A program made the position numbers and the translations under genes. Source: Haliotis rubra (Eukaryota). From it: 64,000 bases of DNA. The notes below the pieces were generated by a model that made no database searches, was not told where the DNA came from, and worked only from the letters and a program-made list of their open reading frames with translations. Shown here in pieces: positions 1-64,000 of the stretch (position 1 is the stretch's first letter; each line of letters begins with the position of its first letter). The stretch spans positions 310,001-374,000 of the forward strand of contig NW_025767227.1 of assembly GCF_003918875.1 (NCBI RefSeq), given 5' to 3'.

Positions 1-144
1 AAGCGATCGTACAATCAGTTTTACGGGTTGTCTGCTGAACGAAGTGGCCGATGACACTTGCATTGAGGTGTTTCAGTTTGAGTCTTTGTGTATGTCCCCA
101 ACAGCCAATAATTCAACACCCATATCGATCACAGGGCATCAGCA

Positions 145-232
145 GACAGTCATGTATGTCCGTGGGTATGTATAGATGTGGTTGTCGTTCGACAACCACA
201 TCTATACATACCCACGGACATACATGACTGTC
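145..232. repeat. Perfect 43-bp inverted repeat with 2-nt loop
   Basis: 145-187 is the exact reverse complement of 190-232. Confidence 0.95.
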
Positions 233-505
233 CCATCATCGCTACAATCATGATGTTACATGTACAGAACAGAAACCTTGCTTCAGTGAAACGTCAATGA
301 AAAAATATATATATTCTGAAATAATCTACTGCATTAATATATTAACGACATCCCATCTCCTTTTGAGGTCGTAGGTAATAATTTGCGCGTGCATGATCAT
401 ACATGTTGGATATTTGTTGGCGACATGGTACGTGTTTTTCATGAAAACGTCACACAGTTATTGTCCATCTGTCGGGAGCTCATCGAAAGACTTTGCGTGC
501 TGTTA

Positions 506-673
506 GAGTGAGTGAGTGAGTTTAGTTTTACGCCGCTTTTAGCAATATTCCAGCAATATCACGGCGGGGGACACCAGAAACGGGCTTCACACATTGTACC
601 CATGTGGGGAATCGAACCCGGGTTTTTGGCGCGACGAGCGAACGCTTTCACCACTGGGCTACCCCACCGCCCC
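506..673 (-). mobile_element. tRNA-derived SINE family A
   Basis: A box/B box head (TAGCCYAGTGGT...GGTTCGATTCCC), (ACTC)n tail, near-perfect TSD gtg(c/a)tgttagag. Confidence 0.9.
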
Positions 674-841
674 GTGATGTTAGAGTCGTGAATGTAGTGA
701 ATGTGTATGTCTGTAATGTACATGGCCTCAATGTGAATGTCTTCAGCATGAACATTTCACACCAAACTCCTCAAATCAATGTATTAGTCCCACGTCATAC
801 CTTTGTTTAAACAAATTCTTTCTTTATTTCATTTTAAGTTA

Positions 842-963
842 AATATACTCATGCCAATAATGGTTGTCACCCCCAACCCAACACCCCACACCTCACAATT
901 CCCCCCCTCACCAAAATTAAAACAATTCAAGGGGGTGGCAACCATTATTGGCATGAGTATATT
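842..963. mobile_element. Small MITE-like element with 33-bp TIRs
   Basis: 842-874 vs 931-963 are inverted with one mismatch. Confidence 0.75.
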
Positions 964-1586
964 GCTCCATATGTAACCGTTCCAAACATTACCTTCCAGA
1001 CTAGCGGATAAATCAGTCAAACAATCAACATATATACTTAATGTTTTTTATTATAAAACATAAATAAAAACATGAGGTAAAAATAAAAATGTAGAAATAA
1101 ATATTCTTTAAATATGAGAATCAAAATGATTGTCTACAACCCGGTTGTATGGACAGCGGGGTTAACTGTACCCTTAGCAATAGCCAACACGGAACAAGAC
1201 AAATTACCGGTTCACACTTCAACACAATCTACAGTTTCCAACACATAACAGTCTCTGTAAACGTTTTCATTAACAACGGATTGACAGCAGTATATTAAGT
1301 TATAATAACTATCATATATTTCTATCAATGGACGAATCAAGTTTAAGTACGGAAAACATGACAACTGAAATATTGCGTTAATATCCAAATTAAATTAAAT
1401 ATCCAAATTAAAATTTCCATGCGTCTCCTAAGCCATCGAACTAGCTATAATTGTGGTCCCCTACTCTGCTTTAAATAAGATCCCCTGGTTCACAATCTTT
1501 TGTAAAATAAATATAAATTCTGTAAATAGAATTGATCTAATCTCAGTTAAATGACGAGAGGTACACGGGAATCTCAGCTAGATGTT

Positions 1587-1794
1587 TCACTGTAGGAAAA
1601 TAGGAATATTTGGGATATCCCGCTGTCTTCCCATGTCCCAATCGAACTCTGTATTGCTTCCCGCGTCTAACTCGACTCCCGCCTCCTGTTGGCGAAGCGA
1701 CGCACTTTCACACACATTCCGCATCCAGACTGGCGCCCAGGGCTTGGGGTAACCGGGTTCCACAGTACGGTAATAATCGTTAAACTTTCTGAAA
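1587..1794 (-). CDS. MMP exon 11 (last blade, closing Cys, 40-aa tail, stop)
   Basis: VEPGYPK...WMRNVC then ESASL...IPIFLQ*. Confidence 0.93.
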
Positions 1795-4700
1795 CTAGAA
1801 ACACACCATACTGTCAGAAACGTAAATGGTGAATCATGTGCCAAAATAGAACAGTGTAATGTTATTCCTTTAAGGTTATGACCATAGTAGTTCACGCAAG
1901 ATCTCGTTCCAGTCTCGTTATCGTTATAAGACTGACGTCGGTGTCATCAATCGTTTGGTCTGAGGAATCATGAGTTGTGAGTTGTATAGGAGGGGTTCCG
2001 TATTAACAGAGCCTCTCTGTCATACCATTGATTTATAATGACGGAACAGGTGTATATTTTGTCTGGGCAATATTCGAGAAAACGCAAGTGCCTGGATAAA
2101 GGAGGTTTGAGTGTACAACTTTATGACCGAAGATATATTCAGAGAGCGGCATGCCATCCACTCAAAATTTACAACTGTTTCCATTGTCAGTACAGCTTAT
2201 CTACTCGTGCAAGCAAGTTGAAAAAATACTCGATGTTTTTTCTTAAATTTATTTTATGTTATTTACGTTCTCCACTCAGTGAAAATGTCTGCTTACTTTG
2301 TTCCCTTGAAGAAGTACATGTGTCCGTCATACCACTTGACAGCTGCCTCCACCCCCCGGGGGATTCCCAGCCAGTGGTCCTCGATGTTGTACGACCACCC
2401 TGGAACCATCTGTAGGGTGTTGGGGTTCCACTCCCAGAACTTGTTACTCTGTAAAATAGATATTATACGTCGTTATAGTTAATGATGACATCCCGAATGT
2501 CTATAGTAAGATGAAGAACATAACAGACGTTGTAATACCGCGGTACGGATCAATATTCTGGTGAAGTCTGAATTTCATCCATTCACTGTAGGGTAGCCGT
2601 GTGGTTCAAGCGTTGTCTAGTCACAAAGGGTTCGATTCTCAAATATTGTAGGGTGGGGATATTCATTATTCATTTGTCCTACATCCTATAATGTTCCACA
2701 TTGGGAATACACTCACACCTTGAAGATGTTCAGATAAACCACACGCCGGAATATCAAGGGGTTTTAGTACAGTAAATACGTTATAATTTCATAAACGAGA
2801 TCAGGATATTATTCAATAAGAAAACATCCGTTCGTCATCTGTTTGTGAATAGCATCTATTATAATCACATCGGTCCAGTAAAAGTTTGAGTGGGTCTAGG
2901 CTAACAATGTCTCAAGCCCGCGGGCTGGGGTGATACATGTAATGGTATTTACAGTACTCATGATGTTAATCACTGGATTACACACACACAAAAGGAACAA
3001 CAAAACCAGCATGAATGGTGTGGATATTTTAAAGTGTGTTACTTGTTACAACTTACCCCGAACATGAAGATGCGACTCTTGCCGTAGCTGTCCTGCATGT
3101 TGAGTACGGCGTGAATGTTCTCAGGGAAATCTGCTGTGTATATGGTCTTGGGGAAGCCTGTGTCCAGTTCGAAGTCGGTGTACCTCCACACTCGAGGTCC
3201 TAACAGAGAAGTCAACATTAATATATTGGAATAAAATATTGTGTTTTTCTATCATTGCAAATTCAGGACGAGCATTTTCAACAGGAGAGCAATATTTCAC
3301 TGCGTAGACGACAAGGCAGCTTGTGAATAACCAGGTTTCCGTAAAGTTGATGTATACTGACCTTTGAAGAAGTAGGTCTTCCTGTTCTCGGGCATGTAGA
3401 ATGCGCCTCTGATCTTGCCCGGTGCCCGGGGGTACACGTCCCTGATTGGTCTGGGGTAGCCAGCCTCTAGACCCCGGCTACCCAGTTTGTATACCTTGCG
3501 ATACCGGAAGGCGTATGTGAAACCGTCGGAAGCTGCGTACAAAGAACAATGCCGTCATGAGCATGGGAAGAGCGGGCGACACAATCAGGTATATTTTCTA
3601 GTTCAGCTGTTTTTCCATCCTTGCAGACAACGATGTAATTTTATCAAGAATGATATCATATACGTTTCAAATATATCATATACTATTAATAATTACTCCA
3701 CTAGTGAGTGAATGTTGTGTTATAACGTGTGCAATTAAATTACTGTGCCTGTAATATTTGAGGGTAGTTTTTAGGTCAACACTTTACGAGTTCTCGCAGT
3801 GAAATGGTTGGGGCGTTACTCCGGGAACTGATGGAAACAGTGTGCTGAGCCCATTATCGTTGTGCTGGGTCCACTCAATAACACATCTACACAAATTCGT
3901 GGAAAATGGAGGTAGGTAGACAGATTTGTGGAACCTCTGATTTTACAACTGCTGAAAAACGCGATTTACTACACAGTCATTCTTTTGGAACCAAAGTAAA
4001 AAACTTCAGCAGTCATTCATTTAACAAGTCCATCGGCATGATAGACATTCGCATGGCTCTGGGAATGATTCTTGCAGAACCTCAAGAACATTTAATACTA
4101 GGTTCTTACCCGTGACGATGGCGTCTAATTTGGTCGAGCAGTAATCGGCATTTGGACTTGTTGCCCCTTTGGTAGTAGTTGGTGGCTTGGTCGTTGTCGT
4201 CGTTGGTGTTGTTGTTGTTGTTGGTGTTGTTGCGGGTGTTGTAGTTGGGCGGTTAGGATTAGACCCTAATAAAATGTGAAATATATAAAATGTCAAAGCC
4301 AGAATATAACAAGTCTCGATTTTGAGTCGAAACAGAAAATGAAACACGGAAAACAAAATGAAGCTACCGAAAGCTATTTAACTCGTACCTGTCATGGTAT
4401 ACGGACTTGTGAAAACCTTTACAATACTTTGTCATGTCCGATATACAGTTACAGTTTGGTTAAATGACACAACTTAAGGATCAGGTATGAGTTTGTGATA
4501 ACAGGATTTATCTACCTCTCTTAATTACGGACGGAAAGTGGTTTGTATGCCACAGACCTTTTCCGGTTCAAAATATTCGGACAAAAGCAGTTGCGCATAG
4601 AACAATAATACCACTTACGTCATAGTAATAGAATCACCATATAACCCAGAAACTCTTAGACTTCTTGTATTTTGTATACTTTAAAAAAATGCTCTTTAAG

Positions 4701-7700
4701 ATCGATTTCTGCAAGTGGACCCAAGTCAGATTTTCTTGGACATGTCTAAAGTGACCACCCTTACCATAGAGAGTCTGTATTGCTCTGATGTCATCGCTGT
4801 GTAGTTTAAAGTTGGGATCGTAACCTTGGTAGTACGGTGCCATGAGAGATCCTCGAACTCCAGAATGTCCAAGACCAAGGGCGTGTCCAAATTCATGAGC
4901 AGCAACCGTTTCAAGGTCTGTACCGCGGTCATCGTGATATGTCCACTCCTCGTCATCATCGAAGTGGGTGTCGCCGTTGATTGGATGTGTTCCCGGGCCA
5001 AACGCATGCGCAAGCGTCTTGCCTGAAATATATAGAAATATAAGGTGAGTAAATTAAAAACTGATGTCATGTCGTCAGTATTTCAGCTATATCGTGACGA
5101 AATGTAAAGAAGGCCGTATCATAAAAAGAATATATAAGAATAATAAAGAAAACCGATAAAGGCAAGGACAACATATCGAGTATTTTGCAAATTTGACATT
5201 ATTATTCCGATTGTGTCTATCTTCTATTACAAAGGTCCCTTGGTGACATTGTTGTTTCCTCATCACGATGTGGGTCCTGGGTCGATTCCGAAAATAATTT
5301 CTTTTTTTGTAACTCCAGCTGCGATGTTTGGAAGTGACGTGAATCTCCACTGACTCACTCTTAAACGAAACGAATGTAACAAAAAGAAACGGTTTCATAT
5401 TCGAATGTTTACCTTTTCCATCAAAGGCGTTGTATGCTCCATCACCGTGCTCGCCGCGTGCAAACTTGACCTCAATGTCAGGGGTCCCGTCTGTGTATTT
5501 GAAGGTCAACGGAGTCACTGCCTGCCAGTACTTGAAGGCGTTCTCCATGGCCCGTCTAATAAGGAAGGTTATTAAGTGTAAGAAAGTGTCGCCTTATGAC
5601 TCAATATACAAACTGAACTCTGATAAGTTAGCGTGTTATTAGCATAGATGTATACGAGACGTTTTGTAAAGGTAACTAAAAAAAGGTAAAAATAGTGAAG
5701 ATACTCCCACAAAAGCAAGTGGATAACGTTTAGTTATCGGATTTCACTCCAGTCTAGTGTCCACTTCCGGTCAAGGTAGAGGCGTTTTACCTTACCAATA
5801 CCTCTAGTGGAACTGACACTAAGGCCTAGGCATTGTGACTTGAATCAAACTTACTATGGTTGGTTGGTTTGTGGTTTAACGCCGCACTCAGCAATATTCC
5901 AGCTATATGGAGGCGGTCTGTAAATAATCGAGTCTGGTCCAGACAATTCAGTGATCAACAGCATGAGCATCGATCTACGCAGTTGGGATTCGATGACATG
6001 TGTCAACCAAGTCAGCCGATCGCTGATCACCCGATCGCTTTAGTCGCCTCTTACGACAAGCATGGGTTGCTGAAGACCAATTCTAACCCAGATCTTCACG
6101 GGTACAAACTTGCTATACCTGTCACCCTGAATGGGACTAGTCCCCTGTAATATATGTCAGTTTGTTGTCGTGGTATAGTACTTACTTCTGCACCGACTGA
6201 CCCATCTGGTTGGTCCATGCCACTGTTTTCCAGGTAATTTCCTCTTTTGGCCACGTCCCTCCTGTAAACATACATACATCCATATAGACTCCCTCCTGTA
6301 AACATACATACATCCATATAGACTCCCTCCTGTAAACATACATACATCCATATAGACTCCCTCCTGTAAACATACATACATCCATATAGACTCCCTCCTG
6401 TAAACATACATACATCCATATAGACCCATGAGACATCCAGTACCTTTGTGATTTATGTTCGATATTACATGTAGCTGTTGAGTCACCTAGCAATAAATGG
6501 TTCTGTTTGTAGATTCGATTTTAACACCATCTCTAATTATGATCCAGGGTCATGCATAGATCGGTCTATGTAGATTTTTTCATACACGTTTATCGCTCAT
6601 CCTAGAGTAATTTTTGGTGTGAATACACAACGCCGATTGTGTTGTTATGTACTGGTGTTTAAAGCAGTGTGAAACCCTTCTCCTGCAGGCAGAAACATTT
6701 CAAGAGCTACAGCGTTTGTAAATAACAGCCGAAGTGTAAATGTCACAAGACTGACTGACTGACTGAGTTTGACTTTACGCCGCTTTTAGCAATATTCCAG
6801 CAACATCACGGCGGAGGACACCAGAAATTGGCTTCACACGTTGTACCCATGTGGGGATTCGAACCCGGGTCTTCGGCGTGACGAGCCAACGCTTTAACCA
6901 CTAGACTACCCCCCTGATGTCACAAGAACACAAACAATGTAATGTAAGATGGTCTCACCAAGAAGTGTATAACCCAGCGGCTGGTTAGGATCAGCTTCTT
7001 TCGGAATATCCCTAAACCCACAACGAGGCTTGTTCATCTGCTCATACGTCTTCCTGTCCATCATGCCTGTTACCGGAAGTCCGGTGAACTCCTGGAACTT
7101 CCTGAAAGAAAGATAACTCTGGATGTCAATATGTTTTAAATTATTTTAATTTGAGGTGAATGGTGTTTGCTGTCAACGTAGCTCTCGGCAGTATATAATC
7201 GATCCCAGATCAATAATTCTAGCCATCCGCTCAGGACGTCGGATTACCGTATATAACTCGCGATAGACGACATCTCCCAGCCTACTAGACTTAGCCTCCT
7301 TGTAAGACCAGCACAGGTTTCTGGTTCTTATTCTAAGCTGGTATTAGTTCTTGGGTTTCTCTGCTCAAGGTTATGTTGGAGATACTTGAGATAAATGATG
7401 ACAGAAAATGACACGTTGAATTGGATACTGTGCATTAGATATGGACACGCCTCCTGTGGGTATAGTGATAAGCAGTAATGACATTCTGAGAATACGTCCA
7501 TCAATGCTTTCCTTTACCTGAGAGCGTATTCCAGCTCGACTTCGGAGTGGAATATGGGACCGCCATCGTCCTCGGTGTTGTAGTCGGTGTTGAGGTAGCC
7601 GTACCGTTCCAAGTAGTCCTGTAGTTTAAAAGATTTCAGAATTAAATGAGTGGATGCGGATTATTTTTAATTTTATACACATGTAGTCGTCCGTAATGTG

Positions 7701-8419
7701 GAGTTTCCAGACTAACGAGGTTCCATGGTATGTACATTAGGATATTACTATAACCCTTAGTAGCCAAAATCACCTTCTGCAATTAGTACTACCACCACAA
7801 TCAGCGGTTGCTACTTCTACTTGCACTTCACCATCTACTACTCTAATACTACTGTTTCTTATGACAGCTAACGTAAAGTACGGTTATAACGAAGACAACG
7901 GGACATCTAATGTCGTCGTTATAACCGTAGTTCGTTATACCCAGTTGGAATTAAATATGCAGCAAAAGACAGGAACAAAAAACACTAAACGTATTTTGAT
8001 AATGCTACTACTGCCATTACTACTACTGCCATTACTATTACTGCCATTACTATTACTGCCATTACTACCAGGGCATACTCCCCACTAATCAGGGGCGGCA
8101 GGGTAGCTTAAAGGTTAAGCGTTCACTCGTCACGCTAAAGACCTGGGTTCGATTCTCCACAGGGGTACAATGTGTGCAGCCCATTTCTGGTGTCCCCGCC
8201 GTGATAATTGCATGAATATTGCTAATAGCGGCGTAAAACCATATTCGCTCCTCACTCATAAAAAAAATATGTTTATCAATCCAATATCTCCATACTCACC
8301 ACCATGTCAAATGCCCCTCGCTTCTCGATGTCATGAGCATCTTCTGATCCCTCTTCTCTGTGTAACGCTGCCCCGAATACCAGAGGCACTCCTAGGAGAG
8401 CCAGCAGCACTATCTTCAT
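1587..8419 (-). CDS. Matrix metalloproteinase (M10A matrixin with hemopexin domain), complete 11-exon gene, 556 aa: join(8300-8419,7518-7618,6959-7101,6186-6261,5413-5555,4765-5022,4110-4265,3362-3532,3057-3199,2297-2448,1587-1794)
   Basis: Manual splicing: all ten introns are GT-AG with matching phases, and the 1671-nt total is open to TGA at 1587-1589. Motifs: signal peptide [56 protein letters not shown], Met-turn LMAP, and hemopexin blades (YFFKG, GYPK/GFPK). Orthology to a named MMP is not determined. Confidence 0.96.
2297..2448 (-). CDS. MMP exon 10 (hemopexin)
   Basis: FWEW...WLGIP...DGHMYFFKG. Confidence 0.95.
3057..3199 (-). CDS. MMP exon 9 (hemopexin)
   Basis: VWRY...LDTGFPKTI...IFMFG; not shown in the supplied ORF track. 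Confidence 0.93.
3362..3532 (-). CDS. MMP exon 8 (hemopexin)
   Basis: GYPRPI...TYFFKG; canonical splice sites. Confidence 0.95.
4110..4265 (-). CDS. MMP exon 7 (Thr/Pro-rich hinge and first hemopexin Cys)
   Basis: [14 protein letters not shown]...[10 protein letters not shown]; phase 1-1. Confidence 0.93.
4765..5022 (-). CDS. MMP exon 6 ([22 protein letters not shown], Met-turn)
   Basis: Zinc-binding motif encoded at 4865-4897; ends [11 protein letters not shown]. Confidence 0.98.
5413..5555 (-). CDS. MMP exon 5 ([13 protein letters not shown]...EHGDG...FDG)
   Basis: Matrixin catalytic-domain motifs; canonical splice sites. Confidence 0.96.
5858..6104 (-). mobile_element. SINE-like family B, full length, in MMP intron 4
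   Basis: Matches copies at 37965 and 60853; TSD caaactt(a/g)ctat; (AACC)n tail. Confidence 0.9.
6186..6261 (-). CDS. MMP exon 4 (start of catalytic domain, [10 protein letters not shown]...)
   Basis: W-x4-I-T-W motif; donor GTAAG. The acceptor lies inside a 34-bp tandem repeat (see findings). Confidence 0.9.
6257..6425. repeat. 34-bp minisatellite x5 spanning the MMP exon 4 acceptor
   Basis: Unit ccctcctgtaaacatacatacatccatatagact starts at 6257, 6291, 6325, 6359 and 6393. Confidence 0.97.
6750..6914 (-). mobile_element. SINE family A in MMP intron 3
   Basis: Family consensus; TSD atgtcacaaga. Confidence 0.9.
6959..7101 (-). CDS. MMP exon 3 (propeptide with cysteine switch PRCGFRD)
   Basis: [12 protein letters not shown]...[10 protein letters not shown]; TTTCAG acceptor and GTGAGA donor. 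Confidence 0.96.
7518..7618 (-). CDS. MMP exon 2 (propeptide, DYLERYGYL...)
   Basis: CAG acceptor and GTAAAG donor; YLxxYGYL propeptide motif. Confidence 0.94.
8005..8070. repeat. 15-bp repeat (ctactactgccatta) about x4
   Basis: Direct inspection. Confidence 0.85.
8092..8258 (+). mobile_element. SINE family A in MMP intron 1 (diverged)
   Basis: Family consensus with substitutions. Confidence 0.85.
8300..8419 (-). CDS. MMP exon 1 (signal peptide; MKIVLL...KRGAFDMV)
   Basis: ATG at 8419-8417, hydrophobic leader, donor GTGAGT at 8299, phase 0 matching exon 2. Confidence 0.9.
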
Positions 8420-8473
8420 ACTGTCACTATAAGTTACGTTTCTTTGTGAATGACCGTCAGCCTGATCACTGTT

Positions 8474-8508
8474 GAATTGATTTCACCCACACTGCAGCGC
8501 CTTATATA
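8474..8508 (-). promoter_or_regulatory. MMP core promoter: TATA box (TATATAAG, 8508-8501) and Inr-like TCAATTC (A at 8478)
   Basis: The first T of the TATA box is exactly 30 nt upstream of the Inr A, which lies 59 nt upstream of the ATG. Confidence 0.7.
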
Positions 8509-8580
8509 CCCTCGGGCCACAATCAGCCGGTGGAGGGGGATAAATTTAGACTAACGGATTTTGACAAACACTGACACACG

Positions 8581-8749
8581 CACCGGAAAAAGTCATCAAG
8601 GAAAGCTCATTTCCGGGTCGCACTTTGAACTTCGTAGATCTACATTACTTGTCAATAATTTCGAAATACTTTCTAAGCTTAATAGTAAGGTATGAGTATG
8701 CCATCACGTTATGATAGGGTCCAGCGGGTTCCGGTACCTGTGACGTCAC
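8581..8749. promoter_or_regulatory. Proximal MMP promoter motifs: ETS-like CCGGAA/TTCCGG (about 8583, 8611, 8729) and perfect CRE TGACGTCA (8741-8748)
   Basis: Motifs read directly from the sequence. ETS and bZIP sites are typical of inducible MMP promoters; function is untested. Confidence 0.4.
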
Positions 8750-8868
8750 GGCGTTCAGTCAGACGGGAGGGGCGAAGGGTTGGGGGACTACTGAAGCGAG
8801 AACGGTGACACAGAGACTGCACTTGACTTTTTTTGTTACCTACCAGTACATGTGACCTTCTAAGACAT

Positions 8869-9383
8869 CTTTATTTATGCAGAGACATTCGGATAGTCAT
8901 AAACAATGTTGGTTCACTTCAATTCAAAATTCTAATAAATGTTTTTATTACTCCCAATTTAAGACATTTTTAAATGTGGAAAGATATATAAATTCTGTTA
9001 TTCCTTTACATCTCAGATCTGCACTGTCCCAATTTAGATGTGGTAATTTTAATTTAGCATTTGAAACTGGAAGATACAATAAAGTTAATTACAATGGTAT
9101 TTTGTAAATTGAAAGACAAAATGTTATTGATGAATAAATTCATGTACTCATTAAGTGTGAACGTTTATTCGATTTATGATTAAGGTATATTCAGAAATAT
9201 TTGACTGATTTTGATCCAAATGCCAAATTTATCAACATTATGAAATCAAATAATGACTGTATCATAAAAGGTGTTAGAAATGTTCGTCTTAAACAGCACG
9301 TGCACTGTACTATCAATATCATATGTAAATGACTGTATGATGGGACTGGCCTTTTATTGAATAAAATTGTCTGTCTGTCTGTC
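8869..9383 (+). mobile_element. 5'-truncated non-LTR retrotransposon (LINE) 3' end
   Basis: LSQFRCGNFNLAFETGRY resembles the FRxxxHxLxIETGRY ORF2 C-terminal motif; AATAAA + (TGTC)n tail; TSD ctaagacat on both sides. Confidence 0.8.
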
Positions 9384-10606
9384 TAAGACATGTCCACAAG
9401 TTCAGTAAACTTCAAATATAACGATCTCAAAGTGAGTTCGATATATCCGATTTTATGAATTCCCGTTCCCTTTATATAGAAGTTCGGAATCGTTACAGGA
9501 GTGTAGCTGAAACGTAGATAATTCGAATAATGTATTAGTGAGTGTTCAATATCATCACAATATGATTCTAATTGTTTGTTAAAATTGATTTTACAGATTA
9601 TTTTTCTTTACTCATATTCATATCTCTACCAGGGAATATGTTCGAAACATTGGAACCTATAGTACTTATATTACTCATGTCATCAGCCATTTTAAGGTTA
9701 CAACAGCTGTTTCCATAACCTGTGATATCAGGAAAAATATTAAAGTCACTACTTACAGGGACGTGTATAACTTGGGTAAAAGAACTGATTTCACTAAAAC
9801 ATTACAACAAAATTTCGTCGAAACACTGCAAAATTAACGTCAAAAACAGTTTTGGTACCCATACAAAATACATAATGGAATAACTTTTAATCATTTTATT
9901 TTTGCTTCATTTTTATCCATTTATAAATTCTTACGTGTTTACCTTGTAGTATACTAGAGCCACACACAGGACATGTTTTAAATTGACGTATTTGTATAAT
10001 ACTGAAAACGTCCATATCGTCCTCCCCCGCAAGAGTAGGTCACTGTGACCTGGTTACAATCAATAGGTGTGGAATTCAGGTTAGATAAAGGGACGTATAA
10101 AAATGAAGATATCCGGTAGGGGTGATATAACTACCTTAGCATAATCGCTATGCATAAGAATATATGTAAACAAAGAGATCGGCAAATATATGCTTCCTAC
10201 GCAATCTTCTATTGTGAAGACTACACTCCAGAGGTTTCGTTTGGACATGTTTCCAACCAAAACATGAACACAAAAATAACACGGAGGTAGAGGAGAGAGC
10301 TCGTGTGTGGGCGGACAAATAAACATAGTATGCTGTGACCTTGTCGGGAAGAATACAAGTAACCTGGACTGACGACTAACATCTGACATCAGTAACCATA
10401 CACTCTGGAGGAAAATTAGTAGAATTAAACAGGTTTAAACAAAATCTAGCTTTCTTCTTTCCATCTGACATACGTTTTAAAAGTTATTGCCTGTATTTTA
10501 CACATAATCTGAATCATTTCACTATTTATCATATTTATTACAAATTCATATATCTATAAATTTATTTAAAGAGGAAACAATATGAATGTCAACTTCTATA
10601 ATATGA

Positions 10607-10772
10607 CTGACTGACTGAGTTTGGTTTTACGCCGCTTTTAGCAATATTCCAGCAACATCATGGCGGGGTACACCAGAAATGGGCTTCACACATTGTACCC
10701 ATGTGGGGATTCGAACCCGGGTTTTCGGCGTGACGAGCCAACGCTTTAACCATTAGGCTACCCCACCGCCCC
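10607..10772 (-). mobile_element. SINE family A
   Basis: Family consensus; TSD tctataatatga. Confidence 0.92.
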
Positions 10773-11635
10773 TCTATAATATGAGGAATGTGCTCCATGT
10801 ATGTTCAACTTTTACAGTTAGCTGTTTTGGTGAACATTCTTGATAAAATACGAGTGATACATCGGTATGTATCTCAGCCAAGTAAACCGGACGCACTTGT
10901 ATTATGATTTTTTTGTTAACACACACAATTTAAGTAATACTACATTAAGGATTAACGCATATCGTGAATAATTACGTCAAATCTTGTTTCTTTTGGGGAA
11001 TGGTTCAATGAATGCAAGACATCACGAAAACAGTTCACCGAGATGCATAGAATCCTAATTCTCGGAACGATTCCGTTTGTAAAGTCAAGAAATTTCACGG
11101 TGTTTGTGTAACATGATGCAATAGATGTAGCTGAGTGGAGATCTCGCCCCTGGCTGTGCATCATGGGATCGGCAGGGCACTTAACGATGTAAGCATCCGT
11201 GAGCAGTGAGGCGAAGACTGCCGGAATGTTCCTGCAAGAGTAAACAATAACAAAGCTGAGACTGTGTTGTTTTGTATTGCTTATGTATCAGCGAGTTACT
11301 CCTCTGTGCTTTATTACGCTGGGTTCACACTACGTGGAATACGTACATTGTATGGCGTTTTATGATAATGAGTTTCATTAATGGACGCAGTTGCTAACAC
11401 CCTATATATTCACATATTTACTGTAAAGTTGAATCAAACATGAAGGCACTTGTTTATACACAACCGGATAGACACATTTGTGGCTCACATGCCTGTCGCA
11501 ATACACATGACAACATGACAACAATCACGTGCCTTCCAAACATGCACAAAACTACACGTGTCATTAATAAACATCAAACCATTGACATGACATACAAACA
11601 AACAAATAACAACATTTGTCAGTTATAAACATACG

Positions 11636-13645
11636 GCCACATGCCTCCCAAACATTCACGTCATCACACGTGTCAATAATATAGATACAAACAGCCACAT
11701 GCCTCCCAAACATTCACGTCATCACACGTGTGAATAATATAGATACAAACAGCCATATGCCTCCCAAACATTCACGTCATCACACGTGTCAATAATATAG
11801 ATACAAACAGCCACATGCCTCCCAAACATTCACGTCATCACACGTGTCAATAATATAGATACAAACAGCCACATGCCTCCCAAACATTCACGTCATCACA
11901 CGTGTCAATAATATAGATACAAACAGCCACATGCCTCCCAAACATTCACGTCATCACACGTGTGGAATAATATAGATACAAACAGCCACATGCCCAAACA
12001 TTCACGTCATCACACGTGTCAATAATATAGATACAAACAGCCACATGCCTCCCAAACATTCACGTCATCACGTGTCAATAATATAGATACAAACAGCCAC
12101 ATGCCTCCCAAACATTCACGTCATCACACGTGTCAATAATATAGATACAAACATGCAGCCAATAATATGCCTCCCAAACATTCACGTCATCACACGTGTC
12201 AATAATATAGTCAAACAGTCACACATTCACGTCATCACACGTGTCAATAATATAGATACAAACAGCCACATGCCTCCCAAACATTCACGTCATCACACGT
12301 GTGAATAATATAGATACAAACAGCCATATGCCTCCCAAACATTCACGTCATCACACGTGTCAATAATATAGATACAAACAGCCACATGCCTCCCAAACAT
12401 TCACGTCATCACACGTGTCAATAATATAGATACAAACAGCCACATGCCTCCCAAACATTCACGTCAATGTCAATAATATAGATACAAACAGCCACATGCC
12501 TCCCAAACATTCACGTCATCACACGTGTCAATAATATAGATACAAACAGCCACATGCCTCCCAAACATTCACGTCATCACACGTGTCAATAATATAGATA
12601 CAAACAGCCACATGCCTCCCAAACATTCACGTCATCACACGTGTCAATAATATAGATAAAACATACATGATACATCACACGTGTCAATAATATAGATACA
12701 AACAGCCATATGCCTCCCAAACATTCACGTCATCACACGTGTGAATAATATAGATACAAACAGCCATATGCCTCCCAAACATTCACGTCATCACACGTGT
12801 CAATAATATAGATACAAACAGCCACATGCCTCCCAAACATTCACGTCAACACATTCACATGCCTCCCAAACATTCACGTCATCACACGTGTCAATAATAT
12901 AGATACAAACAGCCACATGCCTCCCAAACATTCACGTCATCACACGTGTCAATAATATAGATACAAACAGCCACATGCCTCCCAAACATTCACGTCATCA
13001 CACGTGTCAATAATATAATACAAACAGTATATGCCTACAAACATTCACACGTCATCACATGTCAATAATATAGATACAAACTCCAAACATTCACGTCATC
13101 ACATTCGTGTCAATAATATAGATACAAACAGCCACATGCCTCCCAAACATTCACACACGTGTCATCACCACATGTCCCAAACATTCACGTCAATGTCAAT
13201 AATATAGATACAAACAGCCACATGCCTCCCAAACATTCACGTCATCACAAACGTGTCAATAATATAGATACAAACAGCCACATGCCTCCCAAACATTCAC
13301 GTCATCACACGTGTCAATAATATAGATACAAACAGCCACATGCCTCCCAAACATTCACGTCATCACAAAATATATAGATACAAACAGCGTGCCTCCCAAA
13401 CATTCACGTCATCACACGTGTCAATAATATAGATACAAACAGCCACATGCCTCCCAAACATTCACGTCATCACACGTGTGAATAATATAGATACAAACAG
13501 TCATATGCCTCCCAAACATTCACGTCATCACACGTGTCAATAATATAGATACAAACAGCCACATGCCTCCCAAACATTCACGTCATCACACGTGTCAATA
13601 ATATAACGTACACACAGTATAGATTTTCCCAAACATTCACGTCAC
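11636..13645. repeat. 58-bp satellite, about 34 copies
   Basis: Unit gccacatgcctcccaaacattcacgtcatcacacgtgtcaataatatagatacaaaca; degenerate units on both flanks. Confidence 0.97.
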
Positions 13646-14546
13646 ACAAATTAATAAACATAGTTACAGGTCAGTAACACATGCACTAATTCACTTTGTC
13701 ATCACATGCAATAAAGATATATAAAACCATATACTTCACTGACACACATACATGCAGCAGAACACGTATGTACAGTGTAAATCTAAAGTATGGAGAAAAA
13801 ACGACAACTAACGAGCATATACAGAGTTGACATTTGTGTCATGATGCTTATAAACATACACTCATTCATTTACAACCTCCAAAACATGAATTCTGATCGA
13901 AATTAAACATTCTCGCCCATGGGTCACTGTTCGCCCATGGGCCGGCCCATTGGTGAGCGAGTTTCAATTTAGTTTTTCGAACAATTTTTTTTTCATTTTT
14001 TCATCCTTGGCATATATTCATAACAACTGCATGTTTAATTTGGTCAAATCCTTTGCCAGAAAGTGCCCACAGTGCGGAGAGTTTGTGGACTTTTGTGAGT
14101 CCAGAATTAAATTGTGACGTGTTAGACAAATATATACAATCATGATACTGGTGCAAGATTTGAAAGAGAGCATGATGGACGTTTTCAGTGTAATTGTGGA
14201 TTGTGATGACAAAACAGGAAATAGTTGTATTGTTTGAAGACACCCGGTATGTGTGCACGTGTGACTCACATCCACCCACTTCCCACCTGGCGTGCACGCT
14301 GCTGTTTACCAATAACAATGGAATGTTACCGTTTTGTTCTCAAACATCGTGTCTGAATTTGATTAAAGAACACCCGTGTTACCTATTTTAAAATGAAACA
14401 AACATTTGTGTAATGTCGGTAAATCCTATTAGTTTGAACAATTCTATATATCAGTTACAAATACATTTTACGTGATTGGATGTGTATTACTGAAAGCATT
14501 CGTACATATAGTTGACTGGTGGGTGTATTAATATTCATAGAGTGTA

Positions 14547-14568
14547 AAGGACCGTTCGTAATTTATGG

Positions 14569-14619
<51 letters not shown>

Positions 14620-15365
14620 TGTGATGCTGCTGCTGCTGCTGATGTTGATGATTGTTACGTAATAATAATAATGTGTCCTTTTAAAAAGCGCCAAACTCCA
14701 CACCAGGTATGCTCATAGCGCTAACAATCAATAAGGCATTATTGAAGTCCATAGAACTTTTTGTAAAGAAAGGTTTTGAGATGACACTTAAAGTTTTCAA
14801 GGGTTGGAGACAGCTTAAGTTCATCAGGGAGGGAATTCCATTTGACTGATGCCATGTTCTGGTAAGACTTGTAGCCAAGTGATTTGAGGTTCCACTTTGG
14901 TACACGGAGCAGATTAGCCGAGGATGAACGCAGAGTTCTTGTTGGCATGTAAGGAGAGAGGAGTTCTTGAAGATACACAGGTGCAATACCATGAATGGAC
15001 TGATAAGCAATTGTAAGGATCTTATAGTCAATGCGAGCTTCAATAGGCAGCCAGTGAAGAGACAACAGGATGGGAGTGATGTGGCAGCGTTTAGGTTGGG
15101 AGAGTAACTACATGTATGTAGAAGCATGTACAATGTGAATGACCCCCTTAAAGTTACGTACAAAGTAAGTGACCCAACCCCACCCCTTGCATGTCATGTA
15201 CAACATCAATGTCCCCCCTCCCCTTCCGATAATTTTTAAGCATATTTATTAAATTTACTTATGTACATAATTTATGACCCTCCTACCTCCACAGAACAGA
15301 ATGTGTGAATCCCCTTAAAAATTCCCCCCCCCCCACCCCCCCACCATAAATTATGAACGGTCCCT
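14547..15365. mobile_element. TIR element (MITE-like) containing (TG)n and a nested LINE fragment
   Basis: ggaccgttcgtaatttatgg at the left end vs ccataaattatgaacggtcc at the right end. Confidence 0.7.
14661..15088 (-). mobile_element. L2/CR1-group LINE 3' fragment
   Basis: HITPIL.SLHWLPIEARIDYKI...WNSLP...FKCHLKTFLY is the typical ORF2 C-terminus; (TAT)n tail. Confidence 0.88.
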
Positions 15366-17470
15366 AAGTTATGGCGTATTTGAATCTCTTTATATTTGTG
15401 TTGCATCCATGCAAGTTTGCGAAAGATAATTGTCCATGTGGCGACAGTATTGTAGCTGTTGAACTCCTGGAATACTTTTCGACACGCTGGGAAATATGAC
15501 TATTGCAAAGTAATGGTGTCACCCTCTCTTGTCAGTCAGTTGAGCTATGTAGAATCAACGTATTAATTCAACGTATTAATAAATCATTGACACGAGGATC
15601 GGGTGGCACATTAAATTGATTTTGCAATGTATCAATCTTTACACGAATATTTTAGAGCCTTGGAATCCAGCATAAAAGGCGAAATGACATGTCCTAAGCA
15701 AATTTCGTCTCACCTAAACTAGTGGCCTGATATGCTGCATCGTGTGAAATGTCACTTATACAAAGTTCTTTTCTCAAACAAATGTTCACACATATTGGTT
15801 CAGTAATTGGAGCCCTTCTCAGTGGGAACCACTAAATCTTTTCATGTAGGGCAGCCATATTTTGGACCACAGCTGAGGTTTGTTCCAGTTCTTGTTCCTC
15901 CTTTACAATGTATTTGCATCCTTCTCCTGACAGCCATACGCTCTGATGTAACCCACGTGGAAAAAAATTCAGTAAGTTTAATTTTATCTTTTGGTTCATT
16001 CTTGGCATATCCTTCGACAGTATCCATAACTGGTTTAACGTTGTGACCCCAGCTGGTAGAAGACTGTTCACGATACGTTTATCCATATGTGAATAACTGA
16101 CAAAGGTTGTTTTTGCCATGAGTACGATGTTGGCAGTGTGACGATAGGCTCAAGTAGTACAGTTTGCATCATCAGCTGCCGAGCCTACGTTGTGTAACAC
16201 GCTCTGGGAACAACAGGGTCGAAATGGTGCATGTAAGGGAAAATGAAACGTTCACCGTCCAAGCTTCAAATATTGTTGGACATGCAGTAAAGCTGATTTT
16301 CGTCACTAACTGTTTTTATGCTTAAAGCATAAAGTTCCTTATTATTAATAAACGTCAGAAATATGTGTGTCTTTTCTGATTTTAGTGGAGTCCGTTTCTT
16401 TTTTGGCAAAACGTTTCAAGCCATATTTCTCTTGTCTGGTTCTTTCAGTTTGTAAACCCATTCAAGATATTGGAGTTGTTCTCTGCAACAGTGGGTAATC
16501 TTGATCGTACTTTGTGCGATTAGTTTATTGTAAATCAGGGACTACAAATCATTCAAAAGGAGCACAAAACAATTCCTAATTCAGTGATCAAGTATTAATA
16601 GTTGAACAGTTGAACAGCTCAGGTTTCGTCTTGCGATTCAAACGCTATCTGAAACATGACTTACGATCAGCCCCTTTAGCAACTACTCTTCTTTACTTCT
16701 GCTAATAAGTAATAAGTAATAAGAGGATAGCAGAATCAATGTGGTACCAAAGGTTACAAAGTACACACTCGTAAAACTGATTCATAAAATTTGGTGAATG
16801 AAATTTTCAAATATTGGTCATATGTAATGTCGGTCGAAAGGACGGATACAGGGATGTTAGAGCGAAGTAGAAGGAGCAAGTTCCGCGTGAGTCAGTAGAT
16901 CTGCGCGTCGCACTTCCTGCCTCCCCAGCTGATCCGGGTTGGAATTGTCCCCTAGCAACCAATGCTTGATGCAGAGACCAGGTGTATCTTTCTAGGAGAC
17001 GTGGTTGATATCGAGTTGCTCGGCCATGTGGTTGATGGCGTGTTGCTCGGCACAATGGTTATCCCCATGTCATCCTGTTACAACGTATGACTATATGAGA
17101 GTATTCAGATAACATGCCGGTTACGTGACTGTACGTGACAGTACGTGACGTCGTGACGTCGTGACGTCGTGACGTGCAGACGCGGTCGGCGTGTACGTAG
17201 AGTGCAGTTCAGCTGATTACACATGTGAGGTAATTTCCTGGCCAGTGGTCAGCATCAGGGATCTGTCTGGGAATTCCTTGAGGAACTGTTTGTGACAGAT
17301 ACGCTATCTGCTGTCGTCGATGTGGTTATAGCATACAATATAATATACTTGACATAGTGAATGACTGAGTAAGGTGTGTTCGAATGGTAACGTTTTAAAT
17401 ACAAATGTAGCTCAGAGAACGATGTCTCTTGTAATAGCTACAGTTTCACCTGTTACCTTCAATGAGTCAT

Positions 17471-17625
17471 GGGAGCGGTGGGGTAGCCTAGTGGTTAAAG
17501 CGTTGGACTGTCAACCGGGTTCGAATCCCCACATTGATACAATGTGTGAACCCATTTCTGGTGTCCCCCGCCGTGAAATTGCTGGAACATTGCTAAAAGC
17601 GGCGTAAAACTATACTCACTCACTC
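17471..17625 (+). mobile_element. SINE family A
   Basis: Family consensus; TSD tcaatgagt. Confidence 0.88.
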
Positions 17626-18112
17626 AATGAGTGGTTGTCCTACTGGAATTCAAAATAAAAAACTCAAACTTCGCTCTTACTGGTAAAATATACTCTTGAT
17701 ATTCGCAAAACGAGTCTTGTTTCCTTAGAAACGCGAAGAAAGAAATGGTATGTGAATCAAAACTAACACACAGATACTGAATATTCTAATGAATTAAAAA
17801 ACGGTTCGAGTTCGCTCATGAGGTCACTGTACTAAGGCAATGTATGATGGAAAATATATGCTGGAAGATTTCTTAAACCATGCTGATTCATGAACACTGT
17901 AAGATGCGATATGTTGACAGGGATTACTCGTTCATCCGTCACGTCATATACCCGTGTTGATTCCCAATATGGGTACAATGGTTAAAGCTGCTTTTATCAA
18001 GAACAAAAATGAAAACAATGTCACAACAGCTGAAATTAGATGTGGATTTACAGCAGAACCCCGTGTATCAGGACATTCATACATACGGCCACATCTTAGT
18101 TCAAACATATCA

Positions 18113-18280
18113 GGGGCGGTGGGGTAGTCTAGTGGTTAAAGCGTTCGCTCGTCACGCCGAAGACCCTGGTTCGATTCCCCACATGGGTACAATGTATGAA
18201 GCCCATTTCTGGTGTCCCCCGCCGTGATATTGCTGGAATATTGCTAAAAGCGGCGTAAAACCCAAACTCACTCACTCACT
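18113..18280 (+). mobile_element. SINE family A
   Basis: Family consensus; TSD tcaaacatatca. Confidence 0.92.
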
Positions 18281-18983
18281 CAAACATATCATATATATTT
18301 CACAATTAACGTGTTAAAATGTACCGACTCTGGCAAGTAGAATCGTGAAGAGCTTCGCGACTGACTTTACCTCGTGCTAAACGAAAGCTGAATTAACTTC
18401 AGGAGAACCCTTGATGAGAAGTGTAAATCTGACAGGGTCAAATGAACGATTTATCAACACGAGGAGATATGGACGCATAAAAAAGCCAACTACAAGCTGT
18501 GTAAATCTTATATTTGATGTTTACGAATACGATGATATAATTACACCATTATTTGCATTTGAGCTCAGCTATTTCCTGTCGTGGCGTTTTGGGGGGATTG
18601 GTCTATGTAATCAACATATCACAACACATAGCGCAAACCGGAATGTTCCGATAGAACGCGGTATTCCTCACGTTTCGAACTTGAGGTCAATTTGAAAAAA
18701 GGCAGGAGTCAAAATGTTTCACGTAATCGTGAAATCAATTGCTTATCGGAAACGCAATTTTGAGATTAAAGATATTTGGACATATTTCATTGATAATCCA
18801 AACTAACAAACTGTTTAATAATCTATTTGAGAGGGTTTAATTTGCTGTTGGTTACGGGTAGCATTATGTTTCATCACGGAGTTTGTGATTTCTTTTAAGG
18901 TTAATAAGTTAATAACATGGAATATTTTAGACCAAAAAGCTTTTTTATCACTGCAACTAAATTGTTATCGATCCTTAATCCAG

Positions 18984-20073
18984 TGGAAACTAATTTCGGA
19001 TTTCCGAGTGTATTACTGTCCTCAGATGAGTTTCTGATATTAAGATATGTTACGATAAGTGACAGTGAAACCTTGTTAATCCGGACTATATGCCTGGTTC
19101 TTTGATAACGACGGTCGGTTGGTTGGTTGTTGTTTAACGCCGCTCTCAGCATTATTCCAACTATATGACGGTCCTTTGATAACGTCCTCATTGACATAAT
19201 ATACGCCTCAATGTAAGATAAAGAATACCCTATTTAAAAATAATTTATCTGACTGTAATCATACGAATACTAGTGTGTCCTTTAACTGTTTATAGTGGAA
19301 TGTTTTACGTATTAACAGATCAAGGACATGAAGTCTACATCTCTAACTCCAGTTTCTCTGATTAACGAGTATTATAAATGCGACATATTTCCGTATTTGA
19401 AACAGAATCGAAACGCAAGAAACGAGACAGCATTCAGGGAGCGGGCTAAGTGAGGTTAAACCGTTGAGATACCAAATTGATATATATACTTAAGTAGAGA
19501 TGTGGAGTTGACGATGTCAGTACATATTGTAAAGCAGCGCGGCGTGTGGCTTATTCATTAGCGATATCATGTAGCGTGGGTATTGCCGAGTGCTGCGTCA
19601 AACACTTTAATTATGTCTTCTTGCCTAATGACCAGAAGATCGGCACATTTGCGTTTCGACTCTGTTTCAAATACGGAAATGTGTCGCATTTATAATACTC
19701 GTTAATCAGAGAAACTGGAGATAGAGCTGTAGACGTCATGTCCTTGATCCGTCAATACGTAAAACATTCCACTATAAACAGTTAAAGGACACACTAGTAT
19801 TCGTATGATTACAGTCAAATGAAAAGGTTTAAATAGGGTATTCCTTAGCTTACATGAAGTCGTATAATATGTCAATGAGGACGTTATCAAAAGCCGACAT
19901 ATAGCTGGAATATTGCAGAGAGCAGCGTTAAACAACCAACCAACCATAGTTATCAAAGAAACTGAATTAGTCCTGATTAACAAGGTTTCACTGTTATGTA
20001 TCGTCACATGTCTTTTATATTAGAAACTCATCTGAGTACAGTAATACACTCGGAAATACGAAATTAGTTTCCA
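18984..20073. repeat. Diverged inverted duplication: arms 18984-19418 and 19649-20073, 230-bp spacer
   Basis: Arms align as reverse complements along their length, including a truncated family-B SINE tail. Confidence 0.92.
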
Positions 20074-20500
20074 TGTTATTAACCTGTCGGTATTCCCCCT
20101 ACAGAGCCTTAAGTTTGTGTTATCCAATAGCCTGCTATGTTGTTGTGGTAGGCTCGTGACGTGATGGGAGGTATTGCATTCTGTTTCGGAAGACACGACA
20201 CCATAAAACTGAAAATCATTGTGGTTAGCTGGAGAATAGCCCATATTGAATCGTGACTGTAAACTGGTTTTCCTCTTGAAATGCGCTGTCATAGGCATCG
20301 CCGTTGCACTTTGGTTACGAGGGAAGCCACGCCGCCGCGAGTGTGATTCAGGCAGGAATCATGACGACTTTATACTGGTTTTCCTCTTGTGATATACAGC
20401 CCCACGTAATCGATACCTGCACTTGTTCTCACAAGGACAGACACGCAGTGATAAGTGTCACTGAGGACAAAATCACCCAACGGGAACCGTAATCGTGTTA

Positions 20501-20662
20501 GGGGCGGTAGGGTAGGCTAGTGTTCAAGCTTTCACTCCTCACGCCGAAGACCCGAGTTCAATTCCCCACATGGATCCAATACGTGAAGCCCATTTCTGTT
20601 GACTACCGTGAGATTGCCAGGATATTGCTAAATGTGGCGGAATGCCATACTCACTCACTCAC
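20501..20662 (+). mobile_element. SINE family A (duplicated at 23120-23282)
   Basis: Family consensus; TSD cgtaa(t/c)cgtgtta. Confidence 0.88.
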
Positions 20663-20924
20663 GTAACCGTGTTAAACGTGTGTGTTTTTTCTTGTTACGA
20701 AATTATTCAATATCGAAAAAGGGAGACAACTCTATGGACGTATTACTTTGTCAATGAGGGCGGCCATTTTGGTATGAAACTTACACCGCAAATTCCATCA
20801 AACCGAACTGTGTAACTGTATAGTGACATATGTGTTTGCTGTAAAGCCTCTTCAAATATAAGCATCTACACCGAAACATCGTATCCATGGTAGTTAAAAA
20901 CTTTAGAATTATCTCCCGTGTTGA

Positions 20925-21075
20925 GGGGAGGTGGGATAGCGTTAGCTCTTCACGCCGAAAACCCGGGTTCGACTCCCCACATGGGTCCAATGTTTGAAGC
21001 TCATTTCTGGTGTCCCCCGTCGTGACATTGCTGGAATATTGCTAAACGCGGCGTAAAACTATACTCACTCACTCA
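20925..21075 (+). mobile_element. SINE family A (duplicated at 23545-23695)
   Basis: Family consensus; TSD tcccgtgttga. Confidence 0.88.
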
Positions 21076-23119
21076 ATCCCGTGTTGATCATACCAACTTC
21101 TGAGTCTTATTTAATTAAAGAGGTATCGAAGCAGTTCGTTAGCATAGCCCCTGTCCCTCACCACGCAATATTAGGGTTTATACTGATGGGTTAGGATCGT
21201 TCGGTTAGATAAGTCAGTCAATGTGTAAGATTTACGGTGCTCTACACTAATTACGTTGTCTTATAAATACTGTTATAATAGATATCCTTAAATAAAAATA
21301 CGTGCGGTATATGTCATCGAAAGTCGATTTGGATGAAGAATTTCAGATCGAAAACAACATTGGAAAAATGGTAAAATGTGCAGATAACAGGGCTGTGTAT
21401 TGGCAAATAAATTGTTTTTCAATATATTGTGATTCAGGTACCCGTATAGACTAATGCTTAGTCTCTGAATATATAATTTTGATAGTAACAAACAATCCCA
21501 TTTAAATTGAAAAGGAGCCCCAGGGAGACCAGAGATTCAGATCCTGAGGAAATCTAGACTTGCTTTATTTGGGGTTTTAGCACTGCAGAGAGGGCTTGGC
21601 AGTAGGAAAAATAATGTGGTTCAGGGACTGTGAGACAGACTAGTACCCGTATTGCGATACGTATTGCGATAGATTGGGAACGTAAATGGTTGACAACATG
21701 TCAATCCTATTTGCTACATGATAAGTACCTGAACATATATGTTATGGTTCTGATAACAGCAATCACAAAATTTGGTTGCATAGTCACGAATTCTATTTTT
21801 ATTTTTATACATTTAATAGTATTACAGCATGCCGTTTTGTCATTGTATAACGAAGGAAACTATTTCTTGTGAATGTAAGTCCGTGTAGATTTTAATTTAG
21901 ACCATAGAGATAATCACAAAAACGTCATATATGTTCTTTACCCAATATACCGATTGTCAGAAAATGTATTACAATGCGTATCGTTAGAAAAGCGTAGCAC
22001 GATATACCGGTACACCGGCAATACAGTGCAGTCCTAGCAGATAATCCTAAATATGTCAATTTTCATGAGACAATACCAAGTCACCTAAGATACTCATATT
22101 CGACGTTGAGTGGACAAGGGATAAAGTCCCTGCTGCCGACCACGTCGCCGTAAGTGAGTGATTCAGGCTCCCCTGACTCCTGACGCTGGACGTCCCTAGG
22201 AAGGTGAGGAAGTGACAACAGCGTCACACACAGCTACCACGCTCGACGAGACGGGGTGAGTGAGTGATCTGGTTAAGCCGACACCTACAGTGTTACCACG
22301 TTGGTTGTGAATATGACGGATCTTGACCAGGTGAACAGGTAGACCCAAAGGTTAAGGTCATATTCTTCATGGGGCGGAGGACGACATTAGGCCACGCTTG
22401 GGGTTTGATCTTTCCCTGTAGAATTGGCGTACCATATAGTTTCATATTATATTTTGATTATGAAATGCTAATAGCAAAGGTTGTTTCCGAAGGTGTAGCA
22501 ATAACCTGACTTTGGGTTTGCATAATTCACTCACTCACTCACTCACTCACTCACTCACTCACTCATAGTTATCAAAGAAACTGAATTAGTCCTGATTAAC
22601 AAGGTTTCACTGTTATGTATCGTCACATGTCTTTTATATTAGAAACTCATCTGAGTACAGTAATACACTCGGAAATACGAAATTAGTTTCCATGTTATTA
22701 ACCTGTCGGTATTCCCCCTACAGAGCCTTAAGTTTGTGTTATCCAACAGCCTGCTATGTTGTTGTGGTAGGCTGGTGACGTGATGGGAGGTATTGCATTC
22801 TGTTTCGGAAGACACGACACCTTAAAACTGAAAATCATTGTGGTTAGCTGGAGAATAGCCCATATTGAATCGTGACTGTAAACTGGTTTTCCTCTTGAAA
22901 TGCGCTGTCATAGGCATCGCCGTTGCACTTTGGTTACGAGGGAAGCCACGCCGCCGCGAGTGTGATTCAGGCAGGAATCGTGACAAGTTTATACTGGTTT
23001 TCCTCTTGTGATATACAGCCCCACGTAATCGATACCTGCACTTGTTCTCACAAGGACAGACACGCAGTGATAAGTGTCACTGAGGACAAAATCACCCAAC
23101 AGGAACCGTAACCGTGTTA

Positions 23120-23282
23120 GGGGCGGTAGGGTAGGCTAGTGGTCAAAGCTTTCGCTCCTCACGCCGAAGACCCGAGTTCAATTCCCCACATGGATCCAAT
23201 ACGTGAAGCCCATTTCTGTTGACTACCGTGATATTGCTAGAATATTGCTAAATGTGACGGAATGCCATACTCACTCACTCAC
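23120..23282 (+). mobile_element. SINE family A (duplicate of 20501)
   Basis: Same flanks as the 20501 copy. Confidence 0.88.
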
Positions 23283-23544
23283 GTAACCGTGTTAAACGTG
23301 TGTGTTTTTTCTTGTTACGAAATTATTCAATATCGAAAAAGGGAGACAACTCTATGGACGTATTACTTTGTCAATGAGGGCGGCCATTTTGGTATGAAAC
23401 TTACACCGCAAATTACATCAAACCGAACTGTGTCACTGTGTAGTGACATATGTGTTTGCTGTAAAGCCTCTTCAAATATAAGCATCTACACCGAAACATC
23501 GTATCCATGGTAGTTAAAAACTTCAGAATTATCTCCCGTGTTGA

Positions 23545-23695
23545 GGGGAGGTGGGATAGCGTTAGCTCTTCACGCCGAAAACCCGGGTTCGACTCGCCAC
23601 ATGGGTCAAATGTTTGAAGCCCATTTCTGGTGTCCCCCGTCGTGACATTGCTGGAATATTGCTAAACGCGGCGTAAAACTATACTCACTCACTCA
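23545..23695 (+). mobile_element. SINE family A (duplicate of 20925)
   Basis: Same flanks as the 20925 copy. Confidence 0.88.
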
Positions 23696-25185
23696 ATCCC
23701 GTGTTGATCATACCAACTTCTGAGTCTTATTTAATTAAAGAGGTATCGAAGCAGTTCGTTAGCATAGCCCCTGTCCCTCACCACGCAATATTAGGGTTTA
23801 TACTGATGGGTTAAGATCGTTCGGTTAGATAAGTCAGTCAATGTGTAAGATTTACGGTGCTCTACACTAATTACGTTGTCTTATAAATACTGTTATAATA
23901 GATATCCTTAAATAAAAATACGTGCGGTATATGTCATCGAAAGTCGATTTGGAAGAAGAATTTCAGATCGAAAACAACATTGGAAAAATGGTAAAATGTG
24001 CCCATAACAGGGCTGTGTATTGGCAAATAAATTGTTTTGCAATATATTGTGATTCAGGTACCCGTATAGACTAATGCTTAGTCTCTGAATATATAATTTT
24101 GATAGTAACAAACAATCCCATTTAAATTGAAAAGGAGCCCCAGGGAGACCAGAGATTCAGATCCTGAGGAAATCTAGACTTGCTTTATTTGGGGTTTTAG
24201 CACTGCAGAGAGGGCTTGGCAGTAGGAAAAATAATGTGGTTCAGGGACTGTGAGACAGACTAGTACCCGTATTGCGATACGTATTGCGATAGATTGGGAA
24301 CGTAAATGGTTGACAACATGTCCATCCTATTTGCTACATGATAAGTACCTGAACATATATGTTATGGTTCTGATAACAGCAATCACAAAATTTGGTTGCA
24401 TAGTCACGAATTCTATTTTTATTTTTATACATTTAATAGTATTACAGCATGCCGTTTTGTCATTGTATAACGAAGGAAACTATTTCTTGTGAATGTAAGT
24501 CCGTGTAGATTTTAATTTAGACCATAGAGATAATCACAAAAACGTCATATATGTTCTTTACCCAATATACCGATTGTCAGAAAATGTATTGCAATGCGTA
24601 TCGTTAGAAAAGCGTAGCACGATATACCGGTACACCGGCAATACAGTGCAGTCCTAGCAGATAATCCTAAATATGTCAATTTTCATGAGACAATACCAAG
24701 TCACCTAAGATACTCATATTCGACGTTGAGTGGACGAAGGGATAAAGTCCCCGCTGCCGACCACGTCGCCGTAAGTGAGTGATTCAGGCTCCCCTGACCC
24801 CTGACGCTGGACGTCCCTAGGAAGGTGAGGAAGAGTTGTGAGGAAGTGACAACAGCGTCACACACCAGCTACCACGCTCGGCGAGACGGGGTGAGTGAGT
24901 GGATCTGGTTAAGCCGACACCTACAGTGTTACCACGTTGGTTGTGAATATGACGGATCTTGACCAGGTGAACAGGTAGACCCAAAGGTGAAGGTCATATT
25001 ATTCATGGGGCGGAGGACGACATTAGGCCACGCTTGGGGTTTGATCTTTCCCTGTAGAATTGGCGTACCAATTAGTTTCATATAATATTTTGATTATGAA
25101 ATGCTAATAGCAAAGGTTGTTTTCGAAGGTGTAGCAATAACCTGACTTTGGGTTTGCATAATTCACGTTTACACTGGTTATCTGA

Positions 25186-25403
25186 GGGGCGGTGGGGATA
25201 GCCTACTGCTCGTCGCGCTGAAGACCCGGGTTCGATTCCCCACATGGGTGCAATGTGTGAAGTCCATTCCTGGCATTGATATTGCTGGGATATTGCTAAT
25301 TGCAACGTAAAACTACACTCACTCACTCACTCACTCACTCACTCACTCACTCACTCGCTCACTCACCCACCCACCCTCACTCACTCACTCACTCACTCAC
25401 TCA
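25186..25403 (+). mobile_element. SINE family A with expanded (ACTC)n tail
   Basis: Family consensus with internal deletions. Confidence 0.85.
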
Positions 25404-26038
25404 CCACAATCCATTGTGCAGGTTTGTGTCCCTTAGATCCCTTGAAACCTAAGGTCGTGGGTTCCAACTCCTGATTGGGCCTGGTCGTACACACGTGGTT
25501 CTAGGTTGCCCCGTGGGCTTTACAAACTAGTAAATGTGTTAGGTTTACATCACTGTTCTCCCACGTCAAGCTGACATACGTTGATGTAACTGACCTACTC
25601 ATTGTGCAGTGACATGTCTGAGCTATAGACATATTTCAGTATGGGTCTGTGTGTGTCATCCCGATGTGGACGGAAAGACAATGTGACGCATGTCGTCCCC
25701 GTTTACAAATTTGACAGACAGAAATAATGAGAAGTGAGAGATGATGAGGGGAGTGAGACGACGCTCGTGAAATTATCTGGTGGTCAAGTCCTCACTCGAG
25801 CGGCACAAATGTAACTGAAATTGTCAATTTATCAATTTTTCACTGTCTAATATCGTGACATTTGAAAGATCATGCCTAAATGATTGATAAATAAAAAATA
25901 CGCCAGTGGTTAATAGGTAATACCTTTGTGATTGATAGGTAATACGTTCGTGATTGATAGGTAATATGTTAGTGATCGATACATAATACGCTAGCGATCG
26001 ATAGATAATACGTTAGTGGTTGATAAGTAATACGTTAG

Positions 26039-26270
26039 CAGTGTATGAAATACGGCCGACCGCCCGAGACGGGCTAGATTTCTGACGGACGGTCTAAATT
26101 TACAGCTAGCCAGCCCGATGGTCGGGTGATGTTTTTAGATATTCCATATACACCTGAGTAAATTCACCATATCGTCTTGTCTGGTCTGGTTAAATCCATT
26201 TTGGGCTGGTAAAATTTTGAAGTTACCAGCCCTGATGTTTGGCTGGGTTTTGGGCTTCTTTCATACACTG
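26039..26270. mobile_element. MITE with CAG termini (hAT-like), 12-bp TIR cagtgtatgaaa
   Basis: Perfect TIRs; internal ccgaccgcccgagacggg is shared with a related element near 40659-40950. Confidence 0.8.
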
Positions 26271-26800
26271 ACATTAGTGATTGATGTACGAGTCATTTTC
26301 ACGAAGAGTGTAGTTTTCTGTCCATCATACCAAATATTATATATGTTGTTATTTTTCTAACTATTTTAAGGTTTGATATTAAAAAAGTGCATACTAGAAT
26401 TGCAAAATAACAATTTTGTTTGATATTTTAATTTTTTTTGCAATGTTTTATGATGCAATTTTGCTGAAAATGGCTTGTCCCAAGGTGAGTTTTCAATTTA
26501 TCTCATCATTTCTTAGATATGAATTAACAGTAAATGTCTAATAAGCAGGTTTCCTTGAATGATTAAACATTCATATCATGAAAAATACACTGAAATAACA
26601 AACTTTGAAATTTATTTTTAAGATTTTTTTCCCATTTATGCATGTCCCACAGAAAAATGTCCTTACTGTTACCAGAAGGAAAACAATTTAAAATTGAGGC
26701 ATCCCTTGGTCACATAGTAAAGCCACTTCCTCTCTTCAATCTTCCACTTCCTGTCTTTAAAATGGCATGCAGCATGTTTTGGGTCCTCTAAACATTTAGT

Positions 26801-26970
26801 GGGGCGGTGGGGTAGCCTAGTGGTTAAAGCGTTGGCTCATCACGCCGAAGACCCGGGTTCGATTCCCCACATGGGCACAATGTGTTAAGCCCATTTCTGG
26901 TGTCCCCCGCCGTGATATTGCTGGAATATTGCTAAAAGCGGCGTAAAACTAAACTCAGTCAGTCAGTCAG
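26801..26970 (+). mobile_element. SINE family A nested in the TIR element
   Basis: Near-consensus; TSD tctaaacatttagt. Confidence 0.93.
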
Positions 26971-27416
26971 TCTAAACATTTAGTCATATTTTTAAATAAC
27001 AATTAAGTGAAAAGTTGATTGTACTAAATGTGTATGTCCATACTGTTACCATGGTTTTAGGTATACAGAATAAGTTTATGAAAAAATCAATTTGCATGTA
27101 AATTGACTTGCTTATTAGTCCCTGTGAACATATGCTTTTAGGGATTTGAAGGGAGCATTCTGTAAATATTGAATAATTTTTAAACAATTGTCCTCACTGT
27201 TACTGTCCTTACTGTTACCATATAAACAAGAAGCAGTAAGGACAACTTCAGTAACAGTATGGAATTATTTTTTTTAAAAGGATCTTAAAGACATATTTGT
27301 CACTGTGTTTTGAAATCCTTGACTGATATTACTCAGAATATACATTTGAAACAGTTTTTATTGTGAATAAAAAAACCTTGATTCGCAAAAAGTTTATTGT
27401 TGATTTTTTAACGCTT

Positions 27417-27665
27417 GGTAACAGTATGGACAAACTCGGTAACAGTATGGACAAACTCGGTAACAGTATGGACAAACTCGGTAACAGTGTGGACAAACTC
27501 GGTAACAGTATGGACAAACTCGGTAACAGTATGGACAAACTCGGTAACAGTATGGACAAAGTCGGTAACAGTATGGACAAACTCGGTAACAGTATGGACA
27601 AACTCGGTAACAGTGTGGACAAACTCGGTAACAGTGTGGACAAACTCGGTAACAGTGTGGACAAA
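27417..27665. repeat. 21-bp tandem array (ggtaacagtatggacaaactc) about x12
   Basis: Direct inspection; explains the repetitive ORFs in several frames. Confidence 0.96.
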
Positions 27666-28392
27666 TGTCTACCAAAAAAGATTGAAACTAACAATCATTG
27701 CAATTATTTACATTTCAAGCTACGTATGACCCTTTATATAAACTTTTATATGTCATTAGATTATATAAGATGTTCATCAATGCTATTAGTTTCATTAACA
27801 GTATGGAACTAAAAAGGTAACAGTAAAGACAAATTTATTCAAAATCAATAATTTTTTCTTATAAAATGCTGATAATTTTTTAAATTCTTTACTCATGCTT
27901 TTTGTTTGGCAAATATTATTGGAAACTTTAATCATTGCTGGAAAATATCAACTTTAATCCAAATTTTCATTGAAACTTTATGTTTGGTAACAGTATGGAC
28001 ACTAAAAAGTAACAGTTTGGACAAAATTATTCAAAACCAATAAATATTTATATTTAAGATACTGATAATATTTGTCATTCTGCAGTGATGGTTTTTCTTT
28101 GAAATAAATATTGCAACCTTTAGTCACTGTTGCAAATGTTCAACTTTAATCAAAGTTTGCATTGAAACTTGTTTTTTTGGTAACAATAGTGTTGTGCAAC
28201 ATTGTAAAATTGAAGGGTTCACTGAAACAAAATTATCTGATAATAATCCTTATAAAATGACTGTTTCAGTTACAAGAATATATAAGCTGTGTTTTGTGAA
28301 GGGGTAGAAGTAAAATACATATTTCCAGAACCACATATCCTAGAAACTGTCATAGATGTCAGTACGAGCATCACTTATGTCGGTTACTTTGG

Positions 28393-28732
28393 TGAGGTGA
28401 GGTCAAACTGGATTTAACGTCTCGCTTGAGAATATTTCGCTCATATGACGACGTGCATGCGCGCGTGGGTGTATAGATGCGGCTGCTTGTACTAGCCCAG
28501 ACTTAAGCTGGTTTTATGGTGCTAGCCCACTGAGATACCATGACGCAGTGAAGCATGAATACCCAACTCAGACACATTATACTGACTCCGAGACGACCAG
28601 TCCATGTTGTACCCATTAATGCCGAGCGCCAGACAGGGACTAACAAGTACCATATGATGCGGTCGGGGATCGAACCCGCGACCTTCCGCTCTCCGGGCGG
28701 ACGCTCTAACCACTACACCACGGGGGCGGTCC
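28393..28732 (-). mobile_element. tRNA-headed SINE family C (longer, with central conserved domain)
   Basis: GTGGTGTAGTGGTTAGAGCG...GGTTCGATCCCC head, central TCAGTATAATGTG block, (CCTCA)n tail, TSD ttactttgg. Confidence 0.85.
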
Positions 28733-28908
28733 TTACTTTGGAAAATTGTGACCAACAAACATTTATTTTGTTCAGTTCTTCTGTGAAAATATTTCTTTCT
28801 ACAATGTTTTTAATGTTTATTTATTTCAACTGAGCAATACAAAATAACATTTTGTTTACTGATCAATTTGCATTATGTAATATGAAAAGATTGACCTTAA
28901 TGTCCATC

Positions 28909-29362
28909 TTGTTACCGTTGTCGTCCTTACTGTTACCGTTGTCGTCCTTACTGTTACCGTTGTCGTCCTTACTGACACCGTTGTCGTCCTTACTGTTACC
29001 GTTTTCGTCCTAACTGTTACCGTTGTCGTCCTTACTGACACCGTTGTCGTCCTTACTGTTACCGTTGTCGTCCTTACTGTTACCGTTGTCGTCCTTACTG
29101 TTACCGTTGTCGTCCTTACTGTTACCGTTGTCGTCCTAACTGTTACCGTTTTCGTCCTAACTGTTACCGTTGTCGTCCTTACTGTTACCGTTGTCGTCCT
29201 TACTGTTACCGTTGTCGTCCTAACTGTTACCGTTGTCGTCCTTACTGTTACCGTTTTCGTCCTAACTGTTACCGTTTTCGGCCTAACTGTTACCGTTGTC
29301 GTCCATACTGTTACCGTTGTCGTCGTCCTTACTGTTACCGTTGTCGTCCTTACTGTTACCGT
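28909..29362. repeat. 21-bp tandem array (gttaccgttgtcgtccttact) about x21, inverted relative of the 27417 array
   Basis: Its reverse complement shares GGTAACAGTAWGGAC. Confidence 0.96.
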
Positions 29363-31565
29363 CAATATCCATGACTATTGTTCAGAATTTGTTTTTATAT
29401 TTTAGTAATGCATGTGAAATGTTTTCAAAGATTACTTCTATCTATTTCCCTACATATGACTTGTGACTCTCAAAGATAATGGAGCATGGAAAATATATTT
29501 GTAACAACGTAATAGATAACTTTGCTGGCAGCTTTCTCGTTTTTCTGTCAAAGCAAATTATTGAAAAATCAAATTTAAAATATTCTTAAACAATCATTTA
29601 TTGTTTTCAATTTATGATAAAATATAAACACTTTCTTATCTTGGCGCAAAAATATAGATGTGAAAATGAAATAGAACTTACTTTTTCAGTTGGTTTTAAG
29701 AGTGGTAACAGTATGGACATGTTTTATGTAATTACCTTGAAAAACGATCTTTAAGGAAAAATCTAATAAAGGTGAAGCATGCATTTTTGTGAATTCATTA
29801 ACTTCAGTCGATAGTTTACAAAATCAATGGATAAGTCATCATAACCCCACAATTAATTTTTTCTGTTTTCATCTTTTCAAATTTACACACTTCGTGAAAA
29901 TGACTCATATAATACATTAGTGATTGATAAGTAATACGTTAGTGATTGATAAGTAATACGTTACTGATTTCTACGTAATACGTTAGTGATTGATAAGTAA
30001 TACGTTAGTGATTGATATGTAATACGTTAACGATTGATATGTAATACGTTAGTGATTGATAAGTAATACGTTCGCTCTTGATAAGTAATACGTTGGTGAT
30101 TGATCTGGTGAGTGGCGCTGGTGCGATATAAGTAATACGCCAGTAATTGATAAGTAATACGTTAGTGATTGATAAGTAATACGTTACTGATTGATAAGTA
30201 ATACGTTAGTGATTGATAAGTAATACGTGAGTGATTGATAAGTAATACGTTAGTGATTGATAAGTAATACGTTAGCGATTGATATGTAATACGTTGGTGA
30301 TTGATCTGGTGAGTGGCGCTGATGCGATATAAGTAATACGCCAGTAATTGATAAGTAATACGTTAGCGATTGATAAGTAATACGTGACTGATTGATAAGT
30401 AATACGTTAGCGATTGATAAGTAATACGTTAGTGATTGATAAGTAATACGTTACTGATTGATAAGTAATACGTTACTGATTGATAAGTAATACGTTAGCG
30501 ATTGATAAGTAATACGTTAGTGATTGATAAGTAATACGTTAGCGATTGATATGTAATACGTTAGCGATTGATATGTAATACGTTAGCTCTTGATAAGTAA
30601 TACGTTGGTAATTGATCTGGTGAGTGGCGCTGATGCGATATGAGTAATACGCCAGTAATTGATAAGTAATACGTTAGTGATTGATAAGTAATACGCCAGT
30701 AATTGATAAGTAATACGTTACTGATTGATAAGTAATACGTTACTGATTGATAAGTAATACGTTAGCTCTTGATAAGTAATACGTTGGTAATTGATTTGGT
30801 GACTGGCGCTGATGCGATATAAGTAATACGCCAGTAATTGATAAGTAATACATTAGCGATTGATATGTAATACGTTAGTGATTGATAAGTAATACGTTAG
30901 TGATTGATAAGTAATACGTTAGTGATTGATCTGGTGAGTGGAACTAATGGGATGTTAATTTAAAACAGGTCACGTGGTTATGCCTTTGTTCAGGGCAATC
31001 AATAGTTTTTGGTTTAGTATGGTTCAAACATTAGTCCTTTTTCTGATTTTGATACAAGGGTTGTCTTTCCTGTGTACCTTCGAATCACCAACACGGTACG
31101 TTAGGCTTGCTCCTAAAAGGTAACAGCCAGAGCCAGTGGGAGTCCATTTTTGAACTATAGAAGTACCAAAACCGGATGTTCAGGGAGCTACAACAAACTA
31201 TATATAACTTTCGCAGTCAACTAAAGCTGCAATTCAAAACAAATACAAAAACCAAACAAACTAATTACCTATTCGTGTTACATTACAAAGGTATTTAGTT
31301 ATTTCATTCCTCTTTATGTGTAATTTCGAAAATATTAGTTATTATGAAAAAGTTTGTGTGTTAGTGTCCTTTAAGCCGCAGCAGCAGCAGGGCTGGCTAA
31401 AATTATCGATAATCGGAAAAATCGTCAATAGGAACTATTATTAATGAATAGCGATATGAAAATTGAGATATCCATAGTATCGTACATTATTCATGGTCTG
31501 CTTCTAAATTATGTACAGGACGCTGTTTTGTTAATAATCCATGCACAAAAAACATGAAATATTGT

Positions 31566-31751
31566 AAGGGACATTCTCGCGATCTCGCATTCTCGCGATC
31601 TCGACTTTTAGAAACAAGCTAAAAACGCCAAAAGTGCGAGAACGGAGATCGCGGGAACGCGAGATTTGGCCAAAATCTCACGTTCTCGCAATCTCGCACT
31701 TTTGGCATTTTTAGCTTGTTTCCAATGGTCGAGATCGCGAGAATATCCCTT
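31566..31751. mobile_element. Palindromic MITE
   Basis: aagggacattctcgcgatctcg...cgagatcgcgagaatatccctt, symmetric around tttggccaaa. Confidence 0.8.
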
Positions 31752-32449
31752 GCAGTATTCCATGCACCAGTGATCTGAAATATATTACTTTTCTTTCCAC
31801 ATTTTGGCATTTGTGCTCAAAATTCCGTCTCCAATATGTATCGATAACCGATCGATATTTTGTTAACGAAAATCGATCTCTATGATGCCCTAATCAGCAG
31901 TACTTCGACTACTTAGACCACCAGCCTGAATCCGGTTCCTGGTGAAAAACAACAAATGACACACTAAGGATATACATCTACACGAAATATACACAAAGAA
32001 CTTAATTACGCACCCACTGTAGTTTTGCAATAAAAGGTTTTCAACACGTAAACAAAACTTATCGTGGTGACCACGATGGAAGAACATGATTATTTATCGA
32101 TGTTTTGACAGGGCAGAGATACCTAGGGATCGAACTCAGAACAATAATAAATGAACGTACATGTGGCCGTGAAGTCTGTGGGTTAAGGGTCGTTGGTTAA
32201 TGGAATGGATGTATTCAAACTGGCCATTTTGCTGAAAATTATTATGATTGAGTAAGTGTGTGTTTGAAACGATACAGGTACATGTGTATCGCTGGGTATA
32301 GTATCGTCTGAGAAAATTATCGATATATTGTGAATCATGGCATGTCCAGGATTAATTATATATAGGATTCAAATAGAATTGAAAAACAGACATCACAACA
32401 CATTATTGTGATGAAATACCTTGCTAATTTACCAAGCTCTCTAAACCTT

Positions 32450-33060
32450 GAGTGAGTGAGTTGAGTGGAGCGGAGCGGAGCGGAGTGGAGTGAGTGAGGA
32501 GCGGAGTGGAGTGAGTGAGAGGAGTGAGTGGAGGGAGCGGAGTGAGTGAGTGAGTGAGGGAGGGATGGTTGGTTGGTTTCTGGCACTCCAAGGGTACGCA
32601 ACTCTGCCAAGCGATTTCATCGTTTTTAATATCATAATGATAACAGTCCATTTGTACGGCGTTTTCCCAAGAAGAATATCACGTTCAAAGCCGACCTAAA
32701 CTGTCTTTGAGGTGCTGGATGGTTAAGTGATATTACCATCTCATTCTACCTGGTATCCATCCACTGCTGGCTGAACAGAGGCAGATCTCGGACAAATTCA
32801 TCAGCGTCGGACAGGACTGTCCCAAGAAACTCTGTCAGGAGCCAAACTGTCGAACATAGTCACCCATTCGATGACTTCACCTGATGTTTATGCCGATGTG
32901 GCCTGAATTTTAACAATATTTCAGTTTTTCACAACCTGTCAGCTTGATATTGGTGAAATGTCCAAAGTGATGAATGTGTATGGTGCTGGGATTCGAACCT
33001 ATGATCATAGTTTTCTGGTGCGACTAAGAGACACAACCCTGCACAGCAAATTGCCCCGCC
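32450..33060 (-). mobile_element. Probable SINE (tRNA-like head at the right, (GAGT)/(GCGGA)n microsatellite tail at the left)
   Basis: B box GGTTCGAATCCC on the minus strand near 32988-32999; tail microsatellite 32450-32580. Confidence 0.55.
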
Positions 33061-33361
33061 TAGAATGACAGGGCCACCGTGTGCCGTCATTACAATGAAT
33101 AGTAGCGCTATAATTTGTCTTGCTGCTAAAACACACTTGATTGGCTAAATACATTTACAATATATAAAATAATTTTCAAAGCAACAATGAAAGATTTGCA
33201 TTAAGTTCAAGAAAAGCAGCCCCCATTGCCATTACGAGCACTACTTCATTTTAAAAACCATTGGAGGTAACAAAAGACCAGTGAAGTCTGAAATAGAGTA
33301 TAACATTTTGTGCGCATGCGTAGACTAATTGACTTTCTACACATGCGCACCGGTAATCGAA

Positions 33362-33665
33362 AAGGGCGACAACGCGACAATGCGACATATTCAATATGTC
33401 GCGTTGTCGCGCATTTTTAGGCTTTTATTAACACATCTTAGATGGGGCGACAATGCGACAACGCGACATATTTTGACCTTGAAAATTGTCGCTGTGTCGC
33501 ATTGTCGCCCTTTGGAGGAATAGAAAAATATTATTCAAAACGCGACATGCGACATCGCGACAAACAAATGGCCGAAATGTCGCGTTGTCGCATTGTCGTC
33601 GCGCTTTGGTTAATTTTGCCTCATTTTGCTTGTTTTGAGAGGGCGACAACGCGACAATGCGACAG
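33362..33665. repeat. Cluster of alternating direct and inverted GCGACAAYGCGACA motifs (MITE-internal type)
   Basis: At least 7 motif groups in alternating orientation. Confidence 0.8.
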
Positions 33666-35139
33666 CTACTAGTTCTCAGGCTTTTTATCGATATCAGTTC
33701 ACTCAATATCACTCAATATCACGAAATTATAAATTAGGAAGTGTTAAATTTGAGTAAATAGCGAGTCAGTGGGCACGATATCGATGTGACTCTGACAGCT
33801 TTTGAACTGTTTTCCTTCAGAATTATTTGCAAAACCCCATTTCATAATTTCGCCCATTCATGCATAAAGGATGTAATAATTCTATCGACAAAATGCCGCG
33901 ATGTAAACATAATCAATAAAAGGGAGGTAACTCTGTCTGGCGTAGTGATAGGCGTCTATTTCCAAGAATAAGCCCCGATATGTACTCCTTGGGTTCAAAC
34001 CTAACGAAAAAATGGGTTTCATTTTGCTTTTCCATGTATAATCGTTTTATGTTTCATTACCAGAAAGGATTAATTCTCATGAAATATATCTACATATCAA
34101 CTATAAATAACAGCCAGGATATACAAACAAACAAAGGGTAATCTCACTTACTAAGAAAGACTTAGTGTAATTCCAAATGTAACATTTGTTACAGTCAGGA
34201 TATATGACAGATAATAACTTCTGATGTAACACCATCAAAGGCCTTAATAAAAAACCCAAAAACATTTCTGTGTGCATGTATGTTTTAATGCCATTCTTCC
34301 CTTCCCTAGACAGAATACAAAAACAATTATTTCAACACTTTTTATGATTTTGTGAAATAATGTAATAAGGAACATCATATTTCAGTGATTTTAATACCAA
34401 CTGGGTTGTCCGTCATTACAACAACAAAACTGCGATGATACAAACATGAGGTTGATAAGGGCATTTACTTACAGATATTTCAGAATTGTATATTAACCAT
34501 ATTACGATGTGATTTTTGTATTTCAACAAATTCAACACAATATGCTCCTCAGTTGGAGAGATACCATTAATTTAAATGTAATTATGACATTTGTTCAAAG
34601 GGGGCCAGTCTAAGTAAACTTAGGCTCAGTAGCACAAATTTTCACACTGCGTATACATTGTACATTAAGATATGCCTGAAACGTGAAACTGGCAATTAAT
34701 GGGTTTTCTGAGTAAAGTTGACAGCAAGAGAATATATGACGTATTTCCCCATTGTGATTGTCAAAGTGTTGTTGCTAGTTTAGAAATCCTTTTTTATGGG
34801 GGCTTTAGGAATGATATAATCATTTTAAATCTCACAAATCGTAAAACCAAACTCAGAATACAATTATTATTGAGGAAAATATGTTGAAAGGTTCAGTTGC
34901 AAGACTCTATATTTATTGTAATGGTATCCTCAAGGGTGCAGATAGAACGGATATCATTGGTTGGCCACCATGTGTCCCCTGCCTGATTGTGTGACACTGG
35001 TACTTTGACGTGTAATGTTCATGCTTTCAACCACTGGTTTCGCTGGTCAACTCTTGGTCATTATTTACAAGCCGTCGTGCGGGCGTATCATGTTGCTGTG
35101 TCGTGAAATAACATTCAGTCAAGTACTTAGTCTGTCTCC

Positions 35140-35326
35140 CAGTCCTTGAACCACATTATTTTCCCTTATGCCTAGCCCCCCCTGCAGTGCTAAAGCCCTA
35201 AATGAAGCAAGTCTAGATTTCCTCAGGTTCTGAATCCCCCAACTCACTGGGGCTCCTTTTCAATTTAAATGGGTTTGTTTGTTACTATCAACATTATATA
35301 TATTCAGGGACTAAGCGTTAGTCTAC
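35140..35326 (-). repeat. Dispersed repeat, inverted copy of 21449-21630 / 24069-24250
   Basis: Shared gcaagtctagatttcctcagg and ggggctccttttcaatttaaatggg blocks. Confidence 0.85.
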
Positions 35327-35422
35327 CAGTTACTCAGCGGCCAATGGCAACATTACTCTTGCCACTGCTGCAGCAACTACATTATGTAAAGCCCTGTTCA
35401 TGTTAATCGTGGTGCATTGGAT

Positions 35423-35662
35423 CAGGGGTGGAAATAACTTTAAAATTGCTAGTGTACTCCGGTACAGTGGCACATGTAAAATCACTTGCCCTAATCATTT
35501 TTCCACTATACCGGCTGTTTTCTTGTTGATTGTATAAATAAATAACATTATTAACATTGGAAAGTCAACTGGACACTGGTACAGCGTGATATACAAATTT
35601 GCTTGCCCGACAGAAAAAAACACTGGACTCGGACGTCGGGCAATGGGTTATTTCCACCCCTG
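35423..35662. mobile_element. MITE with 16-bp TIR caggggtggaaataac
   Basis: Perfect TIRs. Confidence 0.85.
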
Positions 35663-36117
35663 TGGATACTGTGCTTCTTTACTGTAGAGAATTAAATCGT
35701 GTTGCAGATGACACATGCCTGTATGTTTGTATCACAAATAAACAAAAGCTTGTGCACAGTTATAACAATAAAAGAACAATGATCGGAAGCTCATGACAAC
35801 ATGCTTTGACTATTTTCGGAAACTTATCAGACACCGACCACGTGACACGTATAGGTAGAAAGAGGTGGGTCTTACAGTTGTGTTGTAACCAGTATCTGAC
35901 CTCTTGGACGTTCTATCTCACAGTGTTCGGACAGCCCAATATCACGCTTGCTTTTGGACACATACAGCTAAGTTCGGTATGCCAACTGATATCGCATACG
36001 TTACGTATTTTGTACTTTGCGGTCATAAATAACCCAGCTTTATCACGATGGCCTGTAAATAATTGAGACTGGACAATGCGAACTTGTAGTCTAACGCCGT
36101 CCATGACAAATCAGCTC

Positions 36118-36132
36118 AGTTTTTGTTTGCAG
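36118..36132 (+). other. 3' splice acceptor upstream of ABHD copy 1 (5'UTR intron); homologous acceptors end at 41388 and 50558
   Basis: TTTGTTTGCAG or TTTATTTGCAG lies 51-52 nt before the ATG in three paralogs, and paralog similarity starts there. Confidence 0.7.
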
Positions 36133-36183
36133 GCAATTGCGTGGCTTGGAGGAGCATAGCGATTAAGACCTCTTCTGTGAAAA

Positions 36184-37312
36184 ATGCAGGTCTCTTCTGA
36201 GGTCATGTACGTCGTTTTTTGGAAGTGTCGTTGCCACCGTCAGTGTCGTCGTATGGTACTACCGCCGTAACAAGTACACTGTTCCCGAACTTCATTGCCT
36301 GGACTCCGACCTTCATCGACACATCTTCAAAACCAAACCTGGGTTTACCTCCCCTTACCGGCCGCCATTTTGGCTACAGAACAACCATCTTCATACGATT
36401 ATAGCAACGTTGGTGCCGAAAACCAAAGTGACTTTCAAGCGCGAGTACGTGGATCTAGATGACGGAGGTGTGGTTGCCTTGGACTGGGCACAGGGTGGCT
36501 CTAAACCTGTTTCTGACACAAGCCCCATCCTCATTGTATTGCCTGGATTGACGGCCAGCGCGAAAGATAATGGAGAACTTTGCAACATGGCGTTAAAGAG
36601 AGGTTACCGAGTTGTGGTTTTCAATAAGCGTGGACACGGGGATTCAGTACTAGCGACACCGAAACTGCAAGGGTTTGGCGATGCGAAGGACATGAGACAC
36701 TGTGTGGAGTATTTACGGGACAAGAATCCCGCAGCAAAACTTGTGGGTATAGGCTCAAGTGCAGGGTCGGGCCTCCTTGCTTCCTATATGGGTGAATACG
36801 GAGCTGACGCCATCCTGGTGACCGGTGTATGTATATGCCCAGGATACGACGCCTTGGAGCTCTTTACCAAGCGGATGAATTTTCTTTACGAATTTCTTCT
36901 GCTTTCATCCTTGAAGAAGATCTTGAAGAAACATGCCAAGGTGTTATCGCCATTGCTTGATCTTGGTGCGGCGTACAAGGCAACACGTTTCATGGATTTC
37001 GACACCCAAGTCTATTGCAAGTTCTACGGGTATAAAGACATTATTGAGTACTGGAAACATAACAATCCAATGAGAAATATCCTCAATGTAAAGGTGCCCT
37101 TTTTGTGCATAAATAGCATGGACGATCCCATTTGTGCAGCCTGGAATATACCATTTAACATGTTTAAGGAAACTTCGGATAGGTTGCTGGTCACGACGAC
37201 CAAGGGAGGCCACTGCGGATTCCTTGAAGAATCCACACTGACGTCTTGGTCCGACCGACTGGCTCTTGATTACATCGACGCTGTGCTGGAGTTCAATACG
37301 GCTGCCAAATGA
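36184..37312 (+). CDS. ABHD15: ABHD15-like alpha/beta hydrolase copy 1 (375 aa if one extra T in the T6 run at 36215-36220 is removed)
   Basis: The ATG aligns with the paralogs. N-terminal hydrophobic anchor + WYYRR, DGGVVALDW, NKRGHG, PKLQGFGD, GSSAG, DDP and GGHCGF are all present. One +1 frameshift and no other lesion. Confidence 0.8.
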
Positions 37313-37923
37313 TCACAGACCAGATGGATGATCAAACTATACGTGAAATAGATGATCAAGGCTTAACTTTCGATGGCTGTGTACCTCTGTTACACGAAAG
37401 ATACTAGATTTACTAGACATGTGAGGAAAATATCAAATTTAAGATAATATCACCTGTTAATGAAAACTACCTCTTAATTTATACGTAAATTTACGAAGCA
37501 TTGCATATATTACCTGTTCGTGCTGCTCTAAGGCGATAATGTCATAATCGTTGTCCATCCATCGTATGTGGATTTCTACTGTGTGCATGCCATGTATTAT
37601 ATATTTACTCTTCCATTTATTTGTTTGTTTGTTGTTTATCGTCACTTAGAAATATTCCAGCTGTATCATAGACATTGAAGTCAGTTCTTTAACAACCGTT
37701 ACTTTTTTCCCTTTGTTATTTCCGTACAATTGTACAGAAAACACATCCAATACTTGTTCAATGTTTGATGGACATTCTTGGTGTACGCCTCAGCCCCGAC
37801 CTCACACTGCTGGAACATTGCTTGAAACACAACTCTTGCTCCCTAACGGAAGCCATGGTTTTCTTCTGTAGCTCACGAAAACACATATTTGAAAACATGT
37901 GATATCACATACCATTTCATTTC

Positions 37924-37929
37924 AATAAA
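37924..37929 (+). terminator. Candidate poly(A) signal, ABHD copy 1
   Basis: AATAAA in a context (atttcat-tcaataaagtca) conserved with copy 2 at 43681. Confidence 0.6.
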
Positions 37930-37964
37930 GTCATTTGTTATTTGCTTTGTTCTTGTTGCTATTT

Positions 37965-38180
37965 ACCCGTGAAGGTCCGGGTTAGAATTGATCTTCAGTA
38001 ACCCATGCTTGTCGTAAGAGGCGACTAACGGGATCGGGTGGTCAGGCTCGCCGACTGCGTAGATCGATGTTCATGCTGTTGATCACTGGATTGTCAGGAC
38101 CAGACTCGATTATATACAGACCGCCTCCATATAGCTGGAATATTGCTGAGTGCGGCGTAAAACTAAACTCACTCAATAGC
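37965..38180 (+). mobile_element. SINE-like family B (5' end intact, internal deletion)
   Basis: Perfect 14-bp TSD tcttgttgctattt. Confidence 0.92.
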
Positions 38181-39499
38181 TCTTGTTGCTATTTCTTAGA
38201 CTAGGATATATACCACCCCCTAACCCCAAACCAGCACCCTGTCATGGCAACTACGGCTGTGTGTGATGGGGCAAACGTCTAGATGCTATTTCATGCTGAC
38301 TTGCACTTACTCTGATGCTCCTCATCACGCAAAACAACTCGGCGAAACGTAACGGTGTACATGTGTGCAGATAGTTGCAGTAACGTTCGTAATTGTGTTT
38401 TGTCCTGATCATATCTGTAAAACTAAGAGGTATTCTTTCTGAAATCTTGCACACACAAACACCTTGCCGTTTACTTAGGGCTTTCGCTATTTAAGGATGT
38501 TTTAATTTTTTATTCGTCGTAATGACAGCAAGTGTGAGTTTGGAATTAGTCGTGTTCAGAGGACTCTCGTTTTGTACTTTGAGTGACCATGTATATCAGT
38601 CACAAGTACATGATATCACGCCAATGAGAAGATCAACTATAAAACGTACCGCGGACTGATTATAAAAAGCTGGAAGAATCATAAACGAAAACCAAAGCTA
38701 TGCGAAACGTTTGGCGTGTTTTTGAGGTAATCAGCCTTTGGTCCAGACCCGATTATCTACAAGCCTCCTTGCTATGGGTGTTTTATTCTCGAGCGAGCTA
38801 AACAATATTCATGTGCTGGATTCGAAACAGGGATTCTTGCCAGCTAAATGTAGAGCTTAACACCAATGCATATCAACATGCAGAGTACTGGGTCGTGTGT
38901 GTCACTCGTGGGCTACACACGTACATGCCAACCATCCAGATAGCTGCCACATATGGGGATGATAGGCCTTGAAGAAATATTTTCCTCACTTGCGTCTTCA
39001 CTCAATTAAATATGTCAATGTAAACAATATCCATTAACATTTGAAATGAATTGTGAGGGCCGTGTGGCTTATTTAACAATTGCACGAAGCAAAAGGAAAG
39101 CAATAATCCAGGAATTATGTTGGTTACTTAGGTTGGAGCAGGTTGTTATACCTTGTTGACAGATCATAAAGCTATATATCAGAAGACACGATCGTCATGC
39201 TATCTATAACAGCGAGGTCAGTGGCGGACATATGGTATACGAGGAGGAAGTACCAGTTGTGAAAGACGATTTCAGTATATCAAAGTTTATCAAGGTCATG
39301 GCCTGGCTTAAAACGGGAATACGTGGAATTGTGTGCATCTTTGTGTGTCAAAGACAATATTGTGTGGAGACATTGTGTGTTTTATTAATATAAGTCCATT
39401 GTGATGTATAACACAAATGCATGACCAATAATCAGACAGATCACCAGTCACAGTGACAATATCCGAATTAAAACTGGAATGTCCAAAAGGTACAAGACA

Positions 39500-39800
39500 C
39501 AGAAGTACATGTGTTCGACTGGGTTGAGATCTGATGGCCGGGTTAGCCACTCCTTGTGGACAATGGCGTCAACGACACTGGAACAATGTGTTCGCGTCCA
39601 TGAAGACGATGTCTGGTCGGAATGCATATGCATAGTGTCTCACATTGGGAATGCTCCCTATTGGACTGCAGATATGTCAGTGTGCCCAAATAAAGAAGGT
39701 TCTTTAAGTTCAACTGATCTTATCCCAAATTCTTATTGAGCACCTTCCGTAGAGAGATCCTCAGTCCAATCCAAACATGCGGTCAGTGGGAAGCGAATGC
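39500..39800 (-). pseudogene. Degraded Tc1/mariner transposase fragment
   Basis: EWLTRPSDLNPVEH resembles WPxxSPDLNPIE, and IVFMDAN in another frame resembles FMxDNA. Confidence 0.6.
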
Positions 39801-41440
39801 ACGCTCCTTGCATTACACAATAATAGATGACGATATGTCCGCACACAACGGGTGTGTGGTCGAAGCAAGCCCTGTGATTAGTCAACGCTTGTAAATCTTC
39901 ATATTTTCTATAAATTCGCAGGAATTTGTAATTTCATTGACTGCTTGCAATGGAAATGTAAAACTTTTTTTTCCCCCAACAATGGCTGCTCAAAAGAAAG
40001 CATCAGTTGTAAATGTCTCCTTAACAAGTATGAACCAACCAGAGGGCTTGCTTCAAGATCGTTTGGTTAAGAGTAAACATCGGGTTTCATTCGACTTGCA
40101 GAAAGAACAATAAAGAATTGGTAGGTGTCATGAGTGGTGCTCGATAGGCCAATCATCCATGATTGGGTGGGATGCACCGAAGTGTCCGGCCTTGTCATGA
40201 TGTATCGTACTGTGAAGCATTTCGAGACGGGGGTCATCTCAAATTTGTATTTATTTTTTTAAAAATATTTAATCCTCGCAAGACACGAGGGCCTGTGGCC
40301 TCACCTCCCGCCCACTATTAAGTCCGGGCTCCATCAATTACCACCACTATGATCCAATGTCCGGTCGAGGGAGCTTCATTGTATGTAATCAAGTAAACTG
40401 TTAAATCTGAAATGACTTGTATATAGTTGCTAGTTTGGAACACAAAAGAATTCATTATTCACATGGTATGGTAGATTTGAGTAACATTCATTTGTGTCTT
40501 ATATTACACGGTACGCGTGTAGGTAGCTGATGTCATTGAACTAACACTAACACAACAAAACATCATTACTTTAATCAGGCCACTATCCGTGCCATATTAA
40601 GTTCAATATACACTATTATTCAAAATACATGCATGGTGGTAGGACAATTGGCTATATTCAGCGTTCGAAATAACTGCCTGCCCGACCGCCCGAGACGGGT
40701 TATTTCCAACACGGACTGCCAGATTCTCAAATTCACCTGCCCGACGTCCGGGTTAAAATTTAGACATGTATATGAAGATATTGATCATATTTCAGGGTAA
40801 TAAATCATTATTAATTCACTCGTAAGAATAAATTATGAAATCCATTTGGATGATAAACTACTTCGCTTGTCAAACCTAAATTATTTGTGGGCAGGCATGT
40901 TTACATCTAACCAGCCCTGTGGTCTGGCTGAACTTTTTGGAGTTTCATACCCCGCAAAGTATATTTATGTACATACTAATTAAAACTCATTGTGTAAAGG
41001 GTAGAGGCGTGTATTTATTTATCTAGATAACTTTGCATTAGGTTAGCATTACGAGAAAACTAAGTTTATTTAACTGATCAATTACAGATTTGTTCTTAAT
41101 TTTAAAGTTTTAACATGTTTGGGTGAACATGTAAAAGTGGTGACAACAGTTTTTTTCTGAATTTGCTAAAGTAATTACAATTTAAAAGCGCATGATATTC
41201 TTCTCTTACGCAGTTATTCTGACATAGGTTCGTTCTATATAAAGGGTATATTATTCCATCCGAAATTGAATAAATCAAGCATTCTGAATAGTAGAGTCGT
41301 GTCCGAGCACCAAGGTGCTCTTGTAAAAAATTTTTTAAGAAAACAATTCTTTATGTGAACGATATCAGGTCTTACGTTTTGTTTGCAGACAAAACCCGTC
41401 GCCTGGATAATTGCAGCGATTTACACCTCTCCTGTGAAAA

Positions 41441-42575
41441 ATGCAGATCTCTCCAGAACCCATGTACGTCGTTTTGGGAAGTGTCGTTGCCATCGTCACC
41501 GTTGCTGTGTGGTACTACCGCCGTAACAAGTACACTCTTCCGGACCTTCATTACGTCGACTCCAACCTTCATCGACATATCTTGAAAACCAAACCTGGAT
41601 TTACCTCCCCTTACCGGCCGCCATTTTGGCTACAGAACAACCATCTTCATACGATTATAGCAACGTTCGTGCCAAAGCCCAAAGTGACTTTCAAGCGCGA
41701 GTACGTGGATCTTGATGACGGAGGTGTGGTTGCCTTGGACTGGGCACAGGGTGGCTCTAAACCTGTTTCAGACACAAGTACTATTCTCATTGTGGTGCCC
41801 GGGTTGACAGCGAGCGCTGACAATATGAGCGAACTTTGCAACATGGCGTTAAAGCGAGGTTACCGAGTTGTGGTATTCAACAAACGTGGACACGGGGACT
41901 CAGTACTGGCGACACCTAAAATGCAAGGGTTTGGTGATGCGAAGGATATGAGACACTGTGTGGAGTATTTACGGGACAAGAATCCCGCAGCAAAACTTGT
42001 GTCTGTAGGCTCCAGTGCAGGGTCGGGCCTCCTTGCCTCCTATCTTGGTGAATACGGAGCTGACTGTCATCTTGCAACAGGTGTGGCCATATGTCCAGCT
42101 TACAAAACTGTGGAATTCTTCACAAAACCCTTAAATTTGATCTACCAATTTCTACTTCTTTCGTCTGTGAAGAAAATCTTGAAGAAACATGCCAAGGTGT
42201 TGTCGCAATTGCTTGACCTTGATGCGGCGTACAACTCAAAATGTTTCATGGATTTCGATACCCACGTCTATTGCAAATTCTACGGGTATAAAGATGTGTT
42301 TGAATACTGGAAACATAACAATCCACTGAGAAATTATCTTAACATATCTGTTCCTATTATGTGCATAAGTAGCAAGGACGATCCCATTTCCCCTTGGCAG
42401 GAATATACCATTCCACTTGTTTCGTGAGAATTCGAACTGGCTGCTTGCGACAACATCCAAGGGAGGTCACTGCGGCTTCCTTGAAGAATCCACACTGACG
42501 CCTTGGTCCGACCGACTAGCTCTTGATTACATCGACGCTGTTCTGGAGTTCCAAGCTGCGGAGAATGAACTATAA
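41441..42575 (+). CDS. ABHD15: ABHD15-like alpha/beta hydrolase copy 2 (377 aa if one extra C in the C4 run at 42390-42393 is removed)
   Basis: Homology continues in the shifted frame through KGGHCGFLEES...DAVLEFQAAENEL* (TAA 42573-42575). Confidence 0.8.
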
Positions 42576-42620
42576 TTCACATAGGTGAATTCTATGAGTA
42601 TACGTTCTTATCAGTTTATC

Positions 42621-42787
42621 GGGGCGGTGGGGTAGCCTAGTGGTTAAAGCGTTCGCTCGTCACGCCGAAGACCCGGGTTCGAATCCCCAAATGGGTACAT
42701 TGTGTGAAGCTCATTTCTGGTGTCCCCCGCCGTGATATTGCTGGAATATTGCTAAAAGCGGCGTAAAACCAAACTCACTGACTCACT
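42621..42787 (+). mobile_element. SINE family A just after the ABHD copy 2 stop
   Basis: Near-consensus; TSD tcttatcagtttatc. Confidence 0.93.
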
Positions 42788-43376
42788 CTTATCAGTTTAT
42801 CAATGCTTACCTTCCCCATCGTCAATACAGTCACCAATCTTGGTAAGAAATTTAATGCTATTCTGTAGGATTTGATGGGTGTAATTTGCGGTTCTGTGTT
42901 CACAAACCAATTAAAAACATATACTAAGGGAACCAAATATAGGAACACATGAACGTACAATCGCTCCTTTATGCTTTTCCATAATTTTCCTCAATTCTGA
43001 GAAAATATAAAGGAATACTTCGATGTAGTGGTGTTCCCTTATTTGTCTCCGTCAGTATATATTTGTTCCACATCCACTACCGGCCAACGGTTAACTGTTT
43101 GACTAATGTTTGGGATAATTAGGCCGGTGTTGCCATCTTGCGTTAAATGACGTCATTGGGTACTTATATATCGGCGGTATGATTGTGGTATTGACTTAAT
43201 CGGCAATCTGGGAGGTGCAGTTATATACGCTCAGTGCAGATTTACACTGCACACATGCCGATATATTTTTTTCATTGTTTATGACATCAACAATTTACTC
43301 AAAAAAGTTCTTCAAATATTTTTTCATGTCGTTATTTATCTAGTATTTATTTGCTCTCTCCTTCATGACCTGGTAC

Positions 43377-43528
43377 GGCGGGGCATCCTTGTGGTTAAAG
43401 CGTTCACCAGTCACGCGGAAGAGCCAGGTTGGATTTCCAACAAGTGTACAATGTGTGAAACCCATCTTTGGTGTCTCCCACCGTGATATTGCTCAAAGAG
43501 GCGTAAAGCTTAATTTACTCACTCACTC
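43377..43528 (+). mobile_element. SINE family A (old)
   Basis: Diverged family consensus. Confidence 0.75.
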
Positions 43529-43680
43529 ATGACAAACATAAAGTTCGGGCTACGTTGGTGATGCACGTCTGTGATGCACTCCCCATCCTGTCTCCAATAA
43601 TGGTGGAATGTTACATTACACACTGCTCGGGAAGCAGCGGATCATTCATGAAATGTCCTTGTCACATTCAATTTCATCTC

Positions 43681-43686
43681 AATAAA
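43681..43686 (+). terminator. Candidate poly(A) signal, ABHD copy 2
   Basis: Homologous context to copy 1, followed by a GT-rich tract. Confidence 0.6.
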
Positions 43687-43810
43687 GTCAGCTGTTGCTT
43701 GTTGTCACGCTTGTTTGTATTTAATGGGCCGGGTCCATCCTGTAGGAAGGTTGAACACTAGATTGCATCATCTCTGTTCCTCTTACGATGAGAAACACAC
43801 GATCCTTTGA

Positions 43811-44336
43811 ATTCGTTGGTATCACATTAATTTTCGACTCGCTGTGCGCATGCGTAGAGCGTGTAAAAATATCCAGTGGTCAACTTCCGGTTTGGTCGTA
43901 TTAGCGATATTGTAAACACACTCTAAATAAATGCTGTATGAATATTATTTACGCGTGACAACTGTTCATAGTTGAGTACATACATCCACTTGCCTATGCT
44001 TTTCAATAATTGATGTCCTATTTTGGTGGCAACTGCATCAGAGATGTGTTTTTTTACTTGTGAGAAGGGGATGTGCAGGAAGGACGGTGGACGGGTGGTG
44101 GTGAGATGTGTTTATACAAGAGCATGTTAACAAACGTTAAGCTATTTATTTAACTGATTCCGGTCCCTTCCATTCATAAATAAATTGAGATCAGTTAAAT
44201 TCGACATAAAACCATATATTTGTTTTGATGTTTGCTTTCTTTAGAGTGTGTTTACACTATCGGTAAAGCTTACGACCAAACCGGAAGTTGGCCCGTGGAT
44301 ATTTTTACACGCTCTGCGCATGTGAAACCAACGAAT
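43811..44336. mobile_element. MITE with about 100-bp imperfect TIRs
   Basis: agagcgtgtaaaaatatcca...caacttccggtttggtcgta...gtaaacacactctaaa is mirrored at 44240-44336. Confidence 0.85.
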
Positions 44337-45051
44337 ACTCATCCAATCAAATGACACTGATGGGCTAGAGGAATTGTGTGCTAAAATCTCTGATCTCTGA
44401 GATTTGGTGGCAACGTGATCTATGGTATTTCTAGTAAGATAAGTCAGATATGATAAATGGATCATGGAGGGTGGAATATGTCTGTTAATCTCTTCCTCTT
44501 TCGTGAAGAAAGTACTCATCTTTGTAAAATGTCAGCCAGTCAGATAAACACACTTCATGCATATCATTCAGTGGCTTGTATAAATACCAGGAGAATGGTA
44601 AGCACCGCTTACTATGTTATAACGAAAAACGTTTGTTTGTGTTTACAAAATGACATTTTCGAATTGAAATACAAAAACTTGAAACGATTATATTATCCAT
44701 ACTACATTGAGATGGTATATGGTGTTATCCTAAATGTCCGGGTTTGATACAATTTCTGCTGGACTAGTGTGAGTCAGTACTTGTGCTCTGTAGACTGGCA
44801 TATTGGTTTGTTAACTTCTTTGAGCGCCATTAAGGAATTGGTGTGATACAAATTCTGTATTATTAATATAAGTGACGGTTCGATGTAGCTCGCTGGATAA
44901 CGGTGTGAGTAGCTACACCGAAACGTCAGTCATATTAATAAGATGAATATCCATAGAACTCTCACCGTTGTTTATTGGTTTGTTGCTTAACGTGACGTCA
45001 CGCTCCACAGTATCCCAGCTGCACGACGGCAGTAAGGAATCCGTTGAGCCT

Positions 45052-45201
45052 GGGCCCCGTTTCACAAAGCTCTCGTAGGCCTAAGATCTCGTCACTTTTC
45101 TCGTAGCATTCGTACTCCCTATGTTACAGTATTAGAGGTACGAATGCTACGAGAAAAGTGACGAGATCTTAGGCCTACGAGAGCTTTGTGAAACGGGGCC
45201 C
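45052..45201. mobile_element. Hairpin MITE with perfect 64-bp arms, inserted in an old family-B SINE
   Basis: 45052-45115 is the exact reverse complement of 45138-45201; GGGCCCC termini in a CTG context (PIF/Harbinger-like, inferred). Confidence 0.9.
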
Positions 45202-45236
45202 TGGACTATACCATACATTGTATGAGCATCGATCTG

Positions 45237-45510
45237 TCATCTGCATAGAGCAAATCTACCTAGAACCTGTAACATTAAGCACATTTCATCATCTATACAT
45301 TCGGTTTGAGCTCCCCTGGAGCCTGCTTTGTAAAATGGAGGAGACTCAAGGTCATTTATAAATGATGAGAATAAGAGAGGTGATAGGTTTCCTGAAACCT
45401 GATTGAGATGACGATGTATAATGGTTTCACTTTCTGTAAATTTAGTCAGTCGATCATTCAAAATACTTGTAAATAGTTTTCCAAAGCAACTTATACACAT
45501 CTGAACTACA
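45237..45510 (-). mobile_element. LINE reverse-transcriptase remnant with internal deletions
   Basis: ISCFGKLFTSILNDRL and GNLSPLLFSSFINDL motifs. Confidence 0.8.
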
Positions 45511-46386
45511 ACCGCCACTTAAATAAAGTTCTAAACAAGCGAAGAAGATGAACACTCTATTATAACAATGTTTTGAAAAGAAATCTATCTACTCCCGACA
45601 TGGATTATCCTTCCCGGCACCGTATCTTTAGCTTTGGCGGTACTTCCTTGGAAATTAGCTCTCCCGATAAATCCGAAATATATTTTTTTGCCTTCCCGGG
45701 ACTTCTGAAAAATAAATTGTAGCCTTCCCGGCACGACACCCGACATTTACATATTGTTGGGATGTAAATCTGACGGGTGTATGTCTAGAGGATAATTACC
45801 CAGTCCCCCAGTCTGACAGTAGTCTCAATAACAATATAAGACAATATGTATGCGTGCGTGCGTGTGTATGTACGTGTGTGTAAAATGAATGCTTGATTGG
45901 GGTAGCTTGTATTTTTGCTGTATACGCAAAGCAAATCATAAGCACCTTTAAATCCTTCCGTTGCTAAGTCTATATCTATATTTTTCAGACTGAATCGTTC
46001 AGATAACCAACACAAATATTTTCACTCAAAAGACCAGAGTGATGATGCAGTTAAGACTTTGAAGATGATGTCCCAAATCCTCTGACATGTGCGTGCGCCT
46101 AACGAACACATTTCCCACAAATGTCACCACTTGCAGTGTCAAGTTTTAAGTTCTTCTTACCAGTGGAATATCCGCCCCTGCTAAACATAACGTAACTGGT
46201 TCCAGTAGACTGGCAAGTACGTATCGTCGATGACTCATACAGTGATTTCAACAACTGACCTTTTCATTTTATTACTTATTATTCTTCGTGTATATCGAAG
46301 AAAGTATACTTTATATTGATATAAATCCTTCTTAACATATTTGTTGAGGTATGTAGTCGGCTGGGCTTGTCATGTAAACACACCAA

Positions 46387-46447
46387 CCCGTGAAGATCCG
46401 GGTTAGAATTGGTCTTCAGCAACCCATGCTTGTCATAGAGACGACTC
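46387..46447 (+). mobile_element. Family B 5' head only
   Basis: acccgtgaagatccgggttagaattggtcttcagcaacccatgcttgtc. Confidence 0.8.
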
Positions 46448-47133
46448 AAACCGAGCCACGAGTCTCATTAACCAATTCAGACAATGACCTACTTTTCACC
46501 CGATCCGAATTTTTCGTGTGAATGTGAAAAGAGACACTACAAACAACTATGGTTACACTAAATTGCAATTCCTTGTTTCATAAGAAAATAGTATTTACAA
46601 ATTAATATTTTAATTTTATAGTTAAAAAAATTGTATTTCTATATTTTATGTTGAGTTTAAGGCAGCATGTCAGTAATTAAGACGTCAAAGACTGACCCTG
46701 TTTGAAGAGGTCGTACAACGATTCACAATTCATATGGCTCACTGGTTACACCTATGATGTGTTCCGTGCGCTTATTAAGTGTATTTTCGTAACGTACAAT
46801 GTGATTGATATAATATCAAGTACGTACCAGACCGCCAAACGTTTCTAGCGGGAGAGCCTCGTTTAGAGATTTCCACGATTTCCAGGTTTCCGTTTGTCAG
46901 AGGTCGCTGTACGACAGAGCACGCTGCACGACCTGTTTGCAAGGATTAGAAGGAGCGTAGTGTTGCAATATACAAGTAATTAGGTGTATCAAATAATACT
47001 GATTAACATTTATAGATCCAGTTGAATGAGTTGGCCTCAAAATTACGGACTGGTTATTGTACTAAGTTGCGCAATAGGACGGAACCCAGTCAGATGGAAA
47101 CGAGACTGTTGTGTAATCAATGGTTTGACTTGT

Positions 47134-47305
47134 CGGGATCGGGTGGTCAAGTTCGTTGACTTGCTTGACATGTCATCGTATCCCAATTGTATAGATCGAT
47201 GTCCATGCTGTTTATCACTGGTTTGTGTGGTCGATTAAGTACAGACGGCCGCCATATAGCTGTAATATTTCTGAGTGCGACTTTAAACAACAATCAATCA
47301 ATCAA
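47134..47305 (+). mobile_element. Family B 3' part (diverged)
   Basis: cgggatcgggtggtca...gccgccatatagctg...(CAAT)n. Confidence 0.75.
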
Positions 47306-48050
47306 TGTAAACACACCTGTCCTATTGACGGGTCAACAGTCCACATGTTATCTGATGCTGTTCTCACTAACGTAAGGCCATCAGTCAATGAGGTGCGAAA
47401 GTCAGACGTGTCACACCACCAGATAGTTCGTGATATAAACAGTTAATGTGGTGGTACAGGGTGAACTGTCACGCTGCCTGCAGGCCCCGATACAGGTTGG
47501 TATCACTTGTGTGTTACACTCTCTACTTTCGGTTTAACGCCGCTAAAGCGACGCACGTGTTATATTTAGGATTACATTTTCTCAGTGAAGTAAAAACTTT
47601 AGTTCTGTCTGGTTTGAGCCCTTTTCGGCATTTAAAACACACTCTCAGAGTGAGTCAGCAAATCGCCGGCACTCACAGTTTGCCATCTATCCCACTCAGC
47701 CTTCGAGCTCACACAAAGTGGAACATACCGATGCGCACTTTGTAAATCACTCTGAAGAAAACATGTACTTTACTAAGAAAGTGTATTCTTAAGTATAACT
47801 TGTGACAACTTCCTAAAAGGGAGTATGCATTAATATATAACTGCGGTCTTAAAATAATCAAGTCTGGTCTAGTGATTGATATCATAAGCATCAATCTACG
47901 CAGTTGTGAAACGATGACATTATCCAAGTTAGCAACATTGAGTTTCTGATCCCTGTTTAGTCGCTTATTAGGAGAATCACGTGTTTAGATAAGCGATGCC
48001 ATGTCTACAATAAAACAAAAGCTTACCTGTGCTAGTGTAAAGGTAATTTT

Positions 48051-48216
48051 GGGGGTGGGGTAGCCTAATGGTTAAAGCGTTGGCTCGTCACGCCAAAGAC
48101 CCGGGTTCGAATCCCCACATGGGTACAATGTGTGAAGCCCATTTCTGGTGTCCCCCGCCGTGATGTTGCTGGAATATTGCTAAAAGCGGCGTAAAACCAA
48201 ACTCAGTCAGTCAGTC
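48051..48216 (+). mobile_element. SINE family A
   Basis: Family consensus; TSD gtaaaggtaatttt. Confidence 0.93.
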
Positions 48217-50257
48217 AGTAAAGGTAATTTTCAAGTTCATGAAATGTTAAAAAGTTCAGTGTTGCCACACCACAGCCATAATAGCTAAAACAATTGGCCA
48301 AAGGAGAATCCATTATGTACCCCTTTAAGTGGACCACTCGCAAACGGGCAATGTCAAGGACGAAAGTGGGACAAGTTATCATGAATGATAACGGTGATAC
48401 CTTTTGAATTAACAGCCGTTATTCACATTCAAGATACGTGCACAATTCTGATCTGCACTGGGTCGGTTGTCAATACTGTTTATTGTTTCCATTTATTGAT
48501 AAATAGACCAATACTAAATATTATAAGACGAAAACGAAGATTATTGTCGTGAAAACAGCTATCAATTGTACATGTATCTATAAATTCCAATGAAGTAATG
48601 TTTACTCAATTAAATGGACGATGTTAAATGCTAACAACACTTTAAATCCCAATGAGTATGGGAACCCGCTTTATATTCCATTGTTCTAAAATCGCCGTTC
48701 TTTATGAAAATACCTGATAAATTTTATTACTTTCATTTGTGCTAAGGGTTCAAATTTTGAAGTGAACATTTTAATGAATAGTTCTTTTTAATGGAATAAT
48801 TATGTACCGTTAATCTACGAAGCGATCTGTCTCTTAAACAATATTTCAGCAGACTCTCATTTATCATCATCATCATCATCATCTTTCAATATTTCCGATA
48901 ATATTTGTGTTATTTTACAACAGCGAAACAATGCACAATACAAATGCTTGAAATATATTCAACATGTACTTTATTCATGCTATGCTTCACAGATTGGTTA
49001 TGACATTGTATTTCCTTATTGAATGCATTATAACATAAATTTTATCTTCGTCCAAGGCGATTCAAGATGTAAAAACTGACGAAAGACGCTAGTGACTCTG
49101 AACTTTGTCATGCTAAATATATTTATTTTCTAATAATTAATGCAAAATGAAACAAAGGTATTGATAGAAATGCGGTACAGACGATATGAAGGGGAAACAT
49201 TGCGCGTAAGGAAACTGTAACTTTGATGTACAATGTACTGCAGTAGAGCTCGTCTGACGACGGTACATGATCAAAGGGAAACCACTCCCAACTAGATTAT
49301 GAAGTAATATTAACTGCCCCTGATACAAAAGGTCACGGTCACTACCATAGCCTGTCGACACCATAATGCTTTCATCCTTCCCAAATTATCCAAAAGGTAG
49401 GTGTTTTCACCCTATTTCAGGTCAGACGTCAATCAAATTTGAATTTTAGGCTATCGACTCCCAAGGTATGAGAATCGTAATCGCAAAAACAATATTTCTG
49501 AGGTGAAATCTCTGATGCTTTCTTCGTGTGCTCGAAGGGTCGATTTGAATTCCAAAGTTAAAATGTCACATTTTCAACATAAAGCAGATTATTAATTTTT
49601 TTATTATGCCGCCCTTTGGATAATATAATATAATCTGTGTGGTACGTGTTTTCTTATATTTACGACAATCTTACGATATCTAAGGGCGAGGACAGTTTCA
49701 AAACACGCTACCACAGTATACGACTTCCTCACAATACTTTTACTATTGAAAACAACTTTGTAGGATGATGAATAGCTAGTTTTATGACTCCCTTGGTCGG
49801 GTAACAGGGGAGACTGGCAGCGTCGCGTTACCAAAGTCGTCAACGAGAGAGTACACATATTAACATGATAGTTCTTTTAAACAGCTTTTCCAGGGAGGCG
49901 TTTCAAATGTTAAAACAGATGTTGTTGGGTACAGGGTATTCATTACCTTTTATTGCATTGACGTTTAATGCATTGACATTTAGGAGACTATCCCAATTTT
50001 GAGTTATTTTGCCATTCATCGTTATTATCAGCAGACTATGCTGATGCCCCAAGTAACAATACTTACCTTACATACCTCGCTGAACGATTGCAAAGTATGT
50101 CTTTATACCATAATCTTATTTGCAACTGCGAAAAGGCGACTCTTAGGGGAAGAATACGGAAAATATTTGCCGGATATGGATTGTGGAGTAGGACAGTTAT
50201 AATGTGGCAGTGTAACCTTTAATAAAATCACATCTGTAAAGGTGATGCACTTCATTG

Positions 50258-50258
50258 A

Positions 50259-50303
<45 letters not shown>

Positions 50304-50310
50304 TACTACC
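50258..50310. repeat. (TAC)n microsatellite
   Basis: Direct inspection. Confidence 0.95.
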
Positions 50311-50609
50311 TGAACGATACGTTGGAATGAAATCGTCTCAATGGTGATTGTAAACATGGTCGCATATGTCGGGTTAGGATGACAATCACTCAAGTCACCG
50401 ACCCTGAGCACATCCTATTTTGTCGACCTTGCGGCATACACGGAAGTATTATTCTTAAGTTCGTGAAACCTAGATACATCATAATACAATGTTATAGCAG
50501 TTTCTTGGCAACACAAGCTAGCAGTTTCTGTGTGAAAGATAGTACTGTTTATTTGCAGCTGTCCCGTGCCTTGGAGGAAGAAAGTGATTTAGACGATCTA
50601 CTGTCGAAA

Positions 50610-51736
50610 ATGTTGTTCTCTTCAGAGGTCGTGTACGTGCTTACCGGATGTGTCGTTACCATCGTCTGCGTCGTCGCATGGTACTACCGCCGTAACAAGT
50701 ACACTCTTCCTGAACTTCATTACGTGGACTCCGACCTTCATCGACACATCTTAAAACCAAACCTGGATTTACCTCCCCTTATCGGCCGCCATTTTGGTTA
50801 CAGAATAGCCACCTTCACACGATTATAGCAACGTTGGTGCCGAAAACCAAAGTTACCTTCAAGCGAGAGTACGTGGATCTAGATGACGGAGGTGTGGTTG
50901 CCTTGGACTGGGCACAGGGTGGCTCGGAACCTGTTTCAGACACAAGTACAATTGTTATAGTGGTGCCTGGTTTGACGGCCAGCGCTGAAGACATGAGCGA
51001 ACTGTGCAGCATGGCGTTAAAGCGAGGTTACCGAGTTGTGGTATTCAACAAACGTGGACACGGGGATTCAGTACTGGCGACACCTAGAATGCAAGGGTTT
51101 GGCGATCCTAAGGACATGAGGCACTGTGTGAAATATTTACGCCACAAGAATCCGGCAGCAAAGCTTGTAGCTGTAGGCTCCAGTGCAGGGTCGGGACTTC
51201 TTGCCTCCTATCTAGGTGAATACGGAGCTGACTGTATTATATCAACCTGTGTGGCCATATGTCCAGCATTCGATGCCTTGGACCTGTTTACAAAACCCTT
51301 AAACTTCATCTACCAATTTCTACTTCTTTCGTCTGTAAAGAAAATCTTGAAGAAACATTCCAAGGTGTTATCGCCATTACTTGATCTTGAAGCGGCCTAC
51401 AACGCAAAATGTTTCATGGATTTCGACACCCAAGTCTATTGCAAATTCTACGGGTATAAAGACGTCTTTGAGTACTGGAAGCATAACGATCCAATGAGAA
51501 ATATTCTCAATGTCTCGGTACCATTTATGTGTATAAATACCGGGGACGATCCCATTTCCCTCGCCAGGAATGTACCAGTCGCCATGTTTAAGGAGAATTC
51601 GAATTGGTTACTGGTGATGACGACCAAGGGAGGTCACTGCGGTTTGCTTGAAGAATCCACACTGGCGCCTTGGGCTGACCGACTGGCTCTTGATTACATC
51701 GACGCTGTGCTGGAGTTCAAAGGAGCTGACGAATAA
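50610..51736 (+). CDS. ABHD15: ABHD15-like alpha/beta hydrolase copy 3 (375 aa if one A is restored in the A4 run at 50753-50756)
   Basis: The N-terminus MLFSSEVVYV...WYYRRNKYTLP is in a frame offset by one base from ORF 50834-51736; the triad motifs are intact (GSSAG, DDP, GGHCGL). Confidence 0.8.
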
Positions 51737-51921
51737 TCATGGGGGATCAATCTGGACTTCGAAAACGTCGAAATTTGATTCAGTTCAATTTATTTAAATA
51801 TTCTTGTTGCATTTGATTTTAAAATGTTTTAAACAGCTTGCAACATTGAATGTGGTTCTGTTTAATTTGATATTTATTTTACGTTTATGTTTTCACGAGC
51901 CCAAAATACAACGATGTTCAC

Positions 51922-52612
51922 TTCCGACTCAGAGTGTCCTAAAGGACGGGTGCTAGAATGGGTGGGTCTTGTTCCGGACCAGAGTGTCCTAAAGGACGGG
52001 TGCTCGAATGGGTGGGTCTTGTTCCGGACCAGAGTGTCCTAAAGGACGGGTGCTCGAATGGGTGGGTCTTGTTCCGGACCAGTAGGTCCTACAGGACGGT
52101 TGCTAGAATGGGTGGGTCTTGTTCCGGTACAGAGTGTCCCAAAGGACGGGTGCTAGAATGGGTGGATCTTGTTCCGGACCAGTAGGTCCTAAAGGACGGG
52201 TGCTAGAATGGGTGGGTCTTGTTCCGGTATAGAGCGTCCTAAAAGACGGGTGCTAGAAGGGGTGGATCTTGTTCCGGACCAGTAGGTCCTAAGGGACGGG
52301 TGCTAGAATGGGTGGATGTTGTTCCGGAACAGTAGGTCCTAAAAGACGGGTTCTAGAATGAGTGGGTCTTGTTCTGGTACAGAGTGTCGGGTGCTAGAAT
52401 AGGTGGATCTTGTTCCGGACCAGTAGGTCCTAAAGGACGGGTGCTAGAATGGTCGGGTCTTGTTCCGGTACAGAGTGTCCTAAAGGACGGGTGCTGGAAT
52501 GGGTGGATCTTGTTCCGGTACAGAGTGTCCTAAAGGACGGGTGCAAGAATGGGTGGATCTTGTTCCGGTACAGAGTGTCCTAAAGGACGAGTGCTAGAAT
52601 GGGTGGGTCTTG
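51922..52612. repeat. 50-bp GC-rich minisatellite, about 13-14 copies, downstream of the ABHD copy 3 stop
   Basis: Unit ggtgggtcttgttccggaccagagtgtcctaaaggacgggtgctagaatg. Confidence 0.96.
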
Positions 52613-53273
52613 TGTTGCACGACTGCGCTGAACGAAGTTACCGATTTTGTACTGACGTGTGAGGTTTTTTGTTGCTGTGATAATTTAATATGCAACCTCA
52701 TGATTTGTTATGATTATACCATTTTAAAGAATTACACGCGGATTTCCACAGTGTACCTACTGTTTGCTTTTTCATGTTCCCTCTCAATAAACACGAAAAT
52801 GTTAGAATTAAGCTTGGTGTTCTTAATCATATTTCAAAAGGCCTTAACACGTGTTGCAGCTGGTATCATCACTATTTGATAGCGAGTCACAAACATATTC
52901 TCATGATATGGTCGAATATTACAGTCGACATTGTTTCAGTAGAGATTTCCTGTTATTATGGAAACTAGATGATTTATTCAGGTGTTTACAATGTATGACC
53001 TCAATAATTGGAGGCATTGGTTTTGAAAGATAACTGGACGCGATCATGTTTGGTGTGTGCTGCTTTACGCCATATTAAGCAATAACCCAGCCGTATGACG
53101 ACAGTAAGTCGACACCTCAGTAGTCGACATCATGAGTACGCGACTGGGATACGACGACATCCACAACCAATCCACTTAGTCGCCTCTTGTGACAAGTATA
53201 GTTTGGTTGTCAAGTTAAATTTCTAAACCGCAATTTCTATGAGAGTGTTCCCTTTGAGGTATTACTCCCATGT

Positions 53274-53438
53274 GGGGTGGTAGGACAGCCTAGTGGTGAA
53301 AGCGCTGGCTTGTAACACCGAAGACCCGGGTTCGATTCCCCACATGGGTACAATGTGTGAAGCCCGTTTCTGATGTCCCCCGCCGTGATGTTGCTGGAAT
53401 ATTGCTAACAGCGGCGTAAAACTAAACTCTCATTCACT
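53274..53438 (+). mobile_element. SINE family A
   Basis: Family consensus. Confidence 0.87.
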
Positions 53439-53975
53439 ACTGCCAAGTCTTGCTGCTGATAAATTAACCTCTTAATTTAATTGTCTTGTTTGTTGTTCAT
53501 ACGACACAAATAATGAACAACGTTTTTTAATTCCCTATGTGGAAAAAGTAAAAAGTGGGGAGTGAAGAAATTGGAAAATAGTATTAAAAGTCGCTAGGGA
53601 GATGAGAGGTTTGTGTATATCTGTAGGAGCGTGTAACCCTTGTATGCAGTCTCTGACGAGAAATGAATATAGAAATCAATATTAAACTCAAACTTAGTAG
53701 ACAATTTGAGTTTGGTATATATTATTACTTAAGTTGTTTGGGCTTTTTTTATTTAAAAAATGCAGTTGAGTTAAAAATTCAGCTGTTTCAAATTGTCAAA
53801 CTCAGTTTGAAATTTGAGTAAAAACTTAAGTTTGTTTCGAGAAATCGGGGCCAGAGGTTTGTGTATATCTGTAGGAGCGTGTAACCCTTGTAAGCAGTCT
53901 CTCACGAGAAATGAATATAGCTACGTATCCTTCCTACGCGCAATGATACGTTGTCCGATTTCATCCAACCACAGC

Positions 53976-54143
53976 GGGGGCGGTGGGGTAGTCTAGTGGT
54001 TAAAGCGTTGGCTCGTCACGCTGAAGACCCGGGTTCGAATCCTCACATGGGTACAATGAGTGAAGCCCATTTCTGGTGTCCCCCGCCGTGATATTGCTGG
54101 AATATTGCTAAAAGCGGCGTAAAAGCAAAACTCAGTCAGTCAG
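53976..54143 (+). mobile_element. SINE family A
   Basis: Family consensus; TSD ccaaccacagc. Confidence 0.92.
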
Positions 54144-54710
54144 CCAACCACAGCCACAGGCTAAACAATCGAATTTATGCACGTTAAACATTGCATTCAG
54201 CTGAATTAATTCAATCGATGAAATATACACATCAACCCATGTCTCGTAGTGATGTCAGAACTGACTTGTATCTGTCATACTGTCTGAGGCCTGTGTAAAA
54301 TGTTAGTTATATTTCAGTTAGTTTTTTGTAAGTTAATGTATTGCATATTCCTTAAAATAAGTCGCTCGACTGAGGTTGCAGTGTTTACACACTCACCTCA
54401 CACGTGTTGCGCGTTGTAAGAGTCCATCAGTCATGTTATCTCATGCTATCTTTCTGTTTTTCACTAAGGCTTGTCCACGGGGTAGTAGGGTGACGAGCCT
54501 GTGTCATAACGGTCCTTCTCACTAAATATCGAAAAGATGATAACATGCGGCAATTGACATGTTTTCTTTTATAACCTACGTTCATGTCAATGGTCCTCTC
54601 ATTGAGCCCGCAACCTGACTAGGTTATCTTCTCCAATGGTGTCGTCCGTCTGAACCCGACTTTTTTGTAATTTAACTGCTGTTAATAAGGAGATATAGCT
54701 CATGTGTAGC

Positions 54711-54900
54711 TGACAGGCTCCATGGTGCATTGGAGACAGCGCCTGCCTGTAGAGTGGAAAGCAGGTGGTTCGATCCCCAGCCGGGCCAAGGTTCAAACAT
54801 GGCACCTAGCGCTTGGCATTGAGGGGATGAAACGGTGACTGGCCCGCTTGGAAATGGTATAGTCTGTATGAGTAGGGGATCTTGGTATACTGCGTCATTA
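54711..54900 (+). mobile_element. Diverged tRNA-headed SINE (family C-like)
   Basis: GGTTCGATCCCC B box followed by gcgcttggcatt, similar to family C. Confidence 0.5.
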
Positions 54901-54982
54901 TAAGGGGTGAGGGGGTGGGGTGGGGGAGAGCACACACACATACATGCACGCGCGCTAACACACACGCTCTCTCTCACCAACA

Positions 54983-57900
54983 GGACAGTCGTAGGGCTAA
55001 GATGATAGTAACTCTTCTACTTTAACACATTTTTACCACATTACGACAGTCGTAGCACTAAGGTGACAGTAACGCTTCTACTTTAACACAGGTTTAGGAC
55101 AGTCGTAGCACTAAGGTGACAGTAAGTCTTCTACTTTAACACAGGTTTAGGACAGTTGTAGCGCTAAAAAAACTAACTCTTCTACTTTAACACATGTTTA
55201 CGACAGTCGTAGCGCTAAGGTGATAGTAACTCTTCTACTTTAACACAGGTTTAGGACAGTCGTAGCGCTAAAAAAAGTAACTCTTCTACTTTAACACAGG
55301 TTTACGACAGTCGTAGCGCTAAGGTGAAAGTAACTGTTCTACTTTAACACAGTCAGGTTTAACTCTTCTACAGGTTTACGACAGTCGCGCTAAGGTGATA
55401 GTAACTCTTCTACTTTAACACAGGTTTAGGACAGTCTAAAAGCTCTTCTACTTTAACACAGGTTTACGACAGTAACTGTTCTACTTTAACACAGGTTTAG
55501 GACAGTTGTAGCGCTAAGGTGATAGTAACTCTTCTACTTTAACACAGGTTTACGACAGTCGTAGCGCTAAGGTGATTAGTAACAGTTCTAGCACAGGTTT
55601 AGGACAGTTGTAGCGCTAAAAATAACTCTTCTACTTTAACACAGTCGTTTACGAAATTACGACAGTCGTAGCGCTAAGGTGACAGTAACTCTTCTAATTT
55701 AACACATATTTACGACAGTCGTAGCGCTAAGGTGATAATAACTCTTCTACTTTAACACAGGTTTACGACAGTCGTAGCGCTAAGGGTGATAGTAACTCTT
55801 CTACTTTAACACATATTACGACAGTCGTAGCGCTAAGGTGACAATAACTCTTCTACTTTAACACATATTTACGACAGTCGTAGCGCTAAGGTGACAGTAA
55901 CTCTTCTACTTTAACACATATTTACGACAGTCGTAGCGCTAAGGTGACAGTAACTCTTCTACTTTAACACAGGTTTACGACATTACGACAGTCGTAGCGC
56001 CAAGCGCTAAGGTGACTTTAACACAGGTTTACGATTTACGACAGTCGTAGCGCTACGACAGTAAGTCTTCGCTAACATATTTACGACAGTCGTAGCGCTA
56101 AGGTGACTAACTCTTCTACTTAAACAGGGTTTACGACAGTCGTAGCGCTAGGGTGATAGTAACTCTTCTACTTTAACACATATGTACGACAGTCGTAGCG
56201 CTAAGGTGACAATAACTCTTCTACTTTAACACATATTTACGACAGTCGTAGCGCTAAGGTGACAGTAACTCTTCTACTTTAACACATATTTACGACAGTC
56301 GTAGCGCTAAGGTGACAGTAACTCTTCTACTTTAACACAGGTTTACGACATTACGACAGTCGTAGCGCTAAGGTGACAGTAACTCTTCTACTTTAACACA
56401 GGTTTACGACAGTCGTAGCGCTAAGGTGACAGTAACTCTTCTACTTTAACACAGGTTTACGACAGTCGTAGCGCTAAGGTGATAGTAACTCTTCTACTTT
56501 AACACAGGTTTAGGACAGTTGTAGCGCTAAAAAAACTAACTCTTCTACTTTAACACAGGTTTACGACAGTCGTAGCGCTAAGGTGATAGTAACTCTTCTA
56601 CTTTAACACAGGTTTACGACAGTCGTAGCGCTAAGGTGACAGTAACTCTTCTACTTTAACACAGGTTTACGACAGTCGTAGCGCTAAGGTGACAGTAACT
56701 CTTCTACTTTAACACAGGTTTACGACAGTCGTAGCGCTAAGATGATAGTAACTCTTCTACTTTAACACAGGTTTACGACAGTCGTAGCGCTAAGGTGACA
56801 GTAACTCTTCTACTTTAACACAGGTTTACTCTTCTACTTTTAACACAGGTTTACGACAGTCGTAGCGCTAAGGTGATAGTAACTCTTCTACTTTAACACA
56901 GGTTTACGACAGTCGTAGCGCTAAGGTGACAGTAACTCTTCTACTTTAACACAGGTTTACGACAGTCGTAGCGCTAAGGTGACAGTAACTCTTCTACTTT
57001 AACACATGTTTACGACAGTCGTAGCGCTAAGGTGACAGTAACTCTTCTACTTTAACACAGGTTTACGACAGTCGTAGCGCTAAGGTGATAGTAACTCTTC
57101 TACTTTAACACATATTTACGACAGTCGTAGCGCTAAGGTGACAGTAACTCTTCTACTTTAACACAGGTTTACGACAGTTGTAGCGCTAAAAAATAACTCT
57201 TCTACTTTAACACATATTTACGACAGTCGTAGCGCTAAGGTGACAGTAACTCTTCTACTTTAACACATTTTACGACAGTCGTAGTAGCGCTCGTAGCGCT
57301 TCTGACTTTAGTAACTCTTCTACTTTAACACAGGTTTACGACATTACTTTACACAGTCGTAGCGCTAAGGTGACAGTAACTCTTCTACTTTAACACATAA
57401 CACAGGTTTACGACAGTCGTAGCGCTAAGGTGATAGTAACTCTTCTACTTTAACACAGGTTTAACACATATTTACGACAGTCGTAGCGCTCGTAAGGTGA
57501 CAATAACTCTTCTACTTTAACACAGGTGACAGTAACTCTTCTACTTTAACTCTTCTACTTTAACACATATGTACGACAGTCGTAGCGCTAAGGTGACAAT
57601 AACTCTTCTACTTTAACACATATTTACGACAGTCGTAGCGCTAAGGTGACAGTAACTCTTCTACTTTAACACATATTTACGACAGTCGTAGCGCTAAGGT
57701 GACAGTAACTCTTCTACTTTAACACAGGTTTACGACATTACGACAGTCGTAGCGCTAAGGTGACAGTAACTCTTCTACTTTAACACAGGTTTACGACAAT
57801 CGTAGCGCTAAGATGATGGTTACTCTTCTACTTTAACACATATTTACGACAGTCGTAGCGCTAAGGTGACAGTAACTCTTCTACTTTAACACAGGTTTAG

Positions 57901-59180
57901 GACAGTTGTAGCGCTAAAAAAAACTAACTCTTCTACTTTAACACAGGTTTACGACAGTCGTAGCGCTAAGGTGATAGTAACTCTTCTACTTTAACACAGG
58001 TTTAGGACAGTTGTAGCGCTAAAAAAAGTAACTCTTCTACTTTAACACAGGTTTACGACAGTCGTAGCGCTAAGGTGATAGTAACTGTTCTACTTTAACA
58101 CAGGTTTACGACAGTCGTAGCGCTAAAAAAAGTAACTCTTCTACTTTAACACAGGTTTACAACAGTCGTAGCGCTAAGGTGATAGTAACTGTTCTACTTT
58201 AACACAGGTTTAGGACAGTCGTAGCGCTAAGGTGATAGTAACTCTTCTACTTTAACACAGGTTTAGGACAGTTGTAGCTCTAAGGTGATAGTAACTCTTC
58301 TACTTTAACACAGGTTTACGACATTACGACAGTCGTAGCGCCAAGGTGACGGATAACACTTCTACTTTAACACATGTTTACGAAATTACGACAGTCGTAG
58401 CGCTAAGGTGACAGTAAGTCTTCTAATTTAACACATATTTACGACAGTCGTAGCGCTAAGGTGACAATAACTCTTCTACTTAAACACAGGTTTACGACAG
58501 TCGTAGCGCTAGGGTGATAGTAACTCTTCTACTTTAACACATATGTACGACAGTCGTAGCGCTAAGGTGACAATAACTCTTCTACTTTAACACATATTTA
58601 CGACAGTCGTAGCGCTAAGGTGACAGTAACTCTTCTACTTTAACACATATTTACGACAGTCGTAGCGCTAAGGTGACAGTAACTCTTCTACTTTAACACA
58701 GGTTTACGACATTACGACAGTCGTAGGGCTAAGGTGACAGTAACTCTTCTACTTTAACACAGGTTTACGACAATCGTAGCGCTAAGATGATGGTTACTCT
58801 TCTACTTTAACACATATTTACGACAGTCATAGCGATAAGGTGATAGTAACTCTTCTACTTTAACACAGGTTTAGGACAGTTGTAACGCTAAGGTGACAGT
58901 TACACTCCTAATTTAACACGTTTACGACATTACGACAGTCGTAGCGCTGAGTTGACTGATAACACTTCTACTTTAACACATGTTTACGAGCTTACGACAG
59001 TCGTAGCGCTAAGGTGATAGTAACTGTTCTACTTTAACACAGGTTTACGACATTACGACAGTTGAAACACTAAGGCAATTGTAAGTTCCTTACTGTAACA
59101 CAGAGCTATGACAGTCGCATACCTGAGGTCATCGTGACCCTCTTACTTTAACATAGACTACCGACAGTCGCAGCCCTGAG
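54983..59180. repeat. 53-bp satellite, about 4.2 kb (roughly 78 copies)
   Basis: Unit acaggtttacgacagtcgtagcgctaaggtgacagtaactcttctactttaac. Confidence 0.97.
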
Positions 59181-59726
59181 ATCGCTTCGTGCAACAGCCG
59201 CCGGGGTAGGGGTCCAAATTCCGAACTCGTATTCCAGGTTTGTGTATTCTGTTTTGAAAATTTTATAATTCAGAATCCTTCTCATATTTGAGTTATTTAC
59301 ACTCTCAACACAGAGAGGGTCAGGTGGTTATACGTTTGCTCGTCACGTCTTAGACCCGTGACACATATTCTACACAACGGTACCCAGCGTGAGACACGCT
59401 TCTGTCCCCGCCGTGATGTCATATTCATGAAGGTATAAAGGTCAATCGTCGTACGACACGAGTATCACCCACACAAAATCACTTTCGTAATAACACAGTG
59501 GAAAGGTACTGTACAGTCACTGGCCGGTCTCGTGTTATCTAACACAAGCTACAGTCCATGGTTTATCTGTCGTCACTCACGCCTGGCCATCGGTCAATGA
59601 GATGCCAAAGTCAAGAGCATCACACCACCATGTATAACAAGATATAAACGGTTGACAGGACAGAATGAGTTCAACCACGACGGCTCGCCTCTAGATACAG
59701 GTCAGTATCACTACTTACTGCACTGA

Positions 59727-59875
59727 CAGGCGCGTAGCAAGCCAATTTGTTCGTGTAAACCCGATAGGTTGCAAAGCTTTATATTTAGATAGTATTGAGG
59801 GCTTGCCCAACCCTTTTTATCAAAAATCATGTGTAAGCCCGGGCTTTTTTTTTCGTAATGATAGCTACGCCCCTG
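59727..59875. mobile_element. Small MITE, TIR cagg(c/g)gcgtagc
   Basis: 12-bp TIR with one mismatch; CAGG termini. Confidence 0.7.
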
Positions 59876-60852
59876 ACTTGTTCTACACAGTAAAACCGGA
59901 TCGAAGTAGACTGCCCGGCGAAAGAAAGTATGCCCCTATGTTCGATTGTGACTGAAATTAAAACTAACAAAAAATGGTTATTCGATGGTGATATAAGTGA
60001 AATAAATATTTGGACCTAGCAGTGTATCGGTGAATATTCTATGCCTGTTGAAATCAAGGGTAAAACTGTCGAAATTGTATCACAGTACAAATATAGTGGC
60101 ACTATTATCGGAAATAAACTACAGTCAGCTCCAAACACTGATTTTATTTTTAAGAAATGCCGGCAATGATTGTATTTTATGCGCAAACTGAGATCTTTCA
60201 TCGTAAGCAAAAAGGTGATGCTGATGGCCCTCGTAAAAGCAAATATCAACAAAATCATTTTAATTGCAAGTAAAATATCTGGTGTGTTTCGGATTTCTTT
60301 CTCTTTATAATTCCAGTGTTCTTAATATCGCTGAATGAAGTTTATCTGATTCCAGACACGTTTTATTTTCTGAATATAATCTTTCACCTTCAGGCAGCCG
60401 ATACCAAATGCCCCGTTTTAAAGCAAAAAATGTTCAAAATTCTTCTATTCCAGCAAGTATTCGCCTTTTAAATGACTGTTAACTTTGTTTCTCTGTTGTA
60501 TTGTTTTGTGTTTTCTTAACTACAAAATGTTTGATATTTTAATGTTTAACTATGTGATAACTTTCAAATGTAAAAAGAATTCCCCTAGGGTAATAAAGTA
60601 CTGTCATTGTCATTGTCAAACAAATTCACGTTCATAATTTGGGGTTCGGACCTGATATTAACACATCTACTTTCATGTGCCCGGCATGGTTGATACTAAA
60701 TCATCTTGATATAGATGGAACATTGCTGCATGTCGTTAACTGATAAATTTTATGAAAGAATTTTATGAATATCTTTGGGTTCGAAACTGTGTGAAACATA
60801 GGATGTATACACGTTTGTATTCCCGTACACCCTATTAATTCAAATAAGTCCA

Positions 60853-61100
60853 GCCCGGGAAGATCCTGGTGAGAATTGATCTTCAGTAACCCATGCTTCT
60901 CGTAAAAGGCGACTAACGGGATCGGGTGGTCAGGCTCGCTGACTTGGTTGACACATGTCATCGGTTCCCAATTGCGTAGATCGATGCTCATGTTGTTGAT
61001 CACTGGATTGTCTTGTCCAGACTCGATTATTGAACGACCGCCGCCATATAGCTGTAATATTGCTGAGTGCGGCGTAAAACTAAACTCTCTAACACTCACT
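60853..61100 (+). mobile_element. SINE-like family B, full length
   Basis: Aligns end to end with 5858-6104. Confidence 0.9.
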
Positions 61101-61494
61101 TGAATGGGTTCGGATTGTCACAGTGTCTGATGACAAATGGACGGTAATGCAACGGAACATTTCCAGTGTTCTGGAGATATCCTTGGAATTGTGATCAGTG
61201 CTTGGTCTTCTGACTTGGGTTGTAATTGTTGATCTGATATTGCATATACAAGCTTGACATGAAAGGCAGCTACAATAGGAATACGACGACGCTCTTTGCC
61301 AATTATAGACTGAGGCAAATTAAATGGAGTCCTTGGCGTTACAACCTGTAAAAATATCATAAGTGCTTGACATTTGTACACGAGTACAAAGTACAAGGGG
61401 TATCAACACCTGATGACCTGATTATGGCTGCGATCTCGTTCTCAGTAGTGGTGATACTGTCATGTCAGTATGTTTCTCTGTAACATATTGCTGC

Positions 61495-61657
61495 GCGGCG
61501 GCCTAGTGGTTAAAGCGTTCGCTCGTCACGCTGAAGACCCGGGTTCGACTCCCCACATGGGTTAAATGTATGAAGCCCTTTTCTGGTGTTCCCTGCCGTG
61601 ATATTGCTGGAATAATGCAAAAGTGGCGTAAAACTAAACTCACTAGTACTCATTCAC
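61495..61657 (+). mobile_element. SINE family A
   Basis: Family consensus. Confidence 0.85.
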
Positions 61658-61853
61658 ATTTTGCGGTTCGCAGCGACAGGTCATATAGCTTCGAAACTAG
61701 TTGATACAGATGCTTTAATGTGATGACCCAATATTGAAAATAGTAGATTATAAACCAATTATATTTTACAGAGTCCCAAACACTTACGATTCTTTATTGT
61801 GGTTTTTAGTTAGGTTGGCATCTGTAAAACCCTTGACGATTGGATTCCCAACA

Positions 61854-62978
61854 ATGCAGTTCATGCTGGAGACAATGTATGTCGCTACCGTCGGCGTGAT
61901 CGCCCTTTTCGTCTTCGTGGTATGGTACTACCGCCGCAACAAGCACACACTTCCAGACCTGTATTATCTTGACTCGGACCTCCATCGACACATCATCGGA
62001 ACCAAGCCTGGTTTTACCTCCCCTTACAGGCCGCCATTTTGGCTGCAGAACAACCATCTACATACTTTCGTTGCAGCCTTGATTCCAAAAGTAAAACTTT
62101 GTTTCAAGCGGGAGTACATCAATCTGGACGATGGCGGCGCTGTTGCCTTGGACTGGGTACAAGACAAACTTGACTCTCTTACCGATACAAGTCCGATTTT
62201 CTTAGTGTTGCCGAGTCTATCGGCGTCCGCGGATGATATGGCCGAACTCTGCGACACTGCGTCGAAGCGAGGTTACCGAGTTGTAGTGTTTAACAAACGT
62301 GGACACGGGGATTCCGTATTGGCGACGCCAAAACTGCAAGGGTTTGGTGATGCGAAGGATATGAGACGCTGTGTGGAGTATTTGCACGACGAACACCCCG
62401 CAGCAAAAATTGTCGCTGTTGGCTCCAGTGCAGGGTCGGGACTTTTGATGTCTTATCTCAGTGAATACGGAGCTGACTGTATCCTAGCAACAGCGGTATG
62501 TCTATGCCCAGGGTATGACTCATTAGACGTGTTTACTAAGCCTATGAATAATGTCTATGAATATATTCTACTTTCGTCCTTGAAGAAAATTCTGAAGAAA
62601 CATACCAAGATGCTGTGTCAGTTAATTGACTTGAGAGCGGCGTTCAGAGCGACAAATTTTAAGGAATTTGACAAACAGGTCTACTGTAAATTCTACGGTT
62701 ACAAAGACAGTCTTGAGTATTGGCAGCGTCAGAACCCGATGAGAAATATCGATAATGTATCGCCTCCCATCATGTGTGTTACCAGCTTGGATGATCCCAT
62801 ATTCATGGCCAGATATGTACCATTCAACATTTTTCGAGAGAATTCGAATTGGTTGCTAGTGACTACAAACAAGGGAGGTCACTGTGGTTTCATTGAAGAA
62901 TCGACACTGAAATCTTGGTCTGATAGACTAGCACTTGACTATATCGACGCTGTGTTAGAATTCCAAGCTCATAAATAG
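61854..62978 (+). CDS. ABHD15: ABHD15-like alpha/beta hydrolase copy 4, intact, 374 aa
   Basis: Uninterrupted ORF; ATG chosen by alignment with the paralogs; GSSAG at 62421-62435, DDP and GGHCGF. The ABHD15 assignment rests on recalled similarity (LQxFGD.xD, PAA.L, GS.LL.SYLGE.G); the ABHD1/2/3/15 family call is firmer than the ortholog call. Confidence 0.92.
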   Translation: MQFMLETMYVATVGVIALFVFVVWYYRRNKHTLPDLYYLDSDLHRHIIGTKPGFTSPYRPPFWLQNNHLHTFVAALIPKVKLCFKREYINLDDGGAVALDWVQDKLDSLTDTSPIFLVLPSLSASADDMAELCDTASKRGYRVVVFNKRGHGDSVLATPKLQGFGDAKDMRRCVEYLHDEHPAAKIVAVGSSAGSGLLMSYLSEYGADCILATAVCLCPGYDSLDVFTKPMNNVYEYILLSSLKKILKKHTKMLCQLIDLRAAFRATNFKEFDKQVYCKFYGYKDSLEYWQRQNPMRNIDNVSPPIMCVTSLDDPIFMARYVPFNIFRENSNWLLVTTNKGGHCGFIEESTLKSWSDRLALDYIDAVLEFQAHK

Positions 62979-63230
62979 ATTCACGTCAAATGGATTTCAG
63001 CTATGTGGCTTATGGACACCACAAGTTTCTTTTAACCTCCGACAAAAGGCCACCCGCTATTTAAAGGGGCATATTATGTGTGTCTGGTAACTGTAATATG
63101 GGTACTATAATGTGTAACCATAAAGTCTTAGATTGAGAAACAACTTACAAACTTAGTTTCCAGCGATGATGGCGCGCATTCAACTTGCATTCAACGTGTA
63201 ATCCCCTTCCCACTTGTTATGGTAAATTGC

Positions 63231-63389
63231 GTGAGTGAGTGAGTGTAGTTTTACACCAGTTTTACCAATATTCCGCAATATCAAGGCGGGGGACACCAGA
63301 AATGGGATTCACACATTGTACCCATGTGGGGAATCGAACCCAGGTCATCGTCGTGACGAGCGAACACTTTAACCACTAGGCTACCCCAC
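63231..63389 (-). mobile_element. SINE family A
   Basis: Family consensus. Confidence 0.87.
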
Positions 63390-63505
63390 TGGTACTGTAC
63401 TGGTACAAACTATGTGTCATAGGCAAATCTCTTGCATATACTGAACAAACCAGTTGTGGCAAGTCATGGGTATTACTTATCGTGGACACACGCAGTGTCA
63501 GTTTA

Positions 63506-63695
63506 ACCCGGGATCGAGTGGTCAGGCTCGCTGACTTGCAAATGGTTGACACATGTCATCTTATCCCAAATTGCGTAGATCGATGTTTATGATGTTGATC
63601 ACTAGATATTTCTAGTCCAGACTCGATTATTTACAGACCGCCGCCATATGGCTGGAATATTGCTGTTTGCGGCGTAAAACAACAAAACAACCAAA
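63506..63695 (+). mobile_element. Family B, 5'-truncated
   Basis: Matches the body and tail of the 60853 copy. Confidence 0.85.
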
Positions 63696-64000
63696 TCAGT
63701 GTAACCTCTATATGTAACAATAAAGGACTTCTTGAGAAGCTTCGTTTTGTCAACACGATTTGTTAAAAATTAGATAGCACAAAATCCTTTCAATAAAGAT
63801 ATATCACCACATATGATAATCATCTGTTTATGAATCACTTTCAAGTGGTGATAACACCAGGTGTTTGTCCAGCTGGTGACATCCGTCATAAACACATGCA
63901 AAGGCAAGGCACCTGTTCACCGAGAAAGGCACCGGACATTTGGTACAAGTGCAACTAAGGTATTTTATCGGACGTGTTTGATCATTTGTCTTTTCGATCT

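Follow-up and report, generated by a model that had tools for sequence, protein, structure and literature searches.

Mammalian ABHD15 lacks the nucleophilic serine of a hydrolase and stabilises PDE3B (Xia et al. 2018, PMC6390945), as a preliminary description of an abalone locus had stated. That description concerned a 64,000-nucleotide stretch of Haliotis rubra DNA (contig NW_025767227.1, positions 310,001 to 374,000; hereafter the window), in which a tandem array of hydrolase genes with GxSxG elbows was read as an expanded, catalytically active form of ABHD15 itself that could give direct insight into what a vertebrate pseudoenzyme once catalysed. The locus raises the question of whether these genes are intact, what their products would do and whether they are ABHD15 at all. 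A literature search found no paper that treats ABHD15 together with abalone or with serine hydrolases of invertebrates.

Four co-oriented hydrolase genes in the window

A tblastn search with copy 4 as query, followed by translation, identified exactly four paralogues in the window, all intronless and on the forward strand, and no further match. Copy 1 (36184..37312) encodes about 375 amino acids, with an X at a break in its frame, and carries the GSSAG elbow at 36752-36766 and the GGHCG motif at 37205-37219. Copy 2 (41441..42575) encodes 377 amino acids after removal of a spurious base, with GSSAG at 42008-42022 and GGHCG at 42462-42476, and copy 3 (50610..51736), again of about 375 amino acids with an X at its break, presents the two motifs at 51176-51190 and 51629-51643. 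Copy 4 (61854..62978) is an intact open reading frame of 374 amino acids, and the only one of the four that is uninterrupted as assembled. GSSAG, DDP and GGHCG are found in the translations and alignment of all four copies, each of which also has a hydrophobic N-terminal 19-mer (mean Kyte-Doolittle 1.9-2.3) followed by WYYRRNK. The positions, orientation and motifs of the preliminary description were thus recovered, but its four full-length proteins do not correspond to the assembly as deposited, in which copies 1 to 3 are frame-broken; its translations had passed silently through one 1-bp indel in each.

Origin of the frameshifts in copies 1 to 3

Each of the three indels lies beside a homopolymer. 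In copy 1, a run of six T (36215..36220) is one T longer than in all other aligned copies and orthologues, shifting the frame after residue 12; in copy 2, a run of four C (42389..42392) contains one C too many just 3' of DDPIS and would delete the histidine; in copy 3, one base is missing after HRHI (50751..50753), with CTT-AAAA aligned to CTT[C/G]AAAA in the other copies. The copy 2 frameshift is an assembly error, because the base at 42390 is omitted, at full depth, in short-read contigs of all four runs (X1, X3, X5 and X7; in X1, one letter left out, 143.4 of 143.4). The orthologue asin_b reads CCC at this position, and the RefSeq model of copy 2 (P0006) contains an artificial intron with which it steps over the spurious base. 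A second 1-bp assembly error, a base at 41150 omitted by X1 and X3, falls within the same 6 kb.

These data bear on the possibility that the array is decaying in H. rubra, with copies 1 and 3 as true frameshifted pseudogenes and only copies 2 and 4 functional. Both frameshifts do stand in the deposited assembly, and the end branch of copy 3 in the tree (0.11) is the longest among window copies 1-3. Yet the one break checked by reads is an artefact with another single-base error close by, those of copies 1 and 3 are likewise single-base changes adjoining homopolymers, and neither gene has a stop or a further indel over the ~1.1 kb downstream. Moreover, none of eight aligned orthologues and paralogues from three other Haliotis species shares any of the three indels, copies 1 and 3 show dN/dS ratios of 0.16-0.23, and the orthologous four-gene array is present and intact in H. 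cracherodii. Decay of the array is unlikely on this evidence. The frameshifts in copies 1 and 3 are also probably assembly errors, and the most plausible source of all three is an error in the Nanopore consensus, as the reads establish for copy 2 and as we infer from the alignments for the other two. The H. rubra assembly is Nanopore-based and received one round of Pilon (PMC6774278). Since single-base frameshifts in this assembly can be artefacts, genes that appear broken as assembled elsewhere in the genome need read support.

Transcription, conservation and duplication history

Transcription was assessed with run X7, which is guessed to be RNA and derives not from the assembled individual but from a relative that differs by about 4%. 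Its contigs cover the 3' part of copy 1 plus ~580 nt past the gene, as well as copy 2 from 41386 on. One of them spans 37253-37896 and delimits a probable 3' UTR of copy 1 at 37313..37896 on the forward strand, whereas the unique spacer at 38201-39800 shows no X7 depth except for a trace in one bin. With this probable RNA run covering genes and not unique spacers, transcription of the array genes is probable.

Beyond H. cracherodii, at least two copies each were found in the 21-23 kb examined per species in H. asinina and H. rufescens. The H. asinina orthologue of copy 1 (P0005) is 89% identical to it, with a dN/dS of 0.16, and the orthologues of copy 4 in H. rufescens and H. cracherodii are 84% identical, with dN/dS of 0.15-0.16. 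Ratios range from 0.14 to 0.25 among the four copies and from 0.12 to 0.16 between copies and orthologues, and the array has been retained under purifying selection. Copy 4, which differs from the other copies by a dS above 1.1, is the oldest paralogue; the tandem duplication is old, having first separated copy 4 from the rest and then copies 1-3 from one another. The description of the array as a lineage-specific expansion needs qualifying, since all four genes were already arrayed before H. rubra and H. cracherodii diverged, and Patella and Gigantopelta harbor single relatives.

Fold and predicted catalytic triad

The array proteins match Pfam Abhydrolase_1 (2.6e-13), and the AF2 model of copy 4 (pLDDT 94.8, pTM 0.91) has, according to DSSP, an N-terminal helix at residues 2-28 and a cap at 223-293. 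The model places the predicted nucleophile, Ser192 (62427..62429), between strand 186-191 and helix 193-208, the predicted triad acid, Asp313 and Asp314 (62790..62795), after strand 306-311, and the predicted base, His343 (62880..62882), after strand 333-338, all encoded on the forward strand. Serine, acid and histidine occupy the canonical places of the fold, with a strand-elbow-helix arrangement at Ser192, and a complete Ser-Asp-His triad is predicted in each of the four proteins. Retention of the catalytic serine, as originally claimed, holds for the GSSAG serine in all four copies and, in copy 4, for its place in the modelled fold, catalysis itself being a prediction.

On this model, each protein would have a single membrane helix at its N terminus, followed by an alpha/beta-hydrolase core that bears a helical cap and the triad. 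As the positive charges (RRNK) come after the helix, its catalytic domain is predicted to be cytosolic. Foldseek matched the model with a probability of 1.00 to esterases and monoglyceride lipases, generic matches at 12-19% identity, and the best hit of a sequence search against the PDB had an E-value of 0.007, no close relative having a solved structure; for these reasons no substrate can be derived from structure. By analogy with ABHD2, yeast Eht1/Eeb1 and ABHD3, a phospholipase that acts on phospholipids with medium-length or oxidatively truncated chains, the array proteins are predicted to be membrane-bound serine esterases or lipases acting on lipid esters.

Family placement and relationship to ABHD15

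By fold, homology and motif order, the array belongs to the AB hydrolase 4 family (ABHD1/2/3/15, YheT and EMB8). Searches with phmmer returned full-length homology, alignable end to end, to proteins named ABHD15, ABHD3 and YheT family, and the triad motifs follow one another in the family order of GxSxG elbow, DDP acid and GGHxG histidine. The genes are already annotated as 'ABHD15-like', the RefSeq name of most array proteins. We inferred trees with ABHD3, ABHD1/3, plant, holozoan and YheT relatives, from which ABHD2 and named ABHD1 were absent; a search with an alignment of distant matches for ABHD1/2/3 yielded proteins of bacterial YheT type and of protists and no others, and a large phmmer search, of which 20 representatives were named, gave ABHD3, ABHD1/3, plant and holozoan relatives but no ABHD2. 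In the second of these trees (tree 2), the array and ABHD15 share a clade with support of 100/99 that excludes vertebrate ABHD3, the ABHD1/3 group, plant EMB8-type proteins and bacterial YheT. A separate ABHD1/3 clade (98/94) unites vertebrate ABHD3 (gecko, Corvus), an ABHD3-like protein of Patiria, JGI 'ABHD1/3' and sequences of Capsaspora and Chromosphaera, and the EMB8-type proteins of Riccia form a clade of their own.

The best vertebrate matches of the array are ABHD15 representatives (E ~1e-49 to 1e-48, versus 8e-41 for ABHD3). Both scores and tree hence bear out the affinity to ABHD15 over ABHD1/3 that had been read from flanking motifs, but DDP and GGHCG had to be rejected as marks of that affinity, being ancestral, family-wide motifs also present in bacterial YheT-family proteins. 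RefSeq names vary among close relatives, with 'phospholipase ABHD3-like' given to the copy 4 orthologue in H. rufescens and 'EMB8-like' to a Gigantopelta relative, and these names would fit a reading that assigns the array to a different subfamily (ABHD1/3, ABHD2 or plant-type EMB8) and regards its ABHD15 name as mistaken. Given the separate position of the ABHD3/ABHD1/3 and Riccia clades and the grouping of the array with ABHD15, in a tree that sampled ABHD3, ABHD1/3 and EMB8-type proteins, we consider such a reading very improbable.

The name borne by most of the genes, their top vertebrate matches and the clade they share with ABHD15 are also what speaks for the array being the ABHD15 lineage itself. 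In two careful trees, however, the ABHD15 sequences of vertebrates, echinoderms, hemichordates, ecdysozoans and molluscs form an orthogroup that leaves out the array (45-row clade, 96/87; 35-row clade, 81/81, in tree 2), even though deep branches among metazoan groups are poorly resolved, with a polytomy at the base. An AU test rejected the union of the array with molluscan ABHD15, a group picked after the tree was seen (p = 0.00275). Both Patella and Gigantopelta possess one member of the array clade and one of the ABHD15 clade, and the inconstancy of RefSeq names among close relatives weakens the argument from annotation. Finally, H. asinina harbors, ~145 kb from its array, a separate ABHD15 orthologue of 397 amino acids (P0302), which groups at 100 with a Gigantopelta ABHD15-like protein inside molluscan ABHD15 and whose elbow reads GTGAG, with glycine in place of serine. 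The true abalone ABHD15, known here from H. asinina, is thus distinct from the array genes and, like its mammalian counterpart, no longer carries the serine. Because the array lies outside the orthogroup, is kept apart from molluscan ABHD15 by the AU test and coexists with this serine-less orthologue, it represents a serine-retaining paralogue lineage and not an active ABHD15, and we give little credence to the array being ABHD15 itself. Taken together, the array likely comprises four functional, transcribed single-exon genes that form a gastropod serine-retaining paralogue lineage of ABHD15 under purifying selection.

Serine loss in ABHD15 and implications of the locus

Serine loss is not universal in the ABHD15 orthogroup: the residue is kept in hemichordates (Saccoglossus, Ptychodera and Glandiceps), a chiton (Liolophura) and the annelid Owenia, and on an 83-row tree the nucleophile position switches between having and lacking serine five times or more. 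Hemichordate ABHD15 is sister to echinoderm plus vertebrate ABHD15 in the trees. In serine-less lineages DDP is invariant and GGHCG is kept in every one, with rare changes at the last glycine or the histidine. The ABHD15 ancestor almost certainly functioned as a serine hydrolase. The hemichordate, chiton and annelid proteins are better proxies for its activity than the array, because they lie inside the orthogroup, and together with the abalone paralogues these living serine-retaining orthologues offer an assayable route to the lost ABHD15 substrate.

More tentatively, it is conceivable that ABHD15 turned into a pseudoenzyme on several independent occasions and that gastropods kept, alongside their serine-less ABHD15, two tandem, serine-retaining sister lineages that vertebrates lack, the array described here and a second abalone array. 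If so, the abalone locus would provide an enzyme and a pseudoenzyme naturally paired on the same chromosome, and the conservation of Asp and His in ABHD15 would hint at residual chemistry or a ligand-binding role. At this locus, at least seven genes for related membrane hydrolases (4 + 3 in H. cracherodii) form a conserved cluster under purifying selection, which is worth examining in abalone lipid metabolism.

Comparison with known systems

The second abalone array, whose 370-aa paralogues (P0303, P0458) lie 35-55 kb beyond the first and outside the window, is its sister clade (83/90 in tree 2). It is likewise intronless, tandem and serine-retaining and sits on the same chromosome, but shares only 42% identity, lies on the opposite strand and has an A-Y-S-A-G elbow in which the first glycine is replaced by alanine. 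Bacterial YheT-family proteins carry GGHCG and DDP as the array does, and YheT-family and plant EMB8-type proteins share the family-wide motifs with it, but both are distant outgroups, the bacterial proteins being 21-25% identical to the array, and their elbows read GFSLGGN in bacteria and GWSLGAN in plants instead of GSSAG. ABHD3 and ABHD1/3 have in common with the array the family, the N-terminal anchor, the Ser-Asp-His order and a likely lipid-ester hydrolase mechanism; they differ in their separate clade, in identity (29% for P0380) and in motifs of their own, with a G-V-S-M-G-G elbow, DDVF at the acid and GGHIAF at the histidine.

The serine-retaining ABHD15 orthologues of hemichordates, chiton and annelid resemble the array in their G-x-S-A-G-S-G-L-L elbow, DDP and GGHCG, in similar length and in 41-47% identity, and are set apart from it by their position inside the orthogroup. 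Vertebrate ABHD15, the nearest vertebrate relative by score and a member of the same superclade, shares with the array an N-terminal hydrophobic segment and conserved DDP and GGHCG. Its nucleophile position is occupied by glycine in turtle, frog and Polypterus, whereas all four array proteins keep the GxSxG serine, and its proteins span 400-516 amino acids against ~375 in the array, a four-gene tandem of intronless copies that are its paralogues and not its orthologues.

Four tandem hydrolase genes and their broken reading frames

A tblastn search of the 64-kb Haliotis rubra window with the intact open reading frame of copy 4 as query identified exactly four plus-strand copies and no other match: copy 1 (36184-37312), copy 2 (41441-42575), copy 3 (50610-51736) and copy 4 (61854-62978), the last being the sole open frame as assembled. 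The coding part is intronless in all four, and each encodes an N-terminal hydrophobic segment followed by WYYRRNK, as well as the GSSAG, DDP and GGHCG motifs; the Pfam domains are Abhydrolase_1 and Hydrolase_4. The matches and their translations thus bear out the preliminary description of four co-oriented, anchored paralogues with these three motifs and a retained catalytic serine (GSSAG in 4/4 copies), but that description over-read the sequence, because three of the four frames are broken as assembled. The genes of the array are already annotated, and their family is already known.

Copies 1, 2 and 3 carry one single-base indel each: a T6 run with one surplus T after residue 12 in copy 1, one surplus C immediately after DDPIS in copy 2, which would cut off the histidine, and one base too few between CTT and AAAA, after HRHI, in copy 3. 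Contigs from four public sequencing runs, two of the best-matching organism and two of a relative approximately 4% divergent, were aligned to positions 36601-42600. At 42390, the contigs of all four runs lack one letter at full depth, and the break in copy 2 is therefore an assembly error. One letter in the spacer, at 41150, is also absent from the contigs of the best-matching organism's two runs, so that short-read contigs from the same organism reveal two 1-bp assembly errors inside 6 kb. According to its publication (PMC6774278), the Nanopore-based H. rubra assembly underwent two rounds of Racon and one of Pilon. Eight sequences from H. cracherodii, H. asinina and H. rufescens, orthologues or paralogues of the array genes, are free of all three indels, and copies 1 and 3 contain no further stop or indel; judging from these sequences, their breaks are very probably artefacts as well. 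The RefSeq protein P0006, named 'ABHD15-like [Haliotis rubra]', is a model of copy 2 (41441-42575) in which an invented intron bypasses the assembly frameshift, at the loss of ~95 residues that include the cap and the acid.

Predicted structure and proposed activity

Confidence in the AF2 model is high (pLDDT 94.8, pTM 0.91); it shows a helix at residues 2-28, an alpha/beta core and, at 223-293, a helical cap. Ser192 lies at a strand-turn-helix elbow, Asp313/314 follow strand 306-311 and His343 follows strand 333-338. Among solved structures, the nearest in fold are those of esterases, monoglyceride lipases and ABHD6, with 12-19% identity. The array proteins would be putative membrane-bound serine esterases or lipases acting on lipid esters. 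Their catalytic domain is probably cytosolic, because positive charges come after the anchor, and with such an orientation intracellular lipid turnover would be a better fit than a secreted digestive role.

Conservation and probable expression of the array

All four genes recur in H. cracherodii, in unchanged order and each with an open frame, and at least two array genes were found in each of H. asinina and H. rufescens (21-23 kb examined per species). Synonymous divergence (dS) is ~0.4 among copies 1-3 and >1.1 against copy 4, with dN/dS of 0.14-0.25 between copies and 0.12-0.16 between orthologues. Contigs of X7, one of the sequencing runs, cover the 3' portion of copy 1 and continue for ~580 nt past its stop; on copy 2 they start 55 nt ahead of the ATG and extend beyond the end of the aligned stretch. 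Depth on unique spacers is essentially nil; this coverage fits transcription, the library type (RNA) being a guess.

Three H. cracherodii copies (a, b and c; stretches L001/L002) cluster together (support 96/98), but the partners of H. rubra copies 1 and 2 are genes of H. asinina. This pattern suggests that, in the line leading to H. cracherodii, the genes either underwent conversion or were duplicated independently. Among these three copies dN/dS is higher (0.32-0.41).

Genomic neighbourhood and a second array

Upstream of the array, on the minus strand at 5087-5548, is a matrixin (Peptidase_M10) exon, and in H. rufescens a hemopexin-domain MMP gene is found directly downstream of the copy 4 orthologue (L004:16333-23396, minus strand); the array therefore sits between MMP genes. 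Very high-copy repeats occupy positions 37800-38200, 39800-40400 and 40600-41000, between copies 1 and 2, with summed contig depth of up to 5e7 at 38001-38200 and numerous contig ends at 37965 and 38175. An open reading frame at 27363-27812, with numerous weak coiled-coil and low-complexity Pfam matches, is probably a tandem repeat and not a gene.

A second array, in which intronless genes for 370-aa relatives are repeated in tandem, was located in H. rufescens (L005:3033-11113; at least five paralogues) and H. cracherodii (L006:2613-19676; three paralogues, adjoined by a sulfotransferase gene). It falls outside the window, expected ~35-55 kb past its right end on the opposite strand. Its proteins have 42% identity to copy 4 and an A-Y-S-A-G elbow, and are labelled ABHD3-like, EMB8-like or uncharacterized in RefSeq.

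Placement relative to ABHD15

Word searches returned mostly invertebrate proteins labelled 'ABHD15-like', along with the H. rufescens orthologue of copy 4 labelled 'ABHD3-like' and a Gigantopelta relative labelled 'EMB8-like'; given these conflicting names, the subfamily is not settled by database labels. A full phmmer scan yielded 5,773 relatives, of which 286 reached E <= 1e-30, and the names obtained for 20 relatives comprised vertebrate ABHD3, starfish ABHD3-like, 'ABHD1/3', Capsaspora, liverwort EMB8-type and Polypterus ABHD15 proteins.

In the larger of two phylogenies (tree 2, 87 rows), the ABHD1/3 clade (98/94), a grouping that would have spoken against the preliminary assignment, and the plant clade are both separate from the array. 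A 66-row clade (100/99) unites oomycete proteins with a metazoan group (99/90) containing the array and ABHD15. Within it, the array sits with the Gigantopelta 'EMB8-like' protein, Patella caerulea P0013 and one unnamed protein (86/87), and this clade next joins the second abalone family (83/90). Branching order in the ABHD15 orthogroup mirrors the species tree, with hemichordates beside echinoderms and vertebrates, then ecdysozoans and molluscs, and the array falls outside this orthogroup in both trees (96/87 in tree 1, 81/81 in tree 2), which were built without ABHD2 or named ABHD1 and are weakly resolved at deep nodes. Forcing the array clade and molluscan ABHD15 together, a group picked after the tree was seen, costs 53 log-likelihood units (AU p = 0.00275).

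Abalone has an ABHD15 of its own. P0302, a 397-aa protein encoded by an intronless H. asinina gene (L007:3001-4194) on the same chromosome as the array and ~145 kb from it, pairs with Gigantopelta ABHD15-like at 100, within molluscan ABHD15, and has G-T-G-A-G where GxSxG is expected. It is therefore the abalone ABHD15 orthologue, with the serine lost, as seen in H. asinina, and the array is a paralogue. Exclusion from the orthogroup, the AU test and the separate P0302 together speak against the array being ABHD15 itself; the proposed membership in the ABHD15 clade is half right, as it holds for the family but not for the orthogroup.

Oomycete proteins from Pythium (P0056), Plasmopara (P0069) and Globisporangium (P0307), with G-x-S-A-G-S-G-L-L, branch basally within the ABHD15 superclade, nearer the animal proteins than ABHD3 or plant EMB8-type proteins are; their position could reflect old eukaryotic ancestry or gene transfer.

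The nucleophile across the family

The flanking motifs had been read as an ABHD15 signature, a reading that fails: DDP never varies and the His motif hardly ever does, bacteria included, and both are therefore ancestral and uninformative on affinity with ABHD15. At the nucleophile position, the tree requires at least five changes of state. This position is occupied by Gly in most molluscs, echinoderms, Priapulus and Tachypleus, and by Ser in hemichordates, the chiton Liolophura, Owenia and Nematostella. ABHD15 has been described as lacking the nucleophile (Xia et al. 2018, PMC6390945), and turtle, frog and Polypterus ABHD15 have Gly at this position. Ser is found in x-E-S-[ST]-G (S-E-S-S-G, A-E-S-T-G) in Parambassis (P0161) and Apteryx (P0162) ABHD15 and in P0389, an unnamed protein with a vertebrate-type elbow; going by these sequences, exceptions to the absence of a nucleophile from ABHD15 may therefore exist among vertebrates.
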